A DNA stretch of 45,233 bases from contig JAUSEG010000012.1 in the NCBI GenBank assembly GCA_030650415.1, positions 1 through 45,233 of the forward strand, given 5' to 3'. Every line of letters starts with the position of its first letter. The first letter of the stretch is position 1. Below are positions 1 through 45,233 of this stretch, one piece after another. The position numbers were made by a program, and so were the translations under genes. The stretch comes from a bacterium. GTDB lineage: Bacteria; Patescibacteriota; Patescibacteriia; Patescibacteriales; GWC2-42-12. The notes beneath the pieces were generated by a model, which did not search any database, had not been told where the DNA came from, and saw only the letters and a program-made list of their open reading frames with translations.

Positions 1-1453
1 GCAAGATGAGCCCGTCAGGGCTCATGCTTGTGGATAAAGCGGACAAAGTGTTTCATAATGAGTTTGTATGAAGATCACTATGAAACACTTGCCGCTATTT
101 GGCAGTATAAGCCAAATGGAAGAATTTTTAAATACCAACAAGGAATTGGGCGTTCAATATGAGATTATCTCCAAAAGAGATAAATACGAATTCATTAAAA
201 ATTCTCTCTGGGCTGTTAAGTACAATAGCCTGAATAAGAAAGACAAACATACGGTTTTCCGCTACCTGAAATATCTGAGCAGCTATTCAAAAGCGCAGTT
301 AAAAAGGCTGGTTCGGAAATGGCGCCAGGGCAAACTGTTTTACCACCCGTCCAGGCAGAGGAATAAATTCGCGCTGAAATATTTTCCGTCTGACATCGCC
401 CTGCTCATTAAAACGGATGTCTGGCACGAATGCCTGTCCGGCGAAGCCACCAGAAAAATACTGAAACGAGAATTCGGAGTGTTCGGTCGGATTGAATACG
501 GCAATATCTCAAACATTTCTGCCGCGCATATTTACAACATCAGAAACAAAAATCGGCAGTACAATTCCAGCCAAGCCAAATTCTACAAACGCACCGAGGC
601 GACACAGACGAATATTGGAATCAGGCGCAAACCGGAGCCGAACGGCCAGCCCGGCTACCTGCGAGTAGATACTGTCCACCAGGGAGATTATCTAGGAAAT
701 AAAGGGGTTTACCACATAAATATAGTAGATGAAACAACGCAATACGAGCTAATCGCCACTGTGCCGAATATTTCGAAGCAATTTCTAAAGCCGGTGATTG
801 AAGAACTGTTAAAACTGTTTCCATTTCAGATCCATGAATTTCACGCCGACAACGGCTCGGAGTTCATCAATCAAACCGTGGTGGAAATTCTGAACGGATT
901 ACATATTGAATTAACCAAATCCCGATCCCGGCACACTAACGATAACGCGCTGGTGGAGTCAAAAAACGGCAGCGTTGTCAGAAAAATATTCGGCTCAAAT
1001 TTCATCGCCAAGAGATGGGCGGAGGCGATCAACCTCTTTAACAGAAAATATTTAAATATTTATCTGAACTACCACCGGCCCTGCGCCTTCGCCACCGGAG
1101 AGCCGGATCGACGAGGGAAAATCAAAAAACATTACAACAATTGGCTGACGCCGTATGAAAAATTTAAATCTCTCCCCAATGCCGAACAATACCTTAAACC
1201 GAATTTCAATTTTGCCGAATTAAATAAAATCGCCGGCCGATTGAGCGACAATCAGTTCGCCGAAGAAATGGGAAGAGAAAAACAAAAACTATTTAAATTG
1301 ATTAATGAAAATAACCGGCCGTAAAAACAAAATAAAAACAGCCCTTGCCGCCTGCGGCGGCAAGAGATAAAATAGAAGCAACCTTTACAAATTAACGCGC
1401 AAATTCATTAAAAACCACTTTCCAATTTGGGTATCATTTTAGAATTAGAGAAT
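1..1453 (+). mobile_element. Insertion sequence; ends uncertain, left end may be outside the window
   Basis: Transposase flanked by hairpins: ATGAGCCC-gtca-GGGCTCAT at 6-25 and CTTGCCGCC-tgc-GGCGGCAAG at ~1344-1364. No clean TIR or TSD seen. Confidence 0.5.
68..1324 (+). CDS. DDE integrase/transposase (rve fold, IS481-like/ISNCY)
   Basis: Catalytic-triad-like motifs RVDTVH, HADNGSEF and VESKNG; YLNYHRP near the C-terminus. Confidence 0.85.
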   Translation: MKITMKHLPLFGSISQMEEFLNTNKELGVQYEIISKRDKYEFIKNSLWAVKYNSLNKKDKHTVFRYLKYLSSYSKAQLKRLVRKWRQGKLFYHPSRQRNKFALKYFPSDIALLIKTDVWHECLSGEATRKILKREFGVFGRIEYGNISNISAAHIYNIRNKNRQYNSSQAKFYKRTEATQTNIGIRRKPEPNGQPGYLRVDTVHQGDYLGNKGVYHINIVDETTQYELIATVPNISKQFLKPVIEELLKLFPFQIHEFHADNGSEFINQTVVEILNGLHIELTKSRSRHTNDNALVESKNGSVVRKIFGSNFIAKRWAEAINLFNRKYLNIYLNYHRPCAFATGEPDRRGKIKKHYNNWLTPYEKFKSLPNAEQYLKPNFNFAELNKIAGRLSDNQFAEEMGREKQKLFKLINENNRP

Positions 1454-1458
1454 ACTCT

Positions 1459-1635
1459 ATGGGTTATTATTTTTGGCTTTATAGGAGCCCCAAGGATAAT
1501 AAGTACTATTGGAACTTTAGATCGGGCAATAATGAGATTATTTGTTGGTCCGAGGGTTATAATGCCGTGGAATCCGCGCTTCATTCAATCCAGCTTGTTA
1601 AGGGCTATGCCAGCACCGCACCCATAAGGCAATAA
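1459..1635 (+). CDS. YegP/DUF1508-family small protein, 58 aa (absent from ORF track)
   Basis: Manual translation MGYYFWLYRSPKDNKYYWNFRSGNNEIICWSEGYNAVESALHSIQLVKGYASTAPIRQ matches the Y-W..N.EII..SEGY..A..I..VK pattern. Confidence 0.8.
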   Translation: MGYYFWLYRSPKDNKYYWNFRSGNNEIICWSEGYNAVESALHSIQLVKGYASTAPIRQ

Positions 1636-1643
1636 TCTGTATC

Positions 1644-1677
1644 GGGGCAGCCGCTGGATATCACAAGCGGCTGCCCC
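1644..1677. terminator. GC-rich hairpin between convergent genes
   Basis: GGGGCAGCCGCT-N10-AGCGGCTGCCCC, perfect 12-bp stem. Confidence 0.6.
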
Positions 1678-1690
1678 CTAATTATTAATT

Positions 1691-1918
1691 TTACGAAATA
1701 CGATTTGCGTCACTTTCACGCAATTTCCGCGCAATATATTGAGCCAAACATGTTGTTATCTTAGTCATGCTTTCTTTTCTAAGCCTGGCGTCGATCTCGA
1801 AAAGCACGCCGAAAAAACCAACTAAGTTTTGTTTGGCTTCCCACACTTCCTCTGATTTTAATTCAAACTCTTTCATATAAAATTTTCGTTCATCCTCGGA
1901 TATCCCATCAATTTCCAT
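1691..1918 (-). CDS. Small hypothetical protein, paralog of 3307-3489
   Basis: WEAKQNLVGFFGVLFEIDARL versus WEASRNLSGFFSLLYKIDQRL. Confidence 0.7.
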   Translation of the reverse strand: MEIDGISEDERKFYMKEFELKSEEVWEAKQNLVGFFGVLFEIDARLRKESMTKITTCLAQYIARKLRESDANRIS

Positions 1919-1938
1919 AAATTTAAAATTTAATATTT

Positions 1939-2860
1939 ATACCTTAAGTTTAGTATGGTTTCGGCATCATTTCAACCATTTCCACCGCCTCCGCGTTCGT
2001 GGCTGGACACGGCTGGTGTGAGGCGGTGGGGCACGAACGCCGGAAACGAAACGAAAATGCTGAAAATAAAAGCGTGCGTCTAAGGTATGAAATTTATTTT
2101 TTAAAGGGCTTGCCTTTCGTTTCGATTACGAAACGAACGCCCTTTAAAAAATAAATTTCGTTCAATTGGTAAGTTAAAGCGTGAATGGTAAAAAGGGTTT
2201 GAGCACGTCCGACGGCGGGCGTGCGCCTAACTCGATTTTTTAAGACGCCTTTGAAAGTCGTCGTAAAAAACAAGTTAGGCGACGCCCTTGAGCCTGCATC
2301 GCCAAGTTCGCAGTGAATGGCGCGAAATTAAATGCCGTGAATTGGAGTGGTCGGGCGAAGTCCCACGAGAACGGCGGAAAGCGAAAACTAAAAAACTAAA
2401 AATTGAAATTGCGAAACGGCCGTCAGAAAAATAGCAAACGCTTGAAACCGGCGAAGCGTTTAATATTTTTCCGACCGCCGTTTCTTTAGATGAGGTTATC
2501 TTTTAGTTTTTCAGTTTTCGCTCACCGCCTGCTTGAATGGCAGGGTAAATGCCGAGAGGTAAAAGTTTTCGGAAGTTGCGGGCGGGATGTTATTCGTGCG
2601 GCTCGCCAGGTTCGTGCTCCGCCCGCCTAAACAACACATCTCGCTATAAATTCACGCCATATTTTTTTTCATGGCGCTTAAAAACCGCCCGGAACAGGGT
2701 GCCGCCATTTCTCATGGCGCGGATTTCGGCCACATGTTCGGGCATACGGATTGAGCAGTGTTCGTGGTTGATTCCTTTAAGGTGGGATCGTAAAATTTTA
2801 TTTCAGTTCGTTTTTTGTCCTGTTTCTTGAGTTGCGGAACTTTCTTGTTTTAAAGTTCGT
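1939..2860. other. Highly structured non-coding region (candidate ncRNA or ssDNA origin)
   Basis: Contiguous long inverted repeats at 1939-2088, 2089-2159, 2217-2287 and 2373-2529, plus several smaller ones to ~2858. Confidence 0.65.
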
Positions 2861-2888
2861 TTTTATTTTTCGTTTAGTATATTGTTCG

Positions 2889-3335
2889 TTAGTGCATTTG
2901 CATTTTACTCGCAAGATTTAATATGCTTTCTTTTAAAATTTTCTTTTTATCTTTAATTGGTGTCTTGGGGACGCCATCTCCTGGCGTGCCGGCCACACCA
3001 GCCCTGGTGTTCCAGCGATGGAAACTTTCTTCGTTTATTGAGTACTTATGCACAGGATTATATCCCATGTCGGTTCCGGCGCTTTGGAAAATTATTTCGT
3101 TATCAGCTAATTTTTTTAAAACTTTAGAAATATTCCAATGATTAGTTTTTATCATCTCTTCGAATAACCTCAAACTTATCTCCGCTTCTTTACGATGATA
3201 TCCGTATGTTTGACGGATAATCGCTAGGAGGACTCTCATTTGAAGCGGACCAAAACTCGAACCGATCAGGTACTTTAAAATATCGTTATAAAGCATTGTA
3301 AATTTTCTACTTGGTTGTTCGTTGTATATTTTCAT
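2889..3335 (-). CDS. Phage replication protein O-like (N-terminal wHTH domain only)
   Basis: FT.L.N.IL..L....F...QMRVLLAIIRQTYGYHRK...IS resembles the lambda O N-terminal family. Confidence 0.75.
   Translation of the reverse strand: MKIYNEQPSRKFTMLYNDILKYLIGSSFGPLQMRVLLAIIRQTYGYHRKEAEISLRLFEEMIKTNHWNISKVLKKLADNEIIFQSAGTDMGYNPVHKYSINEESFHRWNTRAGVAGTPGDGVPKTPIKDKKKILKESILNLASKMQMH
2958..3023. repeat. Iteron-like 19-bp hyphenated palindromes within the O-like gene
   Basis: TGGTGT-N7-ACGCCA (2958-2976), TGGCGT-N7-ACACCA (2982-3000) and a half copy at 3005; AT-rich tract adjacent at ~2915-2957. Confidence 0.6.
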
Positions 3336-3489
3336 TTTGTATATTTCTTTCTTTTTTTAAACGTTGATCAATTTTATAAAGCAAACTAAAAAATCCAGAG
3401 AGATTCCGACTTGCTTCCCATTGCTCCTCGGGTTTTATATTCGAGGTATCGAGAATGCGCAGTTGTTTGAGATTAGAAATTTTTTCCAT
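3307..3489 (-). CDS. Small hypothetical protein, paralog of 1691-1918
   Basis: Shared NL.GFF..L..ID.RL motif; overlaps the start of the O-like gene. Confidence 0.7.
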   Translation of the reverse strand: MEKISNLKQLRILDTSNIKPEEQWEASRNLSGFFSLLYKIDQRLKKERNIQNENIQRTTK

Positions 3490-3621
3490 ACAAAAAAGCT
3501 AAGTATCTCCATGTACTTAGCTTAACACTTTTTATAGATTTTACCACTAATATTAGCCTAAATTCTCGTATGCACACGAGTTGTTACTATTGCTCGTAAC
3601 TGAAGCCAGCCGGTTGCTCTA

Positions 3622-4365
3622 TTAAGTCTTTTGTCTGCGCTTTTTTTCTCTTCCCAGTATGATAGATATGTTTGTAACGCTGAAATCTGCTTCGTAGCCT
3701 CTACTTTTTAATTCATTTAATATCTGCTGGCGGGTAAACTCCGGATGATCTTTGGCAATTTTGTAAATCTTGTCGTTCCTTTCGCGGCTAGGGTATTCTT
3801 TCTTTCCTTTTACATGGGAAAAAATATTTACGTCTCTATTTTTAGGGCTCCATTGATAACTTTTTTGCGCTTTCATTACTACCGGCCGCCATATATGTTT
3901 AATGTCCTCTATTGTTGTTAATTCATTGATTTGAATTTGCAGATGGTAATTTATCGTAGGAAAATAATCTGAAATTAAAATTGCCGGCACGCATTTAAAG
4001 ATGCGCTTCTTAGGTATGCCGAAAAGCATGGCCGTTGTGATTCTCTTAAATATTCTGCGATTAATTTTTTTGGGCTCGCAGAAATCCATATTAAAATTGT
4101 CAAAGATATAGCGTTCCAGTTGCAAAGCATTGCCTTTGGTAAAATAATCGCTCCAATGTTCCAGCGATAGCTGTATAAGATCGTCAAGTTTATTTGAGCC
4201 ATTATCGATTTCAGCTTCTTCAAAAAGACCAGGCTTAATATCAAAGTTTTCTCTACATTTATTGATTGCGGTAATGACATTTTCATTTATAAAAATATCT
4301 GAAATCGACTCTTCAATTTTTTGAGCCGCGAGTATTTCTGCTTTGGTCTTATTGGCATCGTTCAT
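3622..4365 (-). CDS. Hypothetical protein with possible C-terminal HTH
   Basis: 247-aa ORF; C-terminal ERNDKIY...TRQQI...SVTNISIIL looks HTH-like. Confidence 0.55.
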   Translation of the reverse strand: MNDANKTKAEILAAQKIEESISDIFINENVITAINKCRENFDIKPGLFEEAEIDNGSNKLDDLIQLSLEHWSDYFTKGNALQLERYIFDNFNMDFCEPKKINRRIFKRITTAMLFGIPKKRIFKCVPAILISDYFPTINYHLQIQINELTTIEDIKHIWRPVVMKAQKSYQWSPKNRDVNIFSHVKGKKEYPSRERNDKIYKIAKDHPEFTRQQILNELKSRGYEADFSVTNISIILGREKKRRQKT

Positions 4366-4512
4366 AAATTTCTATTGCTTGCCTATATTTTAACTTAGTA
4401 TTAAGATTAATTCAACGATTTTCTGACCGATTAGCCAAATTCACCACGCAAATTTTTAATTAGACGATGAAGCAGAAAAGGGATTGAGAAAATTTAAATT
4501 GGTAAAAATTAC

Positions 4513-6678
4513 ATGAATTTAACTCCTCAAGAAAAAATTAGCTTGTTTAAATCCTTGTTCCGCGGGCGTGAGGAAGTTTTTGCTGTTTATTGGGAGAAAG
4601 CCGATAAATCAGCCAGCGGATATACGCCAGCCTGTTTGAACGAATGGAAAGCCGGGGTATGCTATAAATTGCAAAGACAAAAATGCAAAGATTGTCCGCA
4701 TGCCAACTACACCGGGTTGAATGATTATTATATTGAGGAGCATTTGCGAGGCAATAAAATTTATGGAATCTATCCATTACTTGAAGATAATCATTCTTAT
4801 TTCATTGCCGCTGATTTTGATGGTAAGAATTGGGAGAAGGATATTTTAAGGTTTTATAAAAAATGTAAAGAATATAATTTACCGGCATATATTGAGAGAT
4901 CAAAGTCCGGCAATGGCGGGCATGCCTGGATTTTTTTTGAAGATAAATATCCGGCATTCAGAAGCCGCAATATTATGGTAAATATTTTACGAGAGGCAAA
5001 GATAATTGATCAGTTTGCCAAGGAAGACAGCTTTGACCGCTTATTTCCCAACCAGGATGAACATAGCGGCAAAGGTTTTGGCAACCTGATTGCCTTACCT
5101 GTGCAGGGTAAGGCCAGGGAAAATAATAATACGATTTTTTTAAATCCCGAAAATGGGTTATTACCGATTGACGATCAGTGGGAGTTGTTAAAAAATATTA
5201 AAAAAATTTCTATCGCTCATTTAGATAAGCTTTATAATAAATTTAACGGCGCTGGTAATTCTGATAATAAAAAAGGATCAAATTTCTCAAAGCAGTTAAC
5301 CATAACCGTCGCGGAAAAAATTTATATCAACAAAATTAATTTACCAAGGGCGCTGGTAAATTTTTTGCGGGATGAATTGAATTTTATAAATTCTGAATTT
5401 TTGATTAAGAAAAGAATGGGGTTGAGTACTTACAAAATTGAAAGATATTTTAAACTGATTGAATCGGAAGAGAATAATTATGCCATACCGAGAGGATTTT
5501 TAAGTGAGCTAGTAAATTTTTTAAACGAGAAGAATATCAAATTTGTCCTTAATGATAAGCGTAAAAAATGCGAAGCCGTAAAATTAGAGAGCACCTGCAA
5601 ATTATACGACTATCAGCAGGAAGCGGTTAAGGATATGCTGGCCGAAGATAATGGCGTGCTTGTCGCGCCGCCCGGCGCCGGCAAAACGATAATGGGTATT
5701 GAAATAATTTCTCAATTAAAACAGCCAACCCTAATTTTAGTTCATAAAAAACAGATTTATAGCCAATGGCTCCAAAGGATTGAAAGTTTCATGAATATCC
5801 CCAAAAGAGAAATTGGCCAGATATGCGGGAATAAAAAAACGGTTGGAGATAAAATTACGGTGGCCATGCTTCAAACCTTGTCCAATACTGATAATTTTGC
5901 CGAATTGGGACTTAATAATATCGGCTTGGTTTTAGTTGATGAGTGCCACCATATTCCGGCCAAAACATTCAGGAAGGTCGTAACTAAACTCAATCCATAT
6001 TATCTCTATGGTTTCACGGCCACGCCGAAAAGAAAAAATAATGATGAAAAATTGATTTATATTTATTTGGGAAAAATTTTGCACACGATTAGCAATTTTA
6101 CCAACCAAATAAAAGATGATAAATTTAAATTAGAAGAAAACATTAAAACAGAGGTGATAATTAAAAATACGGAGATAGATGTGCCATTTAAAGTTAAAAT
6201 AGACAATTTTCAAATCCTGTCTAAAATCATTATCTTTGATTCTAACCGCAATAAATTAATTATAGATGACATTAAAAAAGAAGCCGACAATGGAGCCAAA
6301 TGTTTAATACTAACCGAAAGAAAGGAACATGTTGAAGTTTTAAGCTATTATTTAAAGGGTAATTACGAGATTATAACTTTAACGGGCGAGTTGACTGAAA
6401 AACAGAAGAATGAAAAGTTAAAGCAAATTGAGGCCGGAAATTTTCAGATTATAATTGCCACCGGCCAGCTTATCGGCGAAGGCACGGATTTTCCAAATTT
6501 GAATTGCTTATTTTTAGTTTATCCTTTTGCGTTTGAAGGCAAGCTCGTGCAATACATCGGGCGGATCCAACGAGGTCAGAATTTGAGTAGCACCATTTAT
6601 GATTATCGAGATATAAAAATAAGCTATCTTGAAAAATTTTATAAAAAGCGGGAAAAGTATTATAAAAAACACTTTTAG
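4513..6678 (+). CDS. AEP-type primase domain fused to SF2 (DEAD/DEAH) helicase
   Basis: AEP motifs AADFD, ERSKSGNGGHAW, GNLIALP; helicase motifs PGAGKT, DECHH, TATP, QYIGRIQR. Confidence 0.85.
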   Translation: MNLTPQEKISLFKSLFRGREEVFAVYWEKADKSASGYTPACLNEWKAGVCYKLQRQKCKDCPHANYTGLNDYYIEEHLRGNKIYGIYPLLEDNHSYFIAADFDGKNWEKDILRFYKKCKEYNLPAYIERSKSGNGGHAWIFFEDKYPAFRSRNIMVNILREAKIIDQFAKEDSFDRLFPNQDEHSGKGFGNLIALPVQGKARENNNTIFLNPENGLLPIDDQWELLKNIKKISIAHLDKLYNKFNGAGNSDNKKGSNFSKQLTITVAEKIYINKINLPRALVNFLRDELNFINSEFLIKKRMGLSTYKIERYFKLIESEENNYAIPRGFLSELVNFLNEKNIKFVLNDKRKKCEAVKLESTCKLYDYQQEAVKDMLAEDNGVLVAPPGAGKTIMGIEIISQLKQPTLILVHKKQIYSQWLQRIESFMNIPKREIGQICGNKKTVGDKITVAMLQTLSNTDNFAELGLNNIGLVLVDECHHIPAKTFRKVVTKLNPYYLYGFTATPKRKNNDEKLIYIYLGKILHTISNFTNQIKDDKFKLEENIKTEVIIKNTEIDVPFKVKIDNFQILSKIIIFDSNRNKLIIDDIKKEADNGAKCLILTERKEHVEVLSYYLKGNYEIITLTGELTEKQKNEKLKQIEAGNFQIIIATGQLIGEGTDFPNLNCLFLVYPFAFEGKLVQYIGRIQRGQNLSSTIYDYRDIKISYLEKFYKKREKYYKKHF

Positions 6679-6761
6679 GGAAGCAAATTTTAAAAATGTT
6701 ATAGAGGATATTTATCAAGATAATAAAGATTAATTTTTATGGAGTTTTTATCAAAGATTCA

Positions 6762-6862
6762 AGGTTTTGTGCTAAATTTATCATTCAATTTTTGAAATAT
6801 AGCCAATTCCCCGGCCAGTTTATCCCAATTCATTTTACTGAACTCGTCGTATAACTGACCCA
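6762..6862. repeat. 101-bp direct repeat, copy 1 (att-like)
   Basis: Ungapped match to 10029-10129 with 12 mismatches, counted by hand. Confidence 0.9.
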
Positions 6863-6881
6863 CATATTTTTTTGAGTTGTT

Positions 6882-6917
6882 TAACAAAAAACCGCCTTTA
6901 TTGGTGGTTTTTTGTTA
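6882..6917. terminator. Bidirectional intrinsic terminator
   Basis: TAACAAAAAACCGCC-tttatt-GGTGGTTTTTTGTTA. Confidence 0.7.
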
Positions 6918-6936
6918 CTTGCATATTTTATAAATA

Positions 6937-7815
6937 CTAAAATAGTTTGTTTATATCTACCAAATAGACCTTACCCGTTTGTTTTATAAAGAAATTATCC
7001 CCCGACCAACCCCATTCATATGCAGGAGAATAGGCTCCGGGGTCAAAATCTAAGTTATTAAATATCTTTTTTATTGTTGTCCCATTTGAAATACTAAATC
7101 CATGTTTAACACACCCCATCTCGAAAGCACTCCTTGTGCAATATCCTACAACGAAAAATTTTTCTGCATCTGTTTTTTTAAAAAACATAACGCTATTGGA
7201 AGTATGCGCTGTATATTTTGATGTCTCCCTGTCTACACCTAAAAGAGTAAATATGCCTGTTTCCGGACTGAAAAAATAATAATTATCAGTACGCGGAGTA
7301 AATTTAATTTGACTGCCGGGTACGGTGCCATTAGAAAAGTAGTGTATTAATAAATCCTTGCCTATCCAGGCGCAGTCAACTATATATGCCGGTGGCACAG
7401 GATATGAATATGTTTCTAATTCCTTGGTTTTAAGGTTAATGAACTTTAAATCAGTAAATGTACAAGAATATAGAATGTAGGCGCTGTCTATTGGTCTTGG
7501 CGTTAAAAATTTTACCGCATCAATCACCCCATTTTTTGGTCCAGCAGTTAACTTTAAATTTTCCAATTTTTTAATTTCCGATGGATCAATATTTTTAATT
7601 TCCTTGAGATCTACTCGCACAGGTCCAGGTTCAATATGATAACTTTCATTATACTTTACTCCTTTATAATTATTAATATCCGGACCAGTAATTATCTTAA
7701 CATTAGGATCGAGAGAGTAGAATTTTTTATAAGAAACTACATAACCAATAACTACTAATATAGTTAAGGAAATTATGATAGCCAAAATTATAACCGTAAT
7801 TAATGTTTTTTTCAT
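6937..7815 (-). CDS. Hypothetical membrane-anchored/exported protein
   Basis: N-terminal MKK plus hydrophobic helix; beta-rich remainder; very low GC. Confidence 0.65.
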   Translation of the reverse strand: MKKTLITVIILAIIISLTILVVIGYVVSYKKFYSLDPNVKIITGPDINNYKGVKYNESYHIEPGPVRVDLKEIKNIDPSEIKKLENLKLTAGPKNGVIDAVKFLTPRPIDSAYILYSCTFTDLKFINLKTKELETYSYPVPPAYIVDCAWIGKDLLIHYFSNGTVPGSQIKFTPRTDNYYFFSPETGIFTLLGVDRETSKYTAHTSNSVMFFKKTDAEKFFVVGYCTRSAFEMGCVKHGFSISNGTTIKKIFNNLDFDPGAYSPAYEWGWSGDNFFIKQTGKVYLVDINKLF

Positions 7816-7994
7816 AGGGTTTAGATTTAAATATAAATTGACATTAATATCTCTATTTTACCCCAATATTAAGAAAATGTATACAAATAGCGCCGCGTCT
7901 ACTGAGTTATAAGATAGCTCCATAAGAGATCCAGACTGTAATGAGTATTGGCATAAAGCACCCCCGCAAAGGGTGTTTTATTTTTGTTTAATTT

Positions 7995-8756
7995 TTATAC
8001 TCCGCTTAGCTGGCGGTTAAGTTCTCTTTCAAGCATAGCCGGAAAGTCTTTTATAATCTGATGTTGATCCATGGGCAGGAAAGTTCCGAGTTCGCCTTTG
8101 AAATTAATTTTTTTTGCGTCGGCCAGTATTTTATTTTTAACTTCGGCCAGTTTCTTTTTTTGTTCGGCGGAAATCATGCCTTTGCGCATCATGAAATAAA
8201 GATCATAAAAGTCTCGCGGTTTTTTTCGTTCCAAGAGTGCGCCAAAAATTTTTTCTTCCACCAAATCATTTTGTGATAGATGGATAATCGTGTAGGTCGG
8301 CGTGAAATCGTTGGCCACGCTGTCCACTTCGCCCATAATGCTCTTGCCATTGCGGGCCGAGACGTTTATTTCCACGCTGACCGGCGGATAATCAAGCAGG
8401 CGGAAAGTGGCAACGCCGAAATAACCGCCGCTGGTAACGCCAATTTTATCGCCAATTTCAACTTTTATATTAGCGCTGGACATCTCCGCTAAAACGTGGA
8501 CAAAGAGCTCTTCAATAAATGATTTAACCTTATTCCGCGCTACGCCAAAAAGAGAAAAATCCAAGTCCTCGGAAAAACGCGGACTGTTGTAAATAACGCG
8601 CAGGGCGGTTCCGCCCTTGAAAAGCAATTTTTGAGAGTCCGGTAATTTATATAATTCCGACAAAAAAACCTGCTGAAAATATTCCCTGATAATATTGGGA
8701 AATAATCCCATTTGGTATTGCTTGCTTAATTTTTCTAATGATTCGATTGAAATCAT
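7995..8756 (-). CDS. AbiEii/AbiGii-family nucleotidyltransferase toxin (type IV TA)
   Basis: LFKGGTAL...RFSEDLDFS, EKI.AL..R, RDFYDLY. Confidence 0.9.
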   Translation of the reverse strand: MISIESLEKLSKQYQMGLFPNIIREYFQQVFLSELYKLPDSQKLLFKGGTALRVIYNSPRFSEDLDFSLFGVARNKVKSFIEELFVHVLAEMSSANIKVEIGDKIGVTSGGYFGVATFRLLDYPPVSVEINVSARNGKSIMGEVDSVANDFTPTYTIIHLSQNDLVEEKIFGALLERKKPRDFYDLYFMMRKGMISAEQKKKLAEVKNKILADAKKINFKGELGTFLPMDQHQIIKDFPAMLERELNRQLSGV

Positions 8757-8774
8757 AGGTTGATTATTTATTAT

Positions 8775-9374
8775 TTATTTCAATGTGGTTTTTATTACGC
8801 TTATAAGTTTTTTATTATTAAATAGCAAGGCGTAGGCTATGGCTTTTTCTGGATTAATTTTTTCTTTATTAAATCGAGAAATCGGCTCCTGCTTATTCCT
8901 TAATCGTAAGTAATTTGTATCTACGAAGGCTTTTTCGGCGTTAGCAATATTAAAATTTAACCCTTGCTGTTCTTTAATTTCGTAGCCGGTATAGGCGGCC
9001 TTTTTTATTCCGCGATAAGAAAAAATTTTTCCTAATGTTTCAAAACGGCGAGTTGTCTTAGTGGTGACCGAAGTAATTTCATAAACCGTTTCGGGGATTA
9101 CGCCATGATAGGACAAGGCAAATTCCAGAGAAATATAAGACGGACTGCAAAGTTTATTGGCAATATAAACATCCGGCGGTAAAACACCCGGAAAGGCGTA
9201 TAATCCTCGTTTAAGCTGTGTTATAAACCCTTGCTTTTTATATCTATGAAGCAAAGAGGTAGTGGCAACGGCAGACACGCCAAAAAGCGAGCGGATATCG
9301 TTAGCGCCGAATATATAGAGCTTTTTCTCCTTTATTTTAGCCGAAAAAAATGTTTGATTGATTAACTTAGTCAT
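8775..9374 (-). CDS. AbiEi-family antitoxin
   Basis: LKRGLY, PSYISLEFALSYHGVIPE, AEKAFVD; directly upstream of AbiEii. Confidence 0.88.
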   Translation of the reverse strand: MTKLINQTFFSAKIKEKKLYIFGANDIRSLFGVSAVATTSLLHRYKKQGFITQLKRGLYAFPGVLPPDVYIANKLCSPSYISLEFALSYHGVIPETVYEITSVTTKTTRRFETLGKIFSYRGIKKAAYTGYEIKEQQGLNFNIANAEKAFVDTNYLRLRNKQEPISRFNKEKINPEKAIAYALLFNNKKLISVIKTTLK

Positions 9375-9416
9375 ATTGCCAATTTATCAGAGCTTTATAA
9401 AAATGTCAAGTTTTAA

Positions 9417-9445
9417 CAAAAAACACGCCCGCGAGCGTGTTTTTG
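9417..9445. terminator. Intrinsic terminator downstream of hicA
   Basis: AAAAACACGC-ccgcga-GCGTGTTTTT. Confidence 0.65.
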
Positions 9446-9455
9446 AAATTTTTAT

Positions 9456-9677
9456 TTATAAATATTTTTTTATTTCATCCATGTTGATTCCGGCGGCGTT
9501 TAAAATGGCGTGCGTGGTACCCTTGGGTAAATCCTTCGCATGGTAAGGCAGGGTTATTCTTTTCCCGTCAGAATGATAGAGAATACAATGGCTACCGGTA
9601 GTATGATCAATTTTAAAATCGGCTTTTTGCAAAATTTTAAGCAGTCGTTTTGGTTTTAAAACAGGAAGTTTAGGCAC
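9456..9677 (-). CDS. hicA: HicA-family toxin (likely GTG start, overlapping hicB stop)
   Basis: PKLP...TGSH.IL...TLPYH.KDLPKGT..AIL..AG. Confidence 0.88.
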   Translation of the reverse strand: MPKLPVLKPKRLLKILQKADFKIDHTTGSHCILYHSDGKRITLPYHAKDLPKGTTHAILNAAGINMDEIKKYL

Positions 9678-9924
9678 AAACAAGAGATTTATTTAAAGAT
9701 AGGCGAACCGAACCGATAAAAGTTTCGTCATCCGAAGGGATTGACACTTTATGTTTTTTTAAAGATAAAAGATAGCCGTGGATGGCATCAGCCGCCATTT
9801 TACGAGCTTCTTTCAAATCGCGCCCATAAGTAATACAGCCGGGCATAGCCGGGACCATAACCGTATAGCCGCCTTCCGGTTCCGACCGGAAGATTACATT
9901 GTATTGCAATTTTTCTTGTTTCAT
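9670..9924 (-). CDS. hicB: HicB-family antitoxin
   Basis: EPEGGYTV.VPA.PGCITYG..L.EA..MA.DAI. Confidence 0.9.
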   Translation of the reverse strand: MKQEKLQYNVIFRSEPEGGYTVMVPAMPGCITYGRDLKEARKMAADAIHGYLLSLKKHKVSIPSDDETFIGSVRLSLNKSLVCA

Positions 9925-10028
9925 GGTTTTAATATAGCATATTTTATGGCTCTGTCAATAAGCTACGAGCGTTTAGGGTCTTGCAAAATTAATTATTAGC
10001 TATAGTATTAGATATTAATAGCCAATCG

Positions 10029-10129
10029 AGGTTTTGCGCTAAATTTTTCATTCATTTTTTTAAATATAGCCAATTCCATAGCCAGTTTATCCCAGTTCAT
10101 TGTGCTGAACTCATCGTATAACCGACCCA
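10029..10129. repeat. 101-bp direct repeat, copy 2 (att-like)
   Basis: 88% identical to 6762-6862; ends CCGACCCA and is followed by hairpin AAAAACACCT...AGGTGTTTTT. Confidence 0.9.
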
Positions 10130-10218
10130 AACGAGAATTGAATAAAAACACCTTTAATTATATACTAGAGTTAGAGGTGTTTTTTGTTTCTAACGGATTT
10201 ATTTTTAATTTGATTAAT

Positions 10219-10761
10219 ATGATAAAAATCACTTACTTTGTTCATGGAACGACTACCGACAACGAAAAGGAAATTTCCTCTGGTTGGTTTGACGTTGATC
10301 TTTCTGAGCTTGGAGTTAAGCAGTCGGTTGAGTTAAGAAAATTGGTTAAAGATAAACATTTTGATACTGTTTTTTGTTCTGATCTAAAACGAGCCGCGCG
10401 TTCAGCGAAATTAGTTTTTGAAGATGATGTTGAAATAATTCAAGACAGCAGACTAAGAGAGTGCAATTATGGTGAGTATAATGCAAAACCATCAAAAATA
10501 GTTGAACCAATGCACGAGATGAATATAACCAAAAAATTTACCGGCGGCGAAAGTTATGAAGATGTCAAAGCCAGAATGGGCAGTTTTCTGGATTATTTGA
10601 AAAAAAATTATGACGAAAAGTCGGTGGCAATTGTAGCTCACAAAGCGCCTCAATTAGCCCTAGATGTAATACTCAAGAATAAAACTTGGAAGCAGGCTTT
10701 CGCCGAGGATTGGAGGAAAAAGAAAGCATGGCGACCGGGCTGGGAATATATTGTTAAGTGA
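10219..10761 (+). CDS. Histidine phosphatase (PGAM) family protein
   Basis: FVHG.T..N, SG..D..LS..G, SDL.RA, RLRE..YG, GESY, VAH. ATG 10219 preferred over the ORF-track start. Confidence 0.8.
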   Translation: MIKITYFVHGTTTDNEKEISSGWFDVDLSELGVKQSVELRKLVKDKHFDTVFCSDLKRAARSAKLVFEDDVEIIQDSRLRECNYGEYNAKPSKIVEPMHEMNITKKFTGGESYEDVKARMGSFLDYLKKNYDEKSVAIVAHKAPQLALDVILKNKTWKQAFAEDWRKKKAWRPGWEYIVK

Positions 10762-10793
10762 TTAATTTTTATTAAGAGCGTTAGAATTTTAAT

Positions 10794-11393
10794 ATGAGTA
10801 TGAAAAACATAAAATCATTTATTAAGCGCAACAGGTTTATTATCATTTCATTTTTGGCGGTTATTTTAATTGTGGCTTTTGTTGAATTAGGCATGGGCAG
10901 GTCGTTCTTCGGACCGGATGGGAAATTCGGCTGGTGGGACGGGAATATTTGGGGAAACGAAAATTCACAGCGTGTTGCTGACGTTTATTCTTTTACGCAT
11001 ATTATACATGGGCTAGTTTTTTATCCGTTTTTATGGATAGTTGTTCGGCGGTTTCCTGCGCGCTACCGTTTTCTTGCCGCGCTTATTTTGGAGGGTGCTT
11101 GGGAGATTTTAGAAAATTCTTCGTTTATTATTAATCGCTACCGAGAAGCGACAATTTCACAGACATATTTCGGCGACAGTATTCTCAACTCGTGTAGCGA
11201 CGTGGTAATGATGTCGATTGGTTTTTTAATAGCGTATCGTTTACGGCCATGGCTGAGTGTATTAATTGTTATCTGCATAGAACTCGTCTTGCTTTTATGG
11301 GTGCGCGACAACCTTAGCACTAACATCATTATGCTTATTCATCCTATTGATGCTCTTAAAACCTGGCAATCAGCCATCCAGCCTCATTTTTAA
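10794..11393 (+). CDS. DUF2585/UPF0314-like membrane protein
   Basis: MGR, NSQ..AD.YSFTHIIHG, WEILENS, Y.GDSILNS, RDNL..N. Confidence 0.8.
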   Translation: MSMKNIKSFIKRNRFIIISFLAVILIVAFVELGMGRSFFGPDGKFGWWDGNIWGNENSQRVADVYSFTHIIHGLVFYPFLWIVVRRFPARYRFLAALILEGAWEILENSSFIINRYREATISQTYFGDSILNSCSDVVMMSIGFLIAYRLRPWLSVLIVICIELVLLLWVRDNLSTNIIMLIHPIDALKTWQSAIQPHF

Positions 11394-11500
11394 GGTATTA
11401 AAATCTCCTTCCCTCGCCATATTTCAATCAATAGCGGGGTGAGGAAAATAAAAAAAGAGAGCGTGGTATAAGCCAGCTCTCTGATAGTTAAGTCCAACGG

Positions 11501-12124
11501 TTAATAGGCGCTAAGACTTAAGCGCCCCTCGCACGACGGCGACCCATATTGCGGAGCCGAATAATCGCCGTAAACGGCGCCGAGCCAGGGAATAATCTTG
11601 CCATTAAGGAACAGGCACAAAAGACGATTTCCATCATAAACAGTGCCGGTCAGATTCAAATAATGGTGGCGAAGAATCTCCGGCTCGTACATGGCCATCG
11701 TGATTCCCTCGGCCGCAGTACAGGGAAAACGGCCAAACCGATCAAACTGTTGAAGACAGACACTTGGCTTAACGCCGAGCATTCCACGCCCATCTTCAAT
11801 GCCTGCCATGAGGTAATGTCCTCGCGGAATTCTTTGGTTTGGATTGATTATTCTGTGTTCGTCGTAAATGTAAGTTACACCAGGGTTACCGTTAAACGAT
11901 ACTTTGGTCATACGCTCGTAGAACGGCAAACCCGACCTTTGCGGAATGATAGTAAAGGGAATTCTACCTTTGCCCTCATGTGTCGCGCGAACCTTCACAA
12001 GAAGCGAAAACAAAGGCTTAATTTCCACTTCCGTAGCCAGCTCGGCTTTTCGGAGCGCCTCCATTCGCTCATCGAAAAGCTTTTTCAGAATTGCGGGCGC
12101 GGTGTTAGTTATTATTGTGCTCAT
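11501..12124 (-). CDS. Hypothetical protein, DUF5701-like
   Basis: IEDG..M....PS, R.P.T..EG, PEIL..H, GSPSC; has its own AGGAGG SD and promoter. Confidence 0.55.
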   Translation of the reverse strand: MSTIITNTAPAILKKLFDERMEALRKAELATEVEIKPLFSLLVKVRATHEGKGRIPFTIIPQRSGLPFYERMTKVSFNGNPGVTYIYDEHRIINPNQRIPRGHYLMAGIEDGRGMLGVKPSVCLQQFDRFGRFPCTAAEGITMAMYEPEILRHHYLNLTGTVYDGNRLLCLFLNGKIIPWLGAVYGDYSAPQYGSPSCEGRLSLSAY

Positions 12125-12198
12125 CAGAAACCCCTCCTTCCTTGGGGTTGATTTTTTGGTTGATTGTGAATTTTGAAATAGCGATTAGGGATGGCCAT

Positions 12199-12227
12199 AA
12201 CTTAACATACGCGGATATTCCAGTCAA
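12199..12227 (-). promoter_or_regulatory. Sigma70-like promoter
   Basis: TTGACT-17 nt-TAAGTT with an extended TG. Confidence 0.55.
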
Positions 12228-12282
12228 ATATTCTTCCTCTTGATAAATATAGCCCGAGAGACTATTATTATTAATATTATTC

Positions 12283-12382
12283 ACCCCATTAAATATTTTA
12301 ATCAGTAGCTATAAAATCTTTAAAAAGATTAATATTAATAGGGAAATTTTTAAATTATAAAAATGAATAAATTTAACGGGGT
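12283..12382. repeat. CCCCRTTAAAT...ATTTAACGGGG palindromic element
   Basis: Arms ACCCCATTAAAT / ATTTAACGGGGT; related copies at 21226, 37598 and 39278. Confidence 0.7.
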
Positions 12383-12431
12383 AAAATTTAAACTAGTCTC
12401 AAAATTCAAACCCACCGGCGACCCCCGCTAG
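12363..12431 (+). pseudogene. Relic duplicate of the uvrB 5' end (22 aa)
   Basis: [22 protein letters not shown] versus the UvrB start [16 protein letters not shown]. Confidence 0.7.
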
Positions 12432-12471
12432 AAGCGCGGGGCGAGCGTCGACAAAAAAAATTACTTATTAT

Positions 12472-14295
12472 ATGCCTAAATTTATATTAAAAAGCAAGTT
12501 TCGTCCGACCGGCGACCAGCCGGAAGCTATTGCTAAGTTGGTAAACGGCCTAAATAAAGACTATCGCGATCAAACCCTCCTGGGCGTAACCGGCTCTGGC
12601 AAGACTTTTACTATGGCCAACATCATTGAAAAAATTCAAAAACCAACTTTGATAATTTCTCATAACAAAACCCTGGCCGCCCAGCTCTATGGCGAGTTTA
12701 AACAATTTTTTCCGGAGAACGCCGTGCATTATTTCGTTTCTTATTATGATTATTATCAACCCGAAGCCTATATCCCCCAAACCGACACCTATATCGAAAA
12801 AGAAGCGACCATCAACGAAGAAATTGACCGCTTGCGCCATGCCGCCACCCAATCTCTGCTTAATCGCCAAGACGTTTTAATCGTGGCCAGCGTTTCCTGC
12901 ATCTACGGTTTGGGCGAACGCGCCGAGTACGAAGCCATGAGCCGGCATTTCCGGGTTGGACAAAAAATCAAACGCCATCAGCTCTTGCGCGATTTAATAA
13001 AAATCCAATATACGCGCGACGATAAAGAATTTAAACGGGGCAGTTTCCGCGTTAAAGGCGAAAACGTTGACATTCACTTAGCTACGGGCGAGGGCCTGGT
13101 TAGAATTACTATGTTCGGCGATGTAATTGATAAAATCAATATCTATAATATCCGACCGGGAGCAGACGCGCCGCTCTGGTCGGCCGATTACCGCCGCCAG
13201 CATGCCCAGGAACTCGAAAAAATTTCTATTCTCCCTGCCAAGCACTTTATGACGCCGGAAGATAAAATGGCCAGAGCCCTAAAAAATATTCGCCAAGAAT
13301 TAAAACAAAGGCTTAAAGAATTAAAGAAGCAAAGCAAAGAAATGGAAGCTTACCGGCTGGATAAAAAAACCAACTATGACTTGGAAATGATGGAAGAAGT
13401 CGGCTATTGCAATGGCATAGAAAACTATTCTCGGCATCTAACCGGCCGCGCGCCCGGTTCGCCGTCCGAAACTTTAATTGATTTTTTCCCTAAGGATTAT
13501 TTAATGTTCATGGACGAATCGCATGTCTCTGTACCGCAAATCCGCGGCATGCACGCCGGCGACCAATCAAGAAAGCAAACCTTGATTGATTTCGGCTTTC
13601 GCCTGGAAAGCGCGCGGGACAATCGACCACTTAGCTTTAAAGAATTCAATGACAAAATTAAACAGGTAATTTATGTCAGCGCCACGCCGGCCGAATATGA
13701 AATAAAGAATTCTAAGCAGATAGTCGAGCAATTAGTTAGGCCGACCGGACTCTTAGATCCGGAAATAAAAGTCAGGCCAAACGCCGGGCAGATTGAAGAT
13801 TTAATTAAAGAAATAAAAGTGAGAACCGCCAAGGGCCAAAGAACTCTGGTCACGACCTTAACTAAACGGATGGCTGAAGAATTATCCAGCTACTTAGCCG
13901 AACAAAAAATTAAAGTTAACTATCTGCATAGCGAGGTCAGCACTCTGGAGCGGGTGGATATCCTGCGCGATTTACGCCTAGGAAAATACGATGTTCTGGT
14001 TGGCATTAATCTCTTGCGCGAAGGCCTGGATCTGCCCGAGGTATCGCTCGTAGCAATTTTAGACGCGGATATGTCCGGCTTCCTGCGCACCGAAACCTCG
14101 CTCATCCAGACCATGGGCCGCGCCGCTAGGCACCTGGAAGGCAAGGTTATCATGTACGCGGATAAAATCACGCCGGCCATGCGCTACGCCATTAACGAAA
14201 CTAAGCGACGCCGCCGCTATCAGGAAAATTACAATAAACAGCACGGCATCATACCGCGGCAAATTACGGCTAAATTTCATGAGAGTATGATTTAA
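12472..14295 (+). CDS. uvrB: Excinuclease ABC subunit B (short C-terminus)
   Basis: [36 protein letters not shown]. Confidence 0.98.
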
Positions 14296-14331
14296 AAAAG
14301 AGCGGTGATCATTTGATCCCGCTCTATTGGC

Positions 14332-14796
14332 TTAGAGAGAACATTGGCTTAGAAAAAACATTGACTTAACCGGCCGTCTGCTTTTTTTAGATAATCCCAG
14401 CTTTATCATATTGATTTTACGATAATAGCAAGATTTTCTGTAGCTTCCGTGCCTATCCTTAGTATGGCAAGCGCCACAACCTCCGACCGGCTCAACCAAA
14501 TAAAGCAAACTGTTTTGCTCGCAGTTTACTCTGACATCCTTAATTTTCAACACGCAACCGGAAGTTTCTCCTTTTATCCATAGCTCGTTTCTGGAAGTCG
14601 ACCAGAATACGGCCGTTCTTCTTTCCACTGTCAAACTGACGGCTTTGGCGTTGGCATAGGCTAAGAGCAAAACTTCTTTAGTTTGCCAGTCCTGCACCAC
14701 CACCGGTAGCACTCTAAGACCGAGCCTGGTAATCTTCTTAAGTTTGCCAAAGTCCAAACACAATCGTCCATTTTCTTCCAGTTCTTTTCTTTTCAT
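14332..14796 (-). CDS. hisI: Phosphoribosyl-AMP cyclohydrolase
   Basis: PVVVQD..T.EVL.LAY.N, FWSTSRNELWIKGETSG, NCEQNSLL, ACHT, SCYYR. ATG 14796 preferred. Confidence 0.9.
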   Translation of the reverse strand: MKRKELEENGRLCLDFGKLKKITRLGLRVLPVVVQDWQTKEVLLLAYANAKAVSLTVERRTAVFWSTSRNELWIKGETSGCVLKIKDVRVNCEQNSLLYLVEPVGGCGACHTKDRHGSYRKSCYYRKINMIKLGLSKKSRRPVKSMFFLSQCSL

Positions 14797-14848
14797 TTTG
14801 TTTATTTGTTTATTGTTTACCGTAGTCTGTCGTTTGATTGTAAAGATC

Positions 14849-14941
14849 AAAAAACCCTTCTTATTTCCAAGAAGGGTGGAGGTTTGATTATTTTAAAATA
14901 AAAACTCAACTCTTCTTAGAAACTAAAGAAGAGTTATGATG
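14849..14941 (-). promoter_or_regulatory. Candidate His attenuator (1:2, 2:3 and 3:4 helices)
   Basis: His-His codons, 10-bp 1:2 hairpin, 9-bp terminator with U tract; segment 2 is complementary to segment 3. Confidence 0.6.
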
Positions 14942-15226
14942 AGAATTTTCTCTATCTAAAATTAAACGATACCCGCCGGCGCCATTGTTCAACCATAGAG
15001 CCACGCGCGCCACCGTCGTGGTGCTGACTTTCAGCTTTTCCGCTATTTCACGGTAAGGCAAACCCTGATTTACCAGGCGGGCGATCTGCCAACGTTCGCT
15101 CATTTCCTTAATTTCATCAATCGTGCATAAATCACGAAAAAACCGCTCGGCTTCTTTAAGCGATTTTAGGCTAATTATCGCCTTAAACAGACTATCGGTT
15201 TTTTCATTAAATTTAAACTTTTCCAT
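14906..15226 (-). CDS. TrpR-like YerC/YecD regulator (HisR-type)
   Basis: FFRDLCT..E...M.ERW..A.L..G..YREIA....STTTVARV...L..G.GGY. Confidence 0.92.
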   Translation of the reverse strand: MEKFKFNEKTDSLFKAIISLKSLKEAERFFRDLCTIDEIKEMSERWQIARLVNQGLPYREIAEKLKVSTTTVARVALWLNNGAGGYRLILDRENSHHNSSLVSKKS

Positions 15227-15243
15227 AGATTTTTCCTTAACTT

Positions 15244-15263
15244 TGTATCACTATACTAATACA
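15244..15263. promoter_or_regulatory. Candidate autoregulatory operator
   Basis: Imperfect palindrome TGTATCACTATACTAATACA (16/20 symmetric), downstream of a minus-strand TTGACA at 15283-15288. Confidence 0.5.
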
Positions 15264-15333
15264 TTAACACAAATAAAAAATTTGTCAAGTCCCCTATTTA
15301 AGACATTGACAAACCGCTAACCTCCTTGCTTTT

Positions 15334-16755
15334 TTATTTAAATTCCGCCCGGCTTCTTAGCTTCCTGTGATAACCGATCGCGAAGCGGTGCGCTTCATCG
15401 CGCACTCGCTTAATCAGATGCAAGGCCGGCGAGGCTAAAGGCAATTCTAATGATTTTGACTCGCCGGGAAAAAATAGTTTGTCCGGCGCCGAGGCCGACC
15501 TTAGACCCAGCCCCTTGGAAATAGCGATCAATGGAATCGCCAGTTTTTGTTTTTTCAAAACGCTTGACGCCGCGTTTAGTTGAGGCTTGCCACCGTCCAC
15601 AATAATTAAGTCGGGTAGCGGCCAGCGCTGTTTGTCATCCTGGAGCGAAGCGATAGGATCTCTTCGTAATTTCCCTTCATGAGATGCTATCGCTCCCTGC
15701 GGTCGCTCCAGCATGACAGAATGAGTAAATCTCCTCTCAAGAACTTCCTTTAGCATACCTACGTCATTGGCTTGCCCTTGCCCAATTTTTATTTTAAATT
15801 TTCGATATTCATTTTTATTCGACTCGCCGCCGCTAAAAACTACCATGGAACCGACGGCTTCGCGCCCGAAAATATTGGCGATGTCATAGCCCTCTATCCG
15901 CTCCGGCGCTTTTGGCAAAGCTAGCAATTTGGCCAATTCCACTACGTCATTGGCGTATTTTTCTCCCACGCTTAGGACTCTGGCGTTCTCTAAAACCTGT
16001 TTCATATTTTTCAGTTCATATTTCAATCTGCCGAGCGCTTCATTATCGGCCTCGTCGCGATTATTCTTTTCCAGCTTCTTTATTTTAACTTCTCTGGCTA
16101 CGCCAGATCTGGCGAAGCCAGACAACTTCTTTATTCTAACTTCCATATTCTTAACTATCTTTCCCTTCTTCCCTTCTAAAAACATAATCAACGGTTTAAT
16201 CACCAACTTAATATACTCCTCTCTGGTAATCCGATCGGCGCAAATGCCTAAACATCTGCCAATTTGGTAATAAAAGCAAGGCCGGGTTTGCGTTTTTCTC
16301 ATATTGCAGTAGGGCCAAATTTTTCTGATGGCTCGAATAGTTTCGCGCGCCGCCAGAGAGCTTATAAACGGCCCGAAGTATTTACCCGATTTATCAATCT
16401 GCCTGGTTATGAAAACTCCGGGAATCTCATCTTCCGTGGAAATTTTAATATAGGCAAACCGCTTATCGTCCCGTAGAAGCACGTTATAATAGGGCTGATA
16501 TTTTTTTATTAAATTGGCTTCTAAGAGCAGAGCCTCGATTTCGCTGTCCACCGTAATCCACTTTATGGTTTTTATTTCCGCAAGCATCTTGTTTTTTGCC
16601 GGCGTGTGCCCGGCGCTCACGCGCCAATACGAAAGAACGCGGCTCTTTAAATTAGCCGCTTTGCCGATATAAATAATTTCTTTTTTACCGTTAAAAAACT
16701 GATAACAGCCGGGGGTTTCGGGTAGATTTAATTTTTTTACTTGTTCTAAGGTCAT
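15334..16755 (-). CDS. uvrC: Excinuclease ABC subunit C-like, with two in-frame repeat insertions and no C-terminal HhH
   Basis: LPETPGCY, IYIGKA.NL..RV, EALLLEANLIK, RIEGYDI, IVDGGKPQL, RDEAHRFAI. Confidence 0.92.
   Translation of the reverse strand: MTLEQVKKLNLPETPGCYQFFNGKKEIIYIGKAANLKSRVLSYWRVSAGHTPAKNKMLAEIKTIKWITVDSEIEALLLEANLIKKYQPYYNVLLRDDKRFAYIKISTEDEIPGVFITRQIDKSGKYFGPFISSLAARETIRAIRKIWPYCNMRKTQTRPCFYYQIGRCLGICADRITREEYIKLVIKPLIMFLEGKKGKIVKNMEVRIKKLSGFARSGVAREVKIKKLEKNNRDEADNEALGRLKYELKNMKQVLENARVLSVGEKYANDVVELAKLLALPKAPERIEGYDIANIFGREAVGSMVVFSGGESNKNEYRKFKIKIGQGQANDVGMLKEVLERRFTHSVMLERPQGAIASHEGKLRRDPIASLQDDKQRWPLPDLIIVDGGKPQLNAASSVLKKQKLAIPLIAISKGLGLRSASAPDKLFFPGESKSLELPLASPALHLIKRVRDEAHRFAIGYHRKLRSRAEFK
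15633..15718. repeat. TGTCAT..CTGGAG-type palindromic element in frame in uvrC
   Basis: TGTCATCCTGGAGCG...CGCTCCAGCATGACA; homologs at 34785 and 38078. Confidence 0.88.
16093..16122. repeat. 30-bp AGATCT-centred palindrome in frame in uvrC
   Basis: TCTGGCTACGCCAGATCTGGCGAAGCCAGA flanked by an 18-bp near-duplicate; related copy at 43456-43500. Confidence 0.85.
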
Positions 16756-16763
16756 ATTATGTT

Positions 16764-16891
16764 TGTCATTGCGGGCTTGACCCGCAATCCAGGGGTGAGC
16801 AATAAAGACATTAATACTACTAGCTTCTGGATTCCGGCTCGCCTTCGGCTTTAGGGCCGGAATGACAAAAAAACGGTCGCTCGCAATGACA
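16764..16891. repeat. Composite TGTCAT palindromic element
   Basis: Reverse complement aligns to 22907-23058, including the spacer. Confidence 0.88.
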
Positions 16892-16983
16892 ATAATAAAT
16901 AATCTACCACCTTTATATATAAAAAACAACCCACTTTAAAAATGAGTTGTTTTCATAATTCTTTATTCCTGATTCATTATTCA

Positions 16984-17160
16984 CTATTTGATTTCAATCG
17001 CCTGCACCGGGCAGCTTTCGGCCGCGTTTTTAGCGCAAGGTATATCTTCCTGGCTAAGCACGTCCACCTTATTATCGGCATTTAACTTAAAAACCTTGGG
17101 ACATAGAACTTCGCAGGTTCCGCAACCGATGCATAAATCATTGTTTACTTTAATAGACAT
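16984..17160 (-). CDS. Ferredoxin, 58 aa (absent from ORF track)
   Basis: MSIKVNNDLCIGCGTCEVLCPKVF...AAESCPVQAIEIK; CxxCxxC...CP motif. Confidence 0.92.
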   Translation of the reverse strand: MSIKVNNDLCIGCGTCEVLCPKVFKLNADNKVDVLSQEDIPCAKNAAESCPVQAIEIK

Positions 17161-17166
17161 AGAGTT

Positions 17167-17291
17167 AAAATTTCCAATTTTTAATTTTTAATTTCTAAAC
17201 AATTTCCAATTACTAAATTTTCAAACAGATTAATTGAAAATTTAAATATTAAGTCATTGTTTGAAAATTGTAAATTGAAAATTGAAAATTT
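17167..17291. repeat. Inverted pair of AATTTTC-type heptamer tracts
   Basis: Both arms follow 4 heptamers + AAAC + ~3 heptamers in opposite orientation. Confidence 0.7.
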
Positions 17292-17295
17292 GCTA

Positions 17296-20200
17296 TTATA
17301 TCCAGGTCACACAGGCGACTTTATCCGACTCTTCTTTAAATCTCATTAATCTGACGCCCTGCGTATCTCGCCCTAGAAGACTGACGCTCTTAAACGGCAA
17401 TCTGATAACCTGGCCTTTTTCCGAAATAATAATTATGTCTTTTTCGTCCATGCTTTCCGCGTTAACTATAAAGGCATTAATCAATTTTCCGGTCTTAGAG
17501 GTTACCTTGGCGGTCTTTATGCCCGACCCGCCTCGGCCTTGGGTTTTATATAGCCCGACACTTGAACGTTTGCCGAAACCATGCTCGGAAATTGCCAAGA
17601 GCTGATATTTTTTAATCTTCTCTTTATCATTTCTGATAATACCCATGCCGACCACCGCGTCTTCTTTCTTTTTTAATCTTATGCCCCTGACGCCGGCCGC
17701 GTTCCTGCCCATATCACGAACGTCGGTTTCTTTAAACCTGATAGCCTGACCCATGGCCGTAATTAACTGGATATGATCATCGCCGTTAGACGGTTTTGTC
17801 CAAATCAATCTATCATCGTCTTTAATTTTAATGGCGATTAAACCGGAGCGCCTGACATTCGAGAAAGCGCCGATCTCCACTTTTTTAACCAAGCCTTTTT
17901 CCGTGGCAAAAAATAGGTACTTGCTCTTAGCTAATTTATCCAGAGGCAAAACCGAGGTGATTTTTTCTCCGCCGGCCAATTGCAAAAAGTTAACGATCGG
18001 CGTGCCCTTAGCGGTTCTTTGCGCTTGGGGTATTTCATAAGCCTTAAGCTGAAAAACTCTACCCTTAGTGGTAAAAAATAATAAATCATTATGAGTCAGA
18101 GTGGTGAACATAAAGTCCACCATATCTTCTTCCTTGGTGGTTAAACCGATAACGCCCTTACCGCCTCGACCCTGAACTTTAAAAGTATCGGGCGTGGTAC
18201 GCTTGATATAGCCGTCGCGAGTCATCATCACTACGGCTTCTTCGTTCGGCACCAAGTCTTCAACGGAAAACTCCTTAACTCCATGAGCAACGATTTTAGT
18301 TCTTCGATCATCACCGAATTTTTCCGTTAAATCTTTAATTTCTTTCTTGATGATGTCTTTAACCTTTACGCTCGACTTTAGAATCGCTTCCAGGTCTTTA
18401 ATTAAAACTCGTTTTTCTTTAAGTTCATTTTCAATTTTCAATCTTTCAAGGTTGGCTAAAGTCGATAGTTTCATGTCCAGAATCGCCTGGGTTTGGCGCT
18501 CGGATAGTTTAAACTTCTTCATTAAATTCACTTTGGCCGCTTCTTTGTCTTTCGAAGCTTTAATTATTTTTATCACCGCGTCAATATTATTTAGAGCGAT
18601 CATTAAGCCTTCTAAAATATGGGCTCGTTCGCGCGCTTTATCTAAATCAAACTGGGTGCGGCGCTTAACCACTTCCGTGCGATGCTTAATATATTCTTCT
18701 AAAACCATTTTTAAGGTTAATACTTTGGGCTGAATGCCGTCGATTAGGGCCAGCATATTAACATGAAAAGTCTCCTGGAGCTGCGTCATCTTAAACAGGC
18801 TGTTTAAAATCTTTTTCGGATAGGCGTCCTTCTTTAAATCAACCACCACTCTAACGCCGTCTTTATCCGATTCGTCGCGCAAGTCTTTTATGCCTTCAAT
18901 TTTCTTTTCTTTTACCAAGTCGGCGATTTTTTCCACTAAAGTGGCCTTATTAACCGCGTAAGGTATCTCGGAAATCACAATTTGAAACGAGCCGTTCTTA
19001 TGTTCGAGCACCTCGGCCACGCCGCGTATGACTATCCCGCCCTTGCCGGTAGCGTAGGCTTGTAAAATATCTTTATGATTATAAATAACACCGCCGGTCG
19101 GAAAATCCGGCCCCTTAACGAACTGCATTAAATCTTCAACCGTAGCTTCGGGGTTAGCGATTAAATGAATTATCGCGTCGGTTAATTCTCTTAAATTATG
19201 AGGCGGAATGCTGGTTGCCATACCGACGGCTATGCCCATAGTGCCGTTTAGCAATAAGTTAGGCAGTTTGGCCGGCATGACCATCGGTTCCAGGTGCGAG
19301 CCGTCAAAATTCGGTATGAAATTAACCGTGTTTTTATCAATATCAAACATCAGTTCCTCGGCAATAGCGGAAAGTTTGGCTTCGGTGTAGCGCATGGCGG
19401 CGGCGCTGTCGCCGTCCATTGAATTATGAACAAAGACTCCCGCAGCTAAACAGAAGTTGTGAGTCTTATCTATAGTTAAATCATAAACATCTTCTTTTCC
19501 GGTCAACCTTATAATTTTGACAACCTTATGATTATTGCTAACCTCCTGCCTAACTAAATCCGGATTACTTTGAAAATATTTTTTTAAGGCTTTCTGCCAA
19601 ACCGGAGCGGCACCATAAGAATAAATTTTATTTCTGGTTTTCTCATAATTTTCTTCATTAAGCATCCATTGCTGTTTTATAATTTCTCGACAAATATTTA
19701 AAAATTTAATTTTACCGGTTTTATTAACAGTATGATTTTTATTGCCCTTGATAATTTTTTCATGCATTCGCAAACGGTACAAAGGATCTTGCCATAGTTT
19801 TTTTAAAGTTTTACTGGCTCGCTTGCTTAACTCGTCCCGTTTTTCCGGATGATCTAAAATATACTGCTTATTGGTTTCGCTTAAAGATCGCTTCATCTTA
19901 TCGCGATATTCGGGATTTTGCCAATTTTTAATATTTCTTTCTGACAAAGATTTCGCGTAACGCGCTTTATTGTCCGGATTAGACCAAAAAGTTTTTCTGC
20001 CTTGCGCGATTTTTTCGCGATATTCGGTGCTTTGATGAAGACTCGCCGCTTGCTCATAATGGATTTTCCAATGTTCACCCCACTGCATTCTGGCAATATT
20101 GTCCGGGTCGTTATTTAACTTGTTAAAATCAATATGATGTCTTACTCGCCCCGCGCTTTTCTTATATTTACCCGCGCTCAAGTTATAATTATCTGCCAAA

Positions 20201-21213
20201 TGATGCGCCGGCACCCACTCATTGGTTTTATTTTGATGTATTAAAATATAATCTTCCCTATTTAATCGATCGGTCTTAACGGAAAGTTTTTGATACAAGG
20301 GCATTAAAGAATCTCCGGATTTTAACTTCTCCGCTTCCAGATAGACGCCACTTCTTAACATGAACAAATGGTTAGGTGTACATTTTATTTCTTCTCCATT
20401 ATCCAATATAATCTTAGTGATTTCCGCCTGTTTTTTGGTCAATCTTGGTTTTTCAATCTTGGCGATAGAAATAAGCCCCAAGCTATTAACGGTATAAGTA
20501 TAATTTTGCTTGCCTCTTTTATATTCTTTTATAAGTTCGCCAAAGCTTAAACCTCTGCCATCGGTCAGTTTTACTTTAGTATCTTTAGTAAAACAGCCGA
20601 AGTTACCCTGCCCGCGCACTAACATGTAGCGCATGGAAAAATCTTGCGCCATTCTGACCATGGAATCATAAACCGCCGTATCGCCGTGCGGATGATACTT
20701 GCCTAAAACTTCTCCGACCACGGTGGCCGATTTCCTGAATCTGGCTCCGGCTCTAAGGCCGATGCTCCACATAGCGTAGAGAATTCTGCGGTGCACCGGC
20801 TTTAAACCGTCGCGCACGTCGGGCAAAGCGCGGGAAACGATCACGCTCATGGCGTAATCCAAATACGATTTTCGCATTTCATCGATCAAGGGTTGCGGTT
20901 CAACCATGCCATAAAGAGTTTTCTCTTTTTTAAAGACAGTCTGGTTAGGAATCGAGCCAATGCCGTTCTTCACTTCCCCATCAACGGCTTCTTCAATTGT
21001 TTCAACTTTCTTTTTAATCGGTACAACCGCTTTATTCTCCCCCTTTAACAAATGGGGCTGGGGGGATTTAATTTCGTTTTTCTCAATTTCCGCCGGCAAA
21101 ACTTCAATTGCCTTTTTTACAGCTTTAATCTTTTCCGGCTCTTTGCTCTCGGGTTTTTTTGGCTTTTTTGCTTTAATTTTCTTTAATATTTTTTTTACCA
21201 TTCTATTTGTCAT
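17296..21213 (-). CDS. gyrA: DNA gyrase subunit A with intein and Lys-rich N-terminal extension
   Basis: [30 protein letters not shown], GyrA-box QGRGGKG. Start could be 21201. Confidence 0.97.
19423..20595 (-). mobile_element. Intein, 391 aa, with HNH-type endonuclease
   Basis: GNFG|CFTKDT...IKCTPNHLF...VYDLT...FVHN|SMDGD; [14 protein letters not shown]...EH. Confidence 0.95.
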
Positions 21214-21271
21214 TCCCGCGGCTTGCCCCGTTAAATGCGAAGCATATTTAACTGGGGAGGCGGGAATCCAG
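21208..21271. repeat. TGTCATTCCCGC..GCGGGAATCCAG element with a nested CCCCGTTAAAT element
   Basis: Loop contains CCCCGTTAAATGCGAAGCATATTTAACTGGGG. Confidence 0.85.
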
Positions 21272-21310
21272 ATTATTATATTACTAAATTTATTTTTAAA
21301 TTATCATTTA

Positions 21311-21787
21311 TTATTTCCTCGTGCTACTCGCCGTTCCGGTCGCCACTTCATCCAGCAATTTACCTTTAAGCAAATTTATCTGTTCCGGACTTAATTTCGG
21401 TTCGCCGGATAAATTTTTCTGAATCGTGCCGGCTTGAATTTTTTTTATTTCCGCGACGCCTTGCTTTACCTGCGTCATAGCCTTATCCAATTCAACTTTA
21501 GTCTGACTCCAATTAAATCCACTCTCGGCGCCCTTATCTAAACTGATTTTAAACTCATGCTTTAAATTTATAATCCAAACCACAAAAAATATTACCATCA
21601 AGCAGCTTATTCCCACCCACATCAGCAGTTTTTTTTCTTGCTCGATTTTTTCCGAATCTGTTTCATTCTCCATAGCTGGATCATTTTTTAACTGCTCCGG
21701 TTTCTCTTCTTTTTCAATTTTTTCCGGTAATTTCTTATCGATTTTCTTCCTCGCTTTTGGCATAAAATAACCCTTAAAAATCACCAT
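21311..21787 (-). CDS. Hypothetical single-pass membrane protein
   Basis: TM segment LLMWVGISCLMVIFFVVWII. Confidence 0.65.
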   Translation of the reverse strand: MVIFKGYFMPKARKKIDKKLPEKIEKEEKPEQLKNDPAMENETDSEKIEQEKKLLMWVGISCLMVIFFVVWIINLKHEFKISLDKGAESGFNWSQTKVELDKAMTQVKQGVAEIKKIQAGTIQKNLSGEPKLSPEQINLLKGKLLDEVATGTASSTRK

Positions 21788-21892
21788 TTTATGGTGCCTA
21801 AAACTACCTAAATTATATCAATAAATAACAGATAAGTAAAGAACAAAAAACTCCGCCTAAACGGAGTTTCTATACCTTGAATTATACCTTAA

Positions 21893-22192
21893 TTAAACAA
21901 AAATTTTGGCGAATGGTTCCATGGCTAAAATTTCTTTGGTTTCAGCTTCAGAAATAACCTTGCGTCTTTTAAGAACCTCTATTAATTTACCGACCTTATT
22001 GTCTTCTTTGCGCGTTAAAACCACCAAATCGCCGCGCAGATCGGCCAATTTATCGTCTAAATAATCCTTAGTGACCATCGTGGCTTTAATACTTTTAATT
22101 TCACTTTCAACATTATCAAAACGACTGCCAATGCCATCAAATTCTTTTTTCATCATCCCGGCTAAGATATCAATCGTTATTTTTTTCTCCAT
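21893..22192 (-). CDS. Hypothetical coiled-coil protein
   Basis: 99-aa ORF with downstream terminator AAACTCCG-N6-CGGAGTTT (21849-21869). Confidence 0.7.
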   Translation of the reverse strand: MEKKITIDILAGMMKKEFDGIGSRFDNVESEIKSIKATMVTKDYLDDKLADLRGDLVVLTRKEDNKVGKLIEVLKRRKVISEAETKEILAMEPFAKIFV

Positions 22193-22250
22193 AAATTTGA
22201 ATGTTATGACTTCATTATAAATCGCTAAACTTGCCTTGTCAAGATTATGC

Positions 22251-22895
22251 TTACAACCCCAACACCACTAATTCCATATCCTCCTGCGGCAGGTCTTTTT
22301 TAGAGATTTTCAGTTTTTCTTCATTCCTCGGCTTAAGCCCCAGCTCTTTAATAAACTTTTCCACGCCGTCAATGTCAACCTTTAATCCCGGAATTTTATA
22401 GTGCATGGGGATAACGATTCTGGGCTCAATCTGCGAGATAACTTCCACGGCCTTAGACGCGTTAATTGTATATTTACCGCCCACCGGAATAATTAGAATA
22501 TCCGTGCCCTCTAATTTTTCCAATTGCTTGGTTTCTAAAATATGCCCTAGATCTCCTAGATGGGTGATAGAAATATCTTCCATCTCAATACGATAAATAA
22601 TATTTTTGCCGCGTTCTGCGCCGTCCTTCTCGTCGTGCCAGGCTTCCACGCCTTCAATAAACACGCCCTTAACGTCATATTCTCCGGCCATATTAATAAT
22701 CTGCGGATTGCCGCGAATTGCGCCGGTATTGCTATGATCATGATGATCGTGGCTAACGGTTACGATGTCGGCTTCATAATGCGGCACTTTTAAGCCGATA
22801 TCGGTGCCGAACGGATCGGTGATTAAAGTCACGCCGTCCGACCCGATTTTATCCTGCAATTTAAAACATGATTGTCCTAACCAGGTTATATACAT
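22251..22895 (-). CDS. MBL-fold metallo-hydrolase
   Basis: WLGQSCF, TDP, SHDHHDH, HLGDLG, IPMHY. Confidence 0.92.
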   Translation of the reverse strand: MYITWLGQSCFKLQDKIGSDGVTLITDPFGTDIGLKVPHYEADIVTVSHDHHDHSNTGAIRGNPQIINMAGEYDVKGVFIEGVEAWHDEKDGAERGKNIIYRIEMEDISITHLGDLGHILETKQLEKLEGTDILIIPVGGKYTINASKAVEVISQIEPRIVIPMHYKIPGLKVDIDGVEKFIKELGLKPRNEEKLKISKKDLPQEDMELVVLGL

Positions 22896-22906
22896 AGATT
22901 ATAATT

Positions 22907-23084
22907 TGTCATTGCGAGCGACCATCTAATTTGTCATTCCGGCCTTCGCCAGCTGGCGGAGAGCCTGCCTGCTGGCAGGCGAAGCCGGAATCCAGGAACG
23001 AGTAGAAGAAATGTCTTTACTGGCACCCCCTGGATGCCGGGTCAAGCCCGGCATGACAAGTTAAAAACGCTCCTCGCAATGACA
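22907..23084. repeat. Multi-level nested palindromic element
   Basis: Outer TGTCATTGCGAG..CTCGCAATGACA; inner 22932-23058; two mini-palindromes in the inner loop. Confidence 0.9.
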
Positions 23085-23094
23085 GAAAATTTGT

Positions 23095-23289
23095 TTATTT
23101 ATTTTTACTCAATAAAACTGCTTTCGCCGCTTGCATGATGCTAATATCATTCTTCACTAAATTCTGCGCGTATTTAAGATCTTGCTCGGCGATTCTTCTG
23201 TCCAAATCGCTTAAATAAGCTTTGGCTTTTTCATTAATCGCTTTAAATTCGGCCAATAAATCTTGAACCTGATTGTTTGTATTTGGCAT
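23095..23289 (-). CDS. Small hypothetical protein
   Basis: 64-aa helical ORF in operon orientation. Confidence 0.6.
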   Translation of the reverse strand: MPNTNNQVQDLLAEFKAINEKAKAYLSDLDRRIAEQDLKYAQNLVKNDISIMQAAKAVLLSKNK

Positions 23290-23310
23290 AAAATTATTGT
23301 CTTAAATTAT

Positions 23311-26300
23311 TTATTTTGTCATCTCTGCAACTATTCTTTCAGCATTTTTTCTGTTAACATCCTCGGGAGAACCTCCAACTTTTTTAAAATAGTTAACATA
23401 AGCTTCTATTGCCTCCGCTCTCGTCAATTGTTTGTTTGACTTTTTACTGCCAAAAAATTCTTTTATCGCTTCTCTTTGTTTTTTGCCGGAATTTTCCAAT
23501 TTAAACACTCCCTGCCACTCCTCACCTGAAAATTTAACTTCTGGGCCGGCCTCCTTCGCATCTGGCGTTACCGCGGCTTCGGGGATAGCTCCAGCCGGTT
23601 TCGCGGCTTCAGCCTCTCTTCTCTCTCCGGCTTGGGCAAAAGCTTGCTCAAACAATCCTTCTTTAAATTTTTCAGCCGACCCGTTTATATTTTTAATTTC
23701 TTCAGGCAAAACAGCAGGCCCGCGTTCAATCCCACCAAAATTTTTTCTGCCTTTTTCGCTTTGAGGGTTGTTGCCTGCTAATCTACTTCTTATTTGTCCA
23801 ATATTACCCCTGCCCTTGCCTGGTAGATTTTTTCCTCGCTCACGTCTCGGGCTTCTGTTTGGTTCTTGCGGTTGTTCAATTATAATTTCTCCCGGTGTAG
23901 TAATTGCGGCAGATGCGCCTTCCATTGAATCGTTTAGCGTAGAATCTTCAGCTTTAGGCGCGGCGGGCCTTGAATCTTCGGTGGTATCGTAAATTTTAGC
24001 TTGTCTTTGAAGCTCAGTCCAATTGTCTGCTATTACCTCAATTTCACCGACAATCCCTTTATTACTTTTAAATGTTCTTGTAAAATGTCGTTTGACAGTT
24101 TCTACGGCATCTTTGGGCTCTACCTTATTAGCTTCAACTATATAGGCGCCATAAGCGTTCATGGCTTGAATTAAAGTCATATCAACCATTCCATCAAATA
24201 CCCCTTTCAATTTAAAATTATTTACAATAACATTGTCATATTTCCACTCTGTGCCGAAAAGGCGGAATAGCCATATTCCTGTTTTCATTGTTGTTCCTTT
24301 TTTTTCATTTTCTACTTTTTGCCGTTCTTTCAATTCTTGCTTTGGCGTAAACTCTATAGCGGCCGGCGGAACGACTGGCGCGGTTTCAATCCCGGGTCGT
24401 TTATTCAATTCACGCATCCTGCCCTTGGGTTTAAACCCTTTTTTGCCTGTTGACCAAACGCTTTCGCTGCCGGTCTCTCCTGGTTTGAATCGCCCGCTCT
24501 TAACCTGCGGTTGGTCCGCTTGAATTTTTCTCCTCTCCTCCAGCGCTTCATCGCCAGAATCACCTGCCTCGTTTAACTCGTTTACTTCATCAACGGCACG
24601 ATTAACCTCCCTAAGCCTTTTCTCATTTGCCGCTTGTTCAGCTAATATTTCTTCTACTTTTTCATCAGTCCAATTTCTATCTGAAACGGCAGTTTTAGCA
24701 AGGGGTGAAACAGTTTCCCTTTTTTTCGGTCTAACTTTAATTACTCTTCCAGCTATTTGACTGGTCGCGCCATTTTCCAAATCAATTCCTTCTCGCTCAT
24801 GTGCTCCCGCTCTTTCTCGTTCCTTAGCCTCTGTCGCCCAATTATCATCAGTCGAATCACTGCCAGGCGCTTCTGCCTCGGTCGTTTCTAATTTTTTTCC
24901 TTCATCCGGCCACTCTATTTTAATCATTTTGGCTTTCGCTCCTAGCTCAATTTTTCCCGGTCTGGATTTTACCGGCTCTTTTTCCGCCGGCGTCTTTTCC
25001 ACTTTCAATTCCGCCGGCGTCTTGCTAATTTTATTTATTTTCTCTAGTACCGCATTAACCTCGTCCAGGCTTCTTTTGAGTTTAGTTTGCCTCTGGTTCA
25101 GTTTTTCCTTCCTACTTCTAAACATTTTTAAATTCGCCTCGGCTTGCGCTTTTAATTTTTCACTTTTTTTGACTTCATCTTCCAACGATCCGCCGATTTT
25201 CTTGTAGCTTTGTAGCTTTCTAATAATATCTACTAAATCCTCTATTTCCTGCTCATAAACCCCTTCTTGATTAGTCACTTCTTCCAACAAAACAGAAAAA
25301 CCGTTCAACCTCTCGTTTAAAAACCCTTGCCTCTCTAAGAGCGGCTGGCTAATATAACCCAACTCGAGGTTTAGCGCTTCCTGCTTTTCGTCTATCTTCT
25401 TCATCTCGCGATTTAGCGCTTCCTGCTTTTCGTCTATCTTCTTCTGCCAGGAAATTTCTTGGTTTTTCAATCTGACTAAGGTTTCCTCATCTATAATTTT
25501 TTTATTTTCCTCTTTTTTTTCTCTGAAAATTTCCAAGTCTTCCCTTTCCTTTATAGAAATTTCCAAACTTTCCCTTTCCTTGGCCAAGTTCGGTCCGGTC
25601 TCGGTTTCCAGTTTATTTAGATGCCTTTCCCTTTCCTTGGCTAAGTTCGGTCCGGTCTCGGTTTCCAGTTTATTTAGATGCCTGGCTAAAATTTCGCCAG
25701 CCGCTTTATTCATCTCTTCCGCGGTTTTTTCTGCCAAAACAACTTTTTCCGTGCCCTCTTTACCTTTAACATAAGTCCTAATATATTCTTTTTGATTAAT
25801 TTCTTCCGGACTTAAATCAAATTTTTCAGCCGCTTCCTTCAATTCGTCCGGCTTCAATTTACGTTCTCTTCCTTTATACCCTTTCTTTAATTCTCTGGTG
25901 TCAACTAGCCCTTTTTTACCTTCTAAAGCGTATTTGCTGCCGACAGCTCCTTTAAAAGAGAACCATTCTGCTTTAAGAGAAAACCACTCTGCTAGCTTAT
26001 TTCTGACCTTTAACCCCATGCCTGCCGATTTAAACGCGGACGCGTCATGTTCGGCTTTTAAACCCAGCCGGCCAATTTCTTTTGGAGCGTAAATTTCATC
26101 AAAAAAATCTTCTGAACCATCAAGATTGCTTATAATCTCCTCCCGAGCTACTTTGCCCAAGCCGCCTAAAAAAGCTTGGCTGTTTTCAATTTCTTCATCC
26201 AGCCTGCTAACCACGGCTTGCGCCTCCGGAGAATGTTCCGGCTTTATTTCTTCTTCTTGCTCTTGCTCTTGTTTCAATTCTAATGGCGATGTCTTTTTTG

Positions 26301-26340
26301 GCTCTTCTTGAGTGCCAAAAAATTTGCTTAAGAAACCCAT
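23311..26340 (-). CDS. Large charged coiled-coil hypothetical protein with internal tandem duplications
   Basis: 1009-aa E/K-rich ORF; 42- and 57-bp duplications. Confidence 0.8.
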   Translation of the reverse strand: MGFLSKFFGTQEEPKKTSPLELKQEQEQEEEIKPEHSPEAQAVVSRLDEEIENSQAFLGGLGKVAREEIISNLDGSEDFFDEIYAPKEIGRLGLKAEHDASAFKSAGMGLKVRNKLAEWFSLKAEWFSFKGAVGSKYALEGKKGLVDTRELKKGYKGRERKLKPDELKEAAEKFDLSPEEINQKEYIRTYVKGKEGTEKVVLAEKTAEEMNKAAGEILARHLNKLETETGPNLAKERERHLNKLETETGPNLAKERESLEISIKEREDLEIFREKKEENKKIIDEETLVRLKNQEISWQKKIDEKQEALNREMKKIDEKQEALNLELGYISQPLLERQGFLNERLNGFSVLLEEVTNQEGVYEQEIEDLVDIIRKLQSYKKIGGSLEDEVKKSEKLKAQAEANLKMFRSRKEKLNQRQTKLKRSLDEVNAVLEKINKISKTPAELKVEKTPAEKEPVKSRPGKIELGAKAKMIKIEWPDEGKKLETTEAEAPGSDSTDDNWATEAKERERAGAHEREGIDLENGATSQIAGRVIKVRPKKRETVSPLAKTAVSDRNWTDEKVEEILAEQAANEKRLREVNRAVDEVNELNEAGDSGDEALEERRKIQADQPQVKSGRFKPGETGSESVWSTGKKGFKPKGRMRELNKRPGIETAPVVPPAAIEFTPKQELKERQKVENEKKGTTMKTGIWLFRLFGTEWKYDNVIVNNFKLKGVFDGMVDMTLIQAMNAYGAYIVEANKVEPKDAVETVKRHFTRTFKSNKGIVGEIEVIADNWTELQRQAKIYDTTEDSRPAAPKAEDSTLNDSMEGASAAITTPGEIIIEQPQEPNRSPRRERGKNLPGKGRGNIGQIRSRLAGNNPQSEKGRKNFGGIERGPAVLPEEIKNINGSAEKFKEGLFEQAFAQAGERREAEAAKPAGAIPEAAVTPDAKEAGPEVKFSGEEWQGVFKLENSGKKQREAIKEFFGSKKSNKQLTRAEAIEAYVNYFKKVGGSPEDVNRKNAERIVAEMTK

Positions 26341-26354
26341 ATTTTTTAAATTAA

Positions 26355-26636
26355 TTATAATCTGGCTGACAGCGAAATTTTTAACCTGGCGTCCAAGGCC
26401 TCGGCAACTTTTTGTAAAAAAGCAATGCTCGGATTGTAATTGCCGGATTCCAACCTTGAAACTGCCGATTGCTTTGTGTCGATTTTTCTGGCAAGCTCTT
26501 TTTGAGTTAAACCCTTTTCAATTCTTCTTTTAATAATTATTTCAATCAAAGCAAACTCAGGCCCAAGATTATTATACGCCTTGTTAACTTCTTTGTCTTT
26601 TAATAATTTTGTTTTAAATTGTTGGTAGTTTTTCAT
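26355..26636 (-). CDS. XRE/HigA-like HTH protein
   Basis: R..KGLTQKELA.KI.TKQSAVSRLESG.YNPS. Confidence 0.88.
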   Translation of the reverse strand: MKNYQQFKTKLLKDKEVNKAYNNLGPEFALIEIIIKRRIEKGLTQKELARKIDTKQSAVSRLESGNYNPSIAFLQKVAEALDARLKISLSARL

Positions 26637-26667
26637 ACTATCTATGATAACTTATATGTTCAAAAAA

Positions 26668-29301
26668 TTATCTTGAAAAATATTTTCCATCATCATCGTC
26701 ATCCGGATCTTTTACGGTAGAGACCTCTTCTTCATCCGGCAGACTAACCATCTTTATTCTCTCTGGTTTGAAATTTTTTTGTTCACTCGCAATCTTTTTT
26801 TCTACCGGTTCATCGATTTCCGATTCGTCTTTATTATCTTCGGCTTTCTCTTCTTCAATTTCCGACTCGCCTTCCTTATCTTCTGCTTCGTCCTCGACTT
26901 CGGTTTCTTTAATTTCTTCTGTTTCAGCATCAGTCTCTTCTTCCGCTTCAGGTTCATCCTCCAAAGCTTCAGCGTCGGAGGACAGATATTCATCCGGTGC
27001 CACCGCTTCGGCTTGCTTATGCAGAGGCGCGCCTGCCTGCGCAGGCAGGCCGCTAATCCCTTGATTAATTATACTATCATACTGCTCGCGACTAATCAAA
27101 ACTTCTCGGGGCTTAGAGCCATTACCCGCGCCAATCACGCCGGCCTCTTCTAAAAGATCTAGGAGCCGAGCCGCTCGCGCGTAGCCGATGCTTAAGCGCC
27201 TCTGCAAATATGAAGCCGAAGCTTTCCCTGAATTAATGATTAACTCTTTGGCTTCAGACATTAATTCATCGTCGTCTTCACTCCCGTTGCCGTCTAAACC
27301 TACGCCCCCCATGCCCTTAACCTTTTGCCTTTCCGTAATATTTTCAATATATCGCGGCTCGCCGCCCTGATCTTTAATGTAGTTCACAATCCGCCTAATT
27401 TCATTTTCGCTGACGAAGGCGCCCTGCAATCTCTTCGGCTTGGAAATTTCCGCCGTGGTAAAAAGCATATCGCCTCGGCCCAAGAGTTTTTCCGCGCCCA
27501 AAGAATCTAAAATCGTGCGTGAATCAATGCCTGAAGCTACGGAAAAAGCGATGCGCGCCGGCATGTTGGCTTTAATTAAGCCGGTGATAACGTCAACGCT
27601 CGGCCTCTGGGTAGCTAAAACCAAATGGATACCCACTGCTCTGGCCATCTGCGCCAAACGGATAACGCCGGCTTCAACTTCTCGCCCTGACGCTACCATT
27701 AAATCAGCCAATTCGTCTATAATAAAAACGATAAACGGCATTTTGCCCGTCCCGAGCTTGCCGAGGCGGTCTTCACCCATTTCATTATAACTGCCAATAT
27801 TTCTCTTGCCTGATTTAGCCAAGGCTTCAAACCGCCGATCCATCTCGTTCAAGCACCATTTTAAAGCATTAATGGTTTTATTGACATCGGTAATCACCGG
27901 CGTTAAAAGATGCGGTATGCCGTTATAGACCGGCAGTTCAACCCGTTTTGGATCAACCATAATAAAACGCAAATCGTCCGGACTATTTTGATATAATAAA
28001 CTTATAATAATCGCGTTTAAGCAGACTGATTTACCGGAGTTAGTCGAACCGGCGACTAAAAGATGGGGCATTTTTGATAAATCGTCCAGCCAAACTTTTC
28101 CGGAAACGTCCTTGCCTAGAGCAATCATAATATTACTTTTTCTGGTTTTAAACATCTCGCCGGCTAAGACTTCGCGAAGTCCGACTATCGCCTTGGTTTG
28201 GTTCGGCACTTCCACGCCGACTAAAGATCGTCCCGGAATGGGCGCTTCAATTCTAATCGGGTGCGCGGCCAAAGACAGAGCCAAATCGTTGCTTAAGGTC
28301 GTAATCTTGGTTAATTTTATACCTTCGGCCGGTTTTAAAGTATATTGGGTAACGGTCGGACCAACGTTAACTTCTCCCATCTCTACCGGAATATTAAAAT
28401 TTTCCAGCGTCCGCTGGATAATCATCATGTTATTTTTAATATCGCCGGAAGTGGGTTTGCCGATTTTAGGGTTTAGTAAATCCATGGGCAAATCGATTCT
28501 GACATGAGTCGGTTGCCAGCTGCCGTCTCTTACTTCGGCTTTTTTAGTTCCTTTAAGTTCATTTTCAGCTTCATCTCTGCCGGCCTTGATTCTATGTTTA
28601 TGAAATCCCACCTCGCTCAAATCGCCGGTTAGATCGGTTTCATCTTCCGCTTCCAATTCCTCGTCCTCGGCCAGCTGATCGTTAGCGGACGGCTCTTCGA
28701 CCGAAGCTTCTTCTCGGGGACCAAAAATTTTATTGAAAACAAAATTTATCGGATAGAGCATCTTAGCAAACCAACTCTCTTGGCCGATGATCGATTCCAA
28801 AGTAGCATTAAACATGAGCATCAAAGAAATAAAAACCAGACAGACAATAAAAACTAGGCTAGCCCAAAAACCCATGATTTTCGTAAAAATAGTAATTATG
28901 CCAAACCCAAGGTAGCCGCCGCCCGCGCCCTGATAAACGGCCGCCTGCCAGTTATCTTGACCGACAAAAGTATGGAGCAGAGCGCCGAAGGAAATGACAA
29001 AAATAAATAAACCCAAATAGTTCGCGCCCCTAACCCAATCCTTGCCTCGATTATACATTAAAAAACCGATAACAAATAAAAAAACCGGAAAAATCCATTT
29101 ATCCCAGCCGAAGACGAAAACTATGCCCTTATTTAAATAACCGCCTAAACCCTCGGCCAAATTAAACAAGCTTAAGAGGCTGATGGCGCCGAAAGCTAAA
29201 ATTAAAATAATAAAAATCCCCCGTTTCATGTCCGGGTCTAAATCAACTTTGGGCAATCTTACATAATCCAAAGGATTGGCTTTTCTTCGGCGTCTAACCA
29301 T
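26668..29301 (-). CDS. ftsK: DNA translocase FtsK/SpoIIIE with acidic tail
   Basis: 4TM N-terminus, MPHLLVAGST.SGKS, IIDELADLM, ATQRPSVDV, gamma domain LQRRL.IGYARAARL. Confidence 0.96.
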   Translation of the reverse strand: MVRRRRKANPLDYVRLPKVDLDPDMKRGIFIILILAFGAISLLSLFNLAEGLGGYLNKGIVFVFGWDKWIFPVFLFVIGFLMYNRGKDWVRGANYLGLFIFVISFGALLHTFVGQDNWQAAVYQGAGGGYLGFGIITIFTKIMGFWASLVFIVCLVFISLMLMFNATLESIIGQESWFAKMLYPINFVFNKIFGPREEASVEEPSANDQLAEDEELEAEDETDLTGDLSEVGFHKHRIKAGRDEAENELKGTKKAEVRDGSWQPTHVRIDLPMDLLNPKIGKPTSGDIKNNMMIIQRTLENFNIPVEMGEVNVGPTVTQYTLKPAEGIKLTKITTLSNDLALSLAAHPIRIEAPIPGRSLVGVEVPNQTKAIVGLREVLAGEMFKTRKSNIMIALGKDVSGKVWLDDLSKMPHLLVAGSTNSGKSVCLNAIIISLLYQNSPDDLRFIMVDPKRVELPVYNGIPHLLTPVITDVNKTINALKWCLNEMDRRFEALAKSGKRNIGSYNEMGEDRLGKLGTGKMPFIVFIIDELADLMVASGREVEAGVIRLAQMARAVGIHLVLATQRPSVDVITGLIKANMPARIAFSVASGIDSRTILDSLGAEKLLGRGDMLFTTAEISKPKRLQGAFVSENEIRRIVNYIKDQGGEPRYIENITERQKVKGMGGVGLDGNGSEDDDELMSEAKELIINSGKASASYLQRRLSIGYARAARLLDLLEEAGVIGAGNGSKPREVLISREQYDSIINQGISGLPAQAGAPLHKQAEAVAPDEYLSSDAEALEDEPEAEEETDAETEEIKETEVEDEAEDKEGESEIEEEKAEDNKDESEIDEPVEKKIASEQKNFKPERIKMVSLPDEEEVSTVKDPDDDDDGKYFSR
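27031..27050. repeat. GCCTGCCTGC-GCAGGCAGGC palindrome in frame in ftsK
   Basis: Perfect 20-bp palindrome encoding LPAQAG. Confidence 0.88.
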
Positions 29302-29305
29302 CTTT

Positions 29306-29355
29306 TGTCATTGCGAGGAGCCCCGACGCTCTGGTCGGGGCGACGCGGCAATCTC
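29306..29355. repeat. TGTCATTGCGAG-type half element with a nested CCCCGAC hairpin
   Basis: TGTCATTGCGAGGAG-CCCCGAC-N6-GTCGGGG-CGACGCGGCAATCTC. Confidence 0.8.
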
Positions 29356-29451
29356 ATGTTAATTTATATTACTATTATATCATAATCCAGCCAATAAAAA
29401 AACCCGCGGTCATGGTTATCGCGGGTTGGCTCGATTAAGAGCTTCGTGGCT

Positions 29452-29700
29452 TCATTCCACGCGCGCGGTATAATAGTTGATCACATCCGAAACCGTCAGT
29501 AATTTGACGGCCTCCTCTTCCTGAAGGTCCTGGTTGAATTCTATTTCCAGAGCGAAGATTAGATCCCGCTTTGTTAAGCTATCGGCTGCAGAAGTTAAGG
29601 TAAACCTGCCAGTGACTAGTTCTTCTGCGCCAATTTTCAATTCTGCCGCGATCACCCTGATCACGCGTTGCTCTACGGTTTCTGCCATCATTACATTCAT
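29452..29700 (-). CDS. Acyl carrier protein-like (divergent)
   Basis: VEQRV..VIA.EL, ADSL, LE.EF, TV.DVI.Y. Confidence 0.78.
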   Translation of the reverse strand: MNVMMAETVEQRVIRVIAAELKIGAEELVTGRFTLTSAADSLTKRDLIFALEIEFNQDLQEEEAVKLLTVSDVINYYTARVE

Positions 29701-29778
29701 GGTTTTCCCCTCGATTTGTTGTTATGAGCAAGCTTCGCTTACTCGGTTGTTAGTTTGAAAGATCGCTTAGACTTCAAA

Positions 29779-29807
29779 ATATTAGCCAAATATCGGCCCT
29801 TTGTCAA
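29779..29807 (-). promoter_or_regulatory. Sigma70-like promoter
   Basis: TTGACA-17 nt-TAATAT. Confidence 0.6.
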
Positions 29808-29817
29808 CTATGTAAAA

Positions 29818-30366
29818 TTAAATTTTATAAATGTAGGTTAAGCTGGGTTTAGTGGCAAGAGTTTTTTCCACGCTCCAGCCGGGTATGGAAAAACCATAGG
29901 AAACGACGATAACGCCTTTTTTCAATTCCGTTTTTAGCTTGCGTCCGACCCGATCCATCACTTTACCAACCAAAAAAACAAAAACTGCGTCCGCCCGGCT
30001 TAAATCCTCCTGAAAAAAATTCTTCCGTTTTAAAATTACCGAGCTCCGCGAAGCGACTTTTCTAAACCAAGCTTTCATATAAGGATAGAGCGACAGTTCA
30101 TAGCCAACGGCTCGGCAGCCATATTTCTCGGCAATGAATAAAGCCCGCCCGTCGCCCGAGCCTAAATCATAAAGCAAGAAGTTTTTCGGCAGATTGATTT
30201 CTTTAAAAATTTTATCAAAATTCTCCCTCGAGTTTTTCGCCCAAGGCACGCCGGTGGTTAAATTAGTGTAAATTGAAAAAGCGGCCAGAAAGAAAAAAAT
30301 CAGACTACCAATTATAACTATCGCTAAAACTATTTTTAAAATTAAAATCAAGCTAAATATGCCCAT
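29818..30366 (-). CDS. Class I SAM-dependent methyltransferase, membrane anchored
   Basis: YDLGSGDGR, GYEL, ADAVFVFL, ELK.G..VVS..F. Confidence 0.88.
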   Translation of the reverse strand: MGIFSLILILKIVLAIVIIGSLIFFFLAAFSIYTNLTTGVPWAKNSRENFDKIFKEINLPKNFLLYDLGSGDGRALFIAEKYGCRAVGYELSLYPYMKAWFRKVASRSSVILKRKNFFQEDLSRADAVFVFLVGKVMDRVGRKLKTELKKGVIVVSYGFSIPGWSVEKTLATKPSLTYIYKI

Positions 30367-30465
30367 AAATAATTATTCATCATCTTTAATCTTACTACTT
30401 TACTTAATTTTGGCAAATAAAAAAGCCCCTTGAAGTTATCGCTGGGGCCATAAGAAAAGTACAAG

Positions 30466-30918
30466 CTACGTTCTTCCTCCTTTTCGTAGGCGGAATCGAC
30501 TTCCCGGTTTTTCCTTAAAACCGAGAGCGGTGAAGATCTTCTTCATTCCTTCATCCTGAACCCACGCTCCTGCGTCGGTATAATCAACCACGTGTAGATA
30601 AATATCGCAGAGCGCCCGTACAATGCGCATGCCAATTGCCAAGTTACTCCGTCCATCGTTTACCACCAAGTGACGAATCTCGGCACAAGAGAAGTTAAGA
30701 CCTCCTGACAGTGTAAGCACTCCCAAACCAACTACCCGTTGATTATCATTCCAAGCTAAGACAACCCCCATCTTCTCCATGCACTTCAAAAGATGCTCTT
30801 GGGTTATTGGTCGCGCATCATGCCGCTGAGTTATAAGTAACTGGTTAACATCACGCAGCATCGTGTCGTTGACTTCACTCATCTGAAGCCGCTCAACCCT
30901 GACGAGTCCGGTAAACAT
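30466..30918 (-). CDS. GNAT-fold protein (divergent)
   Basis: VVGLG.L, AEI.HLVV, GMRIV..L, F..LGF. Confidence 0.6.
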   Translation of the reverse strand: MFTGLVRVERLQMSEVNDTMLRDVNQLLITQRHDARPITQEHLLKCMEKMGVVLAWNDNQRVVGLGVLTLSGGLNFSCAEIRHLVVNDGRSNLAIGMRIVRALCDIYLHVVDYTDAGAWVQDEGMKKIFTALGFKEKPGSRFRLRKGGRT

Positions 30919-31120
30919 ATGGATCCTTTCGTTTTGTTGTTGGTGGATTATTACGCTCTCTCAAAATGTTACATAAATTTAATGAGCGAGATTAGTATTA
31001 TTCATAGCACCAAAATTTATTAATGTCAATCTCTCTCTTTGGCTCTCTCTTTGGCTAAAAAAAACCTAAAAAAACCAATAGTACAAATCGACCATCTTCT
31101 GGCCCAGGCAGAGATAATTT

Positions 31121-33991
31121 CTATTTATGCCTATACGCTCTAATAAATAACCCGACTAAAACAATTATCACACCCCCAGCGATTATCAGCAAATATTTAA
31201 ATAATTCGAGCTTCCTATCACGCTCCGCGACTGCCCACTCTTTCGCTTCAATCGTCTCGCCTAAAACTTGCGGCTCCAGATCGGTTGCGCCGGCGTCTTT
31301 TTTAACGATGTCCGACTGATAGCGCGGCAGCAGTCTTAAGCCGGTTGGCGTCTTGCTTAAAATACCGGTTATCGCTACCGCCTGGCCGGGTTTTAAATCT
31401 TTCGTATCCAGACCGGCGCCTTTTTTAAAATAAACCAAAATTTCATCGTTGCCGTCGTCTAAGTAAGCCGTATAGGCTTTTTTAGAAGTTATTTCGCCGG
31501 TAATGGTAATCAACTGGCCGATATTTTCTTCGCTAACCGCGTCAGAGCTTAAAACCAATGGCGTAGGCGCCGGCTTATGCTCTATTATATTAATGTCGTT
31601 TTTATCCTTGGTTTTTATTCTAAGCTCCTCCTGCGTTAGCGCCAGCTCGCCGCTCACCTCTATATAATCGCCAACTTTCAGAATAGGAAAATCTTTTTTA
31701 TAATTATAAATTTGTATGCCCGATGAAGAGGTGGCAATATAGAATATTTGGACGCCTAAGATCCCCGGCTCCACCGCTACCGTGCCATTAACTTTTACCA
31801 AGCTGCCAATCTCCAGATCTTTAACTTTTTCCAAGTTCATGGCAATATAACTATCCGCATTTCCCATTATTCCTAATTCATTATTCATAATTCCAGTCTG
31901 ACTGCCGGTCAAACTGATAACATTTTCCCGCGCCGGCGTTAGTTTAGTCGTCCAGAACCATCTGCCGTTGGCTCCGCGCGCGTAAGTCTCGCCCTGAAGC
32001 GCTCCGTTATATTCCACCCGGTCAATCAATTCGTCCAAATTATTATATAAGCTGATGGTATCGCTCTCATTTTTAAACGCCAGCCGGCTTTCCGCGTTGG
32101 TTAGCAGGTAAAAATTTTCCGTGTCCAGCCATAAATCATTTTTAAATTTAAACTTGCCGTTGCTGTTTTCCAATCGCCAATTTAGCAAATTAATTTTACT
32201 AAGCCCCTGATTTTTAAGTTCTGCCCATTCTTTGCCAGTATCCGCGCCGGCCGGATTGGGTAAAATTTCATTAATTACAATATTGTCATTGCGAGCGACC
32301 GCCTCTGTATTGTCATTCCCGCGTAGGCGGGAATCCAGAACTTCAACTACCTCGCCAACACTGCCAACAATTTTCACACTCTTTTCTTTAGTGCTAGTGG
32401 CCTGGCCGTCGCTTACCGCCAAGCTTACCTTATATATTCCGCTCTTAAAAAAGGTATGCTCCGGACTATCTAAATTATTTTTAAAGCCATCGCCAAAATC
32501 CCAAGCATATTTTAATTTATCACTATCTATATCATCAGTATCAGAGGAATCAAACCTAACCGGCTGACCGACTAAAGCTTCGCCAGGCGAGCTGAATTCA
32601 ACCTCTGGCGCGTGATTAACCGCTTTAATAACATTAGCCGCGCCCGGCGTCGGTGTCTCGCTCCAGATCCAATTACCCCCTTGATAAAGGGGGCTAGGGG
32701 GATTATTCATATCCAAATTATAGCTCCAACCTTCCTTTACATCCTTATATGAAACGATTTGCGTCGGCTTATCAGCTAGGGGTTCATACAATTTAATTTC
32801 GCCCTGATCATTATGCAGAACCAGCTTTGATTTGGGCCGAAAAAAAGCCAGAAATTCTCCGGCCTTGATGATCGTGCTGGTGGCAATTTTTTCTAAACTG
32901 ATTTTTTTATTATCTTCATTGCTTAGGCTCCAGCCGATTAAATTTATATCGCGCGCGCCGGCGTTATAAATTTCTATAAATTCCAATTTAGTGTCGTCGC
33001 CGGCCGGATTAGGCAGTATTTCGGAAATAAAAACATCATCGCTAAAATCAAACCCCGCTCTGGCCTCCGCGCTTGCTTCGTCTTCAATCTGAATAATATT
33101 ACTGGCGCCCTTAGTTGAGTTAACAGTAATGGAAAAATCGTTGGCATTATTAAAAGTATTATAGCCGTCAAATTTTCTGGCCACGCTAGCCGGGTCGCTG
33201 GCCGCCGGCGCGTTATCGGTCAAATTACCGTCATCCCAGTTGCCGTAAGCTACCTGGTCAATTATTTTTCCGCTGGCATCGTATAAAACAACTAAATCCC
33301 CGTCATTATTTAAAACGCCGGCCGGTTTTTCAATTACTTTGTATTTACCCGAACCGCTAGCGGCCAGACTGCCGCTTAAATTGGTCTTAGCTTTACTGCC
33401 GTCTTCAAGCCGCCAGCCGGTTAAATCTATTTCTCCGCTCGTTTTATTATATAGCTCAATCCACTCTACTTCGCCGTCTGCCGGATCGGAAACCAACTCG
33501 TTAATTACCACGTCACCCAGCGCGTCGGCCGCTCCGCGCGTCGGCGGCGGGGGAAGGATTATTTCTTCTTCGGTCGAAGTGGCTGTGTCGGCTTCTATCT
33601 GGCAGGCGGCGCTGCAGCCGTCGCCATTTGCCAAATTGCCGTCATCGCATTCTTCCTCGGAATCCAGCTGTCCGTCGCCGCAAACCGGCGCGATGATTTC
33701 ATTAACCACGGTTATTAAATCTTTAAGGCTGTCAAAAGTCGCCTGCTTAATCCCAACGACATTCATTATATCTTCAATTTTCTCAAACAATTTTATATTG
33801 CGATAATCAATAATCGCCTGCGCTTTAGCCTCCCCGATGCCGGGCAGAGTATCCAACTCGACCAGAGTGGCCGTGTTAATATTTATTTTACCCGAAGCTT
33901 CAATTTTTTGGCCACAAAAAAATCCCGCGCCAACTATGGCCAGGATTACAATAATTTGTACCAAATAAAAATCCCCTCCTTGTCGCCGCAT
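31121..33991 (-). CDS. Surface protein: ComEA-like HhH, Cys-rich repeat, three lamin-tail domains, PKD, OB folds, C-terminal TM
   Basis: ININTA..EL.TLPGIG..KA..II.YR; CGDG..EECDDGN..GDGCS; three INE/ISE..EWIE-type units; Y.WDFGDG. Confidence 0.88.
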   Translation of the reverse strand: MRRQGGDFYLVQIIVILAIVGAGFFCGQKIEASGKININTATLVELDTLPGIGEAKAQAIIDYRNIKLFEKIEDIMNVVGIKQATFDSLKDLITVVNEIIAPVCGDGQLDSEEECDDGNLANGDGCSAACQIEADTATSTEEEIILPPPPTRGAADALGDVVINELVSDPADGEVEWIELYNKTSGEIDLTGWRLEDGSKAKTNLSGSLAASGSGKYKVIEKPAGVLNNDGDLVVLYDASGKIIDQVAYGNWDDGNLTDNAPAASDPASVARKFDGYNTFNNANDFSITVNSTKGASNIIQIEDEASAEARAGFDFSDDVFISEILPNPAGDDTKLEFIEIYNAGARDINLIGWSLSNEDNKKISLEKIATSTIIKAGEFLAFFRPKSKLVLHNDQGEIKLYEPLADKPTQIVSYKDVKEGWSYNLDMNNPPSPLYQGGNWIWSETPTPGAANVIKAVNHAPEVEFSSPGEALVGQPVRFDSSDTDDIDSDKLKYAWDFGDGFKNNLDSPEHTFFKSGIYKVSLAVSDGQATSTKEKSVKIVGSVGEVVEVLDSRLRGNDNTEAVARNDNIVINEILPNPAGADTGKEWAELKNQGLSKINLLNWRLENSNGKFKFKNDLWLDTENFYLLTNAESRLAFKNESDTISLYNNLDELIDRVEYNGALQGETYARGANGRWFWTTKLTPARENVISLTGSQTGIMNNELGIMGNADSYIAMNLEKVKDLEIGSLVKVNGTVAVEPGILGVQIFYIATSSSGIQIYNYKKDFPILKVGDYIEVSGELALTQEELRIKTKDKNDINIIEHKPAPTPLVLSSDAVSEENIGQLITITGEITSKKAYTAYLDDGNDEILVYFKKGAGLDTKDLKPGQAVAITGILSKTPTGLRLLPRYQSDIVKKDAGATDLEPQVLGETIEAKEWAVAERDRKLELFKYLLIIAGGVIIVLVGLFIRAYRHK
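32284..32338. repeat. Composite TGTCAT element fragment in frame in the surface protein
   Basis: TGTCATTGCGAGCGACC-N10-TGTCATTCCCGCGTAGGCGGGAATCCAG, encoding LDSRLRGNDNTEAVARND. Confidence 0.88.
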
Positions 33992-34071
33992 AGTATTTTA
34001 ATTATATTTTATACCTCAATTTTAGCACAAAAAATCAAAATATAAAAACTCATTATTCCTAATTCATTATT

Positions 34072-34758
34072 CTACTTTATCACCGTGCCTTTAAATTTCT
34101 CGCCGTCCAAATAATTTTTTAAATTTTTAATGTTTTTGCCATTCATAATTACTACCTCTAAGCCGAGTTCCGAAGACTTCTTGGCCGCTACCGGATCAAA
34201 CGGCGAGTTCAAGCCCGGCGACCACTTATTGCCCACTAATTTTCTAAATTCCGGCCAAGCCATCTTTAATTTTATTTTTGCGTCCTTATGCTTATTCGGA
34301 TCTTTATCGTAAACATAATCGATATTGGAAAGATTAATAATGGTTTTAACACCATATTCCTTTGCTAAAATAGTCGCCACATAATCGGTTGACCGGCCCG
34401 GCTTCCAGCCAGAAGCCACGATGATATTTTTCTGGCTGGATAATTTAATGGTTGGATTTTTAATAATTTCCAGGTTAGCTTGCTCGCGAAAAATCGTTCT
34501 TAAGAGTTGGGCGTTTAAGCGAGTGGCATGAATGCCCAGCCAGTCCAAATCTTCTTTATCAATTTCTATTACTTTAGAAGCCGCGGCAATATAATTTCTG
34601 CAGGTTTTTCCCCCGCCGGCAATTAAAAAAAACTTATGGCCTTTTTTTATTTCTTCAATAATTAATGTCCTCAAGTCTTTTAAAAAATGCCAATCCACGC
34701 CTTCGGGCGGAACGATCAGCGAGCCGCCGATGGAAATAATGTAAGTTTTTTTATTCAT
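34072..34758 (-). CDS. pyrH: Uridylate kinase (archaeal-type)
   Basis: ISIGGS, GGGK..R.YI, D.LGI.ATRLNA, PG.STD, VYDKDP, FDPVA. Confidence 0.9.
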   Translation of the reverse strand: MNKKTYIISIGGSLIVPPEGVDWHFLKDLRTLIIEEIKKGHKFFLIAGGGKTCRNYIAAASKVIEIDKEDLDWLGIHATRLNAQLLRTIFREQANLEIIKNPTIKLSSQKNIIVASGWKPGRSTDYVATILAKEYGVKTIINLSNIDYVYDKDPNKHKDAKIKLKMAWPEFRKLVGNKWSPGLNSPFDPVAAKKSSELGLEVVIMNGKNIKNLKNYLDGEKFKGTVIK

Positions 34759-34768
34759 AATTTGTCAT

Positions 34769-34894
34769 CAGACTGTCCGAAAATTGTCATGCTGGAGGGA
34801 GCGAGGAACGAGCGACCGATAGCATCTCTTCAAACAAAAAGGGATTCTATCGCTCCGCTCCAGAATGACAAATTAGAAATTTTCGGACAGTCTG
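34769..34894. mobile_element. MITE-like element with perfect 17-bp TIRs enclosing a TGTCAT element
   Basis: CAGACTGTCCGAAAATT ... AATTTTCGGACAGTCTG; inner element 34785-34870. Confidence 0.8.
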
Positions 34895-35011
34895 CCAGAT
34901 TTTTACACTAATAATAATTATTTGTTGCTTTTATTTTACCATTTAAAAATACTTTTGTAAAAAATTTAAAATGTCTGGCATGTCATAATTTACTGTTATA
35001 TTACCTAACTA

Positions 35012-35040
35012 TTGACTTTTTTTACTAAGTATGTTATTAT
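35012..35040 (+). promoter_or_regulatory. Sigma70-like promoter
   Basis: TTGACT-17 nt-TATTAT with an extended TG. Confidence 0.6.
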
Positions 35041-35087
35041 GTTTACCAAGCAGTAAAACCAAAAAATAAACAAAAGAGACTCAAAAA

Positions 35088-35432
35088 ATGAGAACAAGTC
35101 GAGCCAGAAGACATGATTACCTCCGCGGAGAACCGCAGGTAAACCTGGAGCCATTGCTCCGAAGACTTTTCACAAACTCCCCAGCACGAAGGCCAGAAAA
35201 CGACCATCCAACGCGTCACGTGCAAGGGGGCGAACCCCTACCCATGCTCCCACTGGAGGGAAAAAAATCCTCATTCTTCCCGCTAGGGCTGAAGCCCTGG
35301 TGGAAGAACGAGCCGGAAGCGATGCGCACCGTCCTCGTGGCCATAGTCATCTTTGCGGCAGCCGGCCTTGTCGCCCTCCCCTTTTTGGACTATCTGGTGG
35401 ACCAGATACATTCCCTAATAATGGGAAAATAA
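35088..35432 (+). CDS. Hypothetical protein with C-terminal TM helix
   Basis: Lies between the promoter at 35012 and the terminator at 35439. Confidence 0.55.
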   Translation: MRTSRARRHDYLRGEPQVNLEPLLRRLFTNSPARRPENDHPTRHVQGGEPLPMLPLEGKKSSFFPLGLKPWWKNEPEAMRTVLVAIVIFAAAGLVALPFLDYLVDQIHSLIMGK

Positions 35433-35438
35433 TCTCAC

Positions 35439-35481
35439 GGCGCTGGAAGACAACGAATGTCTTCCGGCGCCTCTTTTTTTT
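35439..35481 (+). terminator. Intrinsic terminator
   Basis: GGCGCTGGAAGACA-acgaa-TGTCTTCCGGCGCC followed by a T tract. Confidence 0.8.
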
Positions 35482-35552
35482 AAATAAAAAAACGGCTTTG
35501 TCTTATGACAGGCGCCGTTGAGCCTTGTTTATTTTATTCAAATCATCTTGCG

Positions 35553-36314
35553 TCACTTAGCCGCCTGCTGGCGAGCCAGGAACGCCTTGCCCTTGCCCAC
35601 CTCCGTATTAATCGGAACACCGGCCGCGCAGAGCGGACAACCGATTTCGTCGAAGGCGTCGAGCTTGACGTTGACGAGCGAAACAAATTTTGGCGGATTG
35701 CCAACCTGCTCGGCCGTAATCCCGCCGCGATTGCAGAGAGCCGCGAGACCCACGACGTTGCCGCCGAGAGCGCGAACCGCTTCAACGACCATTTTCGCCG
35801 ACTGGCCGGTAGTAAGAACATCCTCCACCACCAGAATTTTTCTCCCAGCCACGAGCTTGTCGTAGCCGCGTTTGATAACGAAACTCGGCTTCTTGATAAG
35901 CAACTCCCAGCCTGCTTCGATGAAAACCAAACGGCCGGTGTCGCCGACCATTATGCCTTCGTGCCTATCAAGTTTGAGCAAGGACTTTTCCTCGTGTTCG
36001 GCGTAAACGCCCAAAACTTCCAGGTGATCAACTCCGGCGCGCGCCCGAATATCCGTCAAGTTATATGCCACCCATTGCGAGAGAATTACCCCGCCGATCG
36101 CTGGCGCGACCACCACCTCGGGTTCTTCTTCGAAAAACAATTGAGCGATCATTCCACAGAGCCGCGACGTCGCGAGCGTATGCGGATAGATTGCATCCTT
36201 GTTGACATAAGCCGAGCCATGTTTGCCTGAAGCGTAAACGACATGGCTGTTGGTAATAACCGCGCTGACCTCATTGAGAATTTCCAGCGCTTGCTGTTCT
36301 AATGTGAAGATCAT
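35553..36314 (-). CDS. pyrE: Orotate phosphoribosyltransferase with loop insertion
   Basis: H.V.ASGKH...Y, PAIGG, PRPP motif LVVEDVLTTGQS, CPLC; downstream of pyrF. Confidence 0.88.
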   Translation of the reverse strand: MIFTLEQQALEILNEVSAVITNSHVVYASGKHGSAYVNKDAIYPHTLATSRLCGMIAQLFFEEEPEVVVAPAIGGVILSQWVAYNLTDIRARAGVDHLEVLGVYAEHEEKSLLKLDRHEGIMVGDTGRLVFIEAGWELLIKKPSFVIKRGYDKLVAGRKILVVEDVLTTGQSAKMVVEAVRALGGNVVGLAALCNRGGITAEQVGNPPKFVSLVNVKLDAFDEIGCPLCAAGVPINTEVGKGKAFLARQQAAK

Positions 36315-36349
36315 AGACTTTCGTTGCCTTTCCTTTCGGTTTGTTCTGT

Positions 36350-37246
36350 TTAGTTCAACGCAGTTTTGATTGCTTCGTGGAGTTTAATCGTCTCGCGACG
36401 CGCCGCTTCGGCGAAGTCTTCGCCCGCTGAGGCGAAAATAATACCGCGCGAGGAGTTGATGATCATGCCCCGCCCTCGGTTGTCCCTACCGGCTTTGACT
36501 GTCTTCTCCAGATCTCCGCCTTGCGCGCCGATGCCGGGAATAAGAATCGGCATATTGCCGACGATTTCTCGCACTTCGGCCAGCTCATCAGGATAAGTCG
36601 CCCCGACCACGACGGCGCAATTGCCGTTATTATTCCATTTGCACGCAACATTATACGCGACACGTTGATATAACGGGATGGTGCTTGAAGTAAAATCCCG
36701 GCTTGCGTCTCCTCCTTGTACGGGTGGTCTGACCAGTATAGGCACAGGCAGATCCTGAAACTCGCCCGCGCCCTTGTTCGAGGTCCGGCAGAGCACGATG
36801 ATGCCCTTGTTCGCTCGCTTGAGAAATGGCTCGAGCGCTTCTTGCCCAAGATACGGGTGAACGGTAATCGCGTCGGCTTTGAAATAATCGAAGGCCGCCA
36901 CCGCATAGCCGTTGTTGGTGTTACCGATGTCGGCGCGTTTCGCGTCGAGAATCACCGGCACGTCCGGCGCCGCTTCGCGAATGTAAAAAATGGTTTTGAG
37001 GAGCGCGTTAAGACCGCTGGTACCGCAGGATTCATAAAAAGCCATGTTCGACTTGTAAGCGCAGACGACGTCCTTGGTGGCGTTCACGATAGCGCGATTA
37101 AAGGCTGCGATAGCGTCGCTGGAGCTAATCGCCTTCTCTCGTACGAACAGGGGGATTTTGTCGAGCTCGCTGTCGAGTCCTACGCAGACTAAATTGCCTC
37201 GAGTCCATTGAGCTTCGAGCAGTTGGTTGAAGTTTCTTTCACTCAT
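36350..37246 (-). CDS. pyrF: Orotidine-5'-phosphate decarboxylase
   Basis: CVGLD, LDAKRADIGNT, TVHPYLG, RTSN, VVGAT, PGIGAQGG, INSSR. Confidence 0.95.
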   Translation of the reverse strand: MSERNFNQLLEAQWTRGNLVCVGLDSELDKIPLFVREKAISSSDAIAAFNRAIVNATKDVVCAYKSNMAFYESCGTSGLNALLKTIFYIREAAPDVPVILDAKRADIGNTNNGYAVAAFDYFKADAITVHPYLGQEALEPFLKRANKGIIVLCRTSNKGAGEFQDLPVPILVRPPVQGGDASRDFTSSTIPLYQRVAYNVACKWNNNGNCAVVVGATYPDELAEVREIVGNMPILIPGIGAQGGDLEKTVKAGRDNRGRGMIINSSRGIIFASAGEDFAEAARRETIKLHEAIKTALN

Positions 37247-37413
37247 AGCTGTCTTTCTGTGTTTTTGTTTGTTTCAGTTTTCAAAGGGCGATAAGCCAAG
37301 CATCCGCCTGGCCCCTCCTTTTGATATGCCTAAATTACCCTAAATCTAAGAAAAAAGCAAATACAAAAACAGCCCACATTAAATAGGCTGTTCTAAACTT
37401 AACTGACTAATCG

Positions 37414-37498
37414 TGGTGCAGGCGGAGAGACTCGAACTCTCATGGATTGCTCCACTAGCTCCTAAGGCTAGCGCGTATACCAATTCCGCCACGCCTGC
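37414..37498 (-). tRNA. tRNA-Leu(TAG), CCA encoded
   Basis: GCAGGCG acceptor stem, anticodon arm CTAGC-CTTAGGA-GCTAG, long variable arm, GTTCGAGT T-loop. Confidence 0.97.
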
Positions 37499-37597
37499 GC
37501 GTTGTCTCATTTTTCATTATTCGCGATTTTTTGTCAATTATCATCTTTATTCCCATTATATCAAAGATTATGTTATTATTATAATATAATTAAATAA

Positions 37598-37712
37598 ACC
37601 CCATGAAATAATTTTACTTTGAAGTAAAATTCCCGTTTACGGGATTTCACGGGGTTCACCCCATGAAATAATTTTACTTTGAAGTAAAATTCCCGTTTAC
37701 GGGATTTCACGG
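37598..37712. repeat. Tandem duplication (60-bp period) of a branched CCCCATGAAAT..ATTTCACGGGG element
   Basis: Two identical 55-bp copies at 37598-37652 and 37658-37712. Confidence 0.9.
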
Positions 37713-37727
37713 AATAAACATAAAAAT

Positions 37728-38045
37728 ATGGATAACAAAAAAACAATTAAGCCGGGAACTGATCGGGATATAGAGGATAATAAAGTTATGGCCGCCTTTT
37801 CCTATATCTGGATCTTATTTTTAATTCCCTTGCTCCTAAAAAAAGATTCAAAATTCTGTCAGTTTCATGCCAAGCAGGGATTAATTCTTTTTCTCTTGAG
37901 TTTTATTACCTGGTTTCCGGTTCTTGGCTGGCTAATCGGTCTGGCGATTATTGTCGTCTCGGTCGTAAGCATCGTTAAAACTTTGGCCGGAGAGCAATGG
38001 GAAATACCGTTTATCTACGATTTAAGCAAAAAAATTAATTTATAA
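37728..38045 (+). CDS. DUF4870-like small membrane protein
   Basis: NK..AA.SY...L.LIPL..KKDS.F..FHAKQG. Confidence 0.8.
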   Translation: MDNKKTIKPGTDRDIEDNKVMAAFSYIWILFLIPLLLKKDSKFCQFHAKQGLILFLLSFITWFPVLGWLIGLAIIVVSVVSIVKTLAGEQWEIPFIYDLSKKINL

Positions 38046-38052
38046 TTAACCT

Positions 38053-38209
38053 TGTCATTGCGAGAAACTCCCCCTCTTGTCATTCTGGAGGGAGGAGCGT
38101 TAGCGACGACCGATAGAATCCCATGGAAAGCACTCTAACATATGAGATGCTATCGCTCCACTTCGTTTCGCTCCAGCATGACAAAATAAAATGTTCGCTC
38201 GCAATGACA
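38053..38209. repeat. Nested TGTCAT element (outer GCGAG type, inner CTGGAG type)
   Basis: Outer 38053-38209, inner 38078-38183. Confidence 0.9.
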
Positions 38210-38224
38210 ATAAAAAAATAATCT

Positions 38225-40627
38225 ATGCCAGAAAACAAATTCATTAAATTTTTCGAAGAAACCACTATTAAGGATGTGCCGTTAGTCGGAGGAAAAAACG
38301 CCTCTCTCGGCGAAATGTATAAAAACCTGGCCGGCCAGGGCATAAAAGTGCCGAACGGCTTCGCCACCACTTCGGCCGCCTATAACTACCTTCTGGAACA
38401 AACCGATTTAAAAGCCGGCATTAAAAAAATCTTGGACGGTTTAAACACGCGGAACGTTACCGATCTGGGCAAGCGCGGCGCGGCCGTTAGAAAATTAATT
38501 ATCGCTACCGAATTCCCCGATGATCTGAAGCAAGCCATTTTAGAAAGCTACAAAAAATTATCCGAATTTTATAAAACTAAAAATCTGCATGTCGCGGTTA
38601 GATCGAGCGCCACGGCCGAAGATCTACCCGACGCATCGTTTGCTGGCCAGCAGGAAACCTTTTTAAATGTTTCGGGCGAAGCCGAACTGCTCTTAATGGT
38701 AAAAAAATGCCTCGCTTCCTTATTTACTAACCGCGCCATCTCCTACCGCGTAGACAAAGGCTTTGATCATTTTCAAATCGCTTTGTCCGTGGGCGTGCAG
38801 AAAATGATCCGTTCCGATTTAGCCGCCTCGGGCGTAACCTTTACCATTGACACCGAGTCGGGCTTTAGCAACGTAGTCCTCGTCAGTTCTATTTACGGCT
38901 TGGGCGAAAATATCGTCCAGGGTAAAGTTGATCCGGACGAATTCTATGTTTTTAAACCCACTAAAACCATCATTTCTCGCTCTTTAAGCAAAAAAAATAT
39001 TAAAATGATTTACAGTTCTAATCCCAAGCGTCCGGTTAAGGATGTAAAAGTGCCATTAAGCGATCAACGCAAGCAATCTATCACCGACGCGCAAGTTCTG
39101 AAACTGGCCGATTGGGCCATGCAGATTGAAAAGCATTATGGCCGAGCCATGGATATAGAATGGGCTTTGGACGGCCGAGATAACGAACTATATATTATCC
39201 AGGCCAGACCGGAAACTATCCATAGCGTTCGTGATTACAGCGTGATTGAAGAATATGTTTTAGAAAAAAAATCTTTACCCCATAAAGGAACTTCACGGGG
39301 CAAAATTATTTCTACCGGCCGAAGCGTGGGCAATCGCATCGGCGCCGGAACCGCCAATCGAATTATGGACATATCCAGTATCGCGAAATTCAAACCAGGC
39401 GAAGTTCTGGTTACCGATATGACCGATCCGGACTGGGAGCCGATTATGAAAATCGCCTCGGCTATCGTGACCGACAAGGGCGGACGCACCTGCCACGCGG
39501 CCATCGTTTCCAGGGAGCTGGGCATTCCTTGCGTCGTCGGTACGGGTGATGTTTCTAGAAAAGTTAAAACCGGCCAAGCCGTAACCGTTAGTTGCGCCGA
39601 GGGCGACATGGGCTTCGTTTACGAGGGCAAGCTGCCGTTTAAAATCAATCAGACCAGCATTAAAAATCTGGCCAAACCGAAGACTAAGATCATGATGAAT
39701 ATCGGTTCGCCGGATATTGCCTTCTTATCGTCCTTTATTCCTAATGATGGCGTGGGGCTGGCGCGCGAAGAATTTATTATTAATGATCAGATAAAAATTC
39801 ATCCTCTGGCGCTCATAAATTATCCGAAGTCAAAGGACAAAAAAGCCAAAAAGAAAATTGACGAGTTAACCGCCGGCTATAAGGACAAAAAACAGTATTA
39901 TATTGATAAGCTGGCGCAAGGCATGGCCATAATTTCCGCCGCCTTTTATCCTAAGGATGTAATTATCAGATTTTCCGATTTTAAAACCAACGAATACGCG
40001 AACCTAATCGGCGGCGCCGAGTATGAGCCGGTTGAATCCAACCCGATGATCGGCTGGCGCGGCGCTTCGCGCTATTACACGCCGGAATTTAAGCCGGCCT
40101 TTGAACTGGAGTGCTTGGCTATAAAAAAAGTCCGGAATGAGATGAAGCTGACCAATCTAAAAGCCATGGTGCCGTTCTGCCGTACCATTAAAGAAGCCGA
40201 GCAGGTGATAAAAATTATTGCCGACAACGGCTTAAAGCAAGGTGAAAACGGCTTTGAATTATATTGCATGGTGGAAATACCGTCCAACGTCATTCTGGCC
40301 GAAGAATTCGCTAAACTCTACGATGGCTTTTCCATCGGCTCTAACGACCTAACCCAACTAACGCTCGGCGTTGACCGCGACAGCTCGCTGGTCAGCAAAG
40401 TCTATGATGAAAACAATTTGGCGATAAAGAAATTAATTAAGCTCGCCATTAAAGTCGCCAAACAAACCGGCACGAAGATCGGCATCTGCGGCCAAGCCCC
40501 GTCCGATTTCCCCGAATTCGCCCAATTCCTGGTGGAATGCGGCATAGACAGCATTTCCCTAAACCCGGACACGGTTATAAAAACCACTCTAGCCATACTG
40601 GAAACGGAAAAGAAGCTGGGCAAATAA
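38225..40627 (+). CDS. ppsA: Phosphoenolpyruvate synthase
   Basis: VGGKNASLGEM, AVRSSATAEDLPDASFAGQQET, GGRTCHAAIVSRELG, SIGSNDLTQL. Confidence 0.97.
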   Translation: MPENKFIKFFEETTIKDVPLVGGKNASLGEMYKNLAGQGIKVPNGFATTSAAYNYLLEQTDLKAGIKKILDGLNTRNVTDLGKRGAAVRKLIIATEFPDDLKQAILESYKKLSEFYKTKNLHVAVRSSATAEDLPDASFAGQQETFLNVSGEAELLLMVKKCLASLFTNRAISYRVDKGFDHFQIALSVGVQKMIRSDLAASGVTFTIDTESGFSNVVLVSSIYGLGENIVQGKVDPDEFYVFKPTKTIISRSLSKKNIKMIYSSNPKRPVKDVKVPLSDQRKQSITDAQVLKLADWAMQIEKHYGRAMDIEWALDGRDNELYIIQARPETIHSVRDYSVIEEYVLEKKSLPHKGTSRGKIISTGRSVGNRIGAGTANRIMDISSIAKFKPGEVLVTDMTDPDWEPIMKIASAIVTDKGGRTCHAAIVSRELGIPCVVGTGDVSRKVKTGQAVTVSCAEGDMGFVYEGKLPFKINQTSIKNLAKPKTKIMMNIGSPDIAFLSSFIPNDGVGLAREEFIINDQIKIHPLALINYPKSKDKKAKKKIDELTAGYKDKKQYYIDKLAQGMAIISAAFYPKDVIIRFSDFKTNEYANLIGGAEYEPVESNPMIGWRGASRYYTPEFKPAFELECLAIKKVRNEMKLTNLKAMVPFCRTIKEAEQVIKIIADNGLKQGENGFELYCMVEIPSNVILAEEFAKLYDGFSIGSNDLTQLTLGVDRDSSLVSKVYDENNLAIKKLIKLAIKVAKQTGTKIGICGQAPSDFPEFAQFLVECGIDSISLNPDTVIKTTLAILETEKKLGK

Positions 40628-40634
40628 AGAAAAT

Positions 40635-41492
40635 ATGTTTCTGTTTAATTTTCTCCATACCTTTAACCCCTCTCCAATCTTAATTTCTCTCGGACCAATT
40701 CATGTCTATTGGTATGGTTTTTTTATTGTCTTAGGAGTATTAGCCGCCTTGACCGTGACCATACGCTTGGCCAAATTTTATCAAATCAAAACTGACACCA
40801 TCATTGACTTGGCTCTCTGGCTGGTTGTCGGCGGCATCATGGGCGCTAGAATTTACGACATTTTCTTGGAATGGCCGTACTTCTCCGCCCACCCTCTGGA
40901 TATCTTAAAAATCTGGCAAGGCGGTTTAGCGATTCATGGCGCGATTATCGGGGGATTGATCGCGCTCTGGCTGTTCGTCAAAAAATACTCCGCCCAGGTA
41001 AATTTCTGGCAGCTGGCGGCCATCTTCGCTACCGTCTTGCCCTTGGCCCAGGCCATTGGCCGCTGGGGAAATTATTTTAATCAGGAACTCTTCGGCTATC
41101 CGACTAATCTGCCCTGGGGCATACCCATAGATATGACTCACCGACCTTGGCAGTATCTTAATTCCGAATATTTCCACCCGGCGTTTTTATATGAGTCACT
41201 TGGCAATTTACTAATATTTTTAATTTTACTATCACTGCAAATTTGGCTTATAAAGAAATCAAGGAGTCTTGGGTTGCGAGCTATGAGCTACGAGCTATGC
41301 GTTGTGAGTTACGCGATTTTTTATTCTTTGCTCCGCTTTTCCATGGAATTTATTAGAATTGACCCTACCCCGGTTATCTTGGGCTGGCGCCTGCCACAGC
41401 TAGCCAGTTTCATAATTATCATCGCCTGCCTAATTTATTTAGGGCTAAAATTCGGCCGCCAGAACAAGAATAACCCAGCTCTTGAAAAATAA
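40635..41492 (+). CDS. lgt: Prolipoprotein diacylglyceryl transferase
   Basis: WYG, GAR.Y, GGLAIHG, IGRWGNYFNQE, HP.FLYE, RF..EF.R. Confidence 0.95.
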   Translation: MFLFNFLHTFNPSPILISLGPIHVYWYGFFIVLGVLAALTVTIRLAKFYQIKTDTIIDLALWLVVGGIMGARIYDIFLEWPYFSAHPLDILKIWQGGLAIHGAIIGGLIALWLFVKKYSAQVNFWQLAAIFATVLPLAQAIGRWGNYFNQELFGYPTNLPWGIPIDMTHRPWQYLNSEYFHPAFLYESLGNLLIFLILLSLQIWLIKKSRSLGLRAMSYELCVVSYAIFYSLLRFSMEFIRIDPTPVILGWRLPQLASFIIIIACLIYLGLKFGRQNKNNPALEK

Positions 41493-41600
41493 ACAACGCC
41501 GTGCTAATATAATTGAGACTTAGACAAATCACATCATATTAAAAATTATTTATCCCGTTTCAACGGGACAAAATTTAAAAATTAAAAATTTTATTTATCT

Positions 41601-41870
41601 ATGCCTAATTCAAAGTCAGCGGAAAAAAATCTGTGTAAATCAATCAAACATCGCCAAGCCAATGCCAAAATTGAAAATAATCTAAAAGATTTAATCAAAA
41701 AGGGCCGTAAATTAATTGAAGCTAAGGACGGTCAAGCTAAAGATTTGGTGGCTAAAATTTTAGTGGCGATCGATAAAGCGGCGCAAAAAGGCGTCATCAA
41801 AAAAAATACGCGCGACCGCAAGAAATCAAGACTGCAAAAAAAATTCAACCAAGCTTTTAAAAAAGCTTAA
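41601..41870 (+). CDS. rpsT: 30S ribosomal protein S20
   Basis: MPN.KSA.K, IDKAAQKGVIKKN..RKKSRL. Confidence 0.93.
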   Translation: MPNSKSAEKNLCKSIKHRQANAKIENNLKDLIKKGRKLIEAKDGQAKDLVAKILVAIDKAAQKGVIKKNTRDRKKSRLQKKFNQAFKKA

Positions 41871-41951
41871 TAACAAAAAACTGTAATCATATTTAGTATA
41901 ATATTAAATATATTACAATTTCTTGTAAGCCGCTCTTTAAATAAACGTTTA

Positions 41952-41981
41952 ATACAAAAACCCCTAAACAGGGGTTTTTGT
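41952..41981. terminator. Bidirectional terminator
   Basis: ACAAAAACCCCT-aaac-AGGGGTTTTTGT. Confidence 0.75.
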
Positions 41982-41992
41982 GTATTGTCTAC

Positions 41993-42148
41993 TGTCATTG
42001 CGAGAAATATAATTTACATTTGTCATTCCCGCGCAGGCGGGAATCCAGAAACGGGGTTTTTACTGTTCACTCCTGGATTCCCGCCTGCGCGGGAATGACA
42101 GAGGAGAAAATTTGCTTCCCCCGGCTCAAGGCCGGAGTCGCAATGACA
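41993..42148. repeat. Nested TGTCAT element (outer GCGAG type, inner CCCGC type)
   Basis: Inner perfect 28-bp inverted pair at 42021-42048 and 42073-42100. Confidence 0.92.
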
Positions 42149-42158
42149 ATTAACCAAT

Positions 42159-43214
42159 TTACATCCTCGCTATCAGCATATTAAGCCCAGTTAGATAATC
42201 ACGCTGACCGGATTTAGCCAAGTAATCAATTTCCGTTAGTTGGCTAAAAATCTTTTTTAAAACCGGCAAGCTGAAATTCCTCGCCTGTTCCAGGCCCTTT
42301 TGCAGAACAAAGGGGTGCAACTTTATTTGCGTGGAGATTTGGCGAGAACTTAAGCCCGCGTCAAGCGCCTGTCTTAACTGAAGTAGAATTCTGAACTGCC
42401 TGACAAACATATTTAATAAATAAGGACCCTCTAAACCGGCCTCAATCTGCTCATCCAATAATTTAATGGCCAATGGCTTATTTTTAGCGCTAAGCGCGTC
42501 GGTTAAGGCGAAAACATTATCGCTAAAATTGCCGCGCGTTAAATTTTTTACATCCAAAGTTTCAATTTCTAAAATAGATTCAGTTAATCTTCCGGCCTGC
42601 TTAAAACTCAACAATTTATCTATTTCACTGCTGATTTGCCAGCCTGCCTGTCCGGCAGGCAGGCCGTCCGAACCGACCAAGCCAACTAAAGTCGCCGCCG
42701 CCTCGGCGCTAATTTTACCGCCGCGATTAGCGACTTCCTTTTTTACCCAGCTGGCCAGTTCGACATGGCTTAATAAATTAAAATTATAGGTATATTTCTG
42801 CTTAACTAAAAATTTAAACAACTCAGACGATTTTTTGTTTAGCGGCTTGTCCTGGCCGGAAGGATCAATTAAAAATGGCAACAAAAGATTTTTAATCTTT
42901 TTAATCTTAAGATTTGACTCCCAAAAAATAATAATGTTGTCGCTCTGTTCTTTCTCCTTTAAATAATCGTGAAGTTTCTCGAACATTGCCTGATCTTTGC
43001 CGGCAAAAATATCCTCAATAATAATCAGGCGCTTTTTAGAAAGCAGCGAAGAAGCGCCGATGGCGGACGTTATATCGGAAAAATTCGCCTTGGCGCCGGC
43101 GATTGTCTTAAGGCCGCTCCCCAGTTTATCTACTTCTCGGAGATACTTATCCCTTAATTCATTTAATTTTAAACGGCTTCTGAAATTGTCTTCACCGTAA
43201 AGAAAAACGATCAT
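42159..43214 (-). CDS. holA: DNA polymerase III delta subunit
   Basis: IFLYGED.F, EIDKL, VFALTDAL, QFR.LL, LHPFV..K, ID...KSG. Confidence 0.9.
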   Translation of the reverse strand: MIVFLYGEDNFRSRLKLNELRDKYLREVDKLGSGLKTIAGAKANFSDITSAIGASSLLSKKRLIIIEDIFAGKDQAMFEKLHDYLKEKEQSDNIIIFWESNLKIKKIKNLLLPFLIDPSGQDKPLNKKSSELFKFLVKQKYTYNFNLLSHVELASWVKKEVANRGGKISAEAAATLVGLVGSDGLPAGQAGWQISSEIDKLLSFKQAGRLTESILEIETLDVKNLTRGNFSDNVFALTDALSAKNKPLAIKLLDEQIEAGLEGPYLLNMFVRQFRILLQLRQALDAGLSSRQISTQIKLHPFVLQKGLEQARNFSLPVLKKIFSQLTEIDYLAKSGQRDYLTGLNMLIARM

Positions 43215-43282
43215 ACATGCTTGTTAAATTATTTAAATTTTGCTAATCTGATAGTATAACTATTTAAGCTCAAGTTTCAATT

Positions 43283-43456
43283 ATGCAAACCCACCAATGC
43301 CCGGTCTGCTCAAGCGACATTATCATTGAAGAAGGTTCTGCCGAAAAAGACTTAGTCAGTTGCTTGAACTGCTCGACCGAGCTGGAAATTGTCACTCTGC
43401 ATCCGCTGCTCCTCGAACCTCTGGCAGATTCAGCCGAAGAAAAAATCGATGAATAA
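43283..43456 (+). CDS. LysW-like zinc-ribbon protein, 57 aa (absent from ORF track)
   Basis: MQTHQCPVCSSDIIIEEGSAEKDLVSCLNCSTELEIVTLHPLLLEPLADSAEEKIDE. Confidence 0.72.
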   Translation: MQTHQCPVCSSDIIIEEGSAEKDLVSCLNCSTELEIVTLHPLLLEPLADSAEEKIDE

Positions 43457-43539
43457 AATTCGTCAGGCTACGGCCAGATCTCGCGTAGCGAGACAAATTT
43501 CAACGCTATAAATCCAATAAAGCCGCGATGGCTTTGTTT

Positions 43540-44985
43540 TTATTTTAAATTAAAAACTTCTTGTTTAAACAAATCGCCTCTTTCTTTGTAATTTTTAAAC
43601 ATACCGAAACTGGCGCAAGCCGTGGATAATAAAACCACCTCGCCAGGCCGTGTTTCAACTCCAGCGGCTTTAACCGCCGCCTTAATGCTATTTACTAATT
43701 TCGTTTTATCTTCTTTAATCCCAACTTTTAACAACTCGGCTTTTATTCTCGGCGTAGCATCGCCGTTTAATAAAATCGCAAGCTTCACGCGTTTTTTAAC
43801 CTCTCCGGCCAACCCTTTAAAATTCGCGCCCTTATCGGCTCCGCCTAAGAGTAAAATTATCGGAGCGGAAAAAGACTTTAAAGCGATGATGGTTGCTTCG
43901 GGTGTAGTCGCAAAACTATCATCATAATATTTTACTCCATTAATCTCGCGCGCCAATTCCAAACGATGGGGCAACCCCTTAAAATTCGCCACCGCTTTTT
44001 TTATATCTGCTTTTTTTATACCGACGATTTTTGCCGCCTCGACGGCCGCCGCAATATTTTCTTTATTATGCTCGCCAAGAAGAGAGGTGTGAATTATTGA
44101 ACCTGCCTGCCGGCAGGCAGGTAATGAATTATGGTTATTAAGCTTACATTTTATTTTTTGTTCGTCAAGCCAAAAACAATTAGCTTTCTGACTTCTTGCG
44201 CTAAAAGTAAATATTTTGCCTTTTAATTCATGATTCATAATTCCTAATTCATAATTCAAAACCGCCTTATCTTCCGGTTTTTGATATTTAACAATATTCA
44301 TCTTAGCCGCCCAATATTTTTCTAACGTTCTATGATAATTCGGATTGTTCGGATCGGCCGGCGCTAAATGCTCCGGATATAGGTTGGTAATTACGGCGAT
44401 TCGAGGGCTAACCGTCATATCTTCAAGCTGAAAAGAGGAGAGCTCTAAAACTACCCAATCATTTTTTTTAATTTTATCAATAAACTCAAACGGCGCTACG
44501 CCGATATTACCGCCCAGCCAGGCTTTTTTACCGGCAGTTTTTAATATTTCATAGATTAAGCTGGCGGTTGTGCCCTTGCCCTTGGTTCCGGTCACGCCGA
44601 TGATATTCTTGCTTGGGCAGAGATCAAAAAATAGCTTCATCGGGCTGGATAATGTTCTGCCCCCTTTAATAAAGACCCGTCTCGTCTTCGGCTTGCCGAG
44701 GTGGAGGGGCAGGGGGGATTTAATTTTCAGCGCTCGTTGCACCCCCGGGCAATCTATCGGCCAGCCCGGGGCGCGAAACAAAATATCAAATTTATCTAAA
44801 TTTTTATTGTAACCACTGCCTAGTTGCCAAAAAACCGGCAATTCATTCTTTGTGCCCGCGCGCGCGTCGCAAACCGTTATCTCACATTTCACTTTATGCT
44901 TTAACAAATATTTAATCAGGGCCGAGTTTTCCAAGCCCAAGCCCAAAATTCCAATTTTTTTGTTATTTAGAGAATTTATGGTCAT
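43540..44985 (-). CDS. murD: UDP-MurNAc-L-Ala:D-Glu ligase with three in-frame repeat insertions
   Basis: GVTGTKGKGTT, GGNIG, LELSSFQL, F.GLPHRLE, DDS.ATT, GGADKG, ASFGMF.NY.ERG. Confidence 0.95.
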   Translation of the reverse strand: MTINSLNNKKIGILGLGLENSALIKYLLKHKVKCEITVCDARAGTKNELPVFWQLGSGYNKNLDKFDILFRAPGWPIDCPGVQRALKIKSPLPLHLGKPKTRRVFIKGGRTLSSPMKLFFDLCPSKNIIGVTGTKGKGTTASLIYEILKTAGKKAWLGGNIGVAPFEFIDKIKKNDWVVLELSSFQLEDMTVSPRIAVITNLYPEHLAPADPNNPNYHRTLEKYWAAKMNIVKYQKPEDKAVLNYELGIMNHELKGKIFTFSARSQKANCFWLDEQKIKCKLNNHNSLPACRQAGSIIHTSLLGEHNKENIAAAVEAAKIVGIKKADIKKAVANFKGLPHRLELAREINGVKYYDDSFATTPEATIIALKSFSAPIILLLGGADKGANFKGLAGEVKKRVKLAILLNGDATPRIKAELLKVGIKEDKTKLVNSIKAAVKAAGVETRPGEVVLLSTACASFGMFKNYKERGDLFKQEVFNLK

Positions 44986-45016
44986 ATCAGGTAGTGATTA
45001 CCATTAACTATTGTTT

Positions 45017-45086
45017 TATCATTCCCGCGAAGACGGTAATCCAAAAATTTTAATAGTAACGGATTCCCGCCTTCGCGGGAATGACA
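45017..45086. repeat. CCCGC-type REP-like inverted pair
   Basis: TATCATTCCCGCGAAGACGGTAATCC ... GGATTCCCGCCTTCGCGGGAATGACA. Confidence 0.85.
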
Positions 45087-45098
45087 AATAGTAGGGTT

Positions 45099-45233
45099 AT
45101 TCTTAATTCTTAATTCTTAATTCTTAATTCTTAATTCTTAATTCTTAATTCTTAATTCTTAATTCTTAATTCTTAATTCTTAATTCTTAATTCTTAATTC
45201 TTAATTCTTAATTCTTAATTCTTAATTCTTAAT
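45099..45233. repeat. Perfect (ATTCTTA)n heptamer array, about 19 units, running to the window end
   Basis: Read directly from the sequence. Confidence 0.97.

Follow-up and report, generated by a model that had tools for sequence, protein, structure and literature searches.

A candidate histidine-sensing transcription attenuator that appears to use hisR as its leader ORF in a patescibacterium

Our analysis indicates that a hisI-like gene of a patescibacterium is probably controlled by a ribosome-mediated, histidine-sensing transcription attenuator located between hisR and the hisI-like gene, and that the leader ORF of this attenuator is hisR itself. The element was identified in a window of 45,233 nt, by which we mean the whole stretch of DNA analysed (contig JAUSEG010000012.1 of assembly GCA_030650415.1). 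The source organism is a tiny groundwater bacterium. A search of sequencing runs listed no RNA run containing the locus; the four matches listed were DNA metagenome contigs, one of which may be the source.

The hisR gene of the window is the sole TrpR-family gene of the genome. By its sequence it is an orthologue of HisR/YerC, and histidine-dependent DNA binding is predicted for its product. Residues 1-86 constitute the repressor body and contain no His, the final 12-13 or so residues constitute a tail, and the minus-strand reading of the ORF ends in S-H-H-N-S-S-L-V-S-K-K-S-stop. Four RNA segments follow the tandem His codons (Table 1). Segments 1 and 2 are perfect 10-bp complements with an 8-nt loop. 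Segment 2 has two alternative partners: with segment 1 it could form a pause or anti-antiterminator hairpin, and with segment 3 an antiterminator that spans 13 positions (14917-14905 with 14881-14869) and includes two mismatches. The stem of the 3:4 terminator comprises 10 pairs, 4 of them G-C, and TTTTTT comes directly after it. A scan of positions 14000-15600 detected 8 terminator-like sites versus 2.2 expected from shuffled sequences, and both the 1:2 and 3:4 hairpins were among them. The U-rich tract behind hairpin 1:2 may pause RNA polymerase or act as a weak first terminator. An initial annotation of the window had placed CAT CAT and segments 1-4 where we find them on the minus strand, with every coordinate borne out, and the 2:3 pairing that it described as extendable via GAG/CUC was recovered. 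It had segment 2 abutting the stop codon; the location was right, but the two overlap by one base, since TGA occupies 14908-14906 and its first base is thus the final base of segment 2. Similarly, the terminator that it saw in front of hisI does exist as the 3:4 hairpin and T-run, 50 nt upstream of the PRA-CH ATG, but the gene is an orphan, divergent HisI-like homologue. The geometry of ribosome-mediated attenuation that it recognised was also confirmed, in that the His codons, four segments, stop codon and T tract are positioned as the classical model requires.

Table 1. Positions of the elements discussed in the text, with the separate leader ORFs of three related loci
Feature	Position in window	Strand	Sequence	Remark
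Putative −35 box of hisR promoter	15283..15288	minus	TTGACA	predicted from sequence
Candidate −10 box	15261..15266	minus	TAATGT	TGT before it (extended −10); 16 nt past −35; predicted
Candidate HisR operator	15244..15263	minus	TGTATTAG-TATA-GTGATACA	20-bp imperfect palindrome; sequence reading
hisR (yerC-like) ORF	14906..15226	minus		106 aa; TrpR family, PF01371, E 1.5e-25, residues 9-93
Regulatory His codons	14936..14941	minus	CAT CAT	no other His codon in hisR ORF
Segment 1	14926..14935	minus	AACTCTTCTT / AACUCUUCUU	directly 3′ of CAT CAT
Segment 2, core	14908..14917	minus	AAGAAGAGTT / AAGAAGAGUU	14905..14917 with GAG extension
hisR stop codon	14906..14908	minus	TGA	inside extended segment 2
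U-rich tract	14895..14904	minus	UUUUUAUUUU	immediately after hairpin 1:2; terminator-like in scan
Segment 3, core	14869..14877	minus	ACCCTTCTT	terminator 5′ arm and segment 2 partner
Segment 3, extended	14869..14881	minus	CUCC-ACCCUUCUU	same 5′ arm
Segment 4	14854..14862	minus	AAGAAGGGT	followed by TTTTT(T)
Segment 4 with U tract	14849..14862	minus	AAGAAGGGU	intrinsic terminator with segment 3
PRA-CH (HisI-like) gene, regulated	14332..14796	minus		154 aa; ATG at 14796; PF01502, E 7e-24
Separate leader, L063			MTVNILQQLHHHQIISP	overlaps hisR stop as ATGA
Separate leader, L082			MNYSIIINNNHHKTLLC	overlaps hisR stop as ATGA
Separate leader, L059			MNYLFSIFGHHYALP	overlaps hisR stop as ATGA

According to our model, transcription would start at a promoter overlapped by the HisR operator, and RNA polymerase would proceed through hisR. 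At the end of the ORF hairpin 1:2 would form and, together with the U-rich tract, would probably pause RNA polymerase until the leading ribosome arrives. When His-tRNA is scarce, the ribosome would stall with CAU-CAU in its decoding sites and cover segment 1; the extended 2:3 antiterminator would then form, preventing formation of 3:4 and resulting in readthrough into the hisI-like gene. With the P site at the first His codon, a downstream footprint of about 15 nt is predicted to extend to the final base of segment 1 (14926), and segment 1 would lie under a ribosome whose A site contains the second His codon. Conversely, when His-tRNA is plentiful, the ribosome would reach the stop codon and cover segment 2, allowing the 3:4 terminator to end the transcript after hisR. 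If the transcript were not translated, 1:2 and 3:4 would both form and termination would again be expected. It follows from this mechanism that the operon would be under double histidine control, by free histidine via HisR and by His-tRNA charging via the attenuator. The mechanism needs the first ribosome to be coupled to RNA polymerase over the entire 318-nt leader ORF, and such coupling is presumed.

Roughly 400 hisR loci were detected. A total of 99 loci were examined; removal of 14 duplicates left 85 distinct loci, 25 fused (tail-bearing) and 60 unfused. A tail was defined as a His-bearing extension after the GGY[RK] motif, and L060, with scattered His residues and no adjacent pair, was not counted as tail-bearing. 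The initial annotation had named C-terminal His runs in YerC genes near his genes as a mark of the mechanism, and these were found: 25 distinct Patescibacteria orthologues have a His-bearing tail, which in 22 includes at least two adjacent His residues (HH or HHH) and in the other three reads H-Y (L011), a single H (L012) or H-Q-H (L045). Six further fused His-tail loci were recovered with an RNA covariance model. The non-His part of the tail varies by lineage (NSSxxFKKS, RPALVEKDLS, DSIQSRRGLS or RST). L004, whose contig ends 42 nt past the stop codon, was excluded from the folding and alignment tests, leaving 24 loci. Among these the His codons lie 27-33 nt upstream of the stop codon in 18, and by automatic detection segment 3 begins 25-29 nt past the stop codon in 17. 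The terminator arms of L006, L040, L046 and L072 were set by hand; the automatic finder chose 2:3 or an outer helix. By eye, segment 2 is followed by a U-rich run in most of the loci inspected.

Co-variation of the helices, also named in the initial annotation, was strong for 3:4 and 2:3 and moderate for 1:2. Helix 3:4 was 90.7% paired with both-sided changes in 8 of 9 pairs. In an unfitted MAFFT alignment, helix 2:3 was 81.8% paired with both-sided changes in 12 of 13 pairs and had 47 double-change cells versus 18.9 in shuffles (none of 500 reached 47), where the compared loci are related and the counts are not independent events. Slid controls for helix 2:3 were 42-57% paired. Helix 1:2 was 62% paired with both-sided changes in 5 of 10 pairs, was weak in L019, L021, L037, L040 and L043, and, given the likeness of segments 2 and 4, is not distinguished from 1:4 by co-variation. 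For 17 representative loci we computed duplexes of segment 3 with the segment-1/2 region. Cognate combinations averaged −14.2 kcal/mol and non-cognate combinations −8.7 kcal/mol, and no value as low as that of the cognate set arose in 100,000 permutations; L064 failed this test (−4.9 kcal/mol, rank 17 of 17). A covariance model from 10 loci found a single element in the window's genome, at 110.7 bits, and found the element in 22 of the 151 genomes of an order sample.

The repressor bodies of the fused forms contain 1 His among 2157 residues, and 24 of the 25 bodies contain none. By comparison, the bodies of all 60 unfused forms contain 121 His among 5422 residues, those of the unfused forms within the Patescibacteria clade (n = 28) contain 40 among 2430, and the large ORFs of the window itself contain 2.2% His. 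The lone body His of the fused set is in a doubtful TTG-start extension of L064. Codon usage was compared among 7 colinear orthologues at pair-positions with the same residue. The codons for the His residues, segment 1 and segment 2 were identical at 141 of 151 such positions (93%), versus 805 of 1446 in the gene body (56%) and 26 of 42 in the loop codons (62%). Since the synonymous sites of the stem codons are frozen (93% versus 56%), selection appears to act on the RNA. The loss of His from the body and the frozen stem codons support the candidate fused-leader attenuator.

In six unfused hisR loci (L063, L082, L059, L077, L106 and L054) an equivalent element of four segments is preceded by a short, separate ORF for a His leader, and two more such loci (L124 and L125) were found with the RNA model. 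These Patescibacteria loci share with the fused form the four segments, His codons just before segment 1 and similar downstream genes, but differ in that the leader is an independent ORF of 15-27 aa, free-standing or overlapping as ATGA, and in that their hisR bodies contain 1-5 His. Well-supported branches of a HisR tree (89 columns, with 20 of 82 inner branches unresolved) force at least two changes between the fused and separate states, and tail-less forms are nested within the fused clade. From the His tails, the 2:3 co-variation, the frozen synonymous sites, the His purge and the separate-leader sister lineages, the tail is best read as a short His leader peptide that has been joined in frame to hisR. 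These lines of evidence likewise favour the proposal of the initial annotation that the repressor gene doubles as the leader. We also considered whether the His tail serves the protein, for instance by giving HisR a C-terminal tag that binds metal or histidine, in which case the hairpins would be an ordinary terminator and a side effect of codon choice. HH/HHH is conserved at the protein level too, and the tail may have a dual use. As the sole account this is hardly likely: the stem codons point to RNA selection, the sister lineages place their His codons outside HisR, and no such tail occurs on the HisR orthologues of Chloroflexota, Actinomycetota or Peregrinibacteria.

The 161-nt region had a folding energy of −36.1 kcal/mol, versus −22.6 ± 3.2 kcal/mol for shuffled sequences (z −4.2; none of 200 as good). 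The equilibrium fold of the free RNA was a nested structure of 1:4 around 2:3 (−34.3 kcal/mol), which was preferred over 1:2 plus 3:4 (about −24 kcal/mol). As isolated hairpins, 1:2 and 3:4 had energies of −11.7 and −12.2 kcal/mol, respectively, and a transcript ending before segment 4 adopted the 2:3 fold (−17.7 kcal/mol). Ribosomes were represented as masks. With the stop codon masked, the terminator formed in the window and in 23 of the 24 loci. Masking of the last His codon removed the terminator from the minimum-energy fold in 13 of the 24 loci, whereas at least half of it was kept in 11. The initial annotation had called for a comparison of folding energies, and in the window the outcome was divided: placing the first His codon in the A site gave the 2:3 antiterminator and no terminator as the fold of lowest energy (−18.4 kcal/mol), but the terminator was retained in that fold (−19.4 kcal/mol) when the A site was occupied by the second. 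Equilibrium folding of the attenuator is therefore equivocal in these computations. A purely thermodynamic switch is counted against by terminator loss in only 13 of the 24 masked loci; because the terminator often survives the His-codon mask at equilibrium, the attenuation model needs kinetic, co-transcriptional folding.

As the free RNA has its minimum energy in the nested fold, one alternative is a static long hairpin that would stabilise the RNA or serve for its processing (e.g., by RNase III), with no sensing by ribosomes. The equivalence of 1:2 and 1:4 in the co-variation analysis fits such a hairpin, as does the fact that the weak Rfam matches described below are all to long-hairpin families. 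However, a static fold has no need of 3:4 and its T tract, which are themselves conserved with compensatory changes, and segment 1 fits segment 2 better than segment 4 (perfect versus one G-U in the window; perfect versus a bulge in L039). A static hairpin also gives no role to the conserved His codons, the His purge or the position of the stop codon, and we find it scarcely probable.

Retention of the terminator when the second His codon occupies the A site would also be expected if the region were a plain gene end, with tandem terminators (1:2 plus the U-rich tract, and 3:4 plus the T tract), a separate signal for the hisI-like gene, and incidental stem likeness and His codons; both hairpins did resemble terminators in the simple scan. 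We judge this alternative very unlikely. It leaves unexplained why segment 2 tracks segment 3 through lineage-specific sequences, why HH/HHH is retained while the rest of the tail changes, why only the fused forms have repressor bodies purged of His, and why related loci carry a separate short His ORF on an equivalent structure. Moreover, a consensus scan detected no sigma-70-like promoter between the 3:4 terminator and the PRA-CH ATG. We retain the ribosome-mediated attenuator as the preferred interpretation.

A search of positions 14300-15400 against Rfam for a known family returned 31 weak matches (E up to 10), none of which reached its gathering score, and we assign the element to no Rfam family. 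Most of the matches were long hairpins of miRNA type; Phe_leader scored 19.7 where the threshold is 55, and His_leader (RF00514) was absent from the matches at E up to 10. A weak match to the PyrR binding site (26.3 bits, with the threshold at 54; E 0.34) is what might favour sensing of something other than His-tRNA, by an RNA-binding protein or a small molecule in the manner of PyrR or a riboswitch; control of translation of the next gene would be a related possibility. The failure of any Rfam family to reach threshold argues against such mechanisms, as do the lack of conserved unpaired sequence or a pocket beyond the stems, the conserved T tract, and the start region of the hisI-like gene, which is 50 nt past the hairpin. 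We consider them extremely unlikely, and continue with His-tRNA sensing by the ribosome.

In the trpL and hisL leaders, tandem cognate codons precede segment 1, the pairings 1:2, 2:3 and 3:4 are mutually exclusive, 3:4 is the terminator, and the stop codon is positioned such that a terminating ribosome blocks segment 2; trpL has two regulatory codons. The window element resembles E. coli and Salmonella hisL and trpL in its tandem codons, four segments, 3:4 terminator and stop codon placement, and its two regulatory codons equal the number in trpL. It differs in that the leader ORF is a whole 106-aa TrpR-family regulator gene rather than a short dedicated peptide of 14-30 aa, in that the element lies between two operon genes instead of in a 5′ leader, and in that the regulated gene is outside any complete his pathway. 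In the B. subtilis pyr operon, pyrR is first and is followed by intercistronic attenuators, for which the sensor is the PyrR protein on the RNA. The window locus shares with pyr a regulator gene followed by an attenuator within the operon, although in pyr it is PyrR and not the ribosome that senses. SecM and MifM are full-length ORFs on which the ribosome stalls near the C terminus, remodelling the downstream RNA. These differ from the window element in sensing secretion or insertion through nascent-chain arrest and in acting on translation, as opposed to codon starvation and termination.

The distance from TTGACA to the start codon is kept in nearly all of 30 Patescibacteria hisR upstream regions. 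Weakness of the −10 box explains why the consensus promoter scan missed TTGACA; at identical spacing, relatives have TAATGT, TAATAT or TATTGT. The palindrome at 15244..15263 suggests that hisR would be autoregulated by HisR. Close relatives keep the operator palindrome upstream of hisR as TGTATTA-N6-TGATACA, and the palindrome of the window resembles the proteobacterial HisR motif TGTAnTArnnnnyTnTTACA published by Ashniev et al. (2022; PMC9413887). Four more distant tail-bearing loci (L019, L021, L064 and L072) carry CTTTA-N6-TAAAG, which is the Firmicutes-type HisR motif given in section 6 of that article. HisR is a validated histidine repressor, with histidine-dependent DNA binding reported for the Ruminococcus gnavus protein (PMC9413887).

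The published HisR and that of the window share membership of the TrpR family, an order of hisR first and then his genes, and a 20-bp promoter palindrome. They differ in that the published HisR is shorter than 100 aa and has no C-terminal His tail described, whereas the clade of the window has a His-free body and a 3′ RNA structure (PMC9413887). Section 8 of the same article describes candidate His attenuators in the Bacillus cereus group, Peptostreptococcaceae and Erysipelotrichales. Like the window element, these come from comparative genomics and place short His-codon runs (3-5 there, 2-4 here) directly upstream of alternative terminator and antiterminator structures before his genes. As described in that section, however, they have separate short leader ORFs and occur solely in lineages without HisR, whereas here HisR and the attenuator share an ORF (PMC9413887). 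The text of PMC9413887 contains no mention of Patescibacteria, and at the level of titles and abstracts the literature searched contained neither a His attenuator in Patescibacteria nor a leader fused to a regulator.

The regulated gene itself differs from a standard hisI. The D-C-D-x-D residues of HisI have a catalytic role. In alignments, the corresponding PRA-CH motif of the window is N-C-E-Q-N, versus D-C-D-G-D in 1zps and D-C-D-R-D in 7bgm, and the altered motif is common to 5 relatives; by sequence, the PRA-CH is a divergent subfamily in which D-C-D-x-D is replaced. HisA/F, HisD, HisG, IGPD and PRA-PH were not found in the window's genome, which is 98.7% complete. Inspection of the sequence revealed no obvious Shine-Dalgarno sequence before the PRA-CH ATG.

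Leader-peptide attenuation is a textbook mechanism in which leader ORFs are treated as short, disposable peptides. What is new here is that a functional transcription factor gene apparently serves as the leader ORF, and that the fusion seems to have left evolutionary marks in the His purge of the body, the frozen synonymous sites and repeated fusion and fission. A wider joint reading, which in our judgement stands evenly between right and wrong, is that within a clade of Patescibacteria a His leader was fused to hisR (with fusion or fission at least twice and later losses) and the body was purged of His, such that one ORF reports both free histidine, as corepressor of HisR, and His-tRNA charging, through stalling, and governs a reduced module in cells unable to make histidine. 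Because the body is purged of His codons, the first ribosome could stall only at the tail, and stalling at the last codons would also lower the yield of finished repressor, leading to stronger derepression. The module would then consist of a divergent PRA-CH, sometimes HisG, and GNAT, AstE/AspA-type deacylase, SLOG and HAD genes, and would suggest that symbiotic, auxotrophic bacteria have a regulon for histidine starvation or salvage. If the attenuator is confirmed, attenuators could be built onto the 3′ ends of real genes within operons; these would escape current search tools, since such tools are confined to 5′ leaders with short ORFs. Confirmation would also mean that free amino acid and charged tRNA signals are integrated in a single cistron, and that uncultured Candidate Phyla Radiation bacteria, whose regulation is poorly understood, use coupled transcription-translation control. 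The analysis in addition flags a conserved, putatively histidine-responsive gene set in histidine auxotrophs.

The genes behind the element were also surveyed. Of the 24 fused loci, 12 have hisI and/or hisG in first or second place, which supports a link to histidine, and the other 12, where non-his genes or genes of unknown function follow, count against it. Among the separate-leader loci, L054, L059 and L106 have hisI, hisI-hisG or hisG-hisD behind the element. In Chloroflexota and Actinomycetota, HisG directly follows hisR with a stop/start overlap in all 11 loci scanned, and HisD is next after HisG in 7 of the 8 loci for which a second ORF was scanned.

The window genome (1.29 Mb, 98.7% complete) holds a single TrpR-family gene, which is followed on the minus strand by a gene for a HisI-like protein (PRA-CH). 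The uvrB gene, on the plus strand, is convergent, and nothing of interest was found on the plus strand at the attenuator locus. A related-locus search gave metagenome-assembled genomes of Falkowbacteria and Parcubacteria, both Patescibacteria, as the closest named relatives. Chloroflexota and Actinomycetota orthologues overlap the hisG start by 4 nt or 1 nt, with hisD next after hisG in seven of the eight loci in which a second ORF was scanned. According to the available text of PMC9413887, this protein, formerly YerC, is the histidine repressor HisR, validated in vitro and frequently encoded by the gene that opens a his operon. Upstream of hisR are a TTGACA box and a 20-bp palindrome (TGTATTAG-TATA-GTGATACA) similar to one HisR motif type in that text, while the other type published there, CTTTA-N6-TAAAG, occurs in more distant tail-bearing loci. 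Box and palindrome are both conserved in relatives. From these features together, HisR would likely autoregulate its own gene.

Features of the hisR locus, with the basis for each assignment
Feature	Positions	Strand	Basis or remark
uvrC	16929-15334	-	ORF order in window
TTGACA box upstream of hisR	15288-15283	-	conserved in relatives
20-bp palindrome	15263-15244	-	conserved in relatives
TrpR-family ORF (hisR), 106 aa	15226-14906	-	PF01371, E 1.5e-25
His codons CAT CAT	14941-14936	-	sequence reading
Segment 1	14935-14926	-	sequence reading
Segment 2	14917-14908	-	sequence reading
Stop codon TGA	14908-14906	-	its T common to segment 2
U-rich tract 3′ of hairpin 1:2	14904-14895	-	by eye
Segment 3	14877-14869	-	sequence reading
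Segment 4, T tract after	14862-14854	-	sequence reading
PRA-CH (HisI-like) gene, ATG at 14796	14796-14332	-	PF01502, E 7e-24

The initial annotation had placed a candidate four-segment attenuator with His codons and a terminator at the 3′ end of the regulator gene, and sequence reading confirmed this anatomy. The ORF ends S-H-H-N-S-S-L-V-S-K-K-S-stop. Coordinates for the His codons and all four segments were exact, but the stop codon shares its T with segment 2 rather than abutting it. A simple terminator scan found hairpins 1:2 and 3:4 both terminator-like. Their folding energies are −11.7 and −12.2 kcal/mol, and the region is far more stable than its shuffles (z −4.2). The minimum-energy fold of the free RNA nests 2:3 within 1:4, which is possible because each of the four segments is a version of a single repeat or of that repeat's complement.

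Folding with a ribosome footprint blocked bore out the proposed switch in part. As predicted, with the first His codon at the centre of the mask the minimum-energy fold lacked the terminator and contained an extended 2:3 helix (−18.4), and a mask on the stop codon left the terminator present; a transcript stopping before segment 4 also adopted the 2:3 fold (−17.7). However, masking the second His codon retained the terminator in the equilibrium fold (−19.4), and over 24 loci the terminator was gone in 13 and at least half kept in 11. The switch would therefore have to be kinetic, as we read it here and as it is in classical attenuators. By eye, most loci again have a U-rich tract following hairpin 1:2; it could serve as a pause site that gives the ribosome time to catch up. 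The model assumes ribosome–polymerase coupling across the 318-nt hisR ORF.

Segments 1–4 vary in concert among lineages, as in the related loci L039 (segments 1/2, AACACTTCC/GGAAGTGTT; segments 3/4, AACACCTTCC/GGAAGGTG), L043 (segment 2, AAAAAGAGATCG; segment 3, CGATCCCTTTTT) and L072 (segments 1/2, CTCAAC/GTTGAG-TCGGTT; segments 3/4, AACCGG/CCGGTT). Pair counts came from 24 loci aligned with MAFFT without any fitting to structure. The 13-bp helix 2:3 was 81.8% paired, with both-side changes at 12 of 13 pairs and 47 double-change cells versus 18.9 in shuffles, none of 500 reaching 47; slid controls were 42–57% paired. Helix 3:4 was 90.7% paired, with double changes at eight of nine pairs. Thus the covariation that the initial annotation proposed to test was strong for these two helices, whereas helix 1:2 was weaker, being only 62% paired with double changes at 5 of 10 pairs; this low value is partly a problem of alignment register and partly a real weakness in some lineages. 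In an alignment-free test of 17 representative loci, the segment-1/2 region was paired with its own segment 3 and with that of every other locus. The mean duplex energy was −14.2 kcal/mol for cognate and −8.7 for non-cognate pairs, a cognate mean equalled by none of 100,000 permutations. The cognate segment 3 ranked first or second in 12 of the 17, and the test was negative for L064 (−4.9 kcal/mol). Since independent hairpins need not resemble each other, the covariation of segments 2 and 3 is the key comparative evidence for an antiterminator.

The hisR protein was present in 21 of 61 related genomes. A pattern scan across the species genomes of GTDB gave 415 relatives, and with the best 80 of these included, 99 loci less 14 duplicates left 85. 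A search of these YerC orthologues for C-terminal His tails past the GGY[RK] motif found them in 25, all from Patescibacteria. Two to four His residues are adjacent in 22 of these tails, the exceptions being L011 (H-Y), L012 (one H) and L045 (H-Q-H); the other tail residues vary among lineages. The geometry is kept: 18 of 24 loci have their last His codon 27–33 nt upstream of the stop, and segment 3, detected automatically, begins 25–29 nt past the stop in 17 of 24.

Selection on the coding sequence was examined pairwise among seven colinear 106-aa orthologues, using identical-residue positions only. The codon was also identical at 141 of 151 positions (93%) for the His, segment 1 and segment 2 codons, versus 805 of 1446 (56%) in the gene body and 26 of 42 (62%) in the loop. 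His in the window HisR is confined to the tail, and the large ORFs of the window are 2.2% His. Among the 25 fused forms, in which the tail is part of hisR, the bodies hold one His in 2157 residues (24 of 25 are His-free) and the tails 58 in 508. The 60 unfused forms hold 121 in 5422 (6 of 60 His-free), and the 28 of these from the Patescibacteria clade hold 40 in 2430, with 6 of 28 His-free. Of those six His-free bodies, five branch inside the fused clade. If the first ribosome must reach the terminal His checkpoint unhindered, internal His codons would be expected to be lost. No rival explanation predicts this purge of the repressor body.

In six Patescibacteria loci where hisR is unfused, the four-segment element recurs, preceded by a short His leader that is separate from hisR. 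The leader start overlaps the hisR stop as ATGA in L063 (MTVNILQQLHHHQIISP), L082 (MNYSIIINNNHHKTLLC) and L059 (MNYLFSIFGHHYALP), and the leaders of L077, L106 and L054 are free-standing 100–130 nt downstream, with an operator-bearing promoter between hisR and leader in L106. Searching with a covariance model derived from 10 of the fused loci gave exactly one element in the window genome and elements in 22 of 151 genomes sampled across the order; the reverse strand of the window element scored 56.9 bits because the stems are near-symmetric. Fourteen newly listed loci were counted, the other listed matches being known loci or reverse-strand shadows. Nine of the 14 are hisR tails, six of them new (AAHHRSS.., NHHRNPS.. 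twice, LGHHNSF.., LGHHRPL.. and KSHHHNSS...); two, L124 and L125, are separate His leaders of 26–27 aa, and one, L127, is a weak partial match without His. The other two are a hisR remnant (L042/L118) and a leader with Asn codons (L129). At L042:7250-7460 (= L118), a 32-aa ORF (MKKPIINKKSGYKSALNKLSLHNNSSLIFKKS) after a tail-less hisR and hisG retains the hisR promoter, tail, attenuator (90.6 bits) and a single His codon, and looks like a hisR reduced to its leader part. In the HisR tree, which comes from a short alignment and has many unresolved forks, well-supported branches require the leader to have switched between the fused and the separate state at least twice, and tail-less forms nest within the fused clade. 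Given the separate leaders and these changes, the tail is best interpreted as a leader peptide which has become joined to hisR and has also separated from it.

The putative promoter/operator block (15244-15288, minus strand) also precedes the separate leader of L106 and the remnant of hisR at L042. In another Patescibacteria genome, a four-segment element (L129; G140:C4:10877-10969, minus strand) behind a short ORF with four Asn codons (MLIRFIQSSQNNNNRAPGR) is a candidate asparagine attenuator. L037 has, besides the His attenuator that precedes its SLOG-cluster-4 gene, a weaker copy behind that gene (L037:3355-3458, 41.3 bits), and the pair may represent tandem attenuators within one operon.

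Several independent comparative signals thus support the earlier proposal of a His attenuator with the repressor as leader, and on this sequence evidence the locus is likely a real His-sensing attenuator. Its working principle would be that of the attenuators at trp and his leaders and of the candidate His attenuators that PMC9413887 describes in Firmicutes; an Rfam scan did not place it in His_leader. It departs from the defining habit of known attenuators, a short dedicated leader ORF; the repressor-fused leader would be new among them. In the available text of PMC9413887, His attenuators are reported only where HisR is absent, whereas this element coexists with HisR. Among the papers listed by literature searches, as judged by title and abstract, none described this arrangement or any Patescibacteria attenuator.

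Among 24 fused loci, hisI and/or hisG follows the element in 12, and the rest have behind it radical-SAM, GNAT, AstE/AspA-type deacylase, SLOG-cluster-4, HAD, DUF6282-linked or unknown genes. Searches of the window genome found no HisA/F, HisD, HisG, IGPD or PRA-PH; HisD was absent from five relatives, and HisA/F was above the cut-off in only one. In the HisI-like protein, N-C-E-Q-N stands in place of the D-C-D-x-D of solved HisI proteins, an alteration common to five fused-lineage relatives and absent from L054 and L059. This orphan PRA-CH homologue may have a new function; no obvious Shine-Dalgarno sequence precedes its ATG. By every sequence criterion the element is a histidine sensor, and histidine synthesis is probably not what it switches on.

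In Patescibacteria lacking the his pathway, several kinds of gene are repeatedly found after hisR or the His attenuator: GNAT acetyltransferase, AstE/AspA-type deacylase, SLOG-cluster-4, HAD hydrolase, radical-SAM and DUF6282-linked. They may form a gene set for histidine starvation or salvage. In L080, hisR is upstream of an aromatic amino-acid lyase (HutH-like) gene. Elsewhere in the window, the uvrC ORF as listed has a TTG start and about 57 odd N-terminal residues; its true start is probably the later M-T-L-E-Q-V-K-K. The gyrA-like ORF (17296-21213, minus strand; 1305 aa) has by eye a long insertion from C-F-T-K-D to V-H-N-S that looks like a candidate intein.

Follow-up and report, generated by a model that had tools for sequence, protein, structure and literature searches.

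The excerpt of Di Nocera et al. 2013 (PMC3733652) describes a superfamily of CGTC/TGTC-tagged REPs that comprises the dRS3 elements of Neisseria as well as RPE-4 and RPE-6 of Rickettsia conorii. Within Rickettsia, palindromic elements (RPEs) enter coding sequence, and for R. felis the cited portion of PMC1166351 gives 85 of 728 RPEs within ORFs. For Neisseria, the extract of PMC11893778 that was used reports that NTS, together with SsnA, reduces the integration of transforming DNA.

The window analysed here, a stretch of 45,233 nucleotides, belongs to a 1.29 Mb groundwater genome of the Patescibacteria (candidate phyla radiation, Falkowbacteria-like), a metagenome-assembled genome of 45 contigs. 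As in the case of the Rickettsia palindromic elements, short dispersed repeats are found in frame within intact housekeeping genes. A preliminary description had listed 14 such stretches in eight ORFs: all 14 were recovered where it placed them, each reading through in the frame of its host, and all eight ORFs are open. Its gene names are correct for uvrC, gyrA (which carries an intein), ftsK, ppsA, lgt, holA and murD, and its 'surface' protein has a ComEA/lamin-tail/PKD/OB architecture (ComEA-like). This is genuine RPE-like colonisation by a known kind of selfish DNA, new for the Patescibacteria phylum.

Repeat families and their kinship

In the core family, a TGTC tag is combined with an 8-bp stem whose opening pairs are A-T, a short loop and a tail of CCAG. 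The resulting layout, TGTCAT-stem-loop-stem-CCAG, is found singly or in head-to-head dimers, and the genome holds 297 TGTCAT[TG]C heads. The published NTS consensus (taken from the consulted section of PMC11893778), with C or T as first base, has 59 genomic copies, and the published SRM motif has 104 matches versus one or two in each of five Markov-1 simulations. Judged by its sequence, the main family belongs to the CGTC/TGTC-tagged REP superfamily, whose defining features it carries. It shares this superfamily with Neisseria dRS3/NTS and with Rickettsia RPE-4/RPE-6, so that the link to the Rickettsia palindromic elements is stronger than was initially supposed.

Smaller GC hairpins (GCCTGCCTGC.., CCGCCAGCTGGCGG, CCCCC..GGGGG, TCTGGC..GCCAGA and CTCGGCAAGCTCGGGAC-like) are found alone as well as nested inside core-family loops. 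Several different families are thus involved, as had been proposed, but they are not 'unrelated': members of one family are found within the loops of another, so the families are not mutually independent. In total, 1097 GC-containing 12-mers are present at least 10 times in the genome, versus 40 in an order-3 Markov simulation. Copy numbers were obtained in two ways, namely by blastn-short (E<=1e-3, self included; 'genomic matches' below) and by a mismatch-tolerant scan with the reversed pattern as control. The latter recovered 32 copies of the P core (as in gyrA, with minor differences in surf_3 and murD_3) versus 1 for the reversed pattern. The canonical G-family palindrome is 22 nt long in 18 of 19 listed copies; two of the three in-gene copies have a non-canonical length, with net inserts of 18 nt (ftsK) and 21 nt (holA). 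No target duplication of fixed length was found, the G hairpins sharing only GGC at each side. Nine S dimers are present in the genome, four of which are abutted by direct repeats of at least 9 nt (versus 1.3% of 300 random controls). The length of these repeats is variable (9-18 nt), and they may simply represent units of the surrounding heptamer tracts.

Stretches within eight genes

The features of the window, which include intergenic copies as had been noted, are the following.

15625..15717, minus strand: uvrC_1, TGTC-tagged hairpins as a head-to-head dimer (TGTCATGCTGGAGCG...CGCTCCAGGATGACA, 86 nt), with a further 7 nt
16072..16122, minus strand: uvrC_2, two 15-nt hairpins of the S family in tandem (30 nt) with a duplicated flank of 21 nt
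16762..16894, no strand assigned: repeat cluster upstream of uvrC (k-mer intervals)
21039..21068, minus strand: gyrA, P-family element (AATCCCCC..GCCCC...AAAGGGGG) in the N-terminal tail of GyrA, which is variable and rich in Lys
27031..27050, minus strand: ftsK_1, perfect G-family palindrome of 20 nt (GCCTGCCTGC/GCAGGCAGGC) in the FtsK C-terminal tail
27746..27769, minus strand: ftsK_2, element of the L family (CTCGGCAAGCTCGGGAC-like), a short way upstream of the Walker B strand in the FtsK motor
31865..31894, minus strand: surf_1, GAATTAT-type tract with heptamer periodicity in the ComEA-like protein, no net insertion
32284..32338, minus strand: surf_2, NTS-like TGTC hairpin together with a TGTCATTGCGAGCGACC half-element, in a linker between domains of the ComEA-like protein
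32676..32704, minus strand: surf_3, element of the P family (NPPSPLYQGG), likewise in the ComEA-like protein
39271..39297, plus strand: ppsA, clean insert at the boundary of the N-terminal nucleotide-binding domain and the swivel domain
41271..41312, plus strand: lgt, heptamer tract (GAGCTAY units) over a native Lgt membrane segment
41991..42102, no strand assigned: head-to-head pair of NTS-like hairpins (TGTCATTCCCGCGCAGGCGGGAATCCAG), intergenic between lgt and holA
42642..42664, minus strand: holA, G-family hairpin with a non-canonical loop
44101..44122, minus strand: murD_1, canonical 22-nt G-family palindrome ACCTGCCTGCCGGCAGGCAGGT within a native MurD segment
44224..44257, minus strand: murD_2, five GAATTAT-type heptamer units, no net insertion
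44668..44727, minus strand: murD_3, P-family element whose loop contains a nested element of the L family
45099..45233, no strand assigned: perfect heptamer array (ATTCTTA)n, within which the contig ends

Insertion status was judged by alignment with up to 24 relatives. In this way, eight clean 3n insertions specific to this genome were identified (uvrC_1, uvrC_2, ftsK_1, ftsK_2, ppsA, holA, murD_1 and murD_3), together with three older inserts that are common to some relatives (gyrA, surf_2 and surf_3). Hence 11 of the 14 claimed insertions stand and the three heptamer sites do not; the expectation that alignment would reveal clean 3n insertions was borne out at the eight sites. Likewise, the peptides can be called repeat-derived at 13 of the 14 sites, which fall in families dispersed across the genome, the single-copy ppsA insert being the exception.

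The largest insert, uvrC_1, adds 93 nt (31 aa) in frame to UvrC and corresponds to a 93-nt gap in G002, G003, G010 and G017, with boundaries that shift by around 3 nt depending on the alignment. Its position is empty in 11 of 24 orthologs and occupied by other, various inserts in the remaining 13, which makes it a hot spot. The predicted RNA fold (-43.1 kcal/mol, z -5.5) was equalled by none of 200 shuffles, and there are 25 genomic matches. The second UvrC insert (51 nt, 17 aa; 30 genomic matches), with a duplicated flank of three heptamer units, is found in none of the 24 orthologs and also folds better than all shuffles (z -5.8, 0/200). The repeat cluster at 16762..16894 falsely lengthens the uvrC ORF by 58 codons: the true start is the ATG at 16755, the orthologs beginning with MTLE/MNLE.

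Both G-family inserts of non-canonical length follow GGC and themselves end in GGC. The one in FtsK (net 18 nt, 6 aa; 2 genomic matches) adjoins this triplet directly, lies past the end of the E. coli FtsK match, which stops at residue 736, and is found in 0 of 23 orthologs. The one in holA (net 21 nt, 7 aa; 13 genomic matches) is found in 0 of 13 orthologs covering the site and has a significant fold (z -4.65, 0/200 shuffles as good). The L-family element ftsK_2 (24 nt, 8 aa) is likewise found in 0 of 23 orthologs; G002 has 8 unrelated residues at the position, and the loop varies in length among more distant orthologs. Its fold was not significant in the shuffle test, and at up to 4 mismatches there are 13 copies versus 0 for the reversed control (1 genomic match). 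The ppsA insert (27 nt, 9 aa) is found in 0 of 24 orthologs and lies between NCBIfam domain matches ending at 331-350 and starting at 354-374. A single genomic copy was obtained even at up to 5 mismatches (also 1 by blastn-short), so by sequence this insert is not demonstrably repeat-derived, and no repeat family could be assigned.

In MurD, the canonical G palindrome of murD_1 (z -3.8, 0/200 shuffles as good; 38 genomic matches) coincides with gaps of 9 aa in S. agalactiae MurD (3LK7) and of 6 aa in G027, and the block of around 37 aa that surrounds it is absent in 17 of 18 full-length relatives. The composite murD_3 insert (60 nt, 20 aa) is found in 0 of 18 orthologs, three of which (G016, G001 and G023) have different inserts at this position; blastn-short returned one match, itself, and the P core was recovered by the mismatch-tolerant scan.

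As for the older inserts, the start codon and N-terminal tail of gyrA are conserved in relatives. Its P element (8 genomic matches; z -1.3, not significant) is also present in the same-genus G004, there with a further 36-nt insert nested inside, and corresponds to a gap of around 10 aa in most other relatives. Both elements of surf_2 (102 genomic matches) occur at the identical position in G018; the linker is around 5 aa shorter in other orthologs, in part with decayed copies (..VARND, ..ISRND, ..VISEDG). The surf_3 element (17 genomic matches) is also carried by G004 and G001 and, in variant form, by G009 and G011, and makes the segment around 6-8 aa longer than in relatives without it.

The clean inserts are located in loops, linkers or tails, as had been anticipated. 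In AlphaFold models of MurD and UvrC they coincide with four of the five segments of pLDDT <50, although these low values are partly forced, because the other alignment rows have gaps there. In UvrC the only two such segments are 216-231 (uvrC_2, between two helices) and 348-375 (uvrC_1; trimmed numbering), and in MurD they are 90-108 (murD_3), 265-297 (containing murD_1) and 209-214, the last without a repeat. Given that only four of the 14 sites (uvrC_1, uvrC_2, holA and murD_1) fold beyond all 200 shuffles, the term 'hairpin' is not apt for every site. No stop was reported within the main ortholog match in MurD, PpsA and the GyrA head, except for the GyrA head of G026 (2 TAA). Stops were reported in the FtsK matches of G017 and G026 and in five UvrC matches, all of which start upstream of the true uvrC start. 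Frame-breaking copies were not seen in the orthologs examined, nor was insertion polymorphism in the contigs.

Depletion in genes and the Ssn-like genes

Strict repeat intervals lie inside ORFs in 56 of 530 cases (11%), in 37 of 1168 genes. The latter are crude longest-ORF calls that cover 86% of the genome, and the k-mer census also catches paralogous gene segments (an AbiEii-like ORF at 8418-8453 is a false positive). Repeats are 8-fold depleted within genes. The share within ORFs compares with the R. felis value cited above, and the genome-wide density resembles that species, so that the earlier 'much denser' does not hold; the density on this contig is around 3.5 times the genome mean.

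The genome encodes four mutually similar single-domain GIY-YIG ORFs (E 1e-28 to 1e-33) that are Ssn-like and for which NCBIfam gives only a weak match to a group I intron endonuclease model. TGTCAT hairpins are found on both sides of three of these genes and on one side of the fourth, the subfamily differing per gene (14, 115, 155 and 34+25 genomic copies), versus none of the six other GIY-YIG ORFs from the same search. Among 300 other Patescibacteria genomes, which are related and therefore not independent, an Ssn-like gene is present in 45 of 55 with the exact NTS-type pattern versus 62 of 245 without, and in several cases (e.g. G251 and G116) hairpins directly abut or bracket the gene. The Ssn-like genes are associated with their own hairpin subfamilies. 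The TGTC hairpins would likely be handled by these proteins, acting as nucleases on single-stranded DNA, and such an activity may have a part in hairpin spread.

The account that we consider probable is that several very short repeat families colonise the genome, with tolerated survivors inside genes, an Ssn-like handler, and heptamers as a separate matter. Repeat copies would land throughout the genome and selection would remove almost everything landing in genes, as the depletion suggests. The in-gene survivors have a 3n length, are stop-free in the host frame and lie in a permissive loop, domain linker or disordered tail. They would form part of the translated host protein, lengthening it by 6-31 residues, and since permissive spots are few, the same positions would be struck independently in different relatives.

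It is less likely, though deserving some weight, that the in-gene copies are kept for a function at the DNA or RNA level: as targets of Ssn-like nucleases that modulate the recombination of incoming single-stranded DNA, like NTS in Neisseria, as RNA structures that pace translation, or as adaptive variation in surface loops. The lowered integration of transforming DNA by NTS and SsnA (PMC11893778, in the extract used) and the presence of four Ssn-like genes and a ComEA-like protein point in this direction, as do the DNA-acting genes among those hit (four of eight: uvrC, gyrA, ftsK and holA), which echo a statement in the excerpt of PMC3733652 that repair and replication genes are in excess among those decorated with REPs. 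Moreover, identical protein positions are struck repeatedly across relatives, and the G000 copies at old sites are still near the family consensus. However, in-gene copies are depleted, most inserts occur in one genome only and are missing in same-genus relatives, the inserts of one gene derive from different families, and hot spots are equally expected when permissive sites are few.

Heptanucleotide tracts and the remaining readings

At surf_1, murD_2 and lgt, the ortholog peptides at the same position have an equal or nearly equal length, and these are therefore not net insertions; such counterparts, which the preliminary description had named as evidence against its proposal, were found at these three sites. 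The surf_1 segment (34 genomic matches) has the same length (+/- 1-3 aa) in 19 of 19 orthologs, its heptamer form being present in G009 and G011 and absent in the same-genus G002 and G004. For murD_2 (64 genomic matches; structured in the AF2 model, pLDDT around 85) a counterpart of similar length exists in all 18 full-length relatives and in 3LK7, and heptamer periodicity was seen in four of five relatives with DNA aligned across the tract (G002, G004, G007 and G010). In an alignment with 5AZB, the lgt tract falls on native sequence of E. coli Lgt. Its length exceeds that in G004 and G001 by only 9 nt, and these two have a different heptamer unit (CCTACTT or CTTACTT) at its position; its family has 16 matches versus 0 for the control in the mismatch-tolerant scan (1 genomic match). 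The (ATTCTTA)n array represents, on the other strand, the unit family of the intragenic GAATTAA/GAATTAT tracts. These three tracts are a separate phenomenon: heptanucleotide tracts of long standing at orthologous positions, which lie over native coding sequence and undergo turnover in situ.

The same counterparts, which extend to all orthologs examined and to solved homologues, and the similar length of the surf_2 linker across 19 of 19 orthologs could be taken to mean that every stretch is native, a variable linker or low-complexity segment with a likeness to repeats. We regard this as improbable, considering that at each of eight sites 13-24 orthologs show a clean gap, delimited to the exact base in the DNA, that the inserted DNA matches dispersed intergenic copies, and that codon structure cannot yield a 7-nt periodicity. 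For the eight clean sites it was rejected on the gaps and the dispersed copies.

Even less can be said for removal of the inserts after transcription, by RNA processing or translational bypass, which would leave the proteins without them and for which the sole indication is the very stable hairpins formed by four inserts (-16 to -43 kcal/mol, 0/200 shuffles as stable). None of the inserts contains a stop in the host frame, and all have a 3n length, as do the nested secondary inserts (the 36 nt in gyrA of G004 and L within P in murD_3); in-gene G copies deviate from the canonical 22 nt so as to restore the frame. No Rfam family matches the inserts (the one match in the window is a tRNA), and inserts of 18-27 nt are far below self-splicing size.

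Artefacts of metagenome assembly or binning at repeats are scarcely credible even in a 45-contig metagenome-assembled genome with contig breaks at repeats (42047/42077 and the terminal heptamer array), since every insert has contiguous, in-frame orthologous coding sequence on either side, inserts of the same kind occur at other positions in the independent genomes of relatives, and contigs of the likely source run, though not independent evidence, match 38672-42047 and 42077-45000 with 0 differences. The break at 42047/42077 in the source-run contigs falls at the intergenic hairpin pair between lgt and holA, the arms of which (42021-42048 and 42073-42100) are 100% complementary, and at which the contig word depth reaches around 750 to 11,400 in four groundwater runs.

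Ortholog comparison of the fourteen repeat sites

The window forms one whole contig (C26) of a genome of 1,286,694 bp in 45 contigs, with 40.8% G+C and a completeness of 98.7%; the genomes of its relatives measure 0.6-1.4 Mb, and the sequencing runs that contain the window DNA are groundwater metagenomes only. The preliminary description had reported repeat-derived peptides at 14 sites in eight genes. Its gene identities (uvrC, gyrA, ftsK, ppsA, lgt, holA, murD and a gene for a surface protein) proved correct and the ORFs are open, the surface protein being a ComEA-like protein (surf) of 956 aa with ComEA-HhH, lamin-tail, PKD and OB-fold domains. All 14 stretches exist and each reads through in the frame of its host gene. 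The families involved are the hairpin families T (TGTC-tagged stem-loops with several stem variants), G (palindrome ACCTGCCTGCCGGCAGGCAGGT), P (AATCCCCC..GCCCC...AAAGGGGG), L (CTCGRCAAGCTCGGGAC-like) and S (TCTGGC..GCCAGA tandem pairs), and tandem arrays of a 7-nt unit (heptamer tracts) of the GAATTAT and GAGCTAY types. For each protein an alignment was made with orthologs from as many as 30 relatives, drawn from the host's genus, family and order, and for the closest of these the DNA was aligned as well. G000 denotes the genome under study (GCA_030650415.1) and other G handles other Patescibacteria genomes.

Repeat sites in the window, with family and state in orthologs
uvrC_1: T; clean, genome-specific insert of 93 nt; 11 of 24 orthologs empty, 13 of 24 with different inserts
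uvrC_2: S; clean, genome-specific insert of 51 nt, composed of a 30-nt pair of hairpins and a 21-nt flank duplication; in 0 of 24 orthologs
gyrA: P; older insert, common to G000 and G004
ftsK_1: G; clean, genome-specific insert of 18 nt; in 0 of 23 orthologs
ftsK_2: L; clean, genome-specific insert of 24 nt; in 0 of 23 orthologs, G002 having an unrelated 8 aa there
surf_1: GAATTAT-type heptamers; no net insertion; counterpart of about equal length in 19 of 19 orthologs
surf_2: T; older insert, both elements also in G018; decayed-looking remnants in others
surf_3: P; older insert, common to G000, G004 and G001; variants in G009 and G011
ppsA: clean, genome-specific insert of 27 nt; in 0 of 24 orthologs
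lgt: GAGCTAY-type heptamers; no net insertion; exceeds G004 and G001 by only 9 nt, both of which have another heptamer unit at this spot
holA: G; clean, genome-specific insert of 21 nt; in 0 of 13 orthologs covering the site
murD_1: G; clean, genome-specific; gap of 9 aa in Streptococcus agalactiae MurD (3LK7) and of 6 aa in G027
murD_2: GAATTAT-type heptamers; no net insertion; similar-length counterpart in 18 of 18 relatives, aligning to native 3LK7 residues
murD_3: P, with L nested in it; clean, genome-specific insert of 60 nt; in 0 of 18 orthologs

Peptides of the same length in orthologs, the observation that according to the preliminary description would speak against insertion, were found at the three heptamer sites and not at the other 11. 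At murD_3 a phmmer search against the PDB aligned the insert to native 3LK7 residues with low posterior probability. This was judged a misalignment caused by the resemblance of KSPLPL to KNPGIP, and the 18 orthologs decide against a native reading. The murD_1 site lies within a native MurD block of around 37 aa (residues ~262-297; 44095-44200, minus strand) that is absent in 17 of the 18 full-length relatives, including all of the same genus, and that is kept in 3LK7 and G027.

Two of the genes needed attention with respect to their starts. The true uvrC start is the ATG at 16755; the longer ORF begins 58 codons too early because the frame continues through a repeat cluster upstream. The gyrA start at 21213 and the Lys-rich N-terminal tail are kept in relatives, and therefore the gyrA repeat site is genuinely coding. 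GyrA further carries an intein at residues 205-598 (19420-20601, minus strand), for which both the N- and the C-terminal splicing regions were matched. The GyrA open frames of most relatives are 840-960 aa long and that of G011 is 1319 aa.

The inserts are placed in loops, linkers and tails, as had been expected for surface loops and linkers in the preliminary description. In an AlphaFold model of UvrC (18 alignment rows, mean pLDDT 78.1) the sole segments below 50, residues 216-231 and 348-375, coincide exactly with both inserts, the former at the turn joining two long helices. In the model of MurD (19 rows, mean pLDDT 79.7) the segments below 50 are 90-108, which is murD_3, 209-214, and 265-297, which contains murD_1. 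The low values at the inserts are partly forced, since the remaining alignment rows are gapped there. The ppsA insert lies between the N-terminal and swivel domains, judging from the limits of the NCBIfam match; ftsK_1 lies past the part that matches E. coli FtsK and ahead of an acidic tail, and ftsK_2 in a loop of variable length in orthologs. Some positions are recurrent: inserts of several families occupy the uvrC_1 position in 13 of 24 UvrC orthologs, and other inserts are found at the murD_3 position in three MurD orthologs. Every relative examined has repeat-derived peptides of its own elsewhere in its MurD, UvrC, GyrA and ComEA-like orthologs (loci L002-L140), such as IPAFAGMT, LPDRQA, PLAARND, PAFAEASAGKQ and many xPLxPPLxKGG variants, and the behaviour is therefore at least order-wide.

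The heptamer tracts are a different phenomenon from the hairpin inserts. The genome contains 32 tracts of at least four units, 13 of them inside ORFs, and the contig itself ends in an array of at least 19 perfect ATTCTTA units (45099-45233). At murD_2 the 7-nt periodicity recurs at the same position and length in relatives of several genera, and the segment that it encodes is modelled by AlphaFold as structured (pLDDT ~85). The lgt tract coincides with a membrane segment that is native in E. coli Lgt, and its unit differs between G000 and two relatives of the same genus. The uvrC_2 flank is a decayed heptamer tract, where orthologs still show ..KNYELRIKN... Judged from these alignments, the tracts behave as old and orthologously placed, lying over native sequence and apparently turning over in place. 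Slippage combined with concerted change could drive such turnover, as could conversion from other arrays.

Repeat families and their density in genes

The most frequent 12-mers of the genome are TGTCATTGCGAG (155 copies) and TTGTCATTCCCG (132 copies). GC-containing 12-mers with at least 10 copies number 1097, against 40 in an order-3 Markov simulation, and those with at least 15 copies 486 against 0. For 13 of the 14 sites further genomic copies were recovered, well above reversed-pattern controls, by blastn-short or a mismatch-tolerant scan; neither method found a second genomic copy of the ppsA insert. None of the repeats is matched by a family in Rfam. The preliminary description spoke of several unrelated families; there are indeed several, and yet they are not independent, being nested within one another. 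Thus, the loops of T hairpins contain G, C, K and L hairpins, the P element of murD_3 holds its L element in the loop, and the gyrA P element of G004 has an extra 36-nt element inside.

The window contains other repeats as well. A CCCCATGAAAT...ATTTCACGG element is part of a perfect tandem duplication with a 55-nt unit and 60-nt spacing (37598-37712 and 37417-37498), which lies around 100 nt away from a tRNA gene. A 104-nt direct repeat (6759-6862 and 10026-10129, 88% identical) encloses around 3.2 kb that include an AbiEii-like toxin ORF (7995-8756), and its copies may be the ends of an island. An ORF of 1009 aa (23311-26340, minus strand) without Pfam or NCBIfam match shows internal tandem duplications of 57 nt (25568-25681, 98%) and 42 nt (25360-25443, 93%).

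Genes were called crudely as longest ORFs, which yielded 1168 ORFs covering 86% of the genome, and a repeat was counted as inside an ORF when at least 100 non-repeat codons lay upstream and at least 30 downstream. In this way, 56 (11%) of the 530 repeat intervals of at least 18 nt were placed inside ORFs, in 37 genes. Pattern-defined families occur in 45 genes and heptamer tracts in a further 12. These in-gene counts are lower bounds, as about half of the 14 sites escape the k-mer method, and also include some paralogue false positives. In-gene copies thus fall 8-fold short of the coding fraction, which points to strong purging. The window contig is richer than average: its internal intervals number 1.55 per 10 kb, those of the genome as a whole 0.44. 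Perfect hairpins in the ORF interiors of the 742 genes of at least 200 aa numbered 22, compared to 5-15 in five codon shuffles, an excess kept weak by the 8-bp or imperfect stems of most families. A looser k-mer census (334 internal intervals in 218 genes) was rejected as the headline figure, as its 12-nt intervals include chance matches and paralogue segments, for instance in the AbiEii-like ORF.

TGTC-tagged hairpins and Ssn-like GIY-YIG genes

The family-T heads read TGTC in the genome, and TGTCAT[TG]C occurs 297 times. Members of the NTS-like subfamily have the structure TGTC-ATTCCCGC-GCAG-GCGGGAAT-CCAG, and those of other subfamilies often have much longer loops with nested hairpins. Head-to-head pairs are seen in individual cases (42021-42100, 45015-45088 and the uvrC_1 element). 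The superfamily of CGTC-tagged REPs, as described by Di Nocera et al. in 2013, has a CGTC tag that is often TGTC, an 8-9 bp stem whose first two pairs are A-T, 4-5 nt in the loop, a CCA tail and head-to-head dimers, and is equated there with Neisseria dRS3 and with RPE-4 and RPE-6, two Rickettsia palindromic elements (RPEs) of R. conorii (PMC3733652). By that account intragenic copies occur, notably in repair and replication genes, and no dedicated transposase was known (PMC3733652). Chenal et al. (2025) redefined the Neisseria repeat as a 28-nt sequence, NTS, and generalised it to the motif SRM; SsnA, a single-domain GIY-YIG protein of 94 aa, is reported to cut NTS as single-stranded DNA, and the ssn gene to be often bracketed by NTS repeats (PMC11893778).

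On the basis of their sequence, the T hairpins appear to carry the defining features of the CGTC/TGTC-tagged superfamily. With dRS3, RPE-4/6 and NTS they share the TGTC tag and, in the NTS-like subfamily, the 8-bp stem that starts with A-T pairs, the loop of 4 nt and the CCA(G) tail, besides head-to-head dimers in individual cases (PMC3733652, PMC11893778), the tie to RPE-4/RPE-6 following from the classification in the former paper. As for CGTC REPs and NTS, copies lie inside ORFs, including those of repair and replication genes, and small GIY-YIG genes are bracketed by hairpins. The differences are that the host is a Patescibacterium, whereas the 2013 survey lists five other phyla (PMC3733652) and the main text of the Ssn paper does not name Patescibacteria (PMC11893778), that many copies have long loops holding other hairpins, and that, unlike in the NTS/Ssn system, there are four paralogous putative nuclease genes with one hairpin subfamily each.

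The genome has 59 matches to the NTS consensus if its first base may be C or T, and 104 to the SRM motif, the latter compared to 1, 1, 2, 2 and 2 in five Markov-1 simulations. The exact NTS-type pattern was found in 82 copies against none for the reversed control, which makes G000 the richest of 301 sampled Patescibacteria. It occurs in 55 of the 300 others (56 of 301 with G000), and the reversed control in none.

The genome contains 13 stand-alone GIY-YIG ORFs. Four of these, Ssn-like and of 94-99 aa, are mutually similar and flanked by inverted TGTCAT hairpins, on both sides in three cases and on one side in one; such flanks are absent at six other GIY-YIG ORFs from the same search. The flanking subfamily differs per gene: TTGCGGCC (n=14), NTS-like (115), TTGCGAG (155) and T[TG]CTGGAG (34+25). 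All four match Pfam GIY-YIG, and the only NCBIfam match, to a model for group I intron endonucleases, is weak (E 0.0074). Among the other sampled genomes an Ssn-like gene is present in 45 of the 55 with the NTS-type pattern and in 62 of the 245 without it, counts that come from related and not independent genomes. In several Patescibacteria the hairpin abuts or brackets the Ssn-like gene, for instance on contigs C17 and C38 of G251.

At 41841-42292, over the intergenic NTS-like hairpin pair, the summed contig word depth is 400-11,400 in four groundwater runs, compared to around 5-70 for neighbouring bins. Copies of this hairpin must therefore be extremely abundant there, presumably in many different organisms.

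Small GIY-YIG ORFs of a second type (78-88 aa) occur at four places in the genome (loci L222, L224, L228 and L233):
C2:3748-3954
C28:4238-4459, with an in-frame TGA
C38:11434-11634, where the 5' half of a tRNA-Leu is duplicated upstream of the ORF, the copy having a GCCTGCC hairpin at the anticodon-loop position
C45:28598-28831
These ORFs lie immediately upstream of same-strand genes for tRNA-Pro-GGG, tRNA-Leu-TAA, tRNA-Leu-CAA and tRNA-Cys-GCA.

Known intragenic repeats and a proposed mode of spread

In-frame palindromic repeats have so far been known as a curiosity, chiefly from Rickettsia, Wolbachia and a small number of free-living bacteria. RPE-1 to RPE-3, described by Ogata et al. (2000, 2002), are reportedly 100-150 bp long and add 30-50 residues; most inserts in the present genome are, unlike these, 18-60 nt. 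As in Rickettsia, the genome is small, and intact genes, many with housekeeping functions, are colonised in frame. The RPE-like behaviour claimed in the preliminary description is borne out, partly through the very superfamily that includes RPE-4 and RPE-6. Its "much denser" is not: with 56 of 530 repeats in ORFs here and 85 of 728 RPEs in R. felis (PMC1166351), the genome is comparable to the richest Rickettsia. The observation largely stands, and the interpretation is right in kind and overstated in degree. Expression of RPE inserts has been reported for Rickettsia (PMC3733652); here the inserts would likewise be translated with the host protein.

Short palindromic repeats tolerated in frame are also known as intragenic GTAG REPs in Opitutus terrae and others (PMC3733652), which are tied to RAYT transposases. 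MITEs are characterised by terminal inverted repeats, a related IS element and fixed target duplications; of the last none were found here, and the uvrC_1 element does have inverted ends. In-frame MITEs occur in Coxiella burnetii. The heptanucleotide repeats of cyanobacteria (STRR), where small dispersed repeats are nested too, resemble the present tracts in having 7-nt tandem units in intergenic and intragenic arrays, and small repeats inserted in each other. Unlike those, the units here are GAATTAT/GAATTAA and GAGCTAY, in another phylum, and the tracts lie over native coding sequence with its length unchanged.

No paper treating Rickettsia palindromic elements and Patescibacteria together was found in searches of openly accessible papers, bioRxiv supplements aside; broader searches returned nothing on repeats inside CPR genes, and the nine papers since 2014 in which the Ogata titles are cited concern Rickettsia, Coxiella, Wolbachia, mitochondria or unrelated topics. 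This is RPE-like colonisation in a phylum for which these targeted literature and citation searches found no earlier description. A hairpin superfamily near-identical in sequence to Neisseria NTS extends through part of the candidate phyla radiation, and sits within essential genes of an otherwise streamlined 1.29 Mb genome. In practice, such repeats inflate the 5' ends of ORFs and break assemblies, and the lineage-specific loops that they add can lead alignments and predicted structures astray. Most promise is held by the length-neutral heptamer overlay and by the four pairs of putative nuclease gene and hairpin subfamily. Having four such paralogues and four subfamilies, the genome offers a compact natural experiment, and the pairing makes testable the question of what handles or mobilises CGTC-tagged repeats, which Di Nocera et al. 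left open in 2013 (PMC3733652).

Copies would spread by a single-stranded-DNA route, with selection sparing only those that preserve the frame, lack stops and sit at permissive sites. As a tentative and on balance doubtful proposal, the TGTC hairpins and their cognate Ssn-like genes might be autonomous/non-autonomous mobile pairs, in which each paralogue nicks and spreads its own subfamily via single-stranded DNA and so supplies the missing mobiliser of CGTC REPs and RPE-4/RPE-6. Short peptides would thereby be written into essential Patescibacteria proteins at a few permissive loops, and heptamers would replace native coding sequence at unchanged length by a separate process, either gene conversion or concerted slippage. 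A fixed-length target duplication was not found among the inserts, the G hairpins sharing only GGC on each side. Abutting direct repeats of 9-18 nt flank four of nine S dimers, compared to 1.3% of random controls; as three of these four lie in heptamer-like sequence, the "duplication" may consist of tract units. A selected role at the DNA level, such as modulating the recombination of incoming DNA as for Neisseria NTS, would be a distinctly improbable alternative to mere tolerance of the inserts.

The canonical G palindrome is 22 nt long and thus no multiple of three, and in ftsK_1 and holA, where the insert directly follows GGC and ends in GGC, the loops are altered to net lengths of 18 and 21 nt. 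Secondary inserts nested within genes are also multiples of three. Stops within the main ortholog match were not reported for MurD, PpsA and the GyrA head, except in the GyrA head of G026; stops, at unplaced positions, were also reported in two FtsK matches. These net lengths, the nested inserts and the small number of stops fit selection for frame. Removal or bypass at the RNA level, for which the stability of four hairpins could be cited and nothing beyond, is argued against by the inserts being universally multiples of three and free of stops. Among the sequencing runs listed for 38225-45000 none is an RNA run. An assembly artefact is unlikely, given that both flanks of each insert are contiguous orthologous coding sequence and that independent genomes behave alike. 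In a 284-nt contig of one relative the alignment ends at 39274, just before the ppsA insert, and the joint skips 111 nt of undefined content, which makes it uninformative on the insert. Logan contigs of the likely source run reproduce the window, and no insert is bridged by a contig that leaves out 18-93 nt, though rare variants are invisible in contigs.

Follow-up and report, generated by a model that had tools for sequence, protein, structure and literature searches.

What fixes the distance between an outer terminus and the second palindrome that begins behind it, when hairpin repeats lie one inside another? The question is raised by a stretch of 45,233 nucleotides (the window) from a CPR/Patescibacteria-like groundwater bacterium (genome G000, a 98.7%-complete MAG of 1.287 Mb in 45 contigs), for which a preliminary description reported five loci with nearly constant nesting offsets. 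These offsets are correct as given, both at the five loci (24 nt, 16886-91 to 16862-67 on the minus strand; 25, 22907 to 22932; 27, 32284 to 32311; 25, 38053 to 38078; 28, 41993 to 42021) and for the right-hand ends (26, 23079 to 23053; 26, 38204 to 38178; 48, 42143 to 42095), and the three inner families named for the window, CCGGC, CCCGC and CTGGAG, are likewise confirmed. With at most one mismatch allowed, the window contains 10 copies of TGTCATTGCGAG where 0.10 would be expected, a number that none of 100 shuffles reaches, and TGTCAT occurs 34 times against 10.8 expected.

The repeats are built from units on a common plan, namely ~10 nt of leader, poor in G and rich in T, which precede TGTCATT, a hairpin and AATC(C/T), with mostly two units standing face-to-face. 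Read on this plan, the window holds the following features:

16764..16793 (+): complete GCGGG-type hairpin unit, TGTCATT-stem-loop-stem-AATCCAGG, full, closing after 25 nt, no outer shell
16827..16867 (-): CCGGC-type inner hairpin unit
16868..16873 (-): leader, reading T6 on the minus strand, that separates the inner unit from the retained outer arm
16874..16891 (-): GCGAG L-type unit reduced to its 5' arm, 18 nt including the T; in G004 and G009 the element here is a plain GCGAG one of two hairpins
22907..22923 (+): left GCGAG unit (L-type, CGACC) reduced to its 5' arm; plain GCGAG element in the G004 ortholog
22924..22931 (+): G-free leader, 8 nt
22932..22996 (+): CCGGC-type inner unit on the left, a long two-stem hairpin
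23030..23058 (-): inner right unit, ATGCCGGG type
23059..23068 (-): leader, 10 nt
23069..23084 (-): right GCGAG unit (R-type, GAGCG) reduced to its 5' arm
29306..29355 (+): single complete GCGAG hairpin unit, the non-nested, untruncated form
32284..32301 (+): GCGAG L-type unit within ORF 31121-33991(-), reduced to its 5' arm; G009 has the unit complete at the same codon position
32302..32310 (+): leader, 9 nt
32311..32338 (+): NTS-like unit of the CCCGC family; on the minus strand the entire insert is translated in frame (...LDSRLRGNDNTEAVARNDN...)
38053..38068 (+): left GCGAG unit reduced to its 5' arm, of the rare GCGAGAAAC variant that is also seen in the G004 ortholog GCGAGAAGC
38069..38077 (+): leader, 9 nt
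38078..38120 (+): CTGGAG-type inner unit on the left; its arm subtype is that of the ssn cassette at C1:4590-4877
38146..38183 (-): inner right unit, ATGCTGGAG type
38184..38192 (-): leader, 9 nt
38193..38209 (-): right GCGAG unit reduced to its 5' arm
41993..42008 (+): left GCGAG unit reduced to its 5' arm
42009..42020 (+): leader, 12 nt
42021..42048 (+): inner left CCCGC unit, 27/28 positions of the published NTS consensus
42073..42100 (-): inner right CCCGC unit
42101..42109 (-): leader, 9 nt
42110..42148 (-): outer hairpin of the GCGAC variant, degenerate though full

The sequence TGTCATTGCGGG at 16764, earlier taken for an outer terminus, is a complete GCGGG unit (16764-16793), so this locus is nested on its right side only. 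The locus at 32284, inside an ORF, is without a right-hand end and consists of one truncated unit and one inner unit. The right-hand offset of 48 nt at the last locus arises because a full degenerate outer hairpin (42110..42148) and a leader, not a truncated hairpin, stand there.

Sequence comparison identifies these units as Ssn-related motifs, i.e., SRM/NTS-type DNA hairpins of the kind described together with the Ssn nucleases (Chenal et al., 2025, Nat Commun 16:2388, PMC11893778), which supersedes the earlier comparison with REP, RPE and dRS3 repeats. They share with the SRMs, as these appear in the available text of that paper, the GTC, a palindrome starting with ATT and a C right after the palindrome. 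In G000, the published NTS without the first base, GTCATTCCCGCGMAVGCGGGAATCYRG, is matched by 59 copies, 2 of them in the window, which amounts to 27/28 positions; position 1 is T in all 59 as against C in Neisseria, and matches to the full 28-nt NTS number zero. The other families keep GTCATT...AATC with different stems, and ~460 hairpin units of at least six families are found in the genome.

The associated enzymes point the same way. Thirteen small GIY-YIG ORFs are present in G000 (Pfam GIY-YIG, E 3.4e-17 to 2.0e-12), of which four are Ssn-like (95-99 aa, 52-60% mutual identity), and each of these four lies between inverted units of one family: CTGGA, GCGGC, CCCGC or GCGAG. The preliminary description was right that the window has no candidate enzyme next to the elements; elsewhere in the genome, however, copies of the same unit families do enclose such a gene. 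The GCGAG-framed ORF has no in-frame ATG/GTG/TTG ahead of its GIY motif. A search of genome contigs recovered 569 relatives, with homologues in many phyla and among them Devosia, which is named as SRM-rich in PMC11893778; this speaks indirectly for a place in CDD cd10448 or for similarity to N. meningitidis SsnA. Hairpin units occur on both flanks in 41/70 full-length homologue loci. NCBIfam and PDB sequence searches with the Ssn-like proteins gave no match, those to the NCBIfam group-I-intron endonuclease being far under the cut-off. Single-domain small GIY-YIG genes between inverted units, hundreds of copies and a distribution over many phyla are shared with the Ssn/SRM systems as presented in the available text. 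G000 differs from that account in its several coexisting SRM families with four paralogous nuclease genes, in units that nest in and truncate one another in a regular arrangement, and in the in-place replacement seen by comparison.

Other repeat systems share parts of this picture. REPIN/REP-BIME elements resemble it in their inverted hairpin pairs, high copy number, cognate gene framed by units and mosaic clusters, but the 5' motif of REP/RAYT is GTAG rather than the GTCATT conserved here, and the gene associated here is a GIY-YIG one. A search for a RAYT gene (Y1_Tnp, PF01797), which as a control matched 6/14 genomes, found 0 in the 98.7%-complete G000. Neisseria intergenic mosaic elements (NIME) consist of repeat units around variable segments, and such bracketing is common to dRS3 and the present elements, though these belong to another phylum and have outer shells of the GCGAG family. 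Rickettsia palindromic elements (RPE) are hairpin repeats inserted in frame in protein genes; this behaviour recurs here, in what is probably a different sequence family, in the insert 32284-32338, read through in the ORF of a 956-aa LTD/PKD protein, and in units at 15633-15718 in uvrC. The dRS3 pattern ATTCCC-N8-GGGAAT, as defined in PMC11893778, has 168 strand-wise matches (~84 sites); the Discussion of that paper also cites REPIN/REP-BIME with RAYT (Y1 HUH) transposases. The IS110/IS1111-type transposase domain DEDD_Tnp_IS110 (PF01548) has 0 matches in G000, and neither a filamentous-phage nor an IS110-type integrase is present in it. A classical DDE-transposon MITE was also rejected: a 12-nt inverted terminus is present, but a flanking direct repeat of at least 4 nt occurs in 0/63 elements, and flanking 2- and 3-nt direct matches (10 and 2 of 63) are, for free pairs, no commoner than in a shifted control.

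The regularity seen in the window extends to the whole genome. In G000, the same-strand GTCAT nearest to GTCATTGCGAG termini lies at 24-28 nt in 35/162 cases, at 17-22 nt in 3, at 33-64 nt in 34 and at 68-114 nt in 9, with the remaining 81/162 lacking one inside 124 nt. The expectation per 5-nt bin is 3.4, giving a binomial P of ~1e-26 for copies that are not fully independent. Among 24 other genomes, 21/55 pattern matches fall in the short class, 20 of them at 23-29 nt, one at 17 and none at 30-38, and the reversed-pattern control has 0 matches in every genome. Thus, the peak in the genome-wide histogram holds in G000 and in other genera, and the offsets are not broadly spread. GCGAG units are enriched next to inner pairs, 34/102 of which adjoin one, and the nesting has a direction: halves number 42/173 for GCGAG, 0/42 for CCGG and 0/27 for gCTGG.

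Two parts add up to the offset of 24-28 nt behind a GCGAG terminus: the 15-17 nt of conserved 5' arm that have been kept, and a G-poor leader of 8-12 nt. The second part stands ahead of every unit, whether nested or free: in 394 outermost units G amounts to 5-11% at -13..-1 against 15-21% at -30..-20, with T at 44-54% at -9..-3, and the 67 inner units have the same composition pattern. Since arm and leader make up the offset, it need not be measured by an enzyme from the outer terminus, as the preliminary description had supposed in proposing that a trans-acting nuclease binds TGTCATTGCGAG and cuts or inserts ~25 nt away. The model for such a ruler would be homing endonucleases of the GIY-YIG type, for example I-TevI, whose cleavage site lies a fixed distance away from the site they bind, and the nuclease fold is indeed shared; the proteins here, however, are single-domain (95-99 aa), without a DNA-binding domain and outside any intron or intein context. 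The tightness of the offsets (mean 25.9, sd 1.4, n=36) would suit the proposal, and yet this sd is what two narrow independent parts yield when added. Also in its favour, the arm is 15-17 nt in L- and R-type units alike, though the two types differ in where the predicted loop begins; one and the same CGAC precedes the break in independent events of G000 and G003; and the offsets in other genera keep to 23-29 nt with none at 30-38. Against these stand CCCG-type outer halves with offsets of 20-21 nt (7 cases), so that the distance is no universal ruler and is not, as had been claimed, constant across families; GCGG-type halves reach 24-26 nt (4 cases) with an arm of only 10-12 nt. At C43:30514 the break comes after 36 nt, and in the 33-64-nt class (34/162 termini), about as large as the short one, the outer hairpin is mostly intact and the same short leader comes after it. 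Moreover, the Ssn enzyme that is known cuts upstream of the hairpin, outside the element, according to the available text of PMC11893778. We therefore consider measurement from the outer terminus improbable.

How the arms came to be retained is addressed by orthologous sites. Thirteen of the ~34 GCGAG-flanked composites were compared in 5-7 kin genomes, and 11 loci were alignable. At 8/11 of these, the same site between the same flanks is occupied in a relative by a plain GCGAG element of two hairpins or by a single unit; therefore, the interior of the composite was replaced in place, in line with the earlier suggestion that the inner element takes the middle of the outer one. The locus at 22907 carries three different inner families in G000, G009 and G022 (left offsets 25, 26 and 26), is plain in G004 and is empty in G011. 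At C43:32798, G000 with a CTGG inner unit and G003 with a CCCG one both break after CGAC. Such loci, with different inner families in different lineages, show replacements that, to judge from the aligned sequences, are independent and recurrent. Filled, plain and empty sites thus differ among kin, as the independent nestings of the preliminary description would have it, and the composites do not all go back to one ancestral compound.

A rival explanation would have a few ancestral composites spreading whole, by converting plain GCGAG elements through their 12-16-nt shared termini or by transposing by their outer ends, the offset being inherited. Three CCGGC composites (C26:22908, C8:37280, C21:79190) do share the arm and part of the leader, and therefore composites are also copyable as wholes; in addition, nested CTGG units are mostly of one arm subtype (7/9 nested against 1/8 free copies sampled), and C43:13249 and C12:1222, both nested, are 94% alike. 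However, sequence peculiar to the resident is kept beyond the shared 11-12 nt at two junctions, namely the rare AA-C 4-mer of the GCGAG unit at 38053 and 36 nt of the resident's own variable stem 2 at C43:30514, and therefore those junctions formed in the resident. Leaders within one inner family are mostly unrelated, and yet in a composite common to G000 and G004 the leader is identical at 10/11 positions; therefore, leaders are not hypermutable. Further, the short class counts 38 cases in G000 against 0 in G004, at least four inner families show the same geometry, and a target-site duplication of at least 4 nt is found in 0/63 elements. Thus, we hold spread of whole compounds to be an unlikely source of the pattern.

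Selection might instead have kept the spacing, with the nested hairpins acting as a transcript-processing or terminator signal or serving as a protein-binding array. This would agree with their mostly intergenic location and covarying stems, but is very improbable given that Rfam 15 at gathering score matches only a tRNA (37417-37498) in the window, that the same loci are plain, otherwise filled or empty in close relatives, that units lie in frame inside uvrC and the LTD/PKD protein gene, and that the characterised Ssn enzyme is described as inactive on RNA and double-stranded DNA (PMC11893778).

Hence, we propose, with a probability of about 0.6, that GCGAG-family residents are overwritten inside by a module of another family, that the hairpins concerned are of the Ssn type, and that the offset reflects arm plus leader. 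In this view the interior of the resident is exchanged for a leader with one or more units, leaving on each strand the conserved 5' arm of 15-17 nt; the leader may travel with the module or be made at joining. The breaks would probably be made in folded single-stranded DNA, as Ssn-made single-strand breaks followed by joining or copying, with the incoming module starting at, or close to, the Ssn cut zone that lies upstream of it and the ends united by ligation or template switching. The GCGAG family may be on the losing side because its nuclease gene is without an in-frame canonical start. The G-poor zone ahead of all units is compatible with, though no proof of, ssDNA cleavage a few nucleotides upstream of the hairpin. 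Several points count against the proposal: SsnA of N. meningitidis cuts ~3 nt upstream of the NTS (Chenal et al., 2025, PMC11893778), a distance shorter than the 8-12-nt leader; position 15-16 of long-stem R-type units is predicted to be paired, not looped; a recent donor for the inner parts was not found, the nearest paralogues being only 84-94% identical with unrelated leaders; and some composites, as noted above, share arm and leader. As SsnA is also described there as not cutting inside hairpins, a break at position 15-17 of the resident unit would be without a known enzyme.

A further reading, which we put forward only tentatively, is that SRM elements are actively mobile in CPR and integrate into other SRM hairpins by a single-strand, structure-guided reaction, families with a working Ssn nuclease overwriting and disabling the recognition sites of rivals. 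Integration would then occur where the conserved 5' arm ends or, for the 32-nt palindrome, just 5' of the closing (G/C)AATC. If true, Ssn nucleases would drive a turnover in which element replaces element, a mode undescribed for GIY-YIG enzymes.

Whether SRM repeats move and how they spread was left open by the 2025 description of Ssn, in whose available text SRM mobility figures only as a hypothesis and the word 'nested' is absent (PMC11893778). What is added to that picture here is comparative evidence of in-place replacement of SRM element interiors: in G000 and its relatives, the same site is plain in one species and composite in another, with reproducible junctions. For annotators, these repeats carry the warning that much CPR 'hypothetical protein' and in-frame insert sequence is repeat DNA. 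More generally, with defined substrates at hand in the GCGAG unit, the leader-plus-unit modules and the four paralogous enzymes, the mobility of SRMs and the role of their nucleases in non-competent or ultra-small bacteria become a testable question.

The nested repeats of the window have been made by replacement in place: a resident unit keeps its conserved arm, and all that lay 3' of this arm gives way to a module made of a leader (the G-poor stretch before each unit) and a single unit or pair of units from another family. In two-unit elements this happens on both strands, and it recurs at reproducible positions. In G000, the genome under study (1.287 Mb in 45 contigs, 40.8% GC, with the window as all of contig C26), a handful of 5-mers following GTCATT far outnumber all others, namely GCGAG (162), CCCGC (115), CCCGA (40), CTGGA (39), CCGGC (38), GCGGG (22) and GCGGC (14). 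Taken over all GCGAG termini, the normal unit is a hairpin of TGTCATT, stem(s) and loop, and AATC(T/C)C, and the normal element consists of two facing units with 20–60 nt between them. The GCGAG elements are asymmetric, the L-type unit running on as CGACCGNAGGGAGCG and the R-type as GAGC, a variable stem 2 and GCGACG. The window holds 10 copies of the 12-mer TGTCATTGCGAG with at most one mismatch (0.1 expected) and 34 of TGTCAT (10.8 expected); Rfam matched only tRNA in it and none of the elements. The gene content, including an LTD/PKD/ComEA-like protein and an intein in GyrA, suits a CPR/Patescibacteria-like genome, and in a 721-aa protein at 4513–6678 an AEP-TOTE primase domain (E 1.5e-86) is fused to a ResIII/helicase, the domain arrangement typical of TOTE conflict (defence) systems.

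Judged by sequence, the repeats and the accompanying nuclease genes appear to be of the Ssn/SRM kind first set out in a 2025 paper, in which a GIY-YIG single-strand nuclease (Ssn) acts on hairpin repeats (SRMs). According to the text of that paper, the Neisseria repeat, NTS, is CGTCATTCCCGCGMAVGCGGGAATCYRG, the three bases upstream of its palindrome affect cutting, the C after it affects binding, and ssn genes are typically flanked by SRM motifs (Chenal et al., 2025; PMC11893778). In G000, 59 copies equal the NTS consensus at every position except the first. In addition to UvrC, this genome encodes 13 small GIY-YIG ORFs, four of which are Ssn-like (95–99 aa, 52–60% mutual identity) with inverted units on both sides:

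C1:4590–4877, Ssn-like ORF between inverted CTGGA-type units
C35:48238–48528, Ssn-like ORF between inverted GCGGC-type units
C18:26899–27192, Ssn-like ORF between inverted CCCGC-type units, within further half-units and a GCGAG-like shell
C18:7749–8036, Ssn-like ORF between inverted GCGAG-type units

The CTGGA cassette and the CTGG pairs that lack a gene share their two arm types. Relatives of the Ssn-like proteins were confirmed in 569 stretches from many phyla, the closest homologue being in a Parcubacteria group MAG record, and under a strict test a hairpin unit stands on both sides at 41 of the 70 loci with full flanks. Searching NCBIfam and the PDB sequences with these proteins yielded neither a usable name nor a usable structure. 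G000 has no gene for a RAYT or an IS110-type transposase, and a search for target-site duplications of the elements found none.

The preliminary description had listed five nested loci in which an inner element starts 24–28 nt into an outer one. Its coordinates and offsets all held on reading six loci, but parts of the structures did not: the supposed left terminus at 16764 is a complete GCGGG hairpin unit, with nesting on the right side only; the locus at 32284 has no paired outer ends, being one truncated unit and one inner unit, right end absent, inside a 956-aa ORF; and the 48-nt right offset at 42148 spans an outer hairpin that is complete, though degenerate, and then a short spacer. Genome-wide, the distances from the 162 GCGAG termini to the next GTCAT on the same strand have a sharply bimodal distribution:

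Distance from GCGAG termini to the next same-strand GTCAT (G000)
17–22 nt: 3 of 162
24–28 nt: 35 of 162
33–64 nt: 34 of 162
68–114 nt: 9 of 162
absent within 124 nt: 81 of 162

The genome-wide histogram that had been proposed singles out the short class, with 35 termini at 24–28 nt against 3.4 expected per 5-nt bin (P ~1e-26, the copies being partly non-independent). Most outer hairpins of the 33–64-nt class are complete, with a 6–10-nt pyrimidine-rich spacer after them. The pattern TGTCATTGCGAG-N(4-60)-TGTCAT matches 55 times across 24 related genomes; 21 of these matches are short (20 at 23–29 nt, one at 17, none at 30–38), and the reversed-pattern control has 0. The same pattern occurs 61 times in G000 and five times, never short, in G004, its nearest relative among the genomes compared.

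The offset has two parts. In composites the recognisable outer portion is GTCATTGCGAG followed by CGAC(YG), GAGC(G) or AA-C, that is 15–17 nt, and the remainder up to the next TGTCAT is an 8–12-nt leader. A G-poor, T-rich leader of this kind precedes every unit, nested or not: at 394 outermost units G falls to 5–11% at -13 to -1, versus 15–21% further out, with T at 44–54% at -9 to -3, and at 67 inner units C+T reaches 69–100% at -8 to -1. Over 36 junctions at 22–30 nt the offset averages 25.9 with an sd of 1.4, about what is expected of two narrow, independent parts. An enzyme that measures distance from the outer terminus is one of the two main alternatives and has some support, in that an identical 15–17 nt is retained in L- and R-types; against it, offsets depend on the outer family. 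The constancy across families that had been claimed earlier does not survive, as CCCG outer halves retain 10–13 nt at an offset of 20–21 nt (seven cases) and GCGG halves 10–12 nt at 24–26 nt (four cases).

When the units are folded with DNA parameters, the break in CCCGC, GCGGG and L-type GCGAG units comes where the apical loop begins on its 5' side, and in R-type units it comes in the first base pairs of stem 2. The long-stem R-type units do not fit a break that always lies in the apical loop; a purely structural rule would, on these models, be right for most cases, not all. The last G before the inner unit was dropped as a break marker, its r = -0.94 being an artefact of that definition; it is unreliable because leaders occasionally contain a G. 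Half-units with leaders are also duplicated: at C18:28039–28102 a 21-nt half-unit plus leader (GTCATCCCC + TCTTTCTCTTTT) stands in four tandem copies before a complete unit, and at C18:9560 a 21-nt leader-plus-arm is exactly duplicated once.

The order of events is settled by orthologous sites, for which we compared relatives of the same genus (G001–G004) and of other genera of the family (G009, G011, G022):

Orthologous states of composite loci of G000
22907–23084: in G004 a plain L/R GCGAG element with flanks as in G000; in G009 a decayed outer arm, leader and CCCGC unit, offset 26; in G022 outer arms enclosing GCGGC and other units, offsets 26 and 25; in G011 empty
16764–16891: plain GCGAG elements in G004 and G009, none in G001
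38053–38209: plain elements in G004 and G009; a rare GCGAGAA-C variant common to the G004 left unit and the arm retained in G000
32284: in G009 one complete GCGAG unit at the corresponding place in the gene; in G000 its first 17 nt (from the G of GTCATT), then a 9-nt leader and a CCCGC unit; length difference 18 nt, ORF open
C43:30514: plain in G004; G000 retains 36 nt, including an identical variable stem 2
C43:32798: plain in G004; inner element CTGG in G000 and CCCG in G003, both broken after CGAC
C43:42358: plain in G004, G009 and G003
C43:43879: plain in G004, G003 and G009
C43:40974: composite common to G000 and G004, leader 10/11 identical
41993 and C43:29409: no information on the order of states
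C43:34099 and C43:46852 (of eight C43 loci): no alignable orthologue

The plain state came first and the composite later at 8 of the 13 loci tried, or 8 of the 11 alignable. This makes the nestings independent interior replacements of resident elements and contradicts descent from one ancestral compound element; it comes from the filled-versus-empty comparison proposed earlier, with plain, empty and differently filled states all found among the relatives. The nestings are concentrated in the G000 lineage. The other main alternative, also with some support, is that pre-existing composites convert plain elements through short shared termini; an arm plus leader common to three CCGGC composites speaks for it, and the resident-specific sequence kept at the junctions speaks against it.

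Nesting between families is directional, with truncated outer halves in 42 of 173 GCGAG units, 0 of 42 CCGG, 1 of 41 CTGG and 0 of 27 gCTGG. Of the 102 inner pairs of facing units, 59 stand free and 34 have a GCGAG unit next to them on one side or both, and in several seemingly one-sided composites the second arm is present but decayed.

Several repeats lie in or against genes. The 956-aa LTD/PKD/ComEA-like protein includes the in-frame translation of the composite at 32284–32338 (truncated GCGAG arm, leader and CCCGC unit). As this position is occupied by another G/C hairpin repeat in G004, G001 and G002, this protein loop is a repeat landing site. A facing CTGG-type hairpin pair lies at 15633–15718 within the uvrC coding region, where the match to the 159-position Pfam profile of the UvrC RNase H domain extends over 185 residues, as would fit a repeat inserted in frame. 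At 21208–21270 a long CCCG-type unit adjoins the start listed for the gyrA ORF with the intein, and the first ATG of this ORF is the TGTCAT terminus of the unit in reverse complement.

A 32-nt palindrome, TCAT(C/G)GCTACGC..AGATCT..GCGTAGC(C/G)ATGA, is a second and more precise case of a repeat at a fixed place within another: about 21 of its 31 genome copies lie within SRM units of four families, always directly 5' of the closing (G/C)AATC (e.g., C6:29851, C11:5292, C21:35201, C43:42553). A 30-nt variant at 16093–16122 reads in frame in uvrC (ORF 15334–16755, minus strand) as ...EVRIKKL SGFARSGVARE VKIKKL..., flanked by an 18-nt direct repeat (16075–16092 and 16126–16143, 17/18 identical) that looks like either a long target duplication or a duplicated coding repeat.

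Among public runs, one from groundwater contains the window stretch and is probably its source, and four contain small shares of it. Logan contigs from four runs give only contigs ending at the repeats and joints that are other genomic copies of them. Over 41656–42300 in the groundwater runs X1, X2, X5 and X6, summed contig depth is 900–5200 at the CCCGC (NTS-like) units versus ~45–60 (X1) or less outside them, indicating that the exact CCCGC unit is very abundant across organisms in these samples.

Literature searches turned up nothing on the nesting or spacing of these repeats, the 12-mer matches being unrelated primers, and 'nested' is absent from the text of the Ssn paper (PMC11893778). 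We could not find in print the regular nesting geometry, its split into arm and universal leader, the comparative proof of recurrent replacement in place or the family hierarchy.

Replacement of the interior would take place on folded single-stranded DNA, with the 5' boundary of the module as the trace of an upstream Ssn cut and the ends joined by a ligase or by template switching in repair. A simple Ssn model is countered by the sole mapped enzyme, which, in the text of the paper, cuts ~3 nt upstream, not 8–12, and never inside the hairpin (PMC11893778); its supplements may carry cut-site details bearing on leader length. The search for recent sources of the inner parts also counts against the model: their closest paralogues share only 84–94% identity and have unrelated leaders, so that no donor is identifiable. 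As to why the GCGAG family is the one overwritten, its own ssn ORF (C18:7640–8060) is a 122-codon open frame in which no ATG, GTG or TTG precedes the GIY motif in frame and the sole nearby ATG is out of frame; we conjecture that the want of a start in this gene may be the reason.
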